A stretch of DNA of 64,000 nt from Tubulanus polymorphus. Taxonomy: Eukaryota > Animalia > Nemertea. Numbering within the stretch: the first letter of the stretch is position 1; each line of letters opens with the position of its first letter. The stretch is taken from NCBI RefSeq assembly GCF_964204645.1, contig NC_134030.1, forward strand, positions 13,306,957-13,370,956, written 5' to 3'. Below are positions 1 through 64,000 of the stretch, in pieces. Made by a program: the position numbers and the translations under genes. A model generated the notes under the pieces. That model searched no databases and was not told where the DNA came from. It worked only from the letters and a program-made list of their open reading frames with translations.

Positions 1-59
1 ATAATGAACAATACGTTGGGTCTTTAATAAGATGTTAAAGAATAATAGAATTCAAATAC

Positions 60-1340
60 AAAATTTAGCTGCAAAGCAGCGATAACGGGTTTTCTGAGCA
101 GGCGTGCTATTCATAGTTTGAAAAGTGGATAATAGAAATATATCAATACGGGATACGCATTTGACGTGTCAAGTCACACCAATGCGGTTTAACATAACAT
201 AATTTATAGTTATAGTCAAATTGGGGGTTACTCGGGTCGTTTATTGTCTGCGGAGTCGAGTAGATTGGTTACCCGTCTGTAACATTGGTTACGGAAACGA
301 CTCGTCAGCTTGATGAGTTGTATGTATTATGATTGTGCGCCACCTACATCTTCCGAAATAATGTTCAATTATTTGACGGGAGGATTGAAATCAATTATCA
401 ACGTACATCTGAATATGTAATAGTCCTTAGTAACTTTCTGTTGCAGAGGGCATAGAAAAGATTTTGAAATTATTTAATTAAAATATAAATTTTATTTACG
501 AAAAATAAACTATTATGGTCAGTACAAATTGAAAATTCATAGTGTATTTTTAAGAACAAGCTTACATAGCTTACAGAATACATCACGTACATTTGAATTT
601 TATAGGTGATGGGTACAAATCAACGTGTGACAGAAAAAAATGTAGTTAATTATTTAACAATATCGAAATATGTGCTCTCTTTTTAAACTAATGGAGTGAT
701 ACGCAATTAATCACATGGCCTGTATTAAAAGATAGAACATACAAGTCGAAACATGTGAACAGAAACTAAAACTTTGATGTCAGTGACCAGTATCGAATTA
801 CACAACGACAATTGGCTTTAAACTCAACAAACATTATTAAAGAATGTTTCAAACAAAATGCTTTATATAGCGACATGAATAACCTTGTTTTACAAAACAA
901 GAAAGTACATTTTGAACTTTTGAATGGTCGAATCCCATTTATTCACAGTAACCTGTGGTGTGGCGATCCTCGGAGCCATCATTCTTGATGACGTCACTAA
1001 CAAGTGGTCACGGCCGTGGCGTGCACTCATTTCTTTTAAAATCTAGCTTCCTCGCGGAGCGGGACCTGGTGACGCTGCGCCCCACCCCCTTCGCGCTGAG
1101 AAATATCTTATTCCCAGTCAGCAAAGACAGGTTCTAAAGATCATAGAGTGCATCGCTGGAGGGTTTCCGATCCAATTTGAATTGGTGCGGTGGCGCTCTC
1201 AATGCGGACGTTTTTGTGAATTTTTCAGTCAGCGACGGACGTTTATCGTTGTAAGTGATGTAATATGTAAAAAAATGCAGGGAAACCTATCTCAATTTGT
1301 TTTTAGCGATGCAGCGGAACTAATAAGGAACATTTTGATA
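60..1340. mobile_element. Probable non-autonomous Helentron/Helitron2-like relic
   Basis: Begins with TTTAGCTGCAAAGCAGCGATAACGGG, resembling Helentron/HINE end motifs; no real ORF; boundaries approximate. Confidence 0.3.
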
Positions 1341-1531
1341 TATAACATGACTATAGTACACTAATCACTATCCCTGATGGAATAATAAGCTCCACTCGAC
1401 AAACTCGTTCCCGTGCATTTTTATCTCTCTGTTTCACACACACAGCCCCTCTACCATCAATGCCTAACCCCTGTTCGACCAACTGTGGGCGTAACATGTG
1501 GCCTTTGAAACATAAGCCTAATTGTAAAAGA

Positions 1532-2154
1532 GGCGCTATTGCACTTTCGTACCCCCCTCCCAAAAATTTTTATTTCAGCATATTTATTATCAGGAAGGTC
1601 TAGGGATTCAAAATCAGTAACTTTTGACCCAAAAACTTACTTTTTATAGGTTAAAATTTTGTTATTTTGGGCCCTAAATCGCGTGTAAATTCGCCGATTT
1701 GCGACGTCAACAACGCCATATTGAATGTCAATCAAAGTTTCTAACCCTCCACTGAAATGTCATGACATTAAAACTTAGCAAAAACCATGTTTTTAAACAT
1801 AACCATCTCTGAAAATGACGCTTATGTTTGCATTATTTTCATACTTAGCTATTTATTTAAAGATGGTTCTGATGAAGAAAAGTTATACGCCAAAAAACGA
1901 AATTTTATCAATTCAATACAATTAAATTTATTGAGATATATTTATTCAGATGTTTTTAGGTGGTAATTAGTGCGGAAACATGGCCGACCCGTCGGTTTGA
2001 ATCGAGGAAATCGGCCCCAAATTATCAGAATTTTGACTTGGAAAAAATTATTTTTTTGTCAAAAGTAATTTATTTTGACTCTACAGACCTCCCTGATTGA
2101 TAATATGCAGAAATAGAAATTTTTGGGAGGGGGGTACGAAAGTGCAATAGCGCC
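1532..2154. mobile_element. MITE (623 bp), GG-terminated, 8-bp TSD (Merlin- or MULE-like)
   Basis: ~38-bp TIR GGCGCTATTGCACTTTCGTACCCCCCTCCCAAAAATTT at both ends; flanks GTAAAAGA / GTAAAGGA (1 mismatch). Confidence 0.85.
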
Positions 2155-2554
2155 GTAAAGGATAAGCATTAATCTATATGTTGTTAATGCTGCATCTTTA
2201 TCATGAAACCTAATAAGAAAGATTATTCTATTATTTAGGCCTATTCAAATTTTCTGTCCACTACCACGTGAAAATAAAGACCCAGTCAAAATTGCGCATC
2301 ACGCTTTGACGAAGAAATTGGTTCTAGGCTCAAACGAATCTTTTCCTCAACAAAGCCGCTTTTAGTTTGATGCAAAATGAAATTTGCTTTTAAAATGTGT
2401 AACTAGGCCTAATCAAAAGGATATTTCAAAAGCAAACTTTGCCGGGCCAAGAGCCATATTGAATTCAATTTTTTCCGAACCATTATGCCTCTTTCATCAT
2501 AACATTAGTTATCCTATTTCAAGATCTTAGGCCTACAAGTAGAGAGAGGGCCTA

Positions 2555-3090
2555 CGTTGGGTTCAAATCGGAATTTTAAGATTTATTTCATTTAATTCCA
2601 GGTTTTCACTGTAGATTATCAAAGACATGTGGCTTTGTGGGAGTTCATAGTTGTTTGATAATCCATCATTTGTAAGTGTAAGGCTATTTGAGGGATTCGA
2701 AACCGACATTTTGTAAATTTTGTAGCTTTATTACGTTTAATTCCAGATGTTTATCATGACACGTTTCATTTTGGGGGTTTGTCAGCGAGTTGGTATGCTG
2801 TCGGCAGAAGTAGTTTGATAATTCGTTTCATGTAAGTAAACAGCTATTTGAAGGATTCGAAACCGAAATCTGTATTGTGAATTTTTTTAGTTGTATTTTG
2901 TTTGATTCTAGGTGAATAGGACATGATTCATTTTGGGAGTTTGTCCGCGAGTTTGTATACTGTCAAATGAAGTTTCTTCGTCAATTTGTCGTATGTAAGT
3001 ATCAATCTATAGGTTATATAGGCCCTATTAGGGGTTCGATACAGAAATTTGGTGAATTCCTCAGATTTATTTTAATTTATTCCAGGTTGT
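2555..3090. repeat. Degenerate tandem repeat, ~140-180-bp unit, 3-4 copies
   Basis: Recurring GG(A)TTCGAAACCGA...TTAATTCCAG...TTCATTTTGGG blocks near 2560, 2692, 2853 and 3032. Confidence 0.6.
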
Positions 3091-6000
3091 TATCAGAAAA
3101 ATATGTACTTTATTTCATAGGTTGGTCTTTGATTGAAAACTAAAAATGGATGATAGTTCTAAATTTGATGTTGATTCACATGACCAATCTAGTAAGTATG
3201 GCTCACTCGTCTTTTAGAATAAGAGACCTATTGCATTAATCCTTCAATTCAAGTTGCTATACAACCTTTTATACAGATATTTACCTTATCAATATAAACA
3301 TGTATTTGCCATTAGCCATACAATTCAGTAAAACGTTTCCCGTTCAGATTTTGAAACATCATTTGACTCAATTTTTCCTCCTAGAAAATTGCTTTAGCTC
3401 ATTCCAATGTTCGCAGTAAAAGTAAATGTAGCATGTATGATTCCCATCCATCAATTTTGTCTTGTTTCGTATTTTTAGCGAAAATCTCGAAAAAGTCTGA
3501 CGTCGAGGCAGGTGGTGGCCAGACAAAGACATATTCTTGGGAAATATTTAAAGACGCATGGCAAACACACTTATTGTTCAATTTTTTCCTATCCTTATTT
3601 TGAAATTGAAGTATTGTAATAAACTATTGATTTATTTTTGTTGATCAACGCAACTAGTTTTGTTGTTTTCTTTCTTAATTTACATTTGAATTGGATGGTT
3701 ATCTTGCGTAGGAGTCAGTTTGTCATCGAAGCAATACAGTCTAACTTGTTGACGTCTCAGATGCAGCGGGGCAGGGCGGTCATTATATTGTGGACTTATA
3801 CAAATTACACTTACACAGCCCAACGTGTTTCAGTGTGTAAACTCCGTCGTACTCGGCATTATAAGACAGTGAGGAATTTAGTTTTAGTCACCTGAGCCCT
3901 CGGCTTGATTCGACCAAAAAGACCTTAACTGACTTCACAGAATTTGATTATGAGTCAAGGATTTTCTAAATTTCTGAATGCTTTCTCTGGTTTTAAGATC
4001 AATTCAAATTCAATCTTCAAAATATTTTATTGAAAGAAATTCTACTGAAGACAGATTTTGAAATGAAGGATATATCCAGGCAAATGATTATAGCAAAATC
4101 AACTGATGATCATCAAGGTGAAGTTTTCATTCATCTTCGGCTAATTTGTCTACCCCTGATGATTGAAGCATTTTGGTTACTCGTGCCAATTAGTCAGCCA
4201 CAGTCGATTTTCATGCCATCTGACCTCTTTCCATCTGTAATTAAGCAATCAAATGTAAGAATTACTTAGGTAAGGAGCGAAATAATATATAGATATGTTA
4301 GGAGACTATTTGAAATCATGAGTTTGTTGTGAAAATCTATTACTACAGTCTCGTAGAGCATAGACACCAAGCCACGTGGCATTGGTATTTTAAGGGATAT
4401 TCAGTTTACTCCAAAACAAGTCAATGATTAACATTAAAAAAGCTTCATATCAAGGGTATGTCGTAGGACTCGTGACGCCCATGAATTATCATTCCATAAT
4501 TTCAATGAATCCAATTCTGCATGTACGTTAGCACGACTGATTACTAATCCAAATATTGCATTACAAAAAAAAAAATTACGCAAAACGTCAAGTACTTACA
4601 GCATCTGAGACGGTTGTGCTTAAGTTAGCGTGTTAAGTTACGTCTTTGGCTGTCAATGTCGAAAAAGCCTAATAACGCAGTCTCAAATGTTTTGTGACTT
4701 TCTCAAAATGTATCAAAAATTTAACTAAGTTTTAGTTCATAAGTCCTCAAATATTCATAAATGAACAGTTAAAAATTGTTGAAACATGTCGACTCTGCCG
4801 TAAAATCAACCTATTAACAGTCCGGAATTTGGGATAATATTGGGCTTTAGAGAACATAATGCCCCCGAGGTCTTCACATTTACAGAAAAGATTACGGAAG
4901 TGATTCACAGGAAGCGCGATAGGCGCACAATAGAAATCTGAGCCACCCATTAAGAGGACCGCTATTGTGGAAATTGACTGCGGGAGGAATATTCCTCCCA
5001 ATGTCAATCGATGGAAACTTGACCATGGGGTCCGATATTCAAAGAATTGACTTTGGGAGGAATATTCCTCCCAAGGTCAAACGAAGAGAATTTGACCTTC
5101 AGGTCTGATATTCAAAGTATCGACGTCGGGAGGATTGTTCCTCCCTATGTCAAACCATGGACGTATAATCTAGTTTATACGTCCATGGTCAAACGAAGGA
5201 AAATGGACCTGGTCTGATATTCGAAATATTGTCATTTGTCATCTGAAAGAAAATTAACCCGAGTCTTAGATTCAAAGTATATTGATTTAGGGAGGAATTT
5301 TTCCTCCCACCACTAAACGCTATAACCTGAAATTTTAGAAAGATAGGTGTTTTGGGTGTAATTAGTTTTTTTAAGCCTTAAAGCCGGTAGATTTATGAAT
5401 TTCGGGTGATACGATACACAGTGTTCGAGGTAATGAGACGGTATGAGACATAGGCCTACATACAATTTTAGAAAACTAAATAGATTTTGTATTTTCTTTG
5501 TCTAACAGTAAATTGCTATAACTTTGTTGACAATCAATTGTAATCAGATTGTAATCAGGCCCTTCCCGATAAACTTGTAGAGGGGAAATCGTAATTAAAA
5601 CACGTGCATAACATAGAAATTAAGTTTTGATTATACAGGGAATATATTAGGACTGGTTACAAATTTTCACAAGACTGCGATAAATCTAAATAGCTTAACG
5701 GCACGAGTTTAGCTAATTTACGGGTTCAAAGGTTCATTTTCAGAGTCAATGGACGTAATTTGATACATGCATTCTTTAAATGGAAATTCTATAGTAATCG
5801 ATACAAATCATTTATATTAAGTGTTTTGTGTTAATTAAGAATGGTCATTCGAGGATTAAAGATCATTATGAAGCTGATACATTTCATTCGTGTGGATTCT
5901 TCTCTCATTACTAGTGTTAATAGGAGATTCGCGTGTCACGCATGATAAAAAAAAAATTATTCGAGTCGTATTTCTTTCATTTACGGTCGCAAATTAGCCA

Positions 6001-8066
6001 TTGTCCTCTTGAGCATTATTCTCATTTATACGTAAAAGTGTATTCGGTATGAGGGTTTGTTTCATTCTTCACTCCTTTATATACAATTCAGAAATAGGAG
6101 TTGATAAGGAGGTTTTTACTCCTAACCGAACTCAGTTCCCATTCAGTTCAGTTCAAGTTTATATGCATGGATATCTATGAAATAAGGGAAAATACAATCC
6201 AGCCTACTAGCCACTGAACGTTAGCACCCAGAAAACGTCAGGAATTTGCAGAGAGAAAACATTATGTTATAAAAATATCGGATAAAATTCATTCTAAACA
6301 TGCGTTACTAAGCCCAGAACTCCAGATATCGGGATGTTATGTCTAAGGCAGATTTCTCCCTTTGTGACACAACCAATTAATTACTCATGTGACCATCATG
6401 CTTAAACACCTCTCACAATCAAGCTTAAGATTAAGTGGCCTGTGGTATGAATGCTTTAGTATTGATTCATATACGAAGCATTATAGTCTTTACATTGAAA
6501 TTAGTTGATAGAATGCATCTTACTTTTTCTCGACTTGAAAATTATTATTTGATCGACATACCACGGATTCGGAAACTAGTTGATTAAAAGCACAAACGCA
6601 TATAGTCGCTATCCCGGTAATTAAATCGACTTAAAAATCGATTGATTGTTATTGAAATGATGAAAGTTGAAAAAGACAATCAACGTTTTTATGAGATATA
6701 TGTTTCGTTGTTCGTGATATTCAGCATACACCAATGTCCAGTAAAATTTAACAATTCAAAGTTACTACAAAACTTGCAAATTCTAATGTTTATTTAGCGG
6801 CAATTTTCCCCCTGCCATTTTTCCAACGTTTATCCAAACATTGAAATACTTCATTAATACTACACTCATACTAAAAGTTATCGCACAGGTAAAATAATAT
6901 TTCAAATTTCAAATAGTATTTCAAAGATATTTCAAATAAAAAGTTTCAATAATTTATCGCATCGCACAGCAAAATCCGTGAAATACATTTTTGATTTACG
7001 GGTGCCTCATAGGCCTGTCATCGCTTGTACATTGTCATAATGAATTCTCTTTAATTGAGCAATATTTACTTAGGACTTAATCACTGACTTTCTATAGATA
7101 ATGAGCTATACAAACCCTAAACCGATAAAATTCAGTGGCTTGTTATTGTCAGCTTGCTTGTATACCAAGCTTCGCTAACGTAAGCGATGATGTTGCCCTT
7201 TGAACTGAAATCTTGACGTATCAAACCATAAATAAATTAAACTGCAAAAATTGCTTCAATCGTTTTTACGTATGAGGAATCGATCTTGATTTGAAAGGCA
7301 CTTGTTGACGTGTGGGGAAAAATTGAAAATTTTCACAGAAATCCTTTAAAACGATTCCAGTTATTTTGGACTTAATTTTGCAATACAAACGATAACATAC
7401 CAGCGGCAGCAAATCATAAGCTCTTTAATTGGTATTCTTAGGGGATTTTTACCGGGGAATTTCGACCATTACCGTGTAGACGAGCCGGTAACAAAAACCT
7501 TTAGAAACAACAAATTTTTCGCTTGTATGAATTAACGCCACTTTTGATAGGACTGCCTAATCAAATATTTCAATCATGAAGATGGCGAGTTGACTGAGCC
7601 CGAGGCGCACATTCGATAGTAGTTATATAGAAACAACAAACATAATGCATTTTCCTTAAAAGTGTTTCATCTATAGAGATTTAATACAACTTTCAACAGT
7701 TCAATTTCTATAATGCGATGACCTATGTATGAAAATATGTTTTCTGTTTGTTTTACGCGTGATCCAGGGGGATAATACCTTCGCCCAAACGTTCTACACA
7801 CACATGATACCATTTAATGAATCCGAAATATATCCAGGCCTAGAGTTCATGCTGAAGGATGAAGACTAAGAATATCTTAGCAATATAATTTTTAGAAAGA
7901 GATTTTTGTCCACTGAAGTTTAGAATAGCACGCCGGACTCTTTGTTAGGATCGACCACAGTTCTATAGTGAATTGATTACAAGTAGTTAATTTAGCAAAA
8001 CAAAGTAAATTGTTCATTACAGTGCATTGCTAAGGGTTAGTTGTAAAAAACCCCAGAATGTTGGAA

Positions 8067-8184
8067 AAATGGCCAAGGAAAAATGGCCAGGAAAGAATGG
8101 CCAAGGAAAAAATGGCCAAGGTAATTTGTCTAGGAAAAAATGGCCAAGGAAAAAATGGCCACGGAAAAAAAGGCCAAGGAAAAT
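8067..8184. repeat. Short tandem repeat (AAAAATGGCCAAGG-like units)
   Basis: About 7 imperfect copies visible. Confidence 0.8.
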
Positions 8185-10074
8185 TTATGAAAACTACTGC
8201 CAATGTTAATAAAACATAAAGCTTTCAATATAATGACATCACATATTTTTTATGGGGCTTAAAACAATTAAAATCGGTATTAATGAGTTCAGAAATGTGA
8301 TGAACTTACATTTCATTTCATTGCATATAATGAATATATCAAGAACTATCATGCAAGTGGTCAATGAATAAACTTACTAGTGATTGACTTAAACTTAATA
8401 AAATAATTAAGTCAATAATTCAAAACATCTAAGTAAGCGAGTAAAACTCCCCTCGGTAAAAATCCCCAATTCTTCAAATTAGGTAATCCCCTCCCTTTGA
8501 AGGGATTATAAGTATAAGTATAAGTCAATTAATTCGTATTATTGATACGTATATCCAATTTATTCATATTTTACTGATGAACACCGTAAGGATGTCAATA
8601 TGCCCATACAAACTATGCTATTTAAATTAAAACATACTACAGATTAACGTTTCATTGATACTAAATTAGTACATATACATGTAGTTATTGCACAGCTTAG
8701 TAAAGGGGTTCATCGCACATTTCAAATATATTACACTAGCTTGAATCTAAAATATTTAATATCAAAAGTACGTTATTTCTAATAATTCATGGCATCGCAC
8801 AGCTGTAATTCAAAAATATTCCAGTTCGAATCTTAAGATATTACAAATAAAAGTTTATTACTCTTATTAATTCTTACAATTTATTTTATCCGTAAGAATT
8901 TATCGCAACGAAAGATTTCATTTAAAAGTTCAAACATATTTCAGTCTCATTGCAAATTCGAGAAACATCGTGCTTTGACATGTTCTTGACAATCACAAAG
9001 TATGAATATTTGGGGGATTTTTACCCAGGGTATGTTTACCTAGGGTTTAGATTTTTTAGATTTCTACATATTAGGAAATCTTTACCAGGTGATCTTTTTT
9101 GAACGGATGAAGGTATTTTGAAGGAGATATTCTGGGGGATTTTTAATTGTCATATCTAGCTACAGTAGATACTTTGATTATTCGCTACGATACTTATTAC
9201 ATATCACACAAATCCGCGTATACGCTAGAATCAATACTCTTAGCAAAAATCACTAAGAATCGCAATTTGCTCATTTTGTAATATTTTTGAAATCGTCCAA
9301 TTTCATTGCAGAGATTCCCCGATATATCACGAGTAATGAAACAGATATCACGTTTAAACGTGGATTTTTCTTTTATTTTGAAATCCATAGAGCAAACATT
9401 GGAACCTAATGTTATTGAACATAAAGCTCCCAGCCCTCCCTGCATTTATACATCGAGAAATCCAACTCGACTATAATAGGCTTTTTATCATGGTGTAATA
9501 TAGCTTGTGCAACAGGACGTCACTGAGTCATTACGTTAATTGTGAGGTGTTTATACATAATAGTTTCGTGAACAATTCATGTGGTGGGATCATAATCGGG
9601 AAAGATCTGCCTTAAAAACTTTGTCGCCTTAGGGAGTTTGAGCTTCTTGATAAAACCCCCAAAAATAATTCAAAATCGCCCTATCCAATATCTAAAGGCC
9701 ATTCAAAGCAATATATTTTTTCAACTCTTTTTGAATTTATTCATAATCAATAACATATTCTTAATAGTAATGATTTTATTATTAGGAATCTGATCTAATA
9801 TATTTCTAGTTGTAAAACGTAGCTGTCGGATTTACGAGCAATTATCACATTAATGAGATGATCGCTCGTAGGTCGGATGGATGGACATATTAGTGTGTAC
9901 CGGTCTACAGTGTCTTTAATCAAAGATTCCATTTGATATCTGTCGTATTTCTATGAAAGAGTACAAACAGAAACATAAACCCTATACAGGGTACAAATCA
10001 GAAGTTAAAACTAGGACAATGGCTAATTTGCAACATAAAGGGAAAGATTTCTCTCAACAATCATGACCCACATA

Positions 10075-10399
10075 AGCCGCGATCACACGGAGACGATTTG
10101 GCCCGGGCCAAATTAGCACCGATCAGGCTCGGGCCAAATTTGGTAATTAGAGAGCGCGTTCACACGCAAACCATTCACTCGATACTAAACAATGCTCAAA
10201 CAAAGCGAAGTGGATCATTTACCGTGCTAGTTGCAATTCAAACGCAGTCATTTGTCTGGTGCTCGGGCCTGGTCCGACGTTTTGGTCGGGCCAAATTTGG
10301 CCCGGGCCAAACAGGCTCGGGCCCATTGGCACCCGTGCGAACAGTTGGTACGGCCCAAATTTGGCCCTGGCCTAAAAAAATACACGTGTGATCGCGGCT
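10075..10399. mobile_element. PIF/Harbinger-like MITE with 3-bp TSD (ATA)
   Basis: TIR AGCCGCGATCACACG / CGTGTGATCGCGGCT; ATA at 10072-10074 and 10400-10402; internal GGGCCAAAT repeats. Confidence 0.85.
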
Positions 10400-11825
10400 A
10401 TAGAGACGATTTGTCGGGGCTAAATTGGCTCGAATCAGGTCCGACTTAAATTTTACGCATGGCTTACCAAAGAGCGCGCAGATTTTCATGTTCAAATTCA
10501 TTTCACATTCAAATTCAAACCCATTCATTCGTTACTAAACAATGCTTAAACCATGGAATCTAAAACGAGTCCATACCTAAACCAAGCGAAGTGACTGTCT
10601 CCCAGAACCAGTTTAAATCAACACGCTTAATTTGACTCAGGTCTGGTCCGTCGTTTTTGGTTCGGCGATTAGGCACGGGTCCATTTTGCGCCGATTACTG
10701 TTTTTTTTGCCAGATCTCTCCGTCCTTACACCTTTTAACTTGATTTTTATCATCCACGCATTTAAATTTCGATTCTTTCAGCTTGTGTTAATTTTGTACT
10801 CATGCAAAGCACACTGATTACAATTTGCAACAGTGCGCTATATAATGAAATATGTAATATTGATTGTTAATATCAATATCAAGTGTGAATTTGCAGTTAA
10901 AAAATAATTGATTTGATTAACAGTATAATTTGATCTAGACCTCCCAGCGTCAATCAATGAAGAAAAAATTTAACTAGTCAAAGACTCAAGATCAAGTAAA
11001 GAAAAAGGAAGATGCATTCTAACAAATGATTGCGATGTGATGACTATATTAGGCTTATTATTAGAACCTGCACTACAGCTATTCAACTTTCTATAAATCA
11101 TTCGTCGCAGACCCTCAAATACCGTGTACATTATCACTCAAATTGCCTAAATATGTCTGGTGTCGTCGCTATAGTATACTACTTATTAAAACAATTATTA
11201 CACCAATATAATTAATATATACACCTATCATTCTAAAAGCTCAGGTTTTAGCTTTTAGTGGTTTGGAAGAACATTCATCCCAAAGTCTATATTTCGAATA
11301 ACAGACCAGGTCCAGTTTCCTTTGTTTGACAATCGGAGGAACATTCCTCCCGAAGTCGATACTTTGAATATCAGACCTGAAGGTCAAATTCTCTTCGTTT
11401 GACCTTGGGAGGAATATTCCTCCCAAAGTCAATTGTTAAAATATCGGACCCCATGGTCAAGTTTCCATCGATTGACATTGGGAGGAATATTCCTCCCGCA
11501 GTCAACTTTCACAATAGCGGTCCTCTTAATTGGTGACACTCAAAGAACGCGCGGCTCAGATTTCTATTGTGCGCCTATCGCGCGCTGCGCGTGAATCACT
11601 TACGTAATCTTTTCTGTAAATGTGAAGACCTCGGGGGCATTATGTTCTCTAAAGCCCAATATTATCCCAAATTCCGGACTGTTAATAGGTTGATTTTACG
11701 GCAGAGTCGACATGTTTCAACAATTTCTAACTGTTCATTTATGAATATCTGAGGACTTATGAACTAAAAATTAGTTAAATTTTTGATACATTTTGAGAAA
11801 GTCACAAAACATTTGAGACTGCGTT

Positions 11826-12535
11826 TAATTTGAAACATACATTTGCGCACTGTGGTTTAATATTCCTGCAAGAATCCGCAAAGGAATTGAAGACCGTAGT
11901 GCCCAGTTCATTCCACGAATAATAGCTGGAAAGAAAGTAATCAAAATAAATTGTCATGCACATTCAGTGTAAACCAGGCCATAACTAGCTGCTATTAAGG
12001 CATTCCACCGACTGGCTCTACCCATTATATTTAGGGCCTAAATCTATTCTAGGCGCATCCCCCCAAAAAGCTAGGCATTAAGTAAGTAGCCAACAATGAT
12101 CATTGCTTCACCGAGTAGGCCTACTCATTTGCTACCATACTCATATTATTAAAGAAATCATTTAATACATTCCCTGGTTAACGGATTCTCACCTTAAAAT
12201 ACATCATAGAACTATAACGGAATATCCGTTACAGATACATAAACTCCGCTGTCGTTGTCATCGATACGAGTCGTCAACTGAACGCGGAAGTAAAATTCCG
12301 TGTGGAAATTCCTACAATTTCTGTCCATATCACGTTGATTTGACCCCGAAATCTTCAGGAAATGTAGCCAACGTAAATTGATTTACGAATGGAATTAATC
12401 AATTGACTCATTTTAGAAATCATGGTTTCGTGAAATTCATTAAAGTCCTAAAACTCACGATAAATTTAAGCCGAAAATAATTTCAACCATCCACCATGTT
12501 GTTTCATTAATAAAACAATTGTTGCGCGCCGGCGC
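11826..12535. repeat. Interspersed repeat R1, copy 1 (left part at ~4570-4673)
   Basis: Colinear, diverged reverse-complement similarity to 53820-54520. Confidence 0.8.
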
Positions 12536-12552
12536 TGTACTGTGATAATGCA

Positions 12553-12624
12553 TGGTTTCACTAGGATTCGAACCCTCGACCTCTCAGTTGGGAGTAAAAC
12601 ACCTTATCCACCATGCCACAGGAC
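12553..12624 (-). pseudogene. tRNA-derived sequence (SINE head or tRNA pseudogene, CCC anticodon-like)
   Basis: Minus strand GTCCTGTGGCATGGTGGATAAGG...CTCCCAA...GGTTCGAATCC...CCA: A and B boxes present, acceptor stem pairs poorly. Confidence 0.6.
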
Positions 12625-12869
12625 AGGACGCTGTTTTTATCATTAGTGGGAGTACCGGACAGGGCGAGTCGCGATTGCTACTATCATCCGGTGTTATCTT
12701 TCAGTAAGTAATTTTAAGGATTATTAGGACGGAGATTGCATAGGTATAATCTACGCGGAGCGAATGCGTGTTATATTACTATCAGAATTCTACATTTCAA
12801 TTAGAAGCAGTTAGTTGTCGAATCTGATAGAAGATGAATTTTATGTGCGTAAAAAAAGTGGAAAATATG

Positions 12870-12935
12870 TAAATAATAATAATAACAATCAACAGAATTA
12901 CAAAAGGGTTTTCGACGAAAGTCAGAAAACCCTAA
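12870..12935 (-). mobile_element. Helentron-like terminus (AGGGTTTTC...GAAAACCCT hairpin plus ATT microsatellite)
   Basis: Same family motif as 51003-51115; abuts the truncated left edge of Polinton copy 1. Confidence 0.5.
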
Positions 12936-13158
12936 ATATAAAAAAACAATAACTTCAACTAGCTAGTGAATTCTCTTATATTTTTAATATTTTCTTTTGC
13001 AATTCTTGTTAACACTAGATTAAATATATTTTGAATGGGTTTGAATAGAAATTCTTTAACTTTAACTAACCTAGTCAATTTAGTATTAACCAAGAAGAGA
13101 TACTAGTATCATTTTATAATACTTATAATATTTTTTTTCGCTTTTTTCTCTAATATAA

Positions 13159-13767
13159 ATGTCAAAGAAATCTAATAAGAATAGTATTAATATTGAAAAA
13201 ACATTAGATGATTTGGGCATTAGTGATAATAAGGATATTCCGACCAAAATTGAAAATAATATTAATTGTAATATTGATTATGAATACTACTTATATTGTA
13301 AGCACCATCTTGAATTACTAATTGCCGGAGGGAAATCTAAGGATTTCTTGGAAAAAATAATTACTTTTCAAGAATTAGACTCTATGAAACCAGATGAAGT
13401 AATAAAATATTTTAAGATTTATGAAGAGGCAAGATTAGCTAGAATTAATGATTCTATTTCTGATGGTATTATAAAATGTTATTCAAAATTATGTAACCGG
13501 TTAATGTCAATTGATGATGAAAATAAATTATATAGTGATTTGAAAAATGACTACTTAGTTATGACTGAATTACAAAAATGGGTTGGATATGCTTCATTCC
13601 AATTAGGATCGGTTATGACATTAATTTCTACTGGTGTCATAACATTTTCGAATATCAAGCCTATAGACTATAAACCAGGTAAGAACGAAACAGATGGCGC
13701 CGTACGGCACCCAAACGGTGAAACAGAAAATGAATCAGAACAAAAATTAACTAAAATAAATGAGTGA
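13159..13767 (+). CDS. Polinton ORF A, hypothetical, hydrophobic segment near C-terminus
   Basis: Intact 202-aa ORF; clear homolog at 58860-59432. Confidence 0.8.
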   Translation: MSKKSNKNSINIEKTLDDLGISDNKDIPTKIENNINCNIDYEYYLYCKHHLELLIAGGKSKDFLEKIITFQELDSMKPDEVIKYFKIYEEARLARINDSISDGIIKCYSKLCNRLMSIDDENKLYSDLKNDYLVMTELQKWVGYASFQLGSVMTLISTGVITFSNIKPIDYKPGKNETDGAVRHPNGETENESEQKLTKINE

Positions 13768-14128
13768 TGGCGTTAAGAAAAAGCCTAGATCTGAGAAACA
13801 AATTATATGGGCAAGAGAATTAGGTAAAAGATCTGCATAATTGAAAAAAGCTAAGAAAAAGAAATTAACTGATATAAATCAGTCACAGACTTTATCTGAT
13901 ATTGATTCAAATAATAATCCATCTAATTCTTCTAATGCTGGAAGTAATAATTACTTATATATTACAATTGGATTAGTAACAGTTATTATATTCTCTGGTG
14001 TAATATATAAATATAAGCATAAATCTGATGATAATGATGATTCCGATGATAATAAACCTATCATACCAGAAAATAAATCAAATCATAAAGTCATTGAAAC
14101 TAAATCTAAATTATTATTAATGGATTAA
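13760..14128 (+). pseudogene. Polinton ORF B (basic N-terminus plus one TM segment), in-frame stop at ~13838
   Basis: Intact homolog at 59425-59781 (MSDDVKKKPRSEKQ...YITIGLITVIIFSGVIY). Confidence 0.8.
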
Positions 14129-14134
14129 AATAAG

Positions 14135-15222
14135 ATAAAAAAAGAACAATATTTAAGATAGTTATATTACAACCCAGAGAGTGAATTATCATATTCTAAC
14201 GTTTCAGAATTATGGGATAAAATTAAATCTGATAAAGAAAATGGTGATATAAAATATAGTGAATTAAGATTGTGGTTACAAAATCAACCGACATATCAAA
14301 TACACAAGAAAATGGATAAAACTTATTTTACAAGAAAAGTTAAGGTTTCATATATCGATCAACAATGGCAAGCTGAATTAATTGACATGAAGAACTTAGA
14401 GGAATACAATAAAGGATATTTCTGGATATTAAATGTTATAGACATATTCAGTAGATACGCATGGTCAATTCCAATCAAAAATAAAACTGGAATAGAAGTG
14501 ACAAATGCTTTTAAATCAATATTTAAAGAAGCTATTCCAGATAAGATACAATTTGATGAAGGTAAGGAATTTTATAACAAACATTTTTAAAAACTATTAT
14601 CTGATAACGATGTAGATTATTTTTCAACACACTCAGATAAAAAAGCATCTATTATAGAAAGATTTAATAAAACATTGAAAACTAGAACGTGGAAATATTT
14701 TACTGCTAATGAAACATACAAATATATCGATATCTTAGATGATTTAGTGAAAGGTTATAATAATTCTAAACATAGTTCTACACATATGCAACCTATACAA
14801 GCTAGAAAAGAAGATAATTCAGAAATAGTTTGGAATAATTTATATGGAGCGTTTGTTACACATGCTTTCGGAGAACCTAAATTTAAAATTGGACAACACG
14901 TTAGAATATCTAAATATAGAAAAACATTTTATAAAGGTTATAGCCCAAATTTTACTGAATAAATAAGATTAAAAAGATAATATTAACTAAACCTTTTTTT
15001 TATAAATTAGAAGATATAAATGATGAGGAAATATTAGGTTATTTCTATGAACAAGAATTATCACTTGTACCAAATCCAGATGAAATAGAATACAAAATAG
15101 AAAAAGTATTGAAAACACAAACTCTTAAAGGAAAAACGTATTCTTTGGTGAAATATAAAGGATATGATGATCAATTTAATGAATGGATTTTATCTAGTAA
15201 AATTAAAAGAATAAATGAATAA
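14135..15222 (+). pseudogene. Retroviral-type (rve) integrase with C-terminal chromodomain, disrupted
   Basis: WQAELIDM (D in copy 2), IQFDEGKEF, SIIERFNKTLK; chromodomain YKIEKVLK...LVKYKGYDDQFNEWI; start codon mutated to ATA; several stops. Confidence 0.92.
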
Positions 15223-15858
15223 AGATTTATTTATATTTGAACCGCATAATATGTTAGTTACTGGTGTGACCAACTGTTGTAAAACACATTTCATATTAGA
15301 CTTGTTAGAAACTATTTATAAGAATCATTTTGATAATATAATATTATTCTGTCCTACATATGAAATGAATAAAACATATAATAGAGATATAGTTAAGATA
15401 AATAAGTTTATTATCTTAGATCCTAAAACAGTAAATTTAGATAATTGTATTAAAATAGCAATTGATATTTATAAAGGTTCAAATACATTATTCATTATAC
15501 ACAAATCAGTTAATGCTACATGAAAAATTTTCAGTGAAACCGAGCATGAGTCACATAATTTCGTGGATACAATACTCTGCGCTTGGAAAATGTCGGTCAT
15601 TTCCAGGATGCTACGGTGAATTGTAAAAATCTATTTACAGAACTGATAAGAAATTCCAACGAGTCATAAAACTGAGAAGTATACATGCGCATATACAAAA
15701 CTACACTTGGAGTAACCGCGAGTTTCAAAAACAGATTTAGATTACTATATATTTCACGAATCATTCGATGAACATCGTATGAATAAATTTTCAATAATAC
15801 ATCATTATAAATAATACATCAATATAAATATTTTCGGATTATAAATGTGCATTCAAAT

Positions 15859-18800
15859 TTAGTAATAGCAACCCCAATGTTTTAGTAATATTTCACAATA
15901 TGTTTTATGTTTATATAGTTGACATTTCTTATAATCTAGCACTGATGGGAATGATCCGCCTTTTTCTATGATATACTGTTTTTCCCATTCTGTTTGAGTT
16001 ATTTTTTGAATCTCTGCGTTTCGCAAGAATCCTCGTTTGAACAACCACCAAAGTATTAAGAAATTCTTTCCGTTTATGTGGTTGCCTTCTTAGCCGTAGA
16101 AATTCATTGACGAGGGGAGTTTCACCCAATAACTCTCTCTAGAGATCGCCAGTGTCCTTTTTCTTCTCCGCATTGACTGAAAAAAATAATTAGATTATTT
16201 ATTACTTAAAAATCGAAATTAGACGCATTGAAATGAATTCTGAAAAGATTAAAAAGCTTACTTTCGGTGTCGAGGGGAGTTTCACCCAATAACTCTCTCA
16301 CGAGATCGCCAGTGTCCTTTTTCTTCTCCGCATTGACTGAAAAAAATAATTAGATTATTTATTACTTAAAAATCGAAATTAGACGCATTGAAATGAATTC
16401 TGAAAAGATTAAAGAGCTTACTTTTCGGTGTGCTACATGTGATTGAAGATATTTTCCTGTACTATATTTTCCTTTTCTTGTACTGAGATCGTCCTCAGAA
16501 GAATCTGTAAATAAAATTATGTATATCATACATGGTCATCTTTAGAGTAAAAAAGCAGCTGACCGTAATCTAAATCATACGATATACACACCTGTAAGGT
16601 TTTGCCTCTCTAATGAGTGTTTTTCGAGGAATAATTCAAGTTTACTTCCACCTGTAAATCCACGTTTTAATTAAATTCACGCTCAAAACTTTCATAATCA
16701 ATTTCAATGTATGGTCTAGGCTATTCAATTATAATAGCGTAATAACATTTTGTAACTTACTTTGTATAATCTGTATTGTTGTTTCATCTGCGGGAAATAC
16801 GGACGATTCATTGACTTTGTCTATACTGGACATATCTGAAGAAATATTTTTGAGAACAGTCAAGAAAATGTAAAAATATATCTTTGAATTTGAAATATCA
16901 TATCAATTAAGTAATCTACCTAGGTCAGAATTAACTATATTTGGTGGCGATGTCATCAAACTAATTTCTCTCGGCTCCATCAGTAAGGATTCGACTCATA
17001 AAATAGCAACACAGCAATTAGCAATCCAATCGAATATAAATATATTGAATAGGGCCTTAATGTGTACACATATTTCTTCATTTCTCTCAACGGTTTCGGA
17101 TTCTTGGTGACGTAGAAACGAGATATCAGGTGACGAGATGTCAGATACCTCCGTAATGCAGTTAAGTTCTACGTCTTCATTCGGATTTTGTGCTGAAAAG
17201 TAAATAAGCGTATTGATATTGGATACATTGAAATATAAAATTATGGGGAAACGGCAGTACTCACAGCAAGGCATATCGTTAATCAAGTCAGTTTCTACGA
17301 TTTCGTCATCAGACATCTTAACTTTGATCATTGGGAGACGTATTTCCTGTTTACACAACAAGTCCAGACAATCATCCCAGCATTTTCTGACATGTAACTC
17401 ACACTCCTTTCTTGAGGATGACCAAAAATGAAATAGCCTTGGAGAGATTCGCTGGTTGTTTTCATCGTTTCCATCCATCCACTCTATTCCTTTGTCGCAT
17501 ACTTTCCACCATGTGTTTTCACCGAGTACCAAATAATCAGAAATCCGTTGAAAATGTGCTTGAACTAGAGATTGTCTCTTACACAGCATGTCCCACGTAA
17601 TAATTGTATTTTTTCCGAATGAAGAGATAACTTTGGTCTCCTTGCTGATTCGTGACACTAGCGTATCTCGTTTATAGCAATTCTGTCGCTCAGCTTGATG
17701 GCGAAAAAAAATATTACCGATAACGTAACCGGGTCTTTTTAGGTCCGAAATACGCTTGCAGTCTCCAAATGTCCTTTCTTCATTATCAGCTAATAGGGAA
17801 CTTAGCGGAATCAAACGGAAGACATCAGCCATATGAGTGGTAATCGAATGGAAATATGATCCATAGAAGCGACGTTTTGTTGTCTTTTTTATTGACGGGA
17901 TACCGATTACTTTTTCACAAAGAAATCCGAACTCGAATGTCAGATTATATAATCGAAGGATGAGCTTTTGCGAACGTTCACTTTCCGGGCTGTAGGCTAT
18001 ATCACTGATTTCTGCAAGTGAAGATACAACTCTTAAAATATCTGTTGATATCAACCCTTCTTTTTCCCATCTTTCACAGTGATTGCACAATCGTACAAGT
18101 TAGTAATCGGGCATCACTCCCTTTAATCGGTGTCTTTCCTGCTAATAACTGGTCGTGAAGACATTTCATTTTTCGTTTGATTTCCTGGTTTTCTATATGT
18201 TCCGGTAGTTCTTCCATGATTAACTTGGACATATTTGCGATATCATGTAGAGTTTCGATTTCGACGATTTCGTAATCATTGGAATTTAAATCATCCAGGG
18301 AAGCAGTTGGTGAATTGAACAGGACACTTGGGACTCGCTTTACGCCGGAAAGTTCTTCGCATAGTGCTTGCTGTAAGTCGGCTTTCAATTTAAGCTCCGA
18401 AATATCAATTTTACGGGCTAAAAGTTCTCCTCTGATGTCATCGACCTTTAAGTTGCTAAAGGGTTCTATTTTGTTTGCATATTTCTTCCACATAATTCCT
18501 TTTGTAACAATGTTTTGTTTTTCAGCAATTGATCGATGACATTTACTGAAACAGTGCGCGAGATTTTCATGTAAATTGGCATTCGCGCCACAGTGGCACT
18601 GATAGTGACCGCCAGAATTATTTCCAGCTTCGAATGAAGCGCCGGTCCATCACCACTAAAATATCGCATCACGTCATAATACGGTGTACCTTGACTCGAT
18701 ATAACAGGTAACCCAAGAGATTTCAAGTCTTCTAATCTTGTATCCATATATATCAATTGGTCTGCCTCGCTAGCTCCAGATCGGCCGATTATATATATCT

Positions 18801-20919
18801 CGGGTATTTCGACGATATTGATAGATCTTCTTTTTGGATATTTAATACGATATTCTTCATCCGTCAAAAAACAGCGCGATCATGATCATCTATAAACTGA
18901 ATCATAACCATGAAATGTGAACAACAATACTAATACTGTGGTCATGCCAAAGTTTCATGTGCCGGGTCCGATGGAAATCGCGAACACAGTGACGAAGAGA
19001 ATCGACACAGCAATTTGCGCTTCGAGATTCACCGATTGTACTTAGATATGATTTCAATTCTTGGTTAGACATATTTTCGTCAAAGTCCCGCAGAATTTCT
19101 AATTTCTCGTGACGGTCTAGTGCATCCTGTCGAATATTTTCTAGCGCCCTTTTTCGACCATACACAATTACTTTCTGTACTTCGAGTTCTCCATTCGAAT
19201 TGATTATTTCTTTTTCGAATTCCTTCGGTGCTACAAGTTCACCCAGATTGATTTCCCCACTTTCAATTTTTCCTTTTATTTCGTTTGATAGTTCCTTTGC
19301 GCTGCGCTCACATGGTAAGGTGATGCGACCATAAAGACGATTTTTGCAGCGTCTCACAGGCTTTGGGATATCTCTTCCTGATATCACGACATTAGTATTG
19401 AATTTGTCGACATTTATTCCTTGCAATTTTGCATATTCCTTTAAGATCTGACCCCCTTTTTACTTATTTTACCATCGTTTCCAGTAACATTATATTTTTT
19501 TGCCATCTCCGACCAGTTTATATGCGTATTTTGTTTCAATGTACGTATTTCAGACAGAAAATCTGTTCTTTCAAAATGGTAGGCGTCGAGACAACCAACC
19601 GGATTCTTTTTGCTTGAGTACCCGCTTTCCTCGGAGATTATACTTTGAGCAACACGATTTGCTGCAGTGGACATTTTCTCCAAATATGTTGCCTTAACAC
19701 GAGTTTGATTTATGATAAACCGCCTGTAAATAAATGGAATTCGAATATTGATTAACATACAGTTTGAAATGCGAAGATTATAAATCCGATACATATCTTT
19801 CAATTCATATCGTCTCATCATGATAAGCTGTAATAGAACCGAACAATTTCAATACATTAACTCTTCTGTGATATCGAGGAGTGTTGCAATTAAGATTATA
19901 CATGTATGCAGAACTCCAAACTTTGCAATGCATTGCCCGATTATTTAGACGTGAGCGCTATAGAATGTATAAATTTCATTTTATCAGCCCATAGTAGACA
20001 AAATTGGCTTTCCCGCCGGAAATAAGTTAAAAAGAAAGATGTAGCTTTTAAGTGAAAACTATTAGCACTCGGGAGTCTACTTGAACTAAAGCGACTGCGG
20101 TTGATAATAGATTAACGTGCTGTATAATAAACATTATTGCAGCAATTCTGAAATTCGGGTGCGTATTTTTTCTACTAACGAAATAGGCGTTGCGCCAGCC
20201 CAGGCATATATACCTATCAGCGTGCAAAAACTGCAATGCAATAGACAACAATTTGTTAATTGGTTTTGTTTACGGTATATATAACTATGTAAAATGGATA
20301 TAAACAATTAAATATTGAAATATTGAAGAAATAAAATTACCTTGATAGCATCTTCAATTGGCTCTTCATACGATTTCTCAAAAATGGGCTTTACTGATTC
20401 GATGATTCTTTTTGCAGCCTTTCTTGCAGCCGTTTTCTGTTTGTTACGGGGCGGTTTCGCATTGGTAATTTCTTTTGAGAACCTCTCTACACACAGTGGA
20501 AGCAGATGATAGTCCTTTGTCTTTTTGCTGACATGGAGACAACTAATATGACCGTCACGAGACTTGCAAGTAATACATCCCTTAAGAGTATGGGATTCCT
20601 TTATATTTTGCGGAAGCTTGACCCAGGATTCATGAGAGAAATACTGTAAAAATTCTTCTTTTTCACCGTTTTGATTTTTATGAAGCCAGTACTGTCTGTC
20701 CTTGAGCACAAGTTCGATCCGTTTTATTTCTCACGCAAAAGTATTAGAATCCTTGAATTTCAAATTTCGTAAATCTTTCGTGATATTGTTATATAGATTG
20801 TATCTTTCACCGGCTGTCAAATGCGAGTTATGACGAGGTTTTGACTCACGTGAATGGAGAAAATGTTTGTCTTTTGTCACTCTAGCTGCTAAAACTTTGA
20901 CAAAATTACAGTAATCCAT
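15859..20919 (-). pseudogene. Frameshifted, probably intron-containing DDE transposase of the CMC/Transib clade with a SAP-like motif
   Basis: KLWHDHS (D1), YFSGDGPA (D2), then after a frameshift FEAGNNSGGHYQCHCG, ETLHDIAN, YFHSITTH, ADNEERTF (E); SAP-like LKVDDIRGELLARKIDI...KADLQQAL. Confidence 0.72.
16110..16431. repeat. 161-bp direct tandem duplication
   Basis: CGAGGGGAGTTTCACCCAATAACTCTCTC... at ~16112 and ~16271, nearly identical. Confidence 0.9.
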
Positions 20920-22329
20920 GATCGAACATGTACCATGATTTTAACGCAAAGCCTAAGTCAGAGAACATTATATCTAAAAACACATTTGTTTGTGGTTTAT
21001 GTTAGTTGTATTTCCCGCCAAATAGCTGTTGCCGACCAACTCGGAACAGTTTCAATTTTCCCTGGTTTTTAATTTCGGAGTTTTATATTTTAAATGGAGT
21101 TTTGTTTATAGGATATAACAAATATTTTGGACAAATACAAATAGTTACATCAATATTAATAAGTGAAAATATTCTAAAGATCTGTAGAAGGATAAAAAAT
21201 GGCTAATTCGTAAACAAAATCCATTCCTATATCTCATTGCCGTTCAATCACAGCGCTTATAATTTCTAAGAAATCTCATATATTATTAATTTACTTATGC
21301 AAGATACTGTAAATAATTCCTTTAATGCGTAGTAGTTGTATCGAATTTAAAGTTGTAGGTAATACAACAAATATAACAAGCGCTATGTGTATAGTGATTG
21401 ACGTCATCCTTCCTAGCAGTGTTACACTGCTGTACTATTTTTAGCATACGTCACAAATCTTTTACTGAAACCTAAAATCTACGCCCACCATTAATGATAT
21501 GAATAAACATATGACGGAAAACGATGGCTAACATATCAACCAAATAGCAGAGTATATGGTCATCTTCAAGTAGTTATTCCATTTTACAAAAATGTGTATA
21601 CATGATATAGGTCAGTCGGTTTTTGGTACCCAAAAATCGTAAAAGTTGACCTAGCAGACCAAATAGACAGACCCAAGCTATAACCATATACTTTTCAGTT
21701 AGATACTAACCTATAGTAAGCCATGTTAATATTCATGTATGCAAGTTTTTAGTGGTGGGCGTGGATTTTGTCGATTCTATTCGGATTTATAGGTAAAGTA
21801 ATTAGCAAATTACGAGAAAAGTAGTGGGCTAATCCGAAATTTTATTTCACAGTTCTCTTCAGCACATGTTGACCTTTCGTATTGGCACTGGTTTTTTAAA
21901 CAAATTATAATTCATAGTAGAACAAATTTAACATTAATCTCCCTAGAATAACAACACATCGAATAGGCTGTACTGCAGCGTGCAGCATTAACTGATTTGT
22001 GTAGATGATTGCCCAAATTTACATGATTCAAAAGTGAGAGAAAGTGAGTTATGTTATCTAGCTTTCTCTGGGAGACATTTTGGGATAACAACATGGGTTT
22101 TAAATCAAAAATATAAGTCAATTGTTAAAGACTTTAGGGAGAATATAAGATTTCTAGTTTTATTTTATAACAAAGATAGAAAATCTATGCAACAATCATT
22201 GGAAGAAAATCAAATTATACCTACTGAATTACATGATGAATATATGAATAAATTAAAGAATAATAAAAGTTCAAAATTATTACTGAGGCTTCAATTTCCT
22301 TATGAATATAAATTTATAAAATAACTATT

Positions 22330-23460
22330 TATATATCTATGTACGAGATGTACGAGTAAGAAACCAAGATTCTTGCAAAGAAAGTAAGATTTCTTGGATT
22401 CTTGGATTCTTACTCGTACGTCTAGTACATAGATATATAAATTATTAAATGAAATATATAATAATGAATAAATCATATATTAAAACATGTTTATAATTTA
22501 TGTTTACAGAGGGGTACAAATACACAGATTCTTGCCAGGAAAGTAAGAAAGTAAGAATTCTTGGATTCTTACTCGTACCTCTCGTACATAGATAAATAAA
22601 TAGTTTTGTAATAATTAAAAATATAAAAATGAATAAATTATATGTTTTCACTTGATAAAAATAAAAAATAGATTATATTATAACTATTTCTGTACTTAGA
22701 TTAATAATTTACATTTTTAATTTAAAAAAAAAAAATTATATATGTATGTACGAGAGGTACGAGTAAGAATCCAAGAATTCTTGGATTCTTGGATTCCTAC
22801 TCGTACCTCTAGTACCTGTCTTACTTTCTTGGATTCTTAGATTCTCACGTACGTCTAGTACATAGATATATATAATAGTTTTATAATAATTATTCTAATT
22901 TTGTCTCTAATACATTTATAAAATCATCTTTGTTTATATCTAATTCACCATAAGTCTTAGGTAGATTTATTAATTCTAGTCGAGCCATCTTTAAACGATA
23001 ATTAGAAGGTATATTAACTTCTTTTCTTAATTTTTCAAAGTATTCATCAAAATCATCATAATAAAAATCAAAACTATGTACGAGACGTACGAGTAAGAAA
23101 CCAAGATTCTTGCCAGGAAAGTAAGAAAGTAAGAATTCTTGGATTCTTACTCGTACCTCTCGTACATAGATAAATAAATAGTTTTGTAATAATTAAAAAT
23201 ATAAAAATGAATAAATTATATGTTTTCACTTGATAAAAATAAAAAAATAGATTATATTTTAACTATTTCTGTACTTAGATTAATAATTTACATTTTTAAT
23301 TAAAAAAAAAAAAATTTATATATGTATGTACGAGTGGTACGAGTAAGAATCCAAGAATTCTTGGATTCATGGATTCTTACTCGTACCTCTAGTACCTGTC
23401 TTACTTTCTTGGATTCTTAGATTCTCACGTACGTCTAGTACATAGATATATATAATAGTT
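22330..23460. repeat. Central array of imperfect palindromes (GTACGAG-TAAGAATCCAAG-AATT-CTTGGATTCTTA-CTCGTAC), including a ~578-bp tandem duplication
   Basis: Units at ~22331, 22500, 22745, 23074 and 23325; 22526-23072 is duplicated at 23104-23665; lies where the + and - gene blocks converge. Confidence 0.9.
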
Positions 23461-23503
23461 TTATAATAATTATTCTAATTTTGTCTCTAATACATTTATA
23501 AAA

Positions 23504-24634
23504 TCATCTTTGTTTAATATCTAATTCACCATAAGTCTTAGGTAGATTTATTAATTCTAGTATTAATTCTAGTCGAGCCATCTTTAAACGATAATTAGAA
23601 GGTATATTAGCTTCTTTTCTTAATTTTTCAAAGTATTCATCAAAATCATCATAATAAAAATCAAAATGATTTCTAAAATTATTTATCAGATAACTTAAAT
23701 CTATTTTTCTAAAATATAATAATTTATATATTTGTTCAGGATTATCTTCTGCATAAGCTAATAATTTATCAAATAACAACTTATAGAATATATAATATTG
23801 GTTAGTTTTAGGATTAAAATATTTGATATATTTCTTTGGGTTATTTAACAATGGTATCATACTCACCATTTTATAAACATTAATTAGATGTAATTTTGAT
23901 TTATAATGAGTATTTTCATCAACAGATTCAATTTTCTTATTACAATATTGACACGTTTTATTTCTTTCTTTTTCTTCTTATTTCTTTTCATGTTCTTCTA
24001 ACTCCCTTTCATTTTCTATATGCGCTTGAGATTTTTTATGTTTAGAAAAATTACTTTTAGAAATATCTAACTTACAAAGGTTACAATGTTTTTTAGAATC
24101 ATCAATTATTTCATTATCTGTTATATCATTATAATTAGTTTCAATTGGGTTAACATTATTTATTACATTATCTGTTATATTATCAATGGTATCATTAGTT
24201 TGAATTGTATTAACATTATTTATTAAATTATCTATTATATTACTATCTGATATATTATTATAATTATTTTCTTTTTCTACACGTTTCTTTGATTTCTTAT
24301 GTGATGCCCACTTTTTATATGATATATATTTCTTATTTACGTCACAATATTTTTCATTTGTCTTTTTGGTTTTGATATCAGGTTCAATCTTATCATCATT
24401 CGATGTAGAAGGTATAACATTATCTTCTATTTTTGTTTCAATATTATTATCTATTTTAGATTCAATATTATCTTCTATTTTTGTTTCAATATTATTATCT
24501 ATTTTACTTATTCTATATTTGAATTGATTAAAGTATTCTCCAAAATACTTACTGTATTCATCATAAGGTATTATATAATATATGTCTGATATCATTTCAC
24601 TTGGACTTTGTATTTCATATATTCCTCCTTCCAT
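23504..24634 (-). pseudogene. Polinton multi-zinc-finger protein, disrupted (two ORF-track pieces of one gene)
   Basis: HCNLCKLDISKSNFSKHKKSQAH; after a stop and frameshift TCQYCNKKIESVDENTHYKSKLH leads into the 23869-23504 ORF. Confidence 0.65.
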
Positions 24635-25896
24635 TTATTATATAAATTTTTATTAAAATTAAAATTCTAATACATACCACTATTTAATTGAGAATTTACA
24701 ATATTTAATTGCGCGTCAGATATAATATAAATGTGCATTTTGAAATTTTTGATTCCTTTCTACTTTTTCATGAATAATTGTATTCCATCTTTTGTATTTC
24801 GTAATTTTTTTTCCAGAACCATGTAATGAATTATCCTCTTTTGTTCTGGAATCTAACCATAATGCATATTTATTGCCGGTATGATAATCAATTTGATTAA
24901 TATTACAATTTTCAGATGATTTTACTTTTTCATTCATAAAATGTTTTCTAATTTCTGGCCACTGATCTATCATTCTCATTCCTTGGCAAAATATCTTATT
25001 TGCTATACCTTCGATAGTTATTTCTTCTTTTGTTATTTCAGGATTATAATACTTATCAACCTGTATTGCACCATTAGAGTATGTTGCAATTGTGAAAAAT
25101 ATTAATATACCTTTAATAGATCTTCTTGGGAAGTTAATATTCTCATTAATTATTTTATCACTTGCATTAATAGTTACAGTTTTAAATTTATCAATATAAT
25201 CATATAATAATGAAAATCCTTGATTGTATTGAGTTTGAATTGTGTTAGCAATATTTTCATCAGTTAATGTATCATATTCTAAACTTATATTCGATAATTT
25301 ATAACCCATATCTTTGACAACGCTAGATAATACAATTTCATTTACAGGAGCAAATGTTATCTCAAATATAACATCTTCTTGAATTGCATATTTATACAAA
25401 GGTGCATTATTATTTATAAATTCAAAGTCTAATGGAATTTTACATTTGCTTCCATATATCCTTTTTATCAAACTATCTACGTCATTGGCTACTACTGCAT
25501 TATTGGCTTCAGATCTTAATTTATTTTGGTTTTCTGATTGGATGCCTTGAAATATCATATTATTTCTATTTTCTTTAGTTAACCATAAATCTTTATAATG
25601 CATAAATAAATTATAATCATCTAATGAGAAAACTGTTTCTGGACCAATCTTTATAGTTAATTTTTTAATCAAATATCTTCCAACATTATCAACAACATAA
25701 TTATTATTATCACCAGTTACTTTTATATCGGCTGATAAATAAATGCTTTTTGGACATAAAAAGTATTTTGTGTTAATCTAGGGATTCTAACATATAAAGT
25801 TTCATCGGGATTAATATTAGAAGGGTTATGAGTTATTATATGATGTGATCTTCTGCTTTAATGGCATTAGATATTCTATGATTCTTAGAAGTACTT

Positions 25897-28800
25897 AATA
25901 ATAATAAATTTATTTCCACAATAAAATTACAACATGTCATAAAGAGATATACAAATATGAAATGTTTTAATATAATGTGGAGGAGATTAGATGAAGCCAA
26001 TGAAGGCTTATAAGATCTCTAATCCCCTAGCATACACCGATTCACTCAACTCATACACACATGCAGTCATACACCTTCACCCAACATGCACCCACACACG
26101 TAGTCACTCAGGCGGTCAATAACACTATCTTTCATTCACTCTTACAATCTGGTAATAGATGACAGATACAGACAGATTAATTACAAATTTATTAGATACA
26201 ATTTAAGTTTTCTTTTGAAAGTATCTATACACGACAGTTGTTTTAAACTTTTTGGCAAATTATTCCAGACAACAGGACCAGAAATTTTTACTGTGAATTG
26301 TGTTTTGTTAGTCCGAAATCTGGCAACACGAAAAGAATTTATATTTCTGGTTGAATACGAGTGTATATCAACATTCTTTTTGAAATCCCGATTAAAGGAA
26401 TTTGGCAATTTTGAATTATTGAATTTGAACATAAATAGACTTAATTGAAATTTTGTAATATGTCTAAATTTTAGGATGTTCAATTTCCTGAAGATAGGGT
26501 CAGTGTGTTCTAGGAAATGAGACTTATTAACTATTCTTACTGCTCTTTTTTGTAGTAAAATTAGTGGATTAAGCTTGTTTGCATAATTACTTCCCCAGAT
26601 TAAATTACAATATTGTAAATGAGGATAAACAAAACTATAATAAAGGGTAATAAGGATATTTGATGGGAAATGCTTTTTTAATCTGGTTAAAATTCCAATG
26701 GAGCGTGACACTTTACTGCAGACATATTTGATATGGACATCCCAATTTAATTTGTCATCTATAAAAAGACCAAGAAAATTCGTACTATGTACACGTTTGA
26801 TTAATTCTCCATTTAACCAAATGGAAGAATTAAAGTGATCTACACGACCAAAAATCATAAAGTGGCATTTCGCAATATTTATTGAAAGTTTGTTTACTTG
26901 ATACCAGATGCCAAGTTTCGCCAGTTCAGAATTTACTATGGAAACCAATTCTTTGATTAGAGTTACTATAAAAACAATTCGTGTCTTCGGCAAAGAGGAT
27001 AAAATGGAGTAATTTGGACGCATTAACGCAATCGTTAACGTATAATAAAAAGAGCAAAGGGCCTAGAATAGAACCCTGGGGTACACCAATTGATATATTT
27101 AATGGCGACGATAAGGTATTGTTGAAACTTAAAACTTGACTCCTGTCAGTCAGGTAGCTTTTAAACCAATCATGAGGAACACCTCGGATTCCGTAATAAT
27201 CAAGCTTCATCAACAAAATGTCGGTGTCGAATGCCTTAGACAGGTCCAAGAATAATCCAATAGTAATATTCTTATTTTCCAAGGCTTCAGAAAGATTATC
27301 AACAACCTTGGTTAATGCCAAATCTGTTGAATGTTTTGAACGAAAGCCAAACTGGTCGGGGATTTCAATATCCTGTTTGTTACAAAAGGAAACCAATCTG
27401 TTGTAAACTAGTTTTTCCAGAATTTTTGAGAAGCTAGGAAACAAAGATATGGGTCGATAATTATTTAAAGAATTAGGGGCTCCGGATTTAAACAAGGGAC
27501 AAACTTTCGCAATTTTGAGTTCATTGGGAACTATTCCAGTCTGAAGACTACGGTTAAAGATATAGGATAAAGGGAACTTAATGATATCAATCACCTGTTT
27601 TATAACAAAAATACTCAAACCATCGACACCGGCACTCTTCTTTAAGGGGACACCCGAGACCACATCACTTATTTCATGAGGTGAAGTCGGAAAGAGAAAT
27701 AGACTTTCATTGACACGTTTATTCATATATTGATGAAAGGATTGCCCTGTATCAGGGATTTGAGTAGCAAGCCTTTCACCAATATTTGCAAAAAAATTTT
27801 TTAACTCGTTGGCGATGTTTATATTACCAGAAATAACACGTTGATCAGAAGTAAAAGAATTAGGCATTTTAGAATAAATGTTTCTACCTAAAACTGTGTT
27901 CAACAGTTTCCACTTTTCTTTCATATCATTTCCAGCAGCGAGCAATTTTTCAGAATAATAATTAGATTCGGCTTTGTTAATAAGCTTTGAAATGAGATTT
28001 TTGTACAAGTTGTATTTTGATTTCATTTTTTCTGAACGTGTTCTAATAAATTTCCTATAAAGGTTGTTTTTTGTTTTAATTGCTGCGATAATACCAGGAG
28101 TTATCCATGGTTTATAGAATGAGGGATTAATATGATTAACTGGTACCAGAGGGAAAACTTGATTGAAAACTAAAGAAACTTTTTCAATGAAAGTAGTGTA
28201 AGCAACTGAGGGATTATCAGATGAATACACTTCACTCCAGTTAATATTCATTAGTAATCTGTTGAAATTAGAAATATTGCGCTGCGAGAAAATTCAAGTT
28301 TTAAAAGGTTGTCTGTCAGACAGAGGCTGATCACCACTGCAGATAGTAAATATTGGGTAATGATCCGAAAGGTCGGTCATAAAAATCCCAGATTTGTGAA
28401 CATGTCGCAAATCGTTACAAAAAATATTGTCAATTAAGGATGTCGAGTCACAAGTTACTCGAGTTGGCTTGTCAATCAAAGGTGAAACAGACTGAGAAAA
28501 TAAAGATTCGAGAAATATTTCAGTATCTTTGTGCGTATCATATTTCATGAGATCTATATTAAAGTCCCCCACCAGGCAGCAAAGTTTGTTCTCGCGAGTA
28601 ATTTCTGCCGTTAAAACTTCAAATTCATCTTGAAAAGTTGGTAATTTTCCAGGTCTATATATTACTCCAATAATAATATTGGATTTTTTATCTAAAACAA
28701 TTTCGATGAATAAAGATTCGAAAGTATGATTCCTAGTTGATAAGTCTGTCCGTACTTTGAAATTGAAATTTTCCTTTAGGAAGAGAGCTACGCCGCCACC

Positions 28801-29440
28801 AAGTTGACCATTGGCGCGGGATTTAAAAATACTCCGTTAATTCTATACAAATTGGAGTTAGAATTATTTGAATTAGTCCAAGTCTCGGTCAAACCAATGA
28901 CCGAAAATTGACCATTACAACAATTCAAAAAATCAGTTAAACTGTCAAAATTTTTGTTGACACTTCTGATGTTATGAGAAATGATGGATAGAATTCCCCG
29001 TTCAAGAGGAGAATCCTCGTCAACATTAAAGTACAAACAACTGTTGTTTGTAGAAGGTATATCAGTTACTGAGCTTTTCATACAAATAACAAGTCATGGT
29101 GTTTGACTAATATTCCTGGTTTTTTCTATTGAAGGTGGTATTCCGGATAGTGATCTCTCCTTTCGTTTTGCCGAGGTCGGTGTGCAGAAAGCATCACTAG
29201 TGACGCCATCTATTGCCCCGCAAAAGTGTTTAAGCAATGCAAGCTTGCCGGTTTCACTGAGGTGAATACCACTTTGATCGGTCGGCGAATAAAAGTGGTC
29301 CAAAGCTTTACCAGACGGTTTAAGTTTCAATATAGTGTCATTATCAATAAACATGATATTCTGTTCCGCGCATAGTTTCCCGATATGGTTGTTAACTGCT
29401 CTTGCAAGGCTGTTGTACTCTTTTACGTTGTTGGAGTTAT
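25897..29440 (-). mobile_element. CR1/L2-group non-LTR retrotransposon, 5'-truncated within ORF1, inserted in the MCP gene
   Basis: ORF1 SGNH-like remnant (FIDND...SGIHLSETG); APE motifs (HNIRS, GLTETW, GDFNID, SDHYPI); RT motifs (NYRPISL, DLSKAFD, GVPQGSILGP, FAED); AATAAA plus (TTA)n tail. Confidence 0.93.
26181..29081 (-). pseudogene. LINE ORF2 (endonuclease plus reverse transcriptase), frameshifted
   Basis: Four ORF-track fragments with colinear EN and RT motifs. Confidence 0.92.
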
Positions 29441-29473
29441 ATAACTCCCACTCATTTATTTAACAAAAAAATT

Positions 29474-31185
29474 AATTATTTATTTTTTATCATATTCACT
29501 AATCCAAAAATAATTGCAGTTACAATGTAATTATAAATAAAATAATATGTTCAGCAGCAAAGTTAAGAATATTCCCTGCAGATTTCAATATACAACCAAC
29601 AATCGATGCAATAACTCCAGGTAATGCTGCAGGAGATTTTTTAGATAGTTCCCATAAATATTTTGCTAATTTCTTTAAACCATCCTTAACTTTATCTTGT
29701 ATAAAATTATTATCATTCGGGGGTTTATCCGGTTTATTGGGAGTAGGAGTAGATTTCAGTGAATTTGATATAGCTAAACCTATTGTTGTAAATACCATAG
29801 TTACAGCTGTTAGAATTGAAAGAATTGTGATTCCTTCTAATTTAAATAATAATTTTATTCTGTCTTTCAATGATATTTTAGAATCTGGTTTTATTATTAA
29901 ATCTTTAAAAATAACTTTTAATTTTTTAATATGATTAAGATCATATGATTTTAATAATATATCTCTTTCTTTTTCCTGAAATCCTTTGTTATATTTTAAA
30001 TCAACTATTTCTTTTTCTACAGCTAACTTTCTGCTTTCATAATAAGCTTCCTCTATTACTTGAAGATCTCTATTTAATTCTAATTGTTTTAATTCTTCAT
30101 TTGCATTAGTTATTTCTTTTTCTAACATGGTTATTTTAGAAAATCTCATCTTAATATTAGCAATTTCACCAGCTGATTCCTGCATACCTTTAATTTCTCT
30201 ACGTGCTGGTTCGGGAAATGCTTCTAATTCATCATCAGTTAAATCAAATAATCCTTTTTCTAGTAAAGATTGTATTCGATTTATTCCATTCATCAGTTCT
30301 TCTGTATCACTTAATCTATCAATTTGTTCTTCTAATACTATTTGTAATTGACTTGAATCATTATCAATTTGTTGAATATCTCTTCTCGATGTTTCGAGTG
30401 TTGAAGATCTTAATCTATCTAATCGATCTGCAAAATCTTCATATGTTTCTGGATCAACAAAAATAGGATTTTGATTTGGATTTTTAAATGGTGAATATTT
30501 GTTTATATCAATATTAGGAATTGGTTCTTCTTCATTTATTCTATCGATTGCATTCCATACAATTCTGAGAAATTCTCTACCACCTTTTGAACCTTCAATT
30601 GTAGATCTTGCTCGCATTCCAGGTTCAAAAATATTTTCTTGACCCATTCTAGATAATTGTATTGATTCAGTTTTACCATTTAATTCAAGATTATAATACC
30701 ACGCATCATTTTTAAATTCTAAATTATTCATGAAATATGGATCATCTTTTTTAATTTGTTCTACAACACCTTCTATATCAATTTCATATATTACTTCTTT
30801 TGGTAATAATTCGTTAACAATTGTATCTGTTACTCTAGTTTTCATTAAATATAATTCTTCTTTCAATTCAGGGTTTTCTGTTCTTTCTAATCTATTAATT
30901 AAATATTTTCTTTCTAGTCTAGTTTTAATAACCCCCCTTTCGGAAGCTGTCATATATTCTTCAAATTTTTGCGTGTTTCAATATCATCTTTATATTCATC
31001 ATAATCATATAATATTGGCCCACTAGAATCATCTTCACTTAAATTAGTATTATATGCTGATGAATCATCATCATTATTATTAGATTCAGTATCATTATTA
31101 TTATCATTATTATTATTATCATTATTATTATCATTATTATATTTCCCATGTCTTCCATTGGAATATCTACTCTACCTTCTGCCAT
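29474..31185 (-). pseudogene. Polinton coiled-coil/membrane protein (MAEG start, Asn-rich N-terminus; includes the 477-aa ORF 29520-30953)
   Basis: Heptad-rich middle region; hydrophobic GITILSILTAVTMVFTTIGLAI and C-terminal segments; frameshift in an ATT-repeat. Confidence 0.7.
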
Positions 31186-31201
31186 TTACATAATAAAAAA
31201 A

Positions 31202-32572
31202 TTAAAATTTAAAATATAATATTCCTCCGATTACAATTCCTATACAAGTTATAGCTAATTTAGCATTTTCATGGGATTTATTATCATTATCAGTTTTAAT
31301 TATTTCATGTTGAATGTCTCCGTGTGGGTGCCATACGGCACCATTATTAGTTTTTATATCACCGTGTGGGTGCCGTACGGCACCATTTTCTGATGTATTA
31401 TAATCCGGTTTAGAATCATTGTTTAATTTAATATTCTTAGTTATAGTTTCTGTTGATTGAATATGTTTTTTATTTTTTTCACCTTCCATTAATTTTGGAG
31501 CAGTGATAATCTTTTTATTTATATCATTTAATCCAAATGAATTATATATTGTTGCAGTTTTAATTAGATTATTATAACCAATTATATTTCCCATCTTTAA
31601 TACTAAATCATTAGAAATAATTAATAGATTAGGGCCTATATAATAATTTAATCTAATATGTGATTTATCTAAATAATTCTGATATCTTACAATGTTTTCT
31701 GGAATCGATCTATTTTTATCATTATGAATTGAATCTTCAAATAATACTTTGAATTGTTTCTGCGCATCAAATGAAGTGTTATCATTTCCAACTATTGGGG
31801 ATCTTGTTTCAACTTGCGCACCTAAAATACATATCAAATAAGTTCTAATAGATTGATTTATTCTTTGTATTCCAGCTTTAGTAAAACCTTCCCTATTTTC
31901 TAAAATGAAATTAATCCATCCATTATTATTTTGTTGTTGTATATTATTATAATATTTTGGTAATTCATTCCAATTTAGTGTTCTTATATCTGAATTTGTT
32001 ATTATTTCTCCAAATTCTTTAGTATATAATATTCCTAATCCACCCATTGTACCAATTTTTGCTCTAAAATCATTATTTGAATTAATATTAAATTCATTAC
32101 ATATTTTATAAAACTTAGAAAAATTAATATTATTATTTAGTTCATTAAAATATTTTGAACCTGGTAAAGGACATTCTAATTCATTCAATATTAATTTTAT
32201 TTGAAAATATGTATAAAATCCAAAAAGTGATAACATCAATGGTAAACTTGGTTTGTTTAAATGATCATTCCAACTTATTCCACACCCTGTTGTTGCACAA
32301 TAAACTGCAAAATTTGATTGGTTCTGCCAATACTTCATATTAGATTTTAATAACCATTGTTTTGCTTCATTAAAATCTTTAAAATTAATTGTATACACAT
32401 GAAATATATTTTCCACCTTAACATTAAAATTATTAGTTTCAGTAACATAAATATCTGAATTAATTAATGAATTTAAAACTTCATTTCTATATGAAATATC
32501 TTTATTAAAATCTATTGCAGGAATATTATATTTAATTGATTTATTGTATTGGAACGCTTTTGGAAACCCCAT
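31202..32572 (-). CDS. Conserved Polinton hypothetical protein, C-terminal TM, probable virion component
   Basis: Intact 456 aa; WQNQ.NFAVYCATTGCGIS motif typical of this element group; C-terminal LAITCIGIVIGGILYF. Confidence 0.75.
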   Translation of the reverse strand: MGFPKAFQYNKSIKYNIPAIDFNKDISYRNEVLNSLINSDIYVTETNNFNVKVENIFHVYTINFKDFNEAKQWLLKSNMKYWQNQSNFAVYCATTGCGISWNDHLNKPSLPLMLSLFGFYTYFQIKLILNELECPLPGSKYFNELNNNINFSKFYKICNEFNINSNNDFRAKIGTMGGLGILYTKEFGEIITNSDIRTLNWNELPKYYNNIQQQNNNGWINFILENREGFTKAGIQRINQSIRTYLICILGAQVETRSPIVGNDNTSFDAQKQFKVLFEDSIHNDKNRSIPENIVRYQNYLDKSHIRLNYYIGPNLLIISNDLVLKMGNIIGYNNLIKTATIYNSFGLNDINKKIITAPKLMEGEKNKKHIQSTETITKNIKLNNDSKPDYNTSENGAVRHPHGDIKTNNGAVWHPHGDIQHEIIKTDNDNKSHENAKLAITCIGIVIGGILYFKF

Positions 32573-32588
32573 TTATATAATTAAAAAA

Positions 32589-32783
32589 TTAATAATTAAC
32601 TAATTCTTTTAATAATTTATCTCGTTCTTCAACTGTTATATGGCCATTTAAACTTATTATATAATCTCGTGTGTTTTTTAATTTATTAATTTCTTTTATA
32701 TTAGTTTTAATTTTTTCTTTATTTCTTTTTATATTTAATTTTGAACTTATACCAGTTAAAACACTTGAACTTAAACCTAGCAC
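32589..32783 (-). CDS. Small Polinton ORF fragment
   Basis: 64 aa, amphipathic then basic; start uncertain. Confidence 0.4.
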   Translation of the reverse strand: MLGLSSSVLTGISSKLNIKRNKEKIKTNIKEINKLKNTRDYIISLNGHITVEERDKLLKELVNY

Positions 32784-33114
32784 CTAATCTGATAATTTAG
32801 GTATATATTGATGTAAATTTTCTTTATTTGCTACCGCGTTATATAAACTCATTGCATCATCAACTGATTGAAAATCTCTATGTGAAATCTTCTGATCATA
32901 TAATTCCTTGTTAATATAATCCATATAGTTTTGTCTCTTTTTTCTGTATTCTTCTGCAGCTTTATTGTATTTCTCTAATGCTAAGTTATGTCTTTTTTGT
33001 TCTGATAATGAACCATTTTTATCAATATGCTTAAATAAATAAATAACCACCACCAGTAAATGCTAAAGCGTTAACAATTGCCGATCCTATAATAGTTATA
33101 ACTGCAGAAGCCAT
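32784..33114 (-). pseudogene. Small Polinton protein (hydrophobic N-terminus plus coiled coil), frameshifted
   Basis: MASAVITIIGSAIVNALAFTGGGYLF / KHIDK...EQKRHNLALEKY. Confidence 0.7.
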
Positions 33115-33141
33115 TTATTTAGCAAAGAAATTATGCACTTC

Positions 33142-33352
33142 TTATATAGCAGGAATATATTTTTGTTTTTCCAAATGATCAATAGTTAAATTAGATAAAG
33201 TAACTGCTAATGTTAATTTTAGAATATCATTTATATCAAATCTATCAACATTAACACTTCCCATTTTAAATACTTTTTTTAATACCATTGAATAACCAAC
33301 AGTTCCATCTGATAGTGAGGCTCCATTATATAATCCAGTTATTATCACTCAT
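33142..33352 (-). pseudogene. Small hydrophobic Polinton protein
   Basis: TAAATG at 33352, frameshift, then VGYSMVLKKVFKM...LEKQKYIP. Confidence 0.6.
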
Positions 33353-33407
33353 TTATTTATCAAACAATTACTATCTTCAAAATATTTAGTTATCTAAGTT
33401 ATCTTAG

Positions 33408-33719
33408 TTAATTAGTTATCTTAGTTATGATTATTTCAACATTTATTTCATTACTACTTTTATGATTATCATATATTTTAGATAATATGTTTTTAATATC
33501 ATCAATAATTTCATCTTCATTTAATTCATAATATTCTAAAGGTGTTTTAATTAAATCAATTACTTTTTCTACATTATAATTTTCTTTATTAATCATTGAT
33601 GCATTGTTAAATGATTTACTTTTTATATCAGTAATTACATCATTAAGTTTAATTCTCATTTCTTTACCATGTTTAAAATCAAACCCAAAACATATACTCG
33701 GTTCAACAGTTATATTCAT
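33408..33719 (-). CDS. Polinton hypothetical protein (103 aa)
   Basis: Intact ORF preceded by T7-N7-TAAATG. Confidence 0.6.
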   Translation of the reverse strand: MNITVEPSICFGFDFKHGKEMRIKLNDVITDIKSKSFNNASMINKENYNVEKVIDLIKTPLEYYELNEDEIIDDIKNILSKIYDNHKSSNEINVEIIITKITN

Positions 33720-33736
33720 TTATATAGTGAAAAAAA

Positions 33737-34493
33737 TTACTCTCTACATCTTATAACTAATTCATATATCACAGGGAAATTATTTAAATCAATTAAATAT
33801 CCATTATGATTTCTAATTTCTAATATAAAATTATTAAATTGAGGAATGCTTGGTTTGAAATCACATTCTGTTAAATTATAATTTATTTGCGTTCCAAATT
33901 CTTTAACATTCTTCAATGGTAAAATGTTTAATAAACCAGAATTACAAGTTATATCTTTAGTTGCTTCGAATGCTTTTGTAGGATCAATTAAATTGCAATA
34001 AATATAAAAATGCGTGTAAGGTATTAAGTTTGGTGTAGCAGCATCAATATTTTAAAAGATCTATCTGGAAAAATTCCTAACAGTTTAGCTATAGGTTTTT
34101 TTACCATAAATTTATGTTTTTCAATATTAGACAACCTTATCTTTATTCTATCAGAACTATCACTTTTTAAAAACCTAATACTAAACCCGGAATTACTACC
34201 TAACTTATGCCAGGCTTCCCTATTAATTTCTTGTGCTAATGTAAATTATATAAACCTGGTTTTAAATATATATAAGCCCATTCATTTTTATTTTTATCAA
34301 AAATCAAAAAGGCTCTATGTTCAATAGTTTTATTCGATATATTGTAAAAAGAATTACATAAACTTATATTTACTAATTTTAAAACAACACAATTCTTAAA
34401 TTCTCAATCTAATTGTACTAGTAAATAATGTGATTTATAATTTGTAAGTCTTCTTGAATCAACAAATATTCTGTATTCTTTTAATTCTACCAT
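33737..34493 (-). pseudogene. Minor capsid protein (penton, single jelly-roll), missed by the ORF track
   Basis: Manual translation: MVELKEYRIFVDSRR...NSFYNIS...LKPGLYN...HFYIYCNLID...ILEIRNHNGYLIDLNNFPVIYELVI; contains a stop and frameshifts. Confidence 0.8.
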
Positions 34494-34505
34494 TTATTTT
34501 ACATT

Positions 34506-34859
34506 TTATTCGAAATCTATTTCATGGTGCCCTTTTTCATTCTTACCTTTGTATATGAAATAGAAATCTCCATAACATAATTCTTCTAAATCTTCACTTG
34601 ATAATCTATGAAATCTATCTGGTAAATATGTTCTGAATTTATATTTATTTCCTTTTAATCCTTCATATTCTAAGTGGATAACTAATTTACTACCATATCT
34701 ATTAGTAACTGTATCAATATTTGTAATTAGATATTTCTTATGGATTGTTAATTCTTTTAACTTCTTAAACTTATAATCTACTGATTTGACATTTGAAGTA
34801 TCTTTTATTCTATCTAGAAATGATTTGTTGTTCTCACTGTGTGCTTGTTTACTCTCCAT
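34506..34859 (-). CDS. Conserved small Polinton protein, possible OB-fold/ssDNA-binding
   Basis: Intact 117 aa; FKKLKEL..KKYLI...NRYGSKLVI...YLPDRF; beta-strand-like pattern; adjacent to pPolB. Confidence 0.6.
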   Translation of the reverse strand: MESKQAHSENNKSFLDRIKDTSNVKSVDYKFKKLKELTIHKKYLITNIDTVTNRYGSKLVIHLEYEGLKGNKYKFRTYLPDRFHRLSSEDLEELCYGDFYFIYKGKNEKGHHEIDFE

Positions 34860-34930
34860 TTATTATACATATTTTTATTAAAATTTGATTAACACGCTAG
34901 AATCCTTTTCATTCTTTCCTTCTCTTTTGT

Positions 34931-37900
34931 TTATTCTCTTTTAAATTTTAAGTATTCATCTAAATTGCAACCATAAGCAACTGTGTGTATACCATCATCT
35001 AAAATATATATCTTATCATCAAATGGGTTTAGACTTATCTTCTCTATCTCTTCAATAAATATTTCATGATCTTCAGATCTTAAACATCTCATCTTATGTT
35101 TTCTAACTTCTTCATTGAATATACAATTGATGTAATCTTTTAAATGAATATTCTTTTCTACTACACTTTTGGTTATTCCTTTTAACTTTTTAGCTTCATG
35201 TTCTTTAGTTTTATATGAATACATTTTAGATCGAATACCAATGAACTCTATCATTTCTTCAACACCTAATTCATCCTTAAACTTCCCGGGAGCTTTTTTA
35301 TTATCATTGCTAAACAATTCATGGTCTTTAGGATAGTTACTGAAATCAAAATGATGTTTTAATGTTTTTAAATCATCTGTTATGTTATTAGTTTTTATCT
35401 TTAATATGTAACTGTCAGTATCAAAATATAAGATTTCTAGGTTGTAATACATTATAATAGAATTCTTACATTAATAACTTTGATAATTCTAAAACTGTAG
35501 CTCCAACATAAATTGGTTTATTAAATTTCATAGAAGTTCTCCTCATTTTAACTGCAGCTAAATTTTCATCAAATATTCTGTTACCCATAAATTTAGGATA
35601 TGTTTGTAAATGTCTAATTCTCTTACCATTACTAACTAACTCAATATCATTTCTATTTCTAATATTTTCACAAGTTTTTCCATAGAATGCATTATTCATT
35701 AACTTGAAGAAATCTTTCTCGAAATCAGTTTTAGCTTTAGTTCTGTTTGGTGTTAAAATCTATATATTTTCTAACCATTTAGATTGACTAAATGAAATAT
35801 ATCTATGTACTTTTTTAAGGATCATTCCTTGTTTTAGATAAAACATTAACATTCTATAATGTACTACATAATTATATTTATCTTCTTGAGTTACCATTAA
35901 CTTTTCTGTACGAATATGATTTTCGGGTTTCATTCTTTTTTGATAATTTGATAATTCTTCATGCGTTACAGTTTTATGTTCTGGACAGTATGCTAGATTT
36001 CTAGATTTAAATTCAATATGTTCGGGATATTCCAAGTCTACAACAAAGAAGTAACCAGTATCTGAATCATCTGCAATATCTAGGATTCTTTTCTTTCAAT
36101 CAAATTTATCATTATTTTCATGTTGTAAAACTTCATTTATTTCAAATACTCCATATGGTTGTGGTTCAATCATTGCCCAACCATATAGATTATTTGCATC
36201 TATATATAATAATTTATATCCAGGATTATCATTTACATTGAAATATCTATCACCTAATACACCTGAAACTCCTCCTCTTATAGATTTTTCAAATAATAAT
36301 AATTGATCTATATTTGTTAACAAATTTTTATATCTGTAAATTTTAAACCACAATCCCAAGTTAATCCTGGTGATGAATAACAATGGCATGGATCAATATT
36401 AAAATATTTTAGATTTACATCTCTAAACCTTTCGAATATATCCGATAATAATAATACATCAGATTTTAAATATAAATCTACTAACTGTCCATGATTTGTT
36501 ATTTTAAAATGAATCCAAATATTCAAAGTTCTATTATAGACTTCATCTTTAACATATTCATTTTTTGATTCATCATAAAATTGTTCTTTTAATAATTCAG
36601 TTATGTTAAAATCATTATGTGATTTATAAAATGAATATGGAATTGCGCCTTTATATCTCATTAATTGAAAATCATCATTATTTGGATAGTGTTGTTTTAA
36701 TATTCTTAATTCATCATCAACTAATGATTTTGATAAGTTATCTAATGAACTACCTAAAAATCTATATGAATCTATAAATCTTAGACACCCAAATTGGAAT
36801 GATATATAATTCTCAGATGTTTTAGCTAACATTTTAAATTTATAAGTTGGTATTTTATTTTTTAATCTATTTGAATTTAATCTTTCTATTTCATGACATA
36901 GCTGTTTGATACATAAATGTGCGTCATATCCTGATAAACTATGAAATATTGCTGGAACAAAGTTATTTTTCTTAGCTTGTAAGTTACAATTCTCATGCGC
37001 CGCGCCTCTAAACTTTCCATTCAAATGATCATGGTCTCTTACTTTTTTATATTTATAATTAAATATTATGATTCACAATAATAACATTTATCTGCAAACT
37101 CAAATGCTTAATGATTCACAATAATAACATTTATCTATATTTTATTATTTATATGCAATAATGATTCACAATAATAACATTTATCTGCAAACGCAAATGC
37201 TTCTTTATCTTCTTCTGTCATTATAATTTCTATATTTGTATCTAATAGTTAACTAAATTTTATTTCATACTCGATTTATAAGTCACAAAAATGATTGATA
37301 ACATTTTCATTTCTGTAATGATTATACTCACTTTTAATTAGTTCTGGATAATCAGATTTAATATATAATCCAAAAGCTGCAGCTGATTGATGAATCTTTT
37401 TAATAGTATTTGTTATTAGGGGATCTGAATAATCAATTATGTCATTTTCATTAGAATTAAATTTCTCTCTTTTATGATAAATTTCTTTTCTATCTTGATC
37501 AGTTAATTCTTTATCTAATGATTCAAAATCTCCATATATAACAAATGGTACTTTATTCTTGTAATCATATTTTTTGAATTCTAATATTTTATCCTTTTCA
37601 TTTGGTAAAACTAATTTACAATAATCATGATTATCACATAATTGTTTATGATTTAATAATGTACTTTCATTACTGAATCTATGTAAACATTTTCTACATA
37701 GATATATTTTATGGTGATCATTTTCTGATTTAAAAAATAAATCGATTTGTTTTTTCCACATATAATGATTTTCATTATATAGTATATCTATAACATCATT
37801 TGAATCATAATCTTTTGATAGGTTTAAAAAAAGGTTCTAATGTATAATGTTTTATATTGTTACCTTTTGTTTTTGGTAATTTGAGTAAATCAAACACATT

Positions 37901-38866
37901 TATCTTTATATTATTATCTCTTTCTATTTTTGGAATATTTTAAATTCTAACTGGGTTATTATCTATCTTTTAATTATTTTCAAATGGTTTATAATTTGTT
38001 AATCTAAAACTATGTGTAATATCTTCTGTTGGATGTAAGCAACTAATTATTGTCCATAGAAAACATTTATCATCAAAATTTTGTACATTTATTACAGCAT
38101 TAGTTTTAAATGGTAATTTGATATAACTTGATCCATTTATACTATCATCTTTATAATATGATAAATTATTTTCATCAATTGGTTTTGATTTAGTCAACTT
38201 ATTATATTTTGTGTTATAAACATGTAAAGTCATAAATATTATTTCATCAAATATTAAACCAGATTCTTCAAAATATTTCTCTTCAATTTTAGTTTTTACA
38301 TCATTATAACATTTATCTAATTTATCATCTATATGTTGTTTTGAAATAATATGTTGTGAATGAGAATTTATATTATATATTGGTTTATCTTCAGATTTTA
38401 TAAATTTAACTTTAGAAGATATACTAATTTTAGGGTGTTCAACATCTGTGATTATTTTTATAATATTTTTCATATTTTCTAAATGTTTTTTATTTTCTTC
38501 TAATGTTTTTCCTATATGAAATTTCAACTCGATAACAGCTATTCTTTTAATTGTCTTCTGTTTCTTATCATTATCTTTATCAAAATAATCCTCACCTAAA
38601 ATATCATTATTCTTATTTCTAATATGATTTTTAGATTTTAAATGTTCTTTATAATATCTTTTATCACTGAATGATTGATTACACGTATTACATTTATATA
38701 TTTCTTTTTCATTCTTTAATTCATCTAATTTAGTTTATAATATATCATCTTTATATTTTAACTTTAATTTATTCTCTAAATGTGTTTTAGTTTTATTGTG
38801 TCTTGCTTTTTGAGATTTATCTATATTGATTTTACATGTTGAACAGTAGTACTTATTTGCTTCCAT
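34931..38866 (-). pseudogene. Protein-primed family-B DNA polymerase with N-terminal zinc fingers and an endonuclease-VII-like insert, fragmented
   Basis: YGDFES (Exo I), FHSLSGYD (Exo II), YLKSDV (Exo III), YIDANNLYGWAM (motif A), KLMNNAFYGK (motif B), YFDTDS (motif C), RDHDHLNGKFRGAAHENCN. Confidence 0.96.
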
Positions 38867-38908
38867 TTTAATACTAAATTTTTTTATTAAAATTGATTTT
38901 AAAAGTTA

Positions 38909-38960
<52 letters not shown>

Positions 38961-39123
38961 TATTTTAAGAGTAATAGGGGAAATGGGCTTTTTCATATCA
39001 AAGGTTAAAAGGGCGGGCGAGTAAAAAATGAAAAATAAATTCGAGCGTGCGAGAATTTATTTATCATTTTTTATGAGCTCGACCTTTCGACCTTTGGTAT
39101 GAAAGCCCATTTTCCCTATTACT
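38864..39123 (-). repeat. Right TIR of Polinton copy 1, including (TA)n and a 154-bp terminal hairpin (38970-39123)
   Basis: Read outside-in it aligns with 54521-54745 up to ATGGA; arms are self-complementary around loop TCGCACGCTC. Confidence 0.9.
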
Positions 39124-41025
39124 AACCAAATTTTACATTGGTAGTTCACTCTGATATAATGATAATCCAATGCGTCTCTGGTTGGTGGTAGCGAGCAAAG
39201 GTTTTTGGCCTTATTTTCATATAATGAAACACGAGCTTCCTCTACAGCTGAAAATTGTGTGTCATACATTTTACAGACAAACTCTTCAACTTTTTCAAAA
39301 CTTCTGGATGCTTAACGTAAATATCCCAAGCAGTTTTTTTGCCAATGCCCCGAGAAAGAACTAGTTGTGTCACATCCAGTTATCGCATGCCATCCTAAAA
39401 TATTGTTTAAAACGTTTTCCCTTAGACTGTCCCTGATTTTACTGATGTCGTACACCTTTTTACCACTAATCATCAAAACAGTAGCATCGATGTCTGCTGT
39501 GAAACAAACAGCAGCAGCAGCACGTCTGTGTCGTCAGCAACAATGACTACTCGAGTTGCACCTGAAAAGTTAACAAAAATTGTAATTAGATTACAATAAT
39601 AAAGTGTTTTGCCAATACTTTTGTGGATTTTGAAACAGCAAAATGGATTATAATGCTTACCTGTATCTACTGCATGCTGCATGTGATAAATTATGCGGGT
39701 GTCAGCCTCCTCGTGATGGCATTCCAGATGCGGCAAAACCCCAGATGTAGTTGAAGTAGGAACAGTCCCACCACCACTGACTAATATCTCTATACCACTG
39801 TGTACTTTCACCACAAAGTTGCTGAGAAATGTTACGAGGTCTGATTTGTTTTCTTCTAGTGTGATGAATGCTTTCCAGTCCTGAAATTACATTTGAATTA
39901 TCATAATCTATCATGTTATTAATAACTGCCAATGGTCAAACTGATGTTTAAACATATTATTCCGTTTTTATAATAAGAATTTCTGAAAAATAACTTAACA
40001 AACCTTTGGGAAAGGCGTGTCGTGGTTGATTAGTTTCCTCACTCCAGGTGTTTTCGATCTTTTTGGCGAGTTTGAAGTTTAATTGAATTACTTCCATTGT
40101 AACAGTCAAAGACAACGTCTATTCTGGATGTGTCATCAAGTTTCTTGGAACATGCCCGAAATATTGATATAACAACCAAGAATCAATATCATAATAAAAT
40201 AACAATACAAATCCAAAATTAAAGGTTATAAGAAATTGGAAATTGAATCTGTGGGTAATTTATCATTATTACCTTCTCAAAGAATATTCTTCCATAGTCA
40301 TTGTTACCAATTGTATTTGATTGTTTTAATTTCGTAAATTAAGTAATTTTGTCTTAAATTGTTTCCCGTATGGTGCTGCCACCTTCTGGGATTACTTTCC
40401 TTCCCAGGCATGCGAGGGAGAGAATTCAAGCTCAGTGATTGGCTGAGACTTCTTTGTTGTTGTTGTTCATCCAAAATGGTGGGGAAATCATAAGATGGGT
40501 CAGGCATTTTGTATGTAATAAATCTAATTTTGTAGCCTATCGAGATGGCTCGAGTGTGCCTTGATAATGTATTTAAGTTAAACTATGTATAGATCAGGCA
40601 CAGCAGCATTGAGTTGGTGAAATTGTATACACACGACCGAAGTTTTATGGACTTTGAATTATAGGCAGATGTTGTCCTTGTCTGACCTTGAATACGATTC
40701 TGTTACTGATATGAAACTGTCACCGTGATTGATAATGTTCGCTTGAATCTGCGACATTTTCCAGCACCATACCTGAAGAGGATCCACCTATTGTATTGTA
40801 TATATTAAACAGTTGAAAATGACCCATAATTGCAACCGTTAGCAGTTAATGTTTGTCATTGACTCGATCTTGTTGTAGTAAGGTTTTTGTAGTTAATCGA
40901 CCTTACAATAACTGACTTGTTATATTTGGACGAAGATGTATGTGCGGTAGCGTGTCCCGACGTATCGCCGCCGAGGAAAAGGTGTTAATGCTGTCGACGA
41001 ATCGCGATAAACTGTATATACTGTT

Positions 41026-41097
41026 TTCCGAATCCTGTCGAGCGTTATTCCGAATCCTGTCGAGCGTTATTCCGTATCCTGTCGAGCGTTATTCCGT
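41026..41097. repeat. 22-bp tandem repeat x3 inside an unclassified ~1.2-kb insertion (~40170-41413) in Academ
   Basis: TTCCGAATCCTGTCGAGCGTTA repeated. Confidence 0.85.
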
Positions 41098-44000
41098 TAA
41101 TTGTCGTCGTTAGAATTCATCGCCCTAGATGTTATGTAAGCTAATGGCAATGCGTGCGAATTGCGAATAGTTGCGAATAATTGCGACTGCAGACGTGCAG
41201 TGAAGTTACTCTACTGTGCCTATTAATTTTTGCATAGTATTAAATTTATGTTTGGCATATAATTGTAATTCCATCAGTGAGCTAACTGTTGTTTTCCTTT
41301 GAGTAACATCAATAAAGTTATTTAGTTTTATATTTTTAATCCAAATTGTTTTGTTTCCTTCATAAGGACAGGTTAGACGGGTTTTTCCTACAATTGGCCC
41401 TTAACGAATTGTTTCAGTCATTGAAGGATTTGCATGATGAATTTGCTGGACTCCCAAGTTTTTGTATAAGTGCAAAACCGTCTACAATGATGATCGATTT
41501 CTCTGATTTTGTACTCTCCAGTTTACTTCTATCAGATACATCAATACCAGCATTTTTACCAAGAATTTCGAGAATTTTGCTTTTGGCTGTTTGACGCATC
41601 TCTCCTTTTGTAGTCACTATGGCTTGTGGGTATTCTGCCAACGCATGATTTGATATAAAATTCATGTCTATATCACGTCCAGCCTGCGTAGCCACTAGAA
41701 CCTTTTGGAAGAATTTAGCAGTGCTGTCATTAGCGGCTGGTTTTACTTTCTTTGACTGAACGACTTCATCTTTGTAAACATCGGGAAACCTCTTTGCTTT
41801 CTCTTTGGTGATCGGATCAAAGAACTGTTGGATTTGTCCAGAAATCTACTTTGGATTATACCGTCCAACTTATTTTCGCCTTTCTGGTGAGCATTAACCA
41901 AGTCATTCGTAATTGGACTTGTCGCTACATCATTGCTTATCACAGATCGAATTAATCCACCAGGAGCACTTTGAAAAACCTGAAAATAACAAAATGGATT
42001 TTTTTATCAATATAATTTCAGAAAACCTTTAGGAATGATCAATTAAAATAATGATGACATTTTTGATATATTAATGACTTACATTGTGATTTATCAGAAG
42101 TGTAGTCAGATTTTGAATTTCTGTAACATCAGTATTAATTCTGCTGGGAAGCATGTCTTTTCGTCCTGATATGACAGGACCTTCAACTTCAGTATCTTCG
42201 ATGCCCAGTAGAACTATGGTCTGCTGCATGGCATTAGCAGCTGCTGCCCATGTTATACAGAATCTGTTTCTGGTTTTCTCGTCAAGGGAAATACCAATGA
42301 TACCATTAGCCATCTTACACGTTCTATTGATCCATTCCGTTGCCTGGTCAAAACTGACTTGATTAAACTTGTTGCTCGTTCTTGCAACAAAGTTACCCCT
42401 GATAAATTCCCTGTAATTCAAATGGATAACATGGTAAGCTTTTATGATAATCATGACACTGTCTGTTACATATTAGCAGATATTCACAAATAAAAATAAA
42501 CCCGTGTCAAATCATTTTGCATTAGTACAGTACGGTAATTTCGATTTACCAGCCAAATAGAGCTGAATATTGATGAACTTTCTAAATTACAAAAATATTT
42601 TTTTCAAACGGCATTGTACCTCAAGATATCAGGTGCAGTGTTCTCCAAGTCAGTCATCTGTACCAGGTACACTGGTCCCCAACGACTATAGTGGACATGG
42701 TCGTACCTAACCATCAATGGTAGCATTTTAGCAAAACTTTCTAAATGAAGTGACCAGTTCCCGTCTCTCGTCGCTCCGATGAAATCAAGCATCACTCCAA
42801 CCATATTTATATAATCAAGCCATAACTTGTAATTATTTGAGTGTTCACTTTGGACATCATCGAATATTTGCAGTAGATGGCTGAACTTTGCATCCCTCAA
42901 TCGATCTGCGAGTAACTTCATTTTGTCTAAAAGATGAATAGCGTAGTGGAATTGAGCTGAAAATATCAGAATAAAATAAATTCCCAATTAAATATACACT
43001 GCTCAATGCCGACCAGTGATATATTGCCAAGTCTTAACATTGGAGCTATTCAAGCCTGGGTAATTAGCTTAGACTATAATTAGTAATATGTTTGAATTTG
43101 CTTGCTCACTGTGGAATAACAAAAATTGAATAATAAAATATAAGATGATAAGGTCTTCATACTAAATTACACTTACATACGGTGAGTCTTCAATCTTGAT
43201 AGATTCAATGAGACCTTGAACAGCACATATTATATTGCATTGGTTTGCTTTGTCTTTAATCCAGGTAACGAACGTTTCCAACCTAATTTTATTCACAGCT
43301 TCAAAGACAAGTTGATGGCCTCTCACTGCTCTATAATATGCCTTCCCCTCTAACATTGCAGTGACACTGTGACTGGCAAATAATCCGGACTTTGTCCATA
43401 AGTCTTCTAGTCCTGCCCCTGCCATGTGTTGTCCTATGACCTTAAGAAAGTTAAAGAGTATATGAAGGTGACCAAGCATCAAAATTACGTGTTTGTACTG
43501 TGGGTTTTCTGACACAATTTCCTGGGCCAGACTGTAGAGTGGTTGATCGGCACACATAACAGTGTATTTCTGATTTAGTTGTTTCGAGCACTCCATAAAC
43601 CTGTTTAGTACTTTTATCAATGTATCTCTGTTTTGAGACTGCGCATTTAGAATAGGTAGGATACCAACATTAGTTTTTTCTTGCAGTACCGGTTGTTGAT
43701 CACAGATTTCAAAGAATGGGGCCCACATCGGCACAACATTTTGATCATCCAATATCCTACTCATCAACCATATGTCGGTCGCTTGGCGAAATTTATTGCA
43801 TACATCTGATGTTTGGAGCATTTTACTGAGTACATTAGCATTAACTGTAGGGCTGGACCTCTCAGCTGAAAAAAACACCATTCACGATTTTACCTATGAA
43901 CTGAAAGCAACAGTTTTTAAAATCAATACCCATTTATGTTTCCCTATCAGGGCTACCACCATCATCTAATAATAAAATGCTGAGGGGCAACTTAGTTTAG

Positions 44001-45730
44001 TCAACATTCTAATAATGTAATTTTTAAGAAAGAAATATACTAATAATGCCATTCTACAGAAGAGGACTAAGAGAAAAGCTTAGTACCTCAGAGAAAAGGT
44101 ATTTCTAAAAGAACTGGTACAACCCCAGTGTACCGAAAAATTACTGTCGTGGCATGCTTACTTGGCTGACTTGAATTCTTTATCATGTTGTACTCTTCTA
44201 ACGTTTCATTTCCGGCTCCACTTCGCACCAACTTCTTTCTTGGTATCAAAGAACTGTCAACGTTTGTGCCCCTTTGCCATAGAAGCATTTGTGTTGCATG
44301 AAGGGTGTCTTTCCCATCAGGTGTACACTCATTAAGGTCAATGTTGTCACATGAAGCTATAACCAGCCTCCCTGGTTCATAATGTTTTATATTTGGTGGT
44401 ATATATACACAATTGCCCGATATATTTTCTGTGATATTTTCTTTTCCAGAGTATAATGGATGCGACGTATTGTGTTAATTCCTATACAATGCCCAGCTGC
44501 ATGGAATATGTCGACGAGAGCTTCCGATCTGGTTGCGTGATGTAACGATAGCCCTAAACCTACATGTTTCGGGGTCAGTACATTCCCATTGGAGGCCGCA
44601 TATACGAGATCCTGACCTATGCTACTTCTATTTTGCTTAGTCCTCTCTGTGTCATGTTCATTTTCTGGCTCTCCTTGGATAATGATCGACAATAATAAGT
44701 TCAGTGATTCAGGAATTATTTCACTAATTGCATCACAAGTTATGTCAATGTATTCTGTTGAATGCTTCGAAACAGAACTCAAAATATCATTCCTAATTTT
44801 CAGTGTTGCTTGAATCAAAGCGTGTCTATCATCCTCCATGTAACGTACTCCAATTTTGTCACCTGAACCATCATTTTTTATTGTATTCAAGACTAGGAAG
44901 AGTGGCGATCCATGTTCATTTGAATCCCTAAAAAGTTAGAACATAGGTGACGGAGACACCACGCTCTATTGCAGTTTTGCAGTTCACATTTCTCAATAAA
45001 CAGAGGGAAAGAAAGAAATATGACAACAATATCCCCAATATCAACATGCATACTGGCGAGTGCACTTTCCACTGCCAAACTATCAAGCGACCGACTTGTA
45101 AAATCGAACCTAACAAGATGCCAAGGCATCTAAGCCCGCTTGCCTGTGTGCTTAGTGAAGTCAATTAATCACAATAATATACACCCCAGTTTAATAATCT
45201 TAGATGATACAGCCTATAGTGTTTCAAAGTGGAAAAATTCTAAATGGACAATAGACCACCACTAAGACCCGGGGGTACAGCATTTAAGCCCGTATGGCCT
45301 TTGGCCAAGCAGGCTAAAATACATAAGCTATGCTAATTTTTTACTTCAAAATTCCCAAATGGAGCCGTCTATAAAATACATCCATGCTGTAGGGGAAGGG
45401 GTTTGATTTTTTGTGGATAAAAGAATATAAGTAAAATAGCTCAACATTATTCAATAATCAAATCTCTCAATTATCCAAATGCCAATGCGGGTCACTGTCC
45501 AGTGAACAAGGGGAAGGGGGTTTAGATTATGTACATTTTATTTGGACATAGGGGAGGGGCGTCTAATTTTCCATATTTTGTGTGGACGTCTACAAACAAT
45601 TATTTCTCTCGAATGATAAAAAGTTTAAAAACATATCCCGCATGGCTGCGCATTCATTATCCAAATGCACATTGTAGGTCAATTGCCTCTATGCAGGATG
45701 ACTGATCAACACTGATTTTGGGGCCATTAA

Positions 45731-46017
45731 AGGGGGTGTCCCAAGAACCAGGGTAGAATTTGGTCATATATCATGGATTTGTATTTTCTTGGTTTTAAAT
45801 GAGTTTCAGCTGTCTAGAGATAATCTAAGTATCTCAATTAAGCGGGAATCCCCACGGATTTGGCGAGTCGCCTAAAACTTGTTTATTAGTTAAGGGAACT
45901 GCAGGTGTCTGACAATTTCAGAATCCACTCTATATTCAATAAGCTTTATTTCAAACGCAAAGAAAATTCAAAACCTGTGACATAAAAATTTTCGACCCAG
46001 TTGCTGGGACCTCCCCT
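45731..46017. mobile_element. Kolobok-like MITE with TTAA TSD
   Basis: TTAA-AGGGGGTGTCCCA ... TGGGACCTCCCCT-TTAA. Confidence 0.7.
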
Positions 46018-49000
46018 TTAAATAGAAAACATTCCATCCTTACATTATAAATGTACTTCAGAAGGTTTAATAATTACCATAATATGTCCTTTTTTTCCGT
46101 ATGCAACATTTCCAGTCAAAATATATTCTGTGTTTTTATGTTACGCACTGTACGCTAAATAGTTTGGTTAAACGGTAATGCATTCACACACATCATGCAG
46201 TGAGGAAATAATTCAACTCTCATCAACCGTGGTATTACATACATAATGAATAAACTTATTTCGTGGGGCTATGTTGAGGAGAGGGTCGAAAATCTGGGTT
46301 TTACTGGGTCTTGCCCATGAGAGAAAGACGTAGATTTCTCTTTCTCCGAATGGAAGAAGCTTGATCAGTTTATGGGCTCGATTCATTGTGTTCCGTCAGC
46401 ATGTTCTCCGAGTTGTTGACTTGAAGCCTGGCCTGAAATAAGTATAATGTGGATGGGAGGGTTTACTTGTTGAATTGGGTTAAAATAGTGTATGTAGAAG
46501 TCTTCTGAAATAAGTCGATGCTACTTTTGAAGAAGTCCTGAAATAAAGTGTTTTCTTAGTGGCCTACCTCACATAGTGAATATCTTCTAAGTTTTCTAAT
46601 TTCTTTCTTATTGTTTCGTAAAATGTGGATTTTCTGGACATGTAGGAACTTCTAGGTGACTTGCCCATTGCCGTACATTTCTCGATTTACATGTCATACA
46701 CCGCCGTAAAGCCAATCTATCTCCATTCTTCAGGAAATTATAACATCATTCAATAAATCATCAATTATAGTAGGTTCATCGTCGAGATTTTCTTTATTCT
46801 GTTTTTCTTTATCTATTGCAGCTTAACATTTCAGATGGTACTTCATTTTCCCCTTCATAAATTCATTGGCTATTCTAATGGAAATTGTCGAATCGGGTTT
46901 ACTGGCTGCCATCTCTTTGATTTTCTGTTCAACATTTTGTCCATTGATGACATGTAACTTCTTCCCATCACTTTCTTCTTTACCGCACAGAACACTAGCA
47001 GAATCGAATGAGAAAGGTGCTATCTTCGGGCGTAAAACAGGTTTTTCTTCGCCATCTGAATATATTAGCTTTGACCTCAAACGTTGTATCTTGGACTCTG
47101 ATGTAAATGTTGCATAACAGTTCCTGTGCCAGAATGCCTTAATTTCACCTATTCCATCTATTGCGTCAATAATCTCAGCATTCTCTTTGTCTCTCAATTT
47201 ACTTCTTTCATTTGCTATTTCTCTTAATCTTTTCCATCCGCCATCACCTGTTTTTAAATCACCACCTCCTATTCCACAAATAATGCATTCTTCTTCATAA
47301 TTCCTTTTCCTCTTAAGACCATTCATTTTCTTCTACTATCAATCTTGACTTCAAGAACATGTTCAAGAAAAAGCCAGGAAACAGATTATATTATTGGAAA
47401 TCACTTAGCAACCTGAATGTGGATGGGGAATTTGAGGAGTTCTTAATTTTTGCTCTTAGGGGATATCCCTTTTGAAACAGGTTAGTTTGTAAAAAAGGTT
47501 GCCACTGGCGTAATTAAAAATTGGCTTGAAATTTTATTATCTGTAACTATGGCAACATCTTACTTTTTCAAATAAAATTGCAATGGAAAATAATTAGATT
47601 ATGATAAATGGTATATCCATATTCAAAGTGTGATGTAGTGCACAGTGATTTTGCCTTAATTTTTGTAGTTGCACATTTTCAAAAATAAACCTATTTTACA
47701 CATGAAAAACTAAACCTATTTTACACATGGAATTTTAGATTACATACTAGTCATATTCTACATAAACTTAATTTTTAAATGGATTTATCTCATCGGAAAT
47801 GGATTCCTGGTCTATTGAAACCTAGGAAATGACACCAATATCAGCTTTTTATCAGTACTAGAACCAGAGTTATGGCAAATTTCGAAATATCCGCATTACA
47901 GTAATAACGGGAGCATGTTGCTATGGAAACACAACAATGACAATTTAATTTGATTATCAGGGGATTCTAAAATCCATAGCAACCATAATTTATTGTAGAC
48001 ATGTTGTTTACTTACCTTTACAGTAAGATAACGTAAATGCAAAGATTATCAGATAAATTCATAGATATTGGGTACTGTTTTCCTATAACCATAGCAACGG
48101 CGTGGCAACAATGAATTGGCCGATGATTGAGGAAAGAAAACTACCAATGGTCAAGTATTATCAGTAAGAATTGTTAAAAAAAATATAATGTCAAAGTATT
48201 ACTTTTAGAACTTAAAAGTTTTTTTTCAGTATATTTTCAAGTAAATGATGGCACCAGATTTATGTTGCTAGGCAACACACAACAATGAAAAAAAGTGATT
48301 GTATTGACATTCATATTTGTGCATGACTATGGTATGTCATCACTAGTACATGTTTCAGCACCATTCACTTGACCTCCAGGTAATAAAATGAATTCACTTT
48401 TGCGTTATTTTTTGTTAAATTTAGCTTAAATTTTGGATAAACAAAGGGTACAGACTTTAGCGCCCCCTAGTGGCAAAAAATGAAGTTGCCAGAGTGGCAA
48501 CAACCTGATTCTGGATGCTGACATTATGGTCTATCCATCGATGTATGTTGCCAAGCTCTACCCAAAAATGCCTAAAGATTGATTTCTAGACGTCCTAGGA
48601 CCTGTTGGATGGCGGACTAATATGTTTCCTATGATACATATTTAAAGTAATTTAGTTCATAAATAGACTGTCCTCTGATTCACATGGGTAAAAAAACGTT
48701 TTACCAATATCCTTCAATAAAGCGTAAAATTGATATAAAAACGATGGTTTATTCATTCATTCACACTGCGTTTCATTGCTCATATTACGACTAGGTATTG
48801 AGGTATATGAACTTTTGAAACGCAATTACGTGTCATTCAATTTGTGTTTAAACGTTTTTTAACAAATCTTAAACCAGTATTATACTTAATAGAATGTTGC
48901 AGTAATATCACTTAACATTTAAATTAATAATTCGTAATTTTCATTATATCAATATATCATTGTAGTTCTCAAATTTCATTGGTTTGCAAGCACTTAATCA

Positions 49001-49659
49001 AACTAAACACCAGGACGGAGAAAAGATTCCTACATATGAAGCTTTGTGGATCCCGTTACCTGCAGTGCGTATTTGTGCTGAAAGTGCTTAACTATAATAA
49101 GAGCATACGCATGGCAGATTCTTCATGAAATCGCATGTATCCGTTGCCAGATTGAGGATAAATAGCCGGGTGTCCAATCAAAATACGTCTGCGTATACGG
49201 GATAACCTCTTCGAATCCGCAATGTATCCATTCATTGCGGTTATAATTAGTCAAAGAATATGTCATATATCCGATGCGGATAATTGTTTGAACTCGTCGA
49301 AATCGTCAAAGCCGGATTTCTCTAATCCGCCAAGCATACGTCAAGTGTCAGTTTCGTATCTGTCTAAGTACCAGCACCTGACAATCGACGTATGGTTGTG
49401 GATCTATCAATACATACGCGGATCCGTTTTCCCGGATTTCTCAATGTCAGTCACGGATTTGGGTCAGATATGAAATGTGTACGACCTTTATCCGTTAAAA
49501 ATACGTCATAGATACGAGGTCAGATATTGATACCTTCCATCATGTGATGTGAATGAAAAATCATGACTGGATATAACTTCTGACAATATATTTTCATTTT
49601 AATCTTTAAAAATTCCCAAATTATAAGAGCAGATGAATAATCCATCACATCCTCGGTTG

Positions 49660-50160
<501 letters not shown>

Positions 50161-51002
50161 TTAAGCCTAGTGCGCGCATAAAAAACAATATCATCACATC
50201 GTTAAATTTGAATTCGTAAGACAAAAAAAAATCAGAAGATAGCCTAGTTAAAAATATGTTGGCCTTCATATATGCCATACGCATCTCCAGAAAAGGTGGC
50301 TGCAGTGATAAACCTCCATTTGATCTGTGGAAATACATGTTTAAGCCTGTAATATTAGTTTTTCATGAATAAGGCAATTCATGGGTTATATGTCTCAAAA
50401 ATGTTTACTGCTTCAATATTTTACATAGTACATTCGATATATTGCACAGTCGTTTGTTAAAACAATCGGGCATACACACGTGCCATTGAGGTTTTATCAA
50501 TAAGGGATATCGAAAGAAAAAAAAACACAACATAATTTTAGGAACGGAAAGAGTGTTTTACCGCGTCCATACTACCACTAGTTAGGCCACACAAAGAAAT
50601 ACTGCCAGGAGAGTACCCTAGTTTCTCACGAAAGTCAAATGCCATACGAACCATACCATAAAAAATGAACCAGATAGAAATTACACATAAAATGTGCCCG
50701 CCCACAATCGGCAAAGCATCAATCATGCTCACCCGCATAACTGTAAGCTATTGCACAATCGCTTTTTTCTGTTGGCGTTTATGCCGTCCTTCACGAAACA
50801 CGCTCTTGGATTTTAACGGTGACAACAGCAATAACCAGGTCACCGAGTTTCACTTCATTTCGGGGACGTGGAAATAATATCAGTTTCGATTAAATGTGAC
50901 GATACAGCTTAATTTTGTTTTTGCATATGTTCTACTTGTCAGTATTAGTCAACGTGTAGCATTGGTAGAACCCCCCCCCCGCGTCTCTTCTATACGAGTC
51001 TT

Positions 51003-52300
51003 GTTAGGGTTTCTGCTGTTTTCGCAGAAACCCTCTTGTAATTCTGTTGATTATTAGGGTTTTCTGATTCATCACAGAAAAACCCTATTGATCTTCGCAT
51101 GTTTATTATCATTATTGACAATTGACGTCATAACTGCAAAGGCTTTCGTACCTTACCGCGGTTTCCGATACAATCCATTTTATTTCATTTTGCTCACTTC
51201 GATCGACAGATACTACATGGGAATTGTGATGAATCAACGTTACAAAAGCACTGTCGGACCATAAACATCGAAAATTGAGCCCCATTCAACGAGGCGACAT
51301 GTTTTTTAGAGGCGTCATCCCGAAATCATCCGCAGGCTTCACTTCGATTATCAATTCCAGTGTAAATAAACAAATTTATTGCCACAAGCCTTCACATTCA
51401 GTCGCGGTCTTGAAACTGTAATTTTAACAATTACCCATTTTCTTCATCGGTACACTTTACCGATTCATATGATATTTACTACTCTGAATATTATAAATAT
51501 TATAAGCACTATTGAGCCGTAAAGATCGATAATTAACGTGTGCCTTCACGTCGTCGTTCCGCGGATCGGCTGCGAGTTTTCCTCGCCATGAGAATCAAAT
51601 CAAGTACAAATAAATTTATTACTCCCATTGATTTGCCCGCGGGCTTCAAACAGTTAGTTTTACAATATTCTATTTTCCTTTACAAAATTTACCTGATATT
51701 TACTACGATAAATCATTTAAGTCCCGGCGAGTCGTAGGCCTAAACTTAACAGGCCGAATAGATTCAGCAGAGAAAAGCTGTAGCGTTGACGAGGTATCAA
51801 AAAAAATGAATTTACTACTACAGTGATTTGGCCCCGGGCTTCAGCCATGCATCTGTATTCTATTTTTCCTACAGTATATAACGAGCTTTTCCAAATCCAC
51901 GGGATATTTACTAAATACCTGTATATGACATATTATTATCCGTCAGAGAAAAGCTGTAGTGTCGACGAGGTATCAAAATAAAATAATTTATTACTTGATT
52001 CGGCCGCGAGCTTCATTCAATTTTTTCCTACAGTACATACCGATCTTTACCAAATCCACAAGATGTTTACTAAATACAAGTATATGACACACTCTCATCC
52101 GTAAGCTGGACTCACGCTTATATTCGAAGTAATTGTTCGCCGCGGGGGATAGGAGATCGTTTCTCGGGTCGCTTGAAATGTTCATTGAGTTGTACGTGAC
52201 CTTTAGGTCTACCGGTACTGAGCTTTACTGTCTGAAACAAACACATGTAATTGTTGTGATAATTAACGGACTCATGGATTGAACTCCAAACCAAAATTTG
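51003..52300 (+). mobile_element. Helentron-like non-autonomous element(s)
   Basis: Two tandem TTAGGGTTT...AAACCCT hairpins (51003-51115); internal ~175-bp repeats (CAGAGAAAAGCTGTAG...GACGAGGTATCAAAA at ~51768 and ~51944); right boundary uncertain. Confidence 0.5.
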
Positions 52301-52644
52301 CAAAAAAAAAATCCGGCAACATTGCTGCGATGTACAATTGATGCGATCCCTGTTGAATAAGGTGTAGGAATAAGATGGTTTAAAGGGTTTAAATTCATTA
52401 GGCCTAAGACCGATCCGTCCGGATGTTAGGCCTACGCATATACATAGGCCTACGTAGGCTAGTAGCTTCTACTAGGTTAAAGCTTAGTTCACTATAATGG
52501 AGGAATCAGATTTATTAAAATGAATGTATAAGTGATTAACTGGTTCTGACTTCCAATGATCAATCACAATTATTAACGATATTTTATTGGCAAAAATTAA
52601 GAATTAATTCCTAATGACTTAAGTTACTGCGGATCCCCAGAAAG

Positions 52645-53150
52645 AGCTTTTTTTGTTCAAATAACTTTTCGCTCGAAATTTTTTTCGTCGAACCAATAAC
52701 ATTTCATTCAATTGAATCAATTTGAAAAAAATCGTTAGGACAAAGTTGTTTACGTTCGAACAAACTGTTTTTGTCAATACGAAATGTTTTTCGTTCGAAC
52801 AATTGTTCGATCGAACAGAATCGTTTTCAATCTCATGTCAGAATGTTAAGTTTCCGTTCGAACAAGTATATTGTAAAAAGTTTTTCAATCGAAGAGAATT
52901 ATTTTCATTCAAACATTTGTTCGAAACAAAACTGTTTTCACTCGACAAATTTTTTTGTCGGGAAAGAAAGTTTTTCACTTCAACAATTATTTTATTATTT
53001 TTATAATTTTATTCGAATAATTTTTTTTGTCAGAACGATGAAAAGTTTTCATTTGAACAAAAAGCATATTGTTCCATCTAACTGAATTTAGTCTTTTCGT
53101 TACAATGAGTATACTTTATTCGAACAAAATAATCTTCTCATTCGAACACT
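52645..53150. repeat. Degenerate TTCGAAC(A)-core repeat tract
   Basis: Many TTCGAACA-like units. Confidence 0.6.
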
Positions 53151-53199
53151 GAACCTAGGTTTTCTTTATCCAATATACATATAATGCCTTTCATGTTGA

Positions 53200-53480
53200 A
53201 GCCCATCTTCCATGTTTCTAACCTCATCAAATGCTTTTTCGAAATCTATAAAGACTAATTGAGACCTAATGGTCGATTTTCAAGAGTCAAATAACCATCT
53301 GGTCCAATCATCCATGGTTTCAAACAAGGCCTCGTTGACTGTTTGCCAACCGTCCTTTAATAAAACCGTTTTGACAGTTGAACAGGATTCTAACTTCCCT
53401 TCATGTTTATGGCATGGTGCGGCTGCATCAGCGTACACACGATCGTCGATACAGTATTCAGACGAGATCAAGAATACGAA
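53200..53480 (-). pseudogene. Small LINE reverse-transcriptase relic
   Basis: Minus strand reads LVFIDFEKAFD at ~53225-53260. Confidence 0.35.
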
Positions 53481-53819
53481 CGAGGATTTGCAGAAAACCC
53501 GCTATCGCTGTTTTGCAGCTATATTTATTGTTATCATTATTATTATAAATTTTTCACTTTGCAGCCAAAAATATTTAATAAAATGTAACTGACCATTTCG
53601 CCTGACCATTTCGAATTTGCGTTATGAATTAATTCCGCGTAACTATTGGGTCTAAACAGCAAATAAGAATGTCTCAAGCATCATCATCCATTGATAAATG
53701 TACACCCCGAAAAAGGCCTACAAATTACCGGAGGACCTTGAGCTTCAAACTATACCGTAAATCACGGAAACGGACTACATTAGTCTGGACCCTTCATTTC
53801 CCGCGAACAATAACTACAG

Positions 53820-54520
53820 CGGCGCAGCGAAACAACAGGGTGGATGGTTGAAATCATTTTTGGCTTAAATTTATAGAGTTTTGGGACTTAAATGAATTTC
53901 ACGGAACCATGATCCCTAAAATTAGTCAATTGATTAATTATATTCCTACATAAAATTGACGTTGGCTCAAAGCAACGTAATATGGACAGAAATGGCAGGG
54001 TTTTTCACATGCAATTCTAAATCTGCGTTCACTTGACGATCGATGACAACGACGACAGCAGAGTTTATGTAATTTCCGATGAGAATCCGTTAACAAGGGC
54101 TTGTTTTGTATGATTTATTGAGTACATATGGTGGCAAATGAGTACTCGGTGAAGCAGTGATAATTGTTGGCTACCCGGTATCTACGGTCTTAGTGCCTAA
54201 ATTGAGCTAGCTATTGGGGGGGGGGGGGTACGCCTAGAATAGATTAAGGCCCTAAATGTAGTGTGTAGAGCCAGTGGAAAGCCTAAGTAGTTAGTAAGGG
54301 GCTGGTTTACACTCTACGACTATTTATTTTGAGTATTTTCTTTCCAGCTATTACTCGTGGAATGAACTGTTCACTATGGTCTTCAATTCCTTTGGCTTTG
54401 CAGATTCTTGCAGCTGGTAGAAATAGATTCAAACCACAGTGTGCAAGTGTACGTTTCAAATGAAGCTTTTTCGTCATCGTCGTAATTTAAGCGCAGCAGT
54501 CTCGGATGCTGTAAGTACTT
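53820..54520. repeat. Interspersed repeat R1, copy 2 (inverted relative to copy 1), interrupted by Polinton copy 2
   Basis: Reverse complement of 11826-12535 joined to 4590-4673. Confidence 0.8.
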
Positions 54521-54745
54521 AGTAAATAGGAATAAGTTGTTCTAGATCAAAGTTCGAGAGGTCGAATTCATAAAAAATGAAAAATAAATTCTCGCACACT
54601 CGAATTTATTTTTCATTTTTTATGAATTCGACCCCTCAACCTTTAATCTAGAACAACTTATTCATATTTACTCTTAAAATGTTCATATATATAAATGAAT
54701 AACATGTAAAATCAATTTCAATAGAAATTTGGATATTAAAATGGA
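54521..54745 (+). repeat. Left TIR of Polinton copy 2 with a 152-bp terminal hairpin (54521-54672)
   Basis: Arms AGTAAATAGGAATAAGTTGTTCTAGAT... / ...ATCTAGAACAACTTATTCATATTTACT; loop TCGCACACTC. Confidence 0.9.
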
Positions 54746-55437
54746 GCCAGAACCATCACAAACTAACAATATTACAATATAACAAATAATATTATATAAC
54801 ATATAATGGTGTTATAAATATATACTACAAGAAATGTTCTAAATGTGAATTAGATAAGCCATTTACAGATTATTATAATTGTAACATTGGTAAAGATGGT
54901 TTTCAAAATACTTTTAAAAATTGCAAAAAAGCAAATGATAAACAATATTATATAAATAATACTGAAAAATGCAAAGAAACAAAAAAACAATATTATATGA
55001 ATAATAAAGAAATATGTAAAGAAAAAATTTAACAATGGAAAGAAAATAACCCAGAATATGTTAAAGCGTACCAAAATAATTATCATAAAGAAAAATACCA
55101 AACAGATCTTAATTTTAAATTGAAACAATGTTTAAGATCTAGATTATCGCAATTATTCAGTAAAGACAAACACTCATACACGCTATCTAATTTGTTAGGT
55201 TGCACAGATGAATTCTTAAAATCATGGATTGTATATCAATTCGACGATAAAATGAATATAGATAATTATGGTGAATACTTTCATATTGATCACGTGTTAC
55301 CAATATCGAAATTCAACATGAATGATGACCACAATCAGAAGCTAATCTGGAATTGGAGAAATTTAAGACCTCTTGAAAAGAAGGAACATTTGATTAAACA
55401 TAGCAAACTTGATTTACAGTTATATTTGGAGCAATAA
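54741..55437 (+). pseudogene. HNH-type endonuclease with N-terminal zinc ribbon (type common in large DNA viruses), disrupted
   Basis: KKCSKC..K...KDG...KNC; LRSRL..LLGCT..FLKSWI..QF..MNIDNYGEYFHIDHVLP..FN..NWRNLRPL. Confidence 0.8.
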
Positions 55438-56670
55438 GATAAAGCAAAGACATTTGTTGAATTATGGAATAGTAGCTCGCAGAATTGCCCACATACTGAA
55501 TTTTATAAACGCCCGATAATACTCAACTATATAGCTGGATGTATTAGCTGTAGTTTGGTAAACATCTGTTACCAGCTTACATTTCAATTGTAAAGAATTA
55601 ATTTCATAAAGCCTATAAAAGAACAGCTGTCACCAGAGTTTCCATGGTGCCAGACAGTGCCTTGACGTATTGAGACATAGTGAATCGCCCACCTCTGGCA
55701 CATTACATCATCCTCGATCGCGCATACAGAACGCATTGGATATTCTCTCTCGAAACACAGTTTACAGTTCTAAATCTAAATGTAAGTACCGTTTTTGTAG
55801 TTATTATGAAGTAGGGAAACCTTTTAACATATTTAAGTACAGTAATTCACAGCAACGCTGTGATAAAACATCCGTTAGGGGTTATTTGTATTGATATATA
55901 TTTAACAACAGCTCTGTGACTTTGGAATACTCCGAGCTGTAATAAAGTGAAATACAAGCCACTTCCCAAACTCACAAGCTATGTTTTGACTCGTGTTAAA
56001 TTTTAACATTAACCTGGTTCAACTTCAAGTTAATTATGTTCTACGCTAGATATCTAGCTAGATATCTTTTAGATATCAAAATGAAGACCATTGAATCAAG
56101 AAGGTGAAGATGGATGGATTCTGAATCAGAAATTATGGTTATTTCATCACAAGAGACTGAAGCTGTTTCATCGTGCTCTATTATATATGTCGGAATTGCA
56201 GTTGCGCGTACATTAGTCGTTCGGTCGTTATTAATGGTGACGGCTGTTCTGTATTGATTGTTACAGTTCTATGTTTGAATGTTGTAGTTTACAGGATAAA
56301 TTATATAATCCACGCATGCGCACTGAGCAAAAGCGGTCTTCTAGGACCGCATTTCTATGGTTCTCCATTGTTCTATCTTCGATCGCTACAATTTGCATAA
56401 TAAATATATGTGTTTATGAAATAGTAATTCCACCAGGCGTTTCGTTGAATTTATTTTCCGTTGAGGATTTATTATCGAGAACCCGAAATGACTTATCTGG
56501 ACAGTTATAGTTACCGCTCCCATAGATAGACAATAGTAGTGAGATATTGAATCCTGATTTAAATAAAAAGTATTAAAAAAAACAATAACTTCAACTAGCT
56601 AGTGAATTCTATTATATTTTTAATATTTTCTCTTGGCAATTCTAATTGACACTAGATTAAACATATTTTG

Positions 56671-56751
<81 letters not shown>

Positions 56752-58730
56752 TAATAATAAATATGGATTTTTATAGCGCAGCTTTCCATGTTAAAAAAAC
56801 AAAGTTGCGCTCCAGGGAATAGTATTGGCTGAATAGTTTTGTTTTGATGTGAGATTTGAACTGGTCAACTGTCATGGTAAGTGTAGATTCTCTTGAGTCG
56901 ATGAACTGATTCCAGAGTCGAGGTGCGTGGGATGAGAAGGCTCTGCCGCCAAATGTAGATAAGCTGAGTGATGGTTCTGACAGTTTGAATTGGTTAGATG
57001 ATTGAAGTGTTCGCCTTGGGGTATACACAGTAATTAGATGAGCAATATGGGCCGGTGCTATTCCGGTAAGAGGTTTGAATACTAGCAGTAGTGTTTTGAA
57101 GTCAATTCTTGCTTCTACTGGTAGCCAGTGTAACTACATGAGCGCTGGAGTTATATGCTCTCGTTTTGGGGTGCGCTGCACATTTTTGTAATTTCTGTAA
57201 GCTTCCACACAAGTCACTGGTTATTCCAGCCAGAAGGCTATTACAGTAGTCCAGCCTAGACAAGACAAGAGCTTGGACAAGTGCCTTGGTAGCATTTCTA
57301 TTCAGATTCTTTCTAGCTAATCCAATGTTACGAATGTGAAAATATTCGCTTTTCAACACAGATTTCACATGTGCACTCATAGACATTTCATGATCGAACA
57401 TAACACCGAGATTGCAGATCGGCGACTTTGAAACAGGGATACAAACACCCACGAACATGAGAGATTCAATGTCGGTAATATTGAGACGCTGCGATGTACC
57501 TAAAGGAAATACCTCAGTCTTTCCAGCATTTGCTTTGAGGAAATGGTCGGTATACCATTTATACACCGCGACCAAACACTTCTCAACATTTTACAGTTGT
57601 TGATTAACACGGATCATGAATGGATTTAATTACCTTGTACACTTGGTTGTCATCTGCAAATCCATGTCTATCAATATCAAATCATTTTATCAGTTTACCC
57701 AGAGGAAGCAGATAGACAAGAAAGAGTAAGGGGCCCAACACTGAGCCTTGTGGTACCCCACACTTTAACTCGTATGAATCAGAGGCATGGCCGTTAAAAG
57801 TAACATTCAATGTCCTGTGGGTGAGGTACGTCTTCAACCATTGGAGTGCTCTTCCATCGATGCCCAGGTAATGTTTGATGCGAGAGAGTAACACGGTGTG
57901 ATATACCGTATTAAATGCCGCACTAAGATCGAGTAGTATCAGTATCACAATTGAACCCTGATCGATGAGGGTACGAATGTCATCTTGCACCTTGAGCAAA
58001 GCTGTCTCTGTGCTATGCCTTGGTTTATAGGCTGATTGCAAGACATCGTGAAGATGGTTACGATCCTCACGCAGTCGACTGGCTACAACTCTCTCGTGAA
58101 CCTTAGACACAAATGAGGGATTACTAACTGGGCGATAGTTCTGGAGAGACTCAGGATCCAGAGATGACTTCTTGAGAATTGGTGTTACGATTGCTACCTT
58201 CATGGAATCAGGCACAGATCCACTAGCCATTGACAAATTCACAATGTAAGATACTGCTGGCAATACACAATCCACAACATTTTTGAATAACCAAGTCGGA
58301 AGTGGATCAAGTGCGCACGATTTGTTTGGAGCGCTCATGATTATTTTCCGAACTTCATCATCATCTGTTTGTTCAAACTCGTTCATTTTACACTCAGAAA
58401 GAACTGCAAAATTCTGCATGTTTGGCAACGAATCAACTGGTAGCGTAGAACGGATGACCTCAACCTTGTCCAGAAAGAACTTAACAAAGTGGTCAGCTAG
58501 TTCACCAGGGTGATCATGCTTCGGCAAACTAGAAGTTTTTCCGCTGTGTAGAATTTCGTTGTAAACACGCTGGAGTTTCTTTTGATCACCAGCAGCATCC
58601 TCAATAAGTGTATTATAATAGGATGACTTCGCTCTCTGTATCATTTTACTGTACTCTTTGCGACAGCGCTGGTATATCTGATAATGAACTGTTAGTTTCG
58701 AATTTCGCCAAACTTTCTCAGCTTTACGTT
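56671..58730 (-). mobile_element. L2/Crack-like LINE, 5'-truncated, long (TTA)n tail, 8-bp TSD TATTTTGA
   Basis: KSCALDPLPT, NYRPVSN, QSAY..HSTETAL, LDLSAAF, GVPQGSVLGP, LSRLDYCNS; empty site visible in copy 1 at ~13025. Confidence 0.93.
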
Positions 58731-58859
58731 TATTTTGAATAGATTTGAATTAGAATTCTTTGTCTTCAAATAGCTAGTATCAGTAGTCAATACTAGAATT
58801 CTTTACCTTTAACTTGCTAGTATACTTATAATATTTTTTTCGCTTTTTCTCTAATATAA

Positions 58860-59432
58860 ATGTCAAAGAAATCGAGTAAAAATAATACCGATATTGAAAA
58901 AACAATTGAGGATTTAAGTATTACAGATAATAAAGATACAGTTGTTTCTAATTGTATTCAAAATGATGATATTGATTATGAATACTATTTAACATGTAAG
59001 CACTATCTTGAGTTACTTATTGCTGGTGGAAAATCTAAGGATTTCTTGGGAAAAATTATACCTTTTCAAGAATTAGTTTACATGAAACCAGATAAAGTAA
59101 TAAAACATTTCAAAATATATGAAGAAGCTAGATTAGCTAGAATAAACGATTCTATAAGTGATGGAATAGTAAAATATTACTCAAACTTATGTAACCGAGT
59201 AATACCAATTGATGATGAAAATAAATTATATAGTGATTTAAAAAATGATTATTTAGTTATGACAGAATTACAAAAATGGGTTGGATACGCTTCATTTCAA
59301 TTGGCAGGAATAATTACAGTAATTTCTACTGGAGTTATAACATTTTCTAACATTAAACCTATAGAATACAAAGATAAAAGTAAATCAGAAGATATTGAAT
59401 CAGAACAAAAATTAACTAAAATAAATGAGTGA
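58860..59432 (+). CDS. Polinton ORF A, copy 2
   Basis: Intact 190 aa, homologous to 13159-13767. Confidence 0.8.
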   Translation: MSKKSSKNNTDIEKTIEDLSITDNKDTVVSNCIQNDDIDYEYYLTCKHYLELLIAGGKSKDFLGKIIPFQELVYMKPDKVIKHFKIYEEARLARINDSISDGIVKYYSNLCNRVIPIDDENKLYSDLKNDYLVMTELQKWVGYASFQLAGIITVISTGVITFSNIKPIEYKDKSKSEDIESEQKLTKINE

Positions 59433-59781
59433 TGATGTCAAGAAGAAGCCTAGATCTGAAAAACAAATCAAATGGGCGAGGGAGTTAGGTAAAAGATCTT
59501 CAGAATTAAAAAGAGCTAAGAAAAAGAAATTAACTGATATAAATGAATCACAGAAATTATCTGATATTGATTCGAATGATAATCCATCTAATTCTTCTAA
59601 TACTGGAAGAAATGATTACTTATATATTACAATTGGGTTAATCACAGTTATTATATTCTCTGGTGTAATATATAAATCCAAATCTAATAATAATGATTCC
59701 GATGGCAAACCTATTATACCAGAAAATAAGTCAAATGATAAAGTCATTGAAAATAAATCTAAATTATTATTAATGGATTAA
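59425..59781 (+). CDS. Polinton ORF B, copy 2
   Basis: Intact 118 aa with one TM segment. Confidence 0.8.
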   Translation: MSDDVKKKPRSEKQIKWARELGKRSSELKRAKKKKLTDINESQKLSDIDSNDNPSNSSNTGRNDYLYITIGLITVIIFSGVIYKSKSNNNDSDGKPIIPENKSNDKVIENKSKLLLMD

Positions 59782-59787
59782 AATAAG

Positions 59788-60844
59788 ATGAAAAAAGAAC
59801 AATATCTAAGAGATTTATATTATAACACAGAGAGTGAAGTATCATATTCTAGTATTTCAGAATTATGGGATAAAATTAAATCTGATAAAGAAAATATAAA
59901 ATATAGTGAATTATAATTATGGTTACAAAACCAACCCACGTATCAAATCCACAAGAAAATGGATAAAAATTATTTAACAAGAAAAGTCATGGTTTCATAT
60001 ATTGATCAACTATGGCAAGCAGATTTAATTGATATGAAGAACTTAGAGGAATACAACAAATGATATTTTTGGATATTAAATGTTATAGATATATTCAGCA
60101 GATACGCATGGAGTATACCAATAAAGAATAAAACAGGCATAGAAGTTACAAATGCTTTTAAAAATATATTTAAAGAAGCTATTCCAGGTAAGATACAATT
60201 CGATGAAGGTAAGGAATTCTATAATAAACATTTAAAAAAATTATTATCTGATAACGATGTAGAGTATTTTTCAACACACTCAGATAAAAAAGCATCTATT
60301 ATAGAAAGGTTTAATAAAACATTGAAAACTAGAATGTGGAAATATTTTACTGCCAATGAAACATATAAATATATAGATGTATTAGATGATTTAGTGAAAG
60401 GTTATAATAATTCTAAACATTCAAGCTAGAAAAGAGGATAATTCAGAAGTTGTTTGGAATAATTTATATGGAGCGTTTGTTACACATGATTTTGGTGAAC
60501 CAAAGTTTAAAATAGGACAACATGTAAGAATATCTAAATATCGAAAAACATTTTATAAAGGTTATACTCCAAAATTTACTGAAGAAATATTTAAGGTTAA
60601 AAATATAATACTTACTAAACCATTTGTTTATAAATTATAAGATTTAAAAGATGAAGAAATATTAGGTTATTTTTATGAACAAGAATTATCACTTGTACCA
60701 AACCCGGATGAAATAGAATACAAAAAAGTATTAAAAACAAAAACTCTTGAAGGAAAAAAGTATTCTTTGGTGAAATATAAAGGGTACGATGATGAATTTT
60801 ATGAAAGGATTTTATCTAGTAAAATTAAAAGAATAAATGAATAA
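59788..60844 (+). pseudogene. rve integrase plus chromodomain, copy 2, disrupted
   Basis: WQADLIDM, QFDEGKEF, IERFNK; stop at 60061 and a deletion at ~60421. Confidence 0.9.
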
Positions 60845-60960
60845 AGATTTATCTATATTTGAACCACAAAATATGTTAGTTACTGGAGTAACCAACTGTG
60901 GTAAAACACATTTCATCTTAGATTTGATAGAAACTATTTATAAGAATCATTTTGATAATA

Positions 60961-63900
60961 TGAAAGGCTGAATCCAAGAACATGTCTATCTCACTTTTGA
61001 GCCCAAACGTCTACTTTTACTTAGTAGCCACTTGAGAACAATAAGCAATTAACGATATCAGCTACTTTTCCAGTAGTATACATTTCAAAACAGTCACTCT
61101 GAAATAGTATTCTATTAGTCTACTATTGAAAAGTGACCATTTTGAAACATCTGGTTTCGATAGTGCACACTAGCAGTAGAGGTGACTGTAAAACCACCCG
61201 CCTGTTAACAGTGACTTAGTGATAGTAACTCCTACCATAGCAGCTACTCTCAAAACACATCGTTTCTAAAAGTCAACTATTGAAAAGTGACCATTTTGAA
61301 ATGGCATGGTTATTTCCTGTTCAAAATAGCAGCATCTGTTAAAGATTTGCAGTGATACGTGACAGGTTCAAAGGTACTGTCAAACCCTATATGCTTTGTG
61401 TACAGAACTCTGTATGCTTTGAATACAGTTCTGTGAATAGAAAATCAAAGTTTTTGAGTTGCTAAGAATCCCCTAAATTATATTACGCTCAACAAAATGG
61501 AAAACTATTCATTCATATAACATCATCATGGATTAAATCCATTAATACTAAAATATAGTGCCAGTCCTAGAATTCTTTACATTTGCGATTATAAAACATT
61601 CTGGTGCGTTCATAAATCTTTGATTTTGTAGGAAAGAAAGACAAGACAAAAAAATAAATTTGTCTTTTAGGCTTAATTTGTTTTTAAGGGTATATGAGAG
61701 AGGATTTACAAATAAAATCATATGTTCAAAAAATGAATTACGAAAAAAATGTATCTAAAATACTTAGAATTAACCTTGAATTAATTGTTTGTTTCGATAC
61801 AAACGATTTTTAAATAATCCATGTGATGTTCACTTTGTCACGCTGTTCTCTGCTTGTTCGTTAATGAATATTGAATCATTTTATCGCTTGCTAGAAATGA
61901 TACCATAATCAAAATCTTATTTCGTAGTTATACAGTTTGGTTGAAATGAAATTACCAACTTATTATAAAAGATCAAACGATTAGCGTATAAAAGTGCAGT
62001 GTTGAGATGTTTACGTAATTTTGAAGTCAGCAATTTCATTTGATAGAGAAAAGTTATTTTGGCTTAAGATGTGAAAGAAATGCAATATGCTGTAATTCTA
62101 GTTTCACATACTTTCCCACTTTGTTGAGTAAATTGTTTATATAGGTTATCAAAAACCTAGCAGCAGCTATCGGTCAGCAGGTCAATTACACTGGCTAACT
62201 AGACAGTGATTGATGAACGAATGAACAAACTGCATTGGCCACCAAAAGACCACAAACCAAAAGTAATTACCTCTTAATATTGATAAACTTAGCACCGCAA
62301 TATCTCTATGAAACTTTATTTCAAGGTGCCAATACAATAACATGCCAAAATGTACGGTGTTTGAACTTCGCTGAATCGATGAACCAATGATCGCTGAATT
62401 ATAAGATTATCAGTTAACTCATTAACTGAATTATCAGTTTTCTCCAACTAAACTCTTTTTCTCAAATTATCGTAAACCAACGTTACCAATACTTGAATTT
62501 GGAAGTGAATGTGAGCTAGAACTAACAAAGGTACCGGTTTAAGGTGCAGATATACAGGGAATCCCTCTTCTAGCGACCAACACGGTTTTATATCGCTTCT
62601 TTGCCGATTAGTAAATAATTTTCGATCTAAACGGCTACAGGACCCGAAGAAGTCGAATAAAATACTCTAAAACGTGTTAACTGTAGACAAATGAAGAAAT
62701 TCCACAATAGAATTTTGTATCATGAAATTTATTATAGTTAAACCACAACGTTTCAGCTGTTGACTGACAGCCATCTTACTAAAAGCCCTTATCACTAGGA
62801 ATGTCTACATTCCACCTGATGATGGCTGTTAGTCTACAGTCAAAACGCTGCGGTTTCACCTTAACAAATTTTATCATATTTAAAATTCTATTTCTTCATT
62901 CATGACCCCAGGGACGATCACCAAAGGCCGTAACCGTAATCCAAATGAAATCTTGAATACCATAAAAAGTTTCTTCTATTAAATTCGATCAAATATGGGC
63001 ACAATTTAGATGATTTCTTTAGAATGTTAAAAATCCACATGAATATAGCATATTTTGTTTGAAAAAAATCAATGATTTCGCAAAATTATAATTCAGGGAA
63101 ATTCGAACACTCCGAAATGTCTTAATTTAAGATGCAAAGACATCCAGGCCCCCGTTGAAGATAAACCACCATTTCAATAATGAGAGGTTAGCCTGAATTT
63201 TTGCGCTTTTAATCTAAGAATTTAAATCAAAAATAAATGCAGACCTATGCTTGAAAATAGCTGCATTTGTTCAAATTGAATTCTTTATTCAATTACATCG
63301 CCATGAAAAGAAGGAAATTTTGATTTATCTTAAAACTACATAACTATTGACAATTTGTAAACAAATTTAACTCCAATTGAGAGTTGGGAATCGCTCATTA
63401 CATTTCACATCCTCAAAGATAGTATCTACAATATCTTCAGATCTCAACTGAGTCACTCTTTAATAGAACTATACCCCAAACTATAGCGTGAGTAGAGTTT
63501 CTCAGTATGTTTATATTGTCACGTATCACTGCAAATCTGAAGCATATGTTGCTACAGTGTATTTATAACAGGGAATCTGGCAAGCGATCTCAAAATTGTC
63601 ACTTTTCAACAGTTGACTTTTAGAAACGATGTGTTTTGAGAGTAGCTGCTATGGTAGGAGTTACTATCACAAAGTCACTGTTAACAGGCGGGTGGTTTTA
63701 CAGTCACCTCTACTGCTAGTGTGCACTATCGAAACCAGATGTTTCAAAATGGTCACTTTTAACAATAGTAGACTCTTAGAAACAGCCACTATAGAAAACC
63801 AACCGAATTGAAAGGAATACTATTCCAGAGTGACTGTTTTGAAATGATACTACTGGAAAAGTGGCTGATATCGTTAATTGCTTATTGTTCTCAAGTGGCT

Positions 63901-63965
63901 ACTAAGTAAAAGTAGACGTTTGGGCTCAAAAGTGCGATAGACATGTTCTTGGATTCAGCCTTTCA
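60961..63965. mobile_element. Non-autonomous DNA transposon with ~350-400-bp TIRs (TSD TA, or ATAT if the termini are GAAAGG)
   Basis: TGAAAGGCTGAATCCAAGAACATG... mirrored at ~63590-63965; empty site GATAATATAATATT in copy 1. Confidence 0.9.
62706..62892. mobile_element. Inverted pair of Penelope-like ends with degenerate hammerhead cores
   Basis: ~85-bp imperfect inverted arms; CTGATGA-stem-(A)AAAC on plus and AAGA-stem-GAAAC on minus. Confidence 0.4.
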
Positions 63966-64000
63966 TATAATATTATTCTGCCCTACTTGTGAAATGAATA

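Follow-up and report, generated by a model that had tools for sequence, protein, structure and literature searches.

Decayed Polinton-type virus copies with poxvirus-like late promoter motifs at their gene starts

Two decayed Polinton-type copies in the window

The window (the whole stretch of 64,000 nucleotides that was analysed) contains two decayed Polinton-type copies, A at ~12940-39125 and B from 54519 to at least 60956, which belong to a family of ~100-200 copies. According to Pfam, the window carries rve, Chromo, Pox_A32, and DNA_pol_B_2 domains. GC content of the element bins is mostly 19-27% (31% in one bin), compared with 30-42% in flanks and inserts, and is ~20-27% for the element overall. 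Together with rve, a DNA polymerase B of the protein-primed type (pPolB), A32 ATPase, and a double-jelly-roll capsid protein in two copies, these values bear out the AT-rich Polinton family proposed in the initial annotation. The proposed span of 12940..64000, however, holds only in part, as it also includes LINEs, other transposons, and a host homeobox exon. The features of copy A are as follows.

13159..13767, + strand: o202, conserved ORF, T-run and TAAATG start
13760..14128, + strand: o122, interrupted by an internal stop, a single hydrophobic stretch, TAAATG start
14135..15219, + strand: broken rve integrase, chromodomain at the C-terminus, start codon no longer present (Pfam rve/Chromo, tblastn)
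15215..15544, + strand: 5' part of the A32-type packaging ATPase, TAAATG start (Pfam Pox_A32)
21992..22324, + strand: 3' part of the ATPase, with ~6.4 kb of inserted DNA between it and the 5' part
22294..23500, no strand: palindrome cluster at the convergence of two gene blocks, enlarged through a 580-nt duplication; z -13.9 for the first hairpin
23978..24634, - strand: 218-aa zinc-finger-like gene, TAAATG start
24648..24658, - strand: A-rich core TTTTAATAAAA, intermediate-like, 24 nt ahead of the zinc-finger gene ATG
24670..25900, - strand: body of the major capsid protein (MCP), double jelly roll, frameshifted
26000..29440 (ends approximate), - strand: non-LTR retrotransposon near the 5' end of the capsid gene, foreign to the element (Pfam RVT_1)
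29440..29500, - strand: capsid gene start (29455), T-run and TAAATAAATG, as at the capsid starts of relatives L001-L003
29520..31185, - strand: coiled-coil protein with hydrophobic C-terminus, T-run and TAAATG
31202..32572, - strand: o456, open throughout, 77% identity with L001, T-run and TAAATG, no match in fold search
32592..33352, - strand: o132 remnant, s139 (start 33114), and s75 (start 33352), small and broken; the two surviving starts are both TAAATG
33408..33719, - strand: o103, T-run and TAAATG
33740..34493, - strand: putative minor capsid protein (inferred label), broken, TAAATG without T-run
34506..34883, - strand: o117, 117-aa ORF (start 34859), TAAATG, core TTTTAATAAAA at 34873-34883
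34931..38892, - strand: pPolB (start 38866), many breaks, TAAAATG, core at 38882-38892 (Pfam DNA_pol_B_2)
38970..39123, - strand: right terminal 150-nt hairpin, z -10.7, early-core-like AAAAAATGA(A/T)AAATA inside

Copy B and the DNA between the copies contain the following.

49663..50160, - strand: host homeobox exon, which we take to be Gbx-like (Pfam Homeodomain, E 2e-24)
54521..54672, + strand: left terminal 150-nt hairpin, z -18.7, homologous to that of copy A, outer stem co-varies
54741..55473, + strand: HNH-like gene, broken, TAAAATG start, core variant ahead
58860..60956, + strand: o202, o122, integrase, and 5' part of the ATPase, 85% identity with copy A
60955-63971: TIR transposon that cuts copy B

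Lying between the copies, the homeobox exon indicates a host chromosome of animal origin. As regards terminal inverted repeats and target-site duplication, the two terminal hairpins are homologous and oppositely oriented but come from different copies, and neither copy has its two ends inside the window. Immediately past the right terminal hairpin of copy A, read depth drops from ~1070 to 18.

Of the Polintoviricetes hallmarks, pPolB, rve integrase, double-jelly-roll MCP, and A32 ATPase are present. The window pPolB matches DNA_pol_B_2 (E 9e-7), and the 1273-aa pPolB of a relative aligns over 34970-38299 (tblastn). The rve fragments in the window (E 1e-6) stay below the Pfam cut-off; the integrases of intact relatives, 77-80% identical to the window integrase, pass it and carry Chromo. 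The capsid protein is predicted as a double jelly roll (pLDDT 84.8, pTM 0.86), which matches PBCV-1 and iridovirus capsids in Foldseek (E 4e-11). Pfam reports no protease among 39 window frames, where the genes are broken, or among 9 ORFs of L001, which is partial, and no RNA polymerase gene is recognisable in the element. As the window copies are broken, any present-day function would rest on other copies.

TAAATG at gene starts

TAAATG is found at 15 of the 18 ATG-bearing starts in the window (12/13 in copy A and 3/5 in copy B), compared with 45 of 770 other ATGs in the element DNA (5.8%). The 3 exceptions are pPolB and the HNH-like gene with TAAAATG, and the copy B integrase with TAAGATG. 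Among tree-placed relatives the motif is limited to two capsid clades, with 67/71 starts (34/37 in clade I and 33/34 in clade II), versus 2/33 in all other rows of the capsid tree, both from the long-branch L036. GC-rich relatives retain it (L007 with 44% GC, 3/4; L008 with 40%, 3/4; L047 with 39%, 6/6), and AT-rich sister clades lack it. The TAA is the stop codon of the preceding gene in just 4 of 94 cases, 36 of the 94 starts being divergent, and the triplet ahead of ATG in clade I/II relatives is TAA throughout, with no TAG or TGA (0/71). The late-type motif noted at the outset is thereby upheld, and these counts support a real, lineage-specific, promoter-like motif that is independent of AT content.

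T-rich patch upstream of the start codon

In the window, TTT occupies positions -14..-12 in 5 of 12 distinct TAAATG genes. Among relatives, T is present at -12, -13, and -14 in 32, 27, and 23 of 34 clade I starts, and in 26, 25, and 27 of 33 clade II starts (pooled, 58/67 at -12 and 52/67 at -13). Against local T content the peak at -12..-14 has p values of ~1e-9 to 1e-3. The vaccinia late consensus consists of TAAAT(G) over the start codon together with a conserved T located 10 nt upstream, at position -13 (PMC11980589), and in two poxvirus control stretches T is found at -13 in 8/9 TAAATG genes. Thus, the T-run claimed for late-type starts lies near the vaccinia position both in the window and in relatives, and both sequence features of a poxvirus late promoter are present. 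The data support a match to both parts of the poxvirus post-replicative promoter, the ATG-overlapping initiator and the upstream T peak. Some differences exist, however: the Polinton peak lies ~1 nt closer to ATG than the peak of the pox control (-13..-15), a small sample, the Polinton has no early-type genes, and TAAATG is found at >90% of its genes versus 9/25 in the pox control stretches.

Proposed mechanism and identity of the helper

Since nearly every gene starts with a poxvirus late signal, the element probably relied on co-infection by a large DNA virus; such dependence is also the best reading for an element with no recognisable RNA polymerase. The window element is a multicopy, decayed endogenous animal Polinton-type virus whose TAAATG and T-rich layout probably served such a virus's RNA polymerase as a post-replicative promoter, the virus being most likely pox-like.

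The rve-chromodomain integrase would insert the genome into host chromosomes, where the element, with no Pol II-type promoter ahead of its genes, would be largely silent. Upon helper infection and the onset of helper DNA replication, late factors and polymerase of the helper would initiate transcription within the AAA of TAAATG. Slippage at this site, by analogy with vaccinia, would yield a poly(A) leader directly abutting AUG, which would account for T at -3, where non-TAAATG relatives have a Kozak-type purine. In the AT-rich subclade, the A-rich core, found at pPolB and some further genes, may permit somewhat earlier, intermediate-type expression. pPolB would replicate the genome from its hairpin ends, and ATPase and MCP would package it, the helper bearing the cost. 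No early stage would be needed, by analogy with mavirus and Sputnik, whose promoters are of the helper's late type.

As for the helper, it may have been an iridovirus-like virus (Pimascovirales), TAAATG being a general NCLDV late promoter. In this sub-case of the preferred explanation the element would still depend on a helper, but neither the pox label nor the three-stage vaccinia cascade would apply; as a whole it is rather unlikely. Iridoviruses of aquatic invertebrates are well known, and TAAATG is found at 14/42 non-seed ORFs of an iridovirus-like contig (capsid best match Singapore grouper iridovirus, E 5e-123), at 8/20 non-seed ORFs of a second one (capsid Singapore grouper iridovirus, E 2e-73; 7yjl, 1e-77), and at 4/8 ORFs of L129, which from its gene set we take to be iridovirus-like. 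The three contigs also have TAAAATG variants (5, 4, and 1) like those of pPolB and HNH, versus 0/25 in the pox control, and one match to core, spacer, and AAATG is located in L129. The T peak, in contrast, is not sharp in these contigs: in small samples chosen by one motif match and with seed ORFs removed, T is found at -13 in 11/26 starts, compared with 59/74 in Polintons (p=0.0009) and 8/9 in poxviruses. Hence the claim of pox-like transcription stands as far as both promoter parts match the poxvirus type, but because iridovirus-like contigs start 26/70 ORFs with TAAATG it is not exclusive, and a pox-like helper is favoured only; no helper virus was found among the sequences available. Given dependence, the chances of a pox-like helper are about even, an iridovirus-like helper is possible, and another NCLDV is doubtful.

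Sister clades and reading by the host

The motif could also be read by the host, either as an unusual Pol II core promoter or as a translation-start context, in which case the element would be autonomous in the nucleus; this is unlikely. Many starts equal TATATAAATG and so have a TATA box within, but Pol II start from an ATG-abutting TATA box falls inside the ORF. T at -3 is contrary to the purine of sister-clade starts (A or G in 39/43), and the fixed T-run spacing fits a viral polymerase promoter. On the other side, hallmark genes of coral polintoviruses are reported as expressed in approximately half of 49 elements, in colonies without reported infection (PMC11131425), and the algal PLV TsV-N1 is described as autonomous (PMC11296320).

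Non-TAAATG relatives have TATA at most 20 nt from ATG in 29/43 cases (shuffle mean 12.3, maximum 22), a distance too short for a Pol II TATA box and an arrangement that resembles the late initiator of ASFV. A tentative extension of helper dependence, which we regard as rather doubtful, is that a widespread animal Polinton lineage consists of provirophages of cytoplasmic Pokkesviricetes-type viruses. Promoter grammar would switch by clade, recording helper switches between T-run with TAAATG (pox-type) and T-run with TATA (asfar-type), with unknown pox-like viruses in aquatic invertebrates, a two-step cascade, and a member replicating in the sample of run X1.

A-rich core, early-type motif, and sorting by gene function

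The number of TTTTAATAAAA matches in the window is not significant (3 versus 0.99 expected, 8/100 shuffles reaching 3), yet all 3 sites lie 24-26 nt ahead of an ATG (pPolB, o117, and the zinc-finger gene), so the motif claimed as intermediate-type stands by position and not by count. It recurs in the closest relatives, where 5/6 sites in L001-L004 precede a start, and the geometry of core, spacer, and TAAA fits 3 window genes and 4 distinct genes of relatives, one of which also has a T-run. An A-rich stretch in place of the T-run likewise characterises the vaccinia intermediate promoter (core, ~12-nt spacer, TAAA; PMC12917281), but since that core lacks a consensus, every A/T stretch would qualify.

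In clade I the core precedes 6/20 non-structural versus 1/51 structural starts (p=0.0015), most "structural" labels being inferred; of the 6 non-structural genes, 3 are clearly orthologous, representing a single zinc-finger gene, and one more is a different zinc-finger gene. However, the core is found at 0/41 clade II starts, in L001 it precedes the minor capsid gene whereas o117 has a T-run, and T-runs are not sorted by gene function (p=0.47). The sorting by function that had been proposed therefore applies loosely and to the AT-rich subclade only.

Regarding the proposed early promoter, AAAANTGAAAA has 5 matches versus 2.4 expected (6/100 shuffles reach 5). Of the 5, 3 belong to the arms of a single homologous terminal hairpin and are directed at its loop, and the perfect AAAANTGAAAA within the terminal hairpin points into the loop, 150-250 nt from an ATG with its own promoter. 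In poxviruses the early core sits 13-25 nt upstream of a gene's start site; none of the listed 45-nt regions upstream of window starts contains it. As an unenriched, hairpin-bound motif with a single homologous instance, it is not supported as an early promoter, and of the three promoter classes initially distinguished a late-like and possibly an intermediate-like one are left. An early/intermediate/late set sorted by termini, replication, and structural genes and serving inducible antiviral defence, despite the core sites ahead of non-structural genes, the vaccinia-like geometry, and the hairpin motif, is consequently improbable. Finally, AT richness and tight packing, by which TAAATG would arise from stop-start coupling or as an upstream guard stop (the element has low GC, and TAA is a stop in frame with ATG), is a very improbable source of the motif, largely refuted by the background, the GC-rich relatives, and the stop usage, and it gives the upstream T peak no reason.

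Comparison with known systems

The mavirus provirophage of Cafeteria is similar in being integrating, capsid-encoding, Polinton-sized, and equipped with promoters of a large-virus late type; it encodes pPolB and rve (PMC4642659), its promoters match the late promoters of CroV, and the provirus is silent until infection (bioRxiv 10.1101/068312). Mavirus, however, has a protist host, a Mimiviridae helper, a TCTA-type promoter, a virophage capsid, a protease, and dependence established by experiment, whereas the window element has an animal host, a TAAATG/T-run promoter, no protease found, and helper dependence deduced from its promoters.

The entomopoxvirus-linked PLVs mentioned in the initial annotation do exist: AHEV_PLV1/2, CBEV_PLV1, and Ca_PLV1 are animal PLVs with double-jelly-roll MCP and A32 ATPase, proposed as poxvirus parasites on the basis of co-purification with occlusion bodies (PMC11296320). 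They have an adenovirus-type protease and a tyrosine recombinase or none in place of rve, so that the window element, having rve, falls outside this group (Barth 2024) as far as its available description goes. The available text of PMC11296320 has no matches to motif, TAAA, transcription, or upstream.

Gezel-14T / PgVV (Aquintoviricetes) is a PLV with the promoter motif of its helper and helper-dependent transcription (bioRxiv 10.1101/2022.07.28.501842), but has an algal host, an early AAAATTGA motif, and tyrosine recombinase with TVpol, not rve with pPolB. Maverick-Polintons of groups 1 and 2, Polinton-3_NV, and N1A_NV share animal-type pPolB, rve, ATPase, and MCP, although in comparison with groups 1/2 no protease was found in the window element. 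The pPolB of a clade II relative matches leafhopper and gastropod records. Octocoral, hydrozoan, and bivalve elements nearest Aquintoviruses and outside groups 1/2, which may represent the window lineage, are described in bioRxiv 10.64898/2026.06.19.733378, the available text of which describes helper-type promoters for no Maverick-Polinton.

It has long been asked whether animal Polintons live as autonomous viruses, as transposons, or as virophage-like parasites that exploit larger viruses. No report of helper-type promoters in animal Polintons was found in the literature, nor, in the texts available, an established helper or promoter. A helper-type promoter at >90% of gene starts provides a sequence-level answer for one Polinton lineage. 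The promoter is testable with a 45-nt reporter, for which an intact element is not required, and start contexts may indicate, for any endogenous PLV, the family to which its helper belongs. The finding also hints at undescribed pox- or irido-like viruses in aquatic invertebrates; if the tentative extension to a widespread lineage is true, the sample of run X1 would be the place to find the helper.

Anatomy of the two copies

The window was read as animal DNA because a homeobox exon (Pfam E 2e-24), which we take to be Gbx-like, lies there among LINEs and TIR transposons. Copies A and B belong to one Polinton-type family (85% identity across 2.2 kb). Both are decayed, with stops, frameshifts, or insertions in most element genes of the window, and copy B is interrupted by insertions. 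The principal features are:

~12940 to hairpin 38970-39123, both strands: copy A, gene blocks and terminal hairpin
Copy A, + strand block: o202, o122, integrase-chromodomain, ATPase
22294-23500: palindrome cluster at the meeting point of the + and − strand blocks of copy A
Copy A, − strand block: pPolB, o117, putative minor capsid, o103, s75, s139, o456, coiled-coil protein, major capsid, zinc-finger gene
38970-39123: copy A terminal hairpin, 150 nt (z −10.7)
49663-50160, − strand: homeobox exon, host DNA between the two viral copies
54521-54672: start of copy B, terminal hairpin homologous to that of copy A (z −18.7)

The capsid stretch has a predicted double jelly roll fold (pLDDT 84.8; best PDB match E 4e-11). 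No putative structural ORF of the window or of L001, a close relative among the metagenome loci, has a Pfam capsid match. As for o456, its structure model is of low confidence (pLDDT 58) and matches no known fold (lowest E 0.036, highest Z 3.8), with neither a PDB sequence match below E 0.02 nor an Atlas match. Rfam reports 0 matches across 12000-64000.

Nested insertions lie at 4674-11825, 15545-21990, 26000-29440, 39160-47500, 56680-58750, and 60955-63971, comprising a pair of LINEs, two TIR elements (73-nt palindromic subterminal repeats in one of them), and two large elements without a Pfam match. Copy A also contains a short palindromic unit rich in GC, in frame once in o202 (~13695-13722) and twice in o456 (31315-31385, − strand); this unit is missing from o202 of copy B. 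L001, the closest intact relative, also carries a deoxynucleoside kinase and, by a weak Pfam match, a SLATT-like membrane protein at 10343-10981 and 2541-2972, respectively; a remnant of the SLATT-like gene is present in the window at 32592-32783. No named viral donor appears among 38 matches of the kinase.

TAAATG at gene starts

TAAATG is found at 15 of the 18 window starts that retain an ATG (TAAAATG at 2, TAAGATG at 1), versus 45 of 770 other ATGs in element DNA. Internal in-frame ATGs were discarded as a control because TAA cannot stand before them. To extend the count to relatives, an alignment of 52 capsid proteins was used to fetch 69 metagenome loci, and starts were taken from 14 homology families, using closed ORFs that had the expected length, with near-identical upstream regions merged. 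The capsid tree includes 38 proteins; 32 of the 69 loci have no capsid ORF of at least 300 aa and hence lie outside it. Two supported clades with TAAATG are recovered, and the window falls in clade I. Among tree-placed loci TAAATG precedes 34/37 starts in clade I and 33/34 in clade II, and 2/33 in the remaining rows, both from the long-branch locus L036. This count is preferred over an earlier one (36/39, 38/39, 4/5, and 0/43), whose clade labels were partly assigned by eye for loci outside the tree. Neither count includes the decayed or fragmentary loci L029, L055, L057-L060, L062-L065, L068, and L069. The start motif proposed in the initial annotation is real, and stronger than that annotation could show.

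Base composition or tight packing as the source of TAAATG is largely ruled out by its retention in relatives of 39-44% GC, by the low frequency with which the TAA is the stop of the preceding gene (4/94 cases), and by the 36/94 starts that are divergent. Upstream GC is similar as well (0.25 in the non-TAAATG group vs 0.19 and 0.28), and neither TAG nor TGA ever stands before the ATG. At −3 a purine, as is usual for scanning, is present in 39/43 starts of non-TAAATG relatives, so the T found there in TAAATG starts needs another explanation.

Within clade II, L039 DNA downstream of s139 falls outside the pPolB family of L052/L061 and, judged by eye, resembles a different pPolB type (L039/L049 compared with L052/L061); a swap of the replication module is possible.

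Likeness to poxvirus late promoters and candidate helpers

In clades I and II, T is enriched at −12, −13, and −14 (p 1e-9 to 1e-3), and A peaks at −17/−18 upstream of TAAATG starts. According to the available text of PMC11980589, the vaccinia late promoter has TAAAT(G) on the start codon and a conserved T ten bases upstream, which corresponds to −13. Two Pfam-confirmed 16-kb poxvirus stretches from motif scans, with seed ORFs removed, served as a control: TAAATG is found at 9/25 non-seed ORFs and T at −13..−15 in 77-88%, the Polinton peak being about one base closer to the ATG.

The controls came from two IMG/VR motif scans (59 and 65 loci), which yielded two poxvirus records and several iridovirus-like ones, the latter being non-pox NCLDVs that carry VLTF3 and iridovirus-like capsids. 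Neither scan revealed a candidate marine poxvirus, nor any contig that uses TAAATG as often as the Polintons do (best 3/5 and 6/12). TAAATG is not fully poxvirus-specific, and the helper may instead be an iridovirus-like virus, since iridovirus-like contigs begin 26/70 non-seed ORFs with TAAATG (a small sample). Their T at −13, however, is present in 11/26 cases vs 59/74 for the Polintons (p=0.0009) and 8/9 for poxviruses, all small samples. Two further NCLDV sets have TAAATG at 2/7 and 1/9 starts, and promoter reviews yielded no description of its use in iridovirus-like NCLDVs. Poxviruses provide the best match among described promoters.

Three iridovirus-like contigs, L129 (10,838 nt), G001, and G002, have TAAATG at a third to half of starts. 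A resolvase search from L129 matched only L129 itself, and an Atlas search gave no name for its protein. Searches with the Polinton capsid (MCP) turned up no relative in IMG/VR (7 and 68 candidate stretches) or in prokaryote genomes (0/39). Overall, the element probably depends on a helper virus; if so, the chances that this helper is pox-like are about even.

Second motif and early-type core

The initial annotation also proposed early and intermediate promoter classes, with motifs sorted by gene function. TTTTAATAAAA has three copies in the 64 kb, each 24-26 nt ahead of pPolB, o117, or the zinc-finger gene. In L001-L004 (L002 and L003 being near-duplicates), 5/6 copies lie ahead of a start. 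Such placement fits the layout of the vaccinia intermediate promoter, whose core, according to excerpts of PMC12917281, has no consensus. In clade I the motif favours non-structural starts (6/20 vs 1/51 structural, p=0.0015, with most structural labels inferred); zinc-finger genes make up four of the six non-structural cases, and three of these are clear orthologs. TTTTAATAAAA is absent from clade II, and in L001 it precedes a putative minor capsid gene. T-runs show no sorting by function (p=0.47).

The early-type core (as defined in PMC5294985) occurs only in the terminal hairpin, save two scattered matches; it is oriented toward the loop, is not enriched, and is read as part of the end structure; the early class is not supported. 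Two other candidates were rejected: an early-like stretch before pPolB of clade II (L052, L061), which in L052 overlaps the final codons and stop of the preceding gene, and AAAATTGA at 38889, oriented away from pPolB, of which the window has 18 in all. Neither the three stages nor the antiviral role of the initial model is supported.

Hairpins

Both terminal hairpins (38970-39123, 54521-54672) are near-perfect 150-nt palindromes with TAAAT oriented toward the loop on both arms. Their outer stems vary between copies A and B, both arms changing together, and the inner core is conserved. Near-perfect terminal palindromes recall hairpin telomeres. Long hairpins of unrelated sequence follow the ATPase gene in the window (22294-23500, z −13.9), L002 (3720-3837, −8.9), L004 (3163-3275, −9.3), and L001 (9173-9340, −4.0); none of this type is among the longest repeats of L039. 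They are candidate 3'-end signals or origins.

Copy number

For raw reads of run X5, depth over the pPolB region is 490-1070 vs ~5 in single-copy-like bins, or roughly 100-200 copies at 85% likeness. By summed contig depth, which is not a copy number, the pPolB excess is ~90-185-fold in X2, ~100-240-fold in X5, and ~2,000-3,000-fold in X1 (77,692-114,973 vs 37.5 for a single-copy piece), a run that may be the window's own source. Element DNA (36500-39155) is 10-20 times commoner in X1 than in X2/X5, whereas a host repeat (51108-52435) is not, with ~180-350-fold in all three. The longest record has 83,013 nt in X1 and 3,826 in X2. The X1 excess may stem from replication of a family member, from library bias, or from an artefact.

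Proposed mechanism and sister clades

The element would lie silent within the host chromosome, and helper late factors would activate its genes. Transcription, either in the nucleus or in a cytoplasmic factory, would begin in the AAA of TAAATG, giving a poly(A) leader; replication would proceed from the hairpin ends, and packaging would compete with the helper. Against silence counts the expression of coral polintovirus genes, reported for about half of 49 elements of unspecified lineage in the accessible portion of PMC11131425. Helper-matched promoters are already known from mavirus, whose transcription is drawn in the nucleus (bioRxiv 10.1101/068312, in part), and from Gezel-14T (bioRxiv 10.1101/2022.07.28.501842, in part). 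The entomopoxvirus-linked Polinton-like viruses mentioned in the initial annotation are indeed published, with no promoter analysis in the available sections (PMC11296320). Two 2026 preprints on PLV diversity do not mention "promoter", and octocoral, hydrozoan, and bivalve elements are placed outside the main groups in the available text of one of them, bioRxiv 10.64898/2026.06.19.733378. Excerpts of PMC11464507, 10.1101/2024.03.23.586382, PMC11788076, PMC8400408, and PMC4642659 provide general background only. Searches of the openly accessible literature (main texts, without Repbase notes) turned up no report of pox-type promoters in animal Polintons.

In 29/43 starts of non-TAAATG relatives a TATA lies within 20 nt of the ATG (shuffle mean 12.3, maximum 22), compared with only 5 that have one in the next 20 nt upstream. 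Sister loci with TATA near the ATG are L015/L016, L017, L020-L027, and L050. In several genes of L015 (49% GC) this TATA is accompanied by a T-run ending 10-11 nt upstream, resembling ASFV late promoters (TATTT at −15..−11, TATATA at the start site). Over all 29 TATA starts the upstream T signal is weak (~50%), so an ASFV-type reading of the sister clades is only a lead. Taken together, these start-site patterns suggest that the whole capsid lineage may take NCLDV late machinery, its promoter grammar shifting with the helper.

Follow-up and report, generated by a model that had tools for sequence, protein, structure and literature searches.

A TAAATG gene-start signal resembling poxvirus late promoters in a clade of animal Polinton/Maverick elements

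Nearly all genes of a Polinton/Maverick element in Tubulanus polymorphus, like those of its clade of relatives, begin at a precise signal, TAAATG with T-rich DNA about 10 nt upstream. On balance, this is likely to be a poxvirus-type post-replicative promoter, which the RNA polymerase of a poxvirus, or of a close relative, infecting the same cell would transcribe, and the element itself would likely be a provirophage. The stretch of DNA analysed, hereafter the window, is 64,000 nucleotides long and holds a degraded element with a protein-primed type B DNA polymerase (pPolB), an integrase, an A32 ATPase and a double jelly-roll capsid. A literature search did not find a gene-start signal of this type described for animal Mavericks.

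The element is of the integrating type, 16 kb in size with 24% GC, and the copy in the window is dead. Its major capsid gene (24670..29455, minus strand) is broken by frameshifts and by a LINE at about 25900-29432; 358 reads of other copies depart from the window at 29433 and continue into capsid-like sequence, so the LINE interrupts the capsid gene there. The capsid protein has no match in the PDB by sequence. Its structure model (pLDDT 80.5) matches the PBCV-1 and iridovirus capsids in a fold search (E 3e-11), as expected of the double jelly-roll major capsid in Polintoviricetes. By its capsid protein, which clusters with those of Maverick type (28-70% identity), the element falls outside Virophaviricetes; in the fold search the mavirus and Sputnik capsids lie far below PBCV-1, at 9-10% identity. 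The fragmented pPolB gene (34931..38866, minus strand) matches PF03175 above the cut-off (E 9e-7), and L080 and L064 by tblastn. Eight decayed genes between it and the capsid gene (29520..34859, minus strand) are syntenic with the relative L001. On the plus strand, 13159..22324 holds ORF A, ORF B, an rve integrase with a chromodomain and an A32-type ATPase that an insertion (about 15545-21991) divides in two. The integrase is 65-85% identical to its relatives, and its fragment matches PF00665 below the cut-off (E 1.5e-6), with an intact relative above it; both halves of the A32/FtsK packaging ATPase match PF04665 below the cut-off, with an intact relative at E 5e-11. The convergent gap between the ATPase and the last minus-strand gene (22325..23503) holds tandem and inverted repeats. 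A second, partial copy (54690..60962, plus strand) comprises an HNH-like gene (54741-55440), ORF A, ORF B, the integrase and the start of the ATPase. As possible terminal inverted repeats, segments 38860-39125 and 54520-54745 are homologous and each lies ahead of first genes, but reads suggest that their hairpin part comes from a separate repeat family. No 6-bp target duplication of the element was located in the window. Candidates for the maturation protease and minor capsid have no Pfam or PDB match, and an adenain protease was not recognised in the element. Consistent with the life style of a virophage, neither an RNA polymerase nor a capping enzyme is recognised by Pfam, whether in the window or among those ORFs of relatives that were scanned; the relatives are partial contigs, and several conserved ORFs are unnamed. 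The only poxvirus gene that Pfam finds in the element or window is the A32 ATPase, which is common to Mavericks.

All seven upstream sequences quoted in the initial annotation are present as written, six in a minus-strand structural block and one at ORF A on the plus strand. All are real gene starts, those of the block by comparison with relatives. T7-N6-TAAATG precedes the major capsid gene (start 29455; 29453..29471), whose start lines up with those of the capsid genes in four relatives, and a coiled-coil/membrane gene (start 31185; 31183..31201), whose start was set visually because the N-terminus is like that of L010. T6-N7-TAAATG precedes a conserved 456-aa gene (start 32572; 32570..32588; aligned from residue 5), and T7-N7-TAAATG a 103-aa gene (start 33719; 33717..33736; aligned from residue 1). 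The claimed run of six or seven T thus holds in four of six block genes and is broken in the others, which read TTTCTTT-N6-TAAATG at a small amphipathic-peptide gene (start 33114; 33112..33130; intact relatives align from residue 1) and TTGTTT-N6-TAAATG at a membrane gene of ~75 aa (start 33352; 33350..33367; aligned from residue 6). An upstream stop adjoins the T-run at 31185, 32572 and 33719, with spacers of 16, 16 and 17 nt to the ATG; a fourth such case, also claimed, is blurred by frameshifts. The coiled-coil/membrane and amphipathic-peptide genes are probably similar to GasderminX and Cupiennin in Beta-type modules. ORF A carries T6-N8-TAAATG in its first copy (start 13159; 13142..13161, plus strand) and T5-N8-TAAATG in its second (start 58860; 58844..58862, plus strand).

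The motif is not limited to the structural block but occurs element-wide. TAAATG with A-richer upstream DNA also opens, on the minus strand, a family-10 gene of ~250 aa missing from the earlier list (start 34493; 34491..34496), a 117-aa gene (start 34859; 34857..34882) and a zinc-finger-like gene behind the capsid gene (start 24634; 24632..24660). On the plus strand it opens ORF B, within the last codons of ORF A (start 13760; 13757..13762), the ATPase, within the last codons of the integrase (start 15215; 15212..15217), and ORF B and the ATPase of the second copy (59425 and 60837). The starts at 34859 and 24634 belong to a second upstream class, TTTTAATAAAAA...TAAATG, and the likely pPolB start at 38866, set by inspection, reads TTTTAATAAAAAAA...TAAA-ATG (38864..38892, minus strand). 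The HNH-like gene (54741) has TAAA-ATG, like pPolB, and the integrase of the second copy (59788) has TAAAATAAG-ATG in place of TAAATG. An intermediate-like promoter class may be represented by pPolB, 34859 and 24634, which combine upstream TTTTAATAAAAA with TAAA(A)TG. For the 117-aa gene, single-strand DNA binding is a weak lead.

Within element DNA, TAA stands before the ATG at 15 of 18 mapped gene starts, three of them second copies of the same genes, versus 45 of 748 other ATGs. The strict T-run form stands at six of the 18 starts and at three of the 748 other ATGs. A control by internal ATGs, suggested in the initial annotation, is void in frame, because TAA there would be a stop; out of frame, TAAATG occurs in relatives' coding DNA at chance (37 observed vs 36.8). 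The window contains ten matches to T5-N6-9-TAAATG (nine sites, six at gene starts), a number reached in none of 100 whole-window shuffles, which average 2.26 +/- 1.82. When only distant relatives are used to train a weight matrix of the 16 nt upstream, the 14 listed starts rank higher than 94 further TAAATG sites (p 2e-6) and higher than 43 such sites inside the element (p 1e-5). Of the 15 TAAATG starts in the window, 14 have T at 9 nt upstream and eight have it at 10 nt.

The signal extends to a clade of relatives set by a quick capsid tree (SH-aLRT 99), in which TAAATG begins 35 of 40 core genes from 11 loci of GC 0.20-0.44. Accessory genes of the clade (kinase, HNH-like) begin likewise, the L001 kinase having only four relatives at E 1e-20. 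Such conservation over capsids 47-69% identical and GC of 20-44% shows, as judged from these comparisons, selection on the signal. In 50 starts of relatives, T reaches 84% at 9 nt and 74% at 10 nt upstream of TAAAT, and A peaks at 13-15 nt, due partly to upstream stops. The strong T6-7 form put forward in the initial annotation is a property of this AT-rich subclade and not of the whole group, where the strict T5-N6-9-TAAATG form is found in 16 of 56 relatives' genes. Outside the clade, by a grouping made after the data were seen, the state is all-or-none per element, with TAAATG at 15 of 16 starts in 8 loci and, unlike the element described here, at none of the 155 starts in 32 others, which make up most of the Mavericks sampled. 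This state changes at least three times on the tree, one change resting on a decayed and miscalled locus, L013. Sister lineages have TATA within 16 nt of the ATG at 19 of 29 starts (control 1/29), and related Mavericks form a graded series of TAAATG, TAAA(A)ATG (13/14; control 2/14) and TATA.

As described in PMC11980589 and PMC5294985, vaccinia late and intermediate promoters likewise place TAAAT, then G, over the start codon, with a T-rich core about 10 nt upstream; the conserved T of late promoters is the 10th nt upstream (PMC11980589), and some vaccinia genes also have TAAA variants and A-rich upstream DNA. The vaccinia match drawn in the initial annotation therefore stands at the sequence level, with TAAAT and G over the start codon and T some 9-10 nt upstream. 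Unlike vaccinia, the present case is an integrating element of 16 kb in which no RNA polymerase is recognised; it shows the extra A peak and uses the putative promoter at nearly all genes, with no clear early class.

If the poxvirus reading is correct, the element would insert by its own integrase and then stay silent until infection by a helper, when its DNA would get into the cytoplasmic factory. The T-rich core some 10 nt upstream would serve as the binding site for late factors; transcription would begin in the AAA and slip, giving a non-templated poly(A) leader running into the AUG; and the helper would cap and polyadenylate the element mRNAs. A start within the AAA would leave the T at -3 outside the mRNA. 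In TAAATG starts the -3 position is T, whereas 86% of the 44 starts from other AT-rich Mavericks have A there; under the Kozak rule, which concerns the -3 context of a start codon, this fits initiation inside the AAA. The all-or-none state, its repeated changes on the tree and the TATA of sister lineages fit adaptation to an outside machine. Among 154 motif-selected viral loci, only three have TAAATG at no fewer than half of the ORFs; Melanoplus sanguinipes entomopoxvirus (4/5 ORFs) is among the three. Points against the poxvirus reading include the strict T-run, present in only 16 of 56, the A peak, which is foreign to the vaccinia late description, and the lack of any poxvirus gene other than the A32 ATPase in the Pfam scans of element and window. 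A further counterpoint, to a helper of any kind, comes from Amoebidium, in which 32% of endogenous adintovirus genes, capsid genes excepted, are activated by demethylation alone (PMC11244446).

Several known systems share parts of this arrangement. The gene set (pPolB, rve integrase, A32/FtsK ATPase, double jelly-roll capsid) is that of the Beta-type 'adintoviruses' as described by Starrett et al. (PMC8502044), whose main text does not contain the word 'promoter'. Virophages, according to PMC6428243, have late promoters in common with their helpers. Sputnik and mavirus, as presented there, are similarly small integrase-bearing DNA viruses lacking their own polymerase, with gene starts matching a large-virus late promoter; they differ in having virophage capsids, protist hosts, Imitervirales helpers and a dependence proven by experiment, whereas here the capsid is of Maverick type, the host likely an animal, the motif of poxvirus type and the helper putative. 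The entomopoxvirus-associated polinton-like viruses of Barth et al. (PMC11296320) are likewise proposed hyperparasites of animal poxviruses, but are reported to have highly divergent capsids and other replication genes and were inferred from occlusion bodies; 'promoter', 'TAAAT' and 'motif' are all absent from the main text. The yeast cytoplasmic linear plasmids pGKL1/2 are also protein-primed and linear, and their TAAAN initiator yields poly(A) leaders through slippage; as described in PMC6211774, they differ in having their own polymerase and capping enzyme and neither capsid nor integrase.

The TAAAN of these plasmids, the TAAAT initiator of ranavirus DNA polymerase and two giant-virus contigs with TAAATG (L093, 3/3; L168, 3/6) indicate that TAAA-type initiators are not unique to poxviruses. 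The helper might accordingly be a non-pox large DNA virus (asfarvirus-, egovirus- or iridovirus-like, or undescribed) whose late initiator converged on TAAAT(G). We consider this improbable, though deserving of attention, as a T-rich core with TAAA or TATA initiators is common to pox- and asfarviruses, related Mavericks show the graded series given above, and a literature search for poxviruses of marine invertebrates yielded no papers. Against it, what is documented for poxvirus late promoters is exactly this overlap of TAAAT and G with the start codon, with T near -10; ASFV has TATA as its late initiator; and the sole named virus recovered with locus-wide TAAATG is an entomopoxvirus; polinton-like viruses associated with entomopoxviruses, moreover, do exist (PMC11296320).

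Transcription by host RNA polymerase II in the nucleus, perhaps with an unrecognised element factor, ranks next and seems doubtful. The promoters would be compact and near-leaderless, TAAATG being the element's own initiator or a relic and its poxvirus likeness a matter of convergence or ancestry. Compact starts are general in Mavericks; L067, which lacks the motif, has first ATGs 12 nt apart in a divergent gap, so compactness is non-specific. A private factor is possible, given that the 456-aa protein has no match in a fold search and ORF A none in a sequence search. The family also stands at high copy number in the host, where 1934 Mb of reads give a depth that is mostly 400-700, and the Amoebidium genes turn on with no helper. 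A TATA box, however, usually sits 25-30 nt from the transcription start, and TATA within 16 nt of the ATG would place that start inside the coding sequence; T at -3 would be a poor translation context unless outside the mRNA; and element-wide switches between TAAATG and TATA among sisters are hard to square with one conserved polymerase. AATAAA, too, is unavoided in coding DNA of the clade (139 vs 143.6) and slightly avoided in other AT-rich Mavericks (64 vs 79.8). T5NT is depleted in both groups and is therefore non-discriminating.

A translation device is largely refuted and very unlikely, whether it were a coupling of stop and start on a polycistronic RNA or a guard of the N-terminus by an in-frame stop. 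In five of the 50 relatives' starts the TAA is itself the upstream stop and four more overlap an upstream gene, but 25 have a gap and nine are divergent, with no upstream gene on the same strand; eight of these nine lie 15-30 nt from the partner ATG. The TAA is thus seldom the upstream stop. TAA precedes the ATG in 50 of 56 relatives' genes and TAG or TGA in none, despite ending 14 of 49 genes, and four of the six exceptions retain TAAA 2-3 nt ahead of the ATG; the T peak, moreover, is left unexplained. TAA being rarely the upstream stop, and TAG and TGA never occurring there, neither stop-start coupling nor base composition accounts for the signal. That TAAATG is a by-product of AT richness, as 24% GC and 45 other TAAATG sites inside the element might suggest, is refuted by its absence from all 44 starts in Mavericks of other clades with GC 0.26-0.39, by its retention at GC 0.36-0.44 (L006 3/3, L007 2/3, L008 2/3) and by the share of TAA among trinucleotides of the upstream DNA concerned, which is 7%.

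The poxvirus-type reading predicts a poxvirus-like virus in these hosts, and so precise a start signal across the clade provides a handle for a direct test of helper dependence. A positive outcome would carry the virophage strategy over from protists to elements integrated in animals and supply a sequence rule for guessing helpers out of genomes alone. We suggest, tentatively, that Beta-type animal Mavericks may in general be provirophages whose start signals name the class of helper, TAAATG an undescribed poxvirus lineage and TATA an asfarvirus-like one, with all promoters of an element switching together on a change of helper. On that view, endogenous copies would record, like fossils, large DNA viruses still undiscovered in these animals, and might form an antiviral reserve against them.

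The window is repeat-rich eukaryotic DNA, probably from an animal, carrying LINE reverse transcriptases, in which a single decayed Polinton/Maverick extends from 13159 to 38866. Its plus strand carries ORF A, ORF B, an rve integrase with a chromodomain and an A32-type ATPase, and its minus strand, converging on these, carries pPolB, eight further genes, the major capsid gene and a zinc-finger-like gene. The gene order matches that of three intact relatives (loci L001, L002 and L004); the first of these also encodes a deoxynucleoside kinase (L001:10343-10981, minus strand; PF01712, E 2e-31), whose gene begins at TAAATG and is absent from the window copy. A partial second copy of the element occupies 54690-60962, and a homeobox exon of the host (49663-50160, minus strand; PF00046, E 2e-24) lies between the two. 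Because same-species reads (1934 Mb) cover the structural block at a depth of mostly 400-700, with identity mostly 90-95%, the element family must have many copies. The predicted capsid structure (pLDDT 80.5) matches the double jelly-roll capsids of PBCV-1 and iridovirus (E 3e-11). The conserved 456-aa Maverick protein (31202-32572, minus strand) gave a partly confident model (pLDDT 71.5) without a fold match in PDB or BFVD and with nothing in Atlas, and the 117-aa protein, starting at 34859, gave a weak Atlas lead to the phi29 SSB (0.83, 44% of members). The gene labels GasderminX-like and Cupiennin-like reflect a putative likeness to Beta-type genes of PMC8502044. Two large insertions (15545-21991 and 39060-47330), one of which splits the ATPase gene, contain fragmented ORFs that gave no Pfam match; they are probably decayed host DNA transposons. 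Long inverted repeats of 94-97% at 4674-5174 and 11238-11825, with 73-nt internal tandem units and about 6 kb enclosed, mark another transposon-like element. Between the convergent genes, the gap at 22325-23503 contains repeats, both tandem and palindromic, together with a duplication of 580 nt; L002, L004 and a further relative, L005, have palindromic repeats of unrelated sequence at the equivalent place, and the gap is possibly a terminator or origin.

The upstream sequences that the initial annotation had likened to the poxvirus late promoter are all found in the window as given, although the motif is not limited to the structural block (29441..33740) and is spread over the whole element. 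In 18.7 kb of element DNA (24% GC), TAA precedes the ATG at 15 of 18 mapped starts versus 45 of 748 other ATGs, where the 18 include three second copies and the starts at 31185, 24634, 38866 and 54741 were assigned by eye. The strict form, T5-N6-9-TAAATG, occurs at 6/18 starts versus 3/748 other ATGs, and among TAAATG sites only at 6/15 starts versus 3/45 elsewhere in element DNA. The exceptions to TAA-ATG in the window are pPolB, an HNH-like gene and the integrase, in which TAAA is kept just before the ATG. When scored with a weight matrix built solely from distant relatives, the window starts come out above other TAAATG sites, including those within the element; both ATPase starts rank low, and both sit in integrase coding DNA. 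A LINE within about 22 nt downstream casts doubt on the capsid start at 29455, but in an alignment this start coincides with those of the capsid genes in four relatives, and 358 reads from other copies continue with capsid-like sequence where they diverge from the window, at 29433.

From an alignment of 26 of 69 capsid sequences, 80 metagenome loci were fetched. Scoring used the first ATG in each full-length core gene, which 61 loci allowed, while 19 had no scorable core gene; 10 near-duplicate loci were removed before counting. Within the window's clade, as set by a quick capsid tree (SH-aLRT 99), TAA-ATG is found at 35 of 40 genes over a GC range of 0.20-0.44. The 40 other loci are bimodal, with TAA-ATG at 15/16 genes in 8 loci and at 0/155 in 32, a split drawn after the data had been seen and counted over genes that are not independent within a locus, so that p-values computed on these counts are not true probabilities. 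On a FastTree phylogeny the TAAATG state changes four times, at least three of them forced, one change being a decayed locus. Upstream of TAAAT, 50 TAAATG starts have T at 9 nt (84%) and 10 nt (74%) and A at 13-15 nt (58-68%). The long T-run proposed at the outset holds as a trait of the AT-rich subclade but not of the wider relatives, in which the strict T5 form is present at 16 of 56 genes. Scans of the viral contigs set found no capsid or ATPase relatives, and the genome contigs set yielded two distant loci with TAA before the ATG in 0/10 ORFs.

Base composition as the cause is ruled out by motif-free loci at GC 0.39 or less (0/44 starts in 16 loci), together with the clade's hold on the motif across its GC range. 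Coupling of stop and start fails likewise, TAA being the upstream gene's stop in only 5 of the 50 starts; of the rest, 25 are separated from the upstream gene by a gap, 4 overlap it, 9 belong to divergent pairs and for 7 no upstream gene is visible. TAG and TGA never replace TAA before the ATG, yet they end 14 of 49 genes. The -3 base, on which the Kozak rule bears, is T at motif starts and A in 86% of the 44 starts of other AT-rich Mavericks; by that rule, T at -3 fits an mRNA that would begin inside the AAA.

Vaccinia late promoters (PMC11980589, PMC5294985) have TAAAT, which usually runs on into a G and so overlaps the start codon, together with a T conserved at the 10th upstream nt; intermediate promoters have TAAA, lack this T and show AT-rich sequence at 15-19 nt. 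At the level of sequence, starts with an upstream T-run, such as 29455, 32572 and 33719, bear out the proposed likeness to the late form. The upstream DNA of pPolB, 34859 and 24634 shares TTTTAATAAAAA, and these three may form a class resembling the intermediate promoters, a suggestive assignment only; the relatives' ATPase and family-25 genes also carry fewer T upstream, in small numbers. Five sister Mavericks (L015, L017, L021, L026 and L044) differ in having a T-run and then TATA(G) near the ATG, with TATA within 16 nt in 19/29 cases versus 1/29 further upstream, which is nearer the TATA initiator of ASFV late genes (PMC7163114) than the poxvirus one. Another Maverick group has TAAA in 13/14 genes, and a GC-rich group has little of either, with TATA in 12 and TAAA in 11 of 79 genes (controls 5 and 15). 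Slippage at a TAAAT-type initiator gives poly(A) leaders, and yeast linear plasmids use TAAAN (PMC6211774). Among 154 viral loci chosen for holding the motif once, with a second scan covering 2 of 64 parts, TAA-ATG occurs at 62/576 ORFs and only three loci reach half: L097, which its source names Melanoplus sanguinipes entomopoxvirus (4/5 ORFs, a positive control of five ORFs only), L168 (3/6) and L093 (3/3). The last (L093:1-3494) lies in a 6.3-kb viral contig of 26% GC without known families; its 499-aa protein returned only itself in a sequence search and had no structure match. The contig possibly derives from a virus that uses this style of promoter.

Neither the element nor those ORFs of its relatives that were scanned showed a recognisable RNA polymerase, capping enzyme or late factor, although several conserved ORFs have no family match. 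With a cytoplasmic-virus initiator at nearly all genes and no polymerase, a borrowed polymerase, as in Sputnik and mavirus (PMC6428243), is the simplest reading. The element's genes would here be read by the polymerase of a poxvirus-type helper. We lean modestly towards such a helper, against which it counts that neither the compact divergent starts nor the depletion of T5NT is a specific sign. In coding DNA T5NT, which stops early transcription in poxviruses, is depleted in motif and non-motif Mavericks alike (19 versus 34.9; 21 versus 34.2) and was dropped as a diagnostic. It also counts against this reading that Pfam found no poxvirus-derived gene in the element or window beyond the A32 ATPase common to Mavericks. 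Near-perfect 150-nt hairpins (38970-39125 and 54521-54672; z -15) precede the first gene in each of the two copies, at homologous positions, and both arms hold an A-rich motif like the vaccinia early consensus; lying about 120-200 nt from the ATG, it was not used as evidence, and reads suggest that the hairpins are a separate high-copy foldback family. Gene donors were also discarded as a clue to the helper, the L001 kinase having only four relatives and the L093 protein none beyond itself. Another large DNA virus as helper, for which the ASFV-like sister starts would speak and against which the overlap of TAAAT and G with the start codon and the T about 10 nt upstream count, is unlikely. Reading by the host's polymerase II or by a private factor, for which the conserved ORFs without a family match would leave room, follows as a doubtful alternative. 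Endogenous adintovirus genes of Amoebidium were partly reactivated by demethylation alone, though the capsid genes were not (PMC11244446), which counts against the poxvirus-type helper. All remaining explanations together are very improbable.

The motif is real and conserved. Full-text literature, with subscription journals mostly outside the search, yielded no description of poxvirus-type promoters in animal Mavericks. The word 'promoter' does not occur in the main texts of PMC11296320, PMC8502044, 10.1101/2024.03.23.586382, 10.64898/2026.10.13.758929 and 10.64898/2026.06.19.733378, and PMC10328495 and 10.64898/2026.07.28.741278 discuss shared promoters for virophages only. What is new is that the virophage-type promoter match would extend to a poxvirus-type motif in Mavericks.
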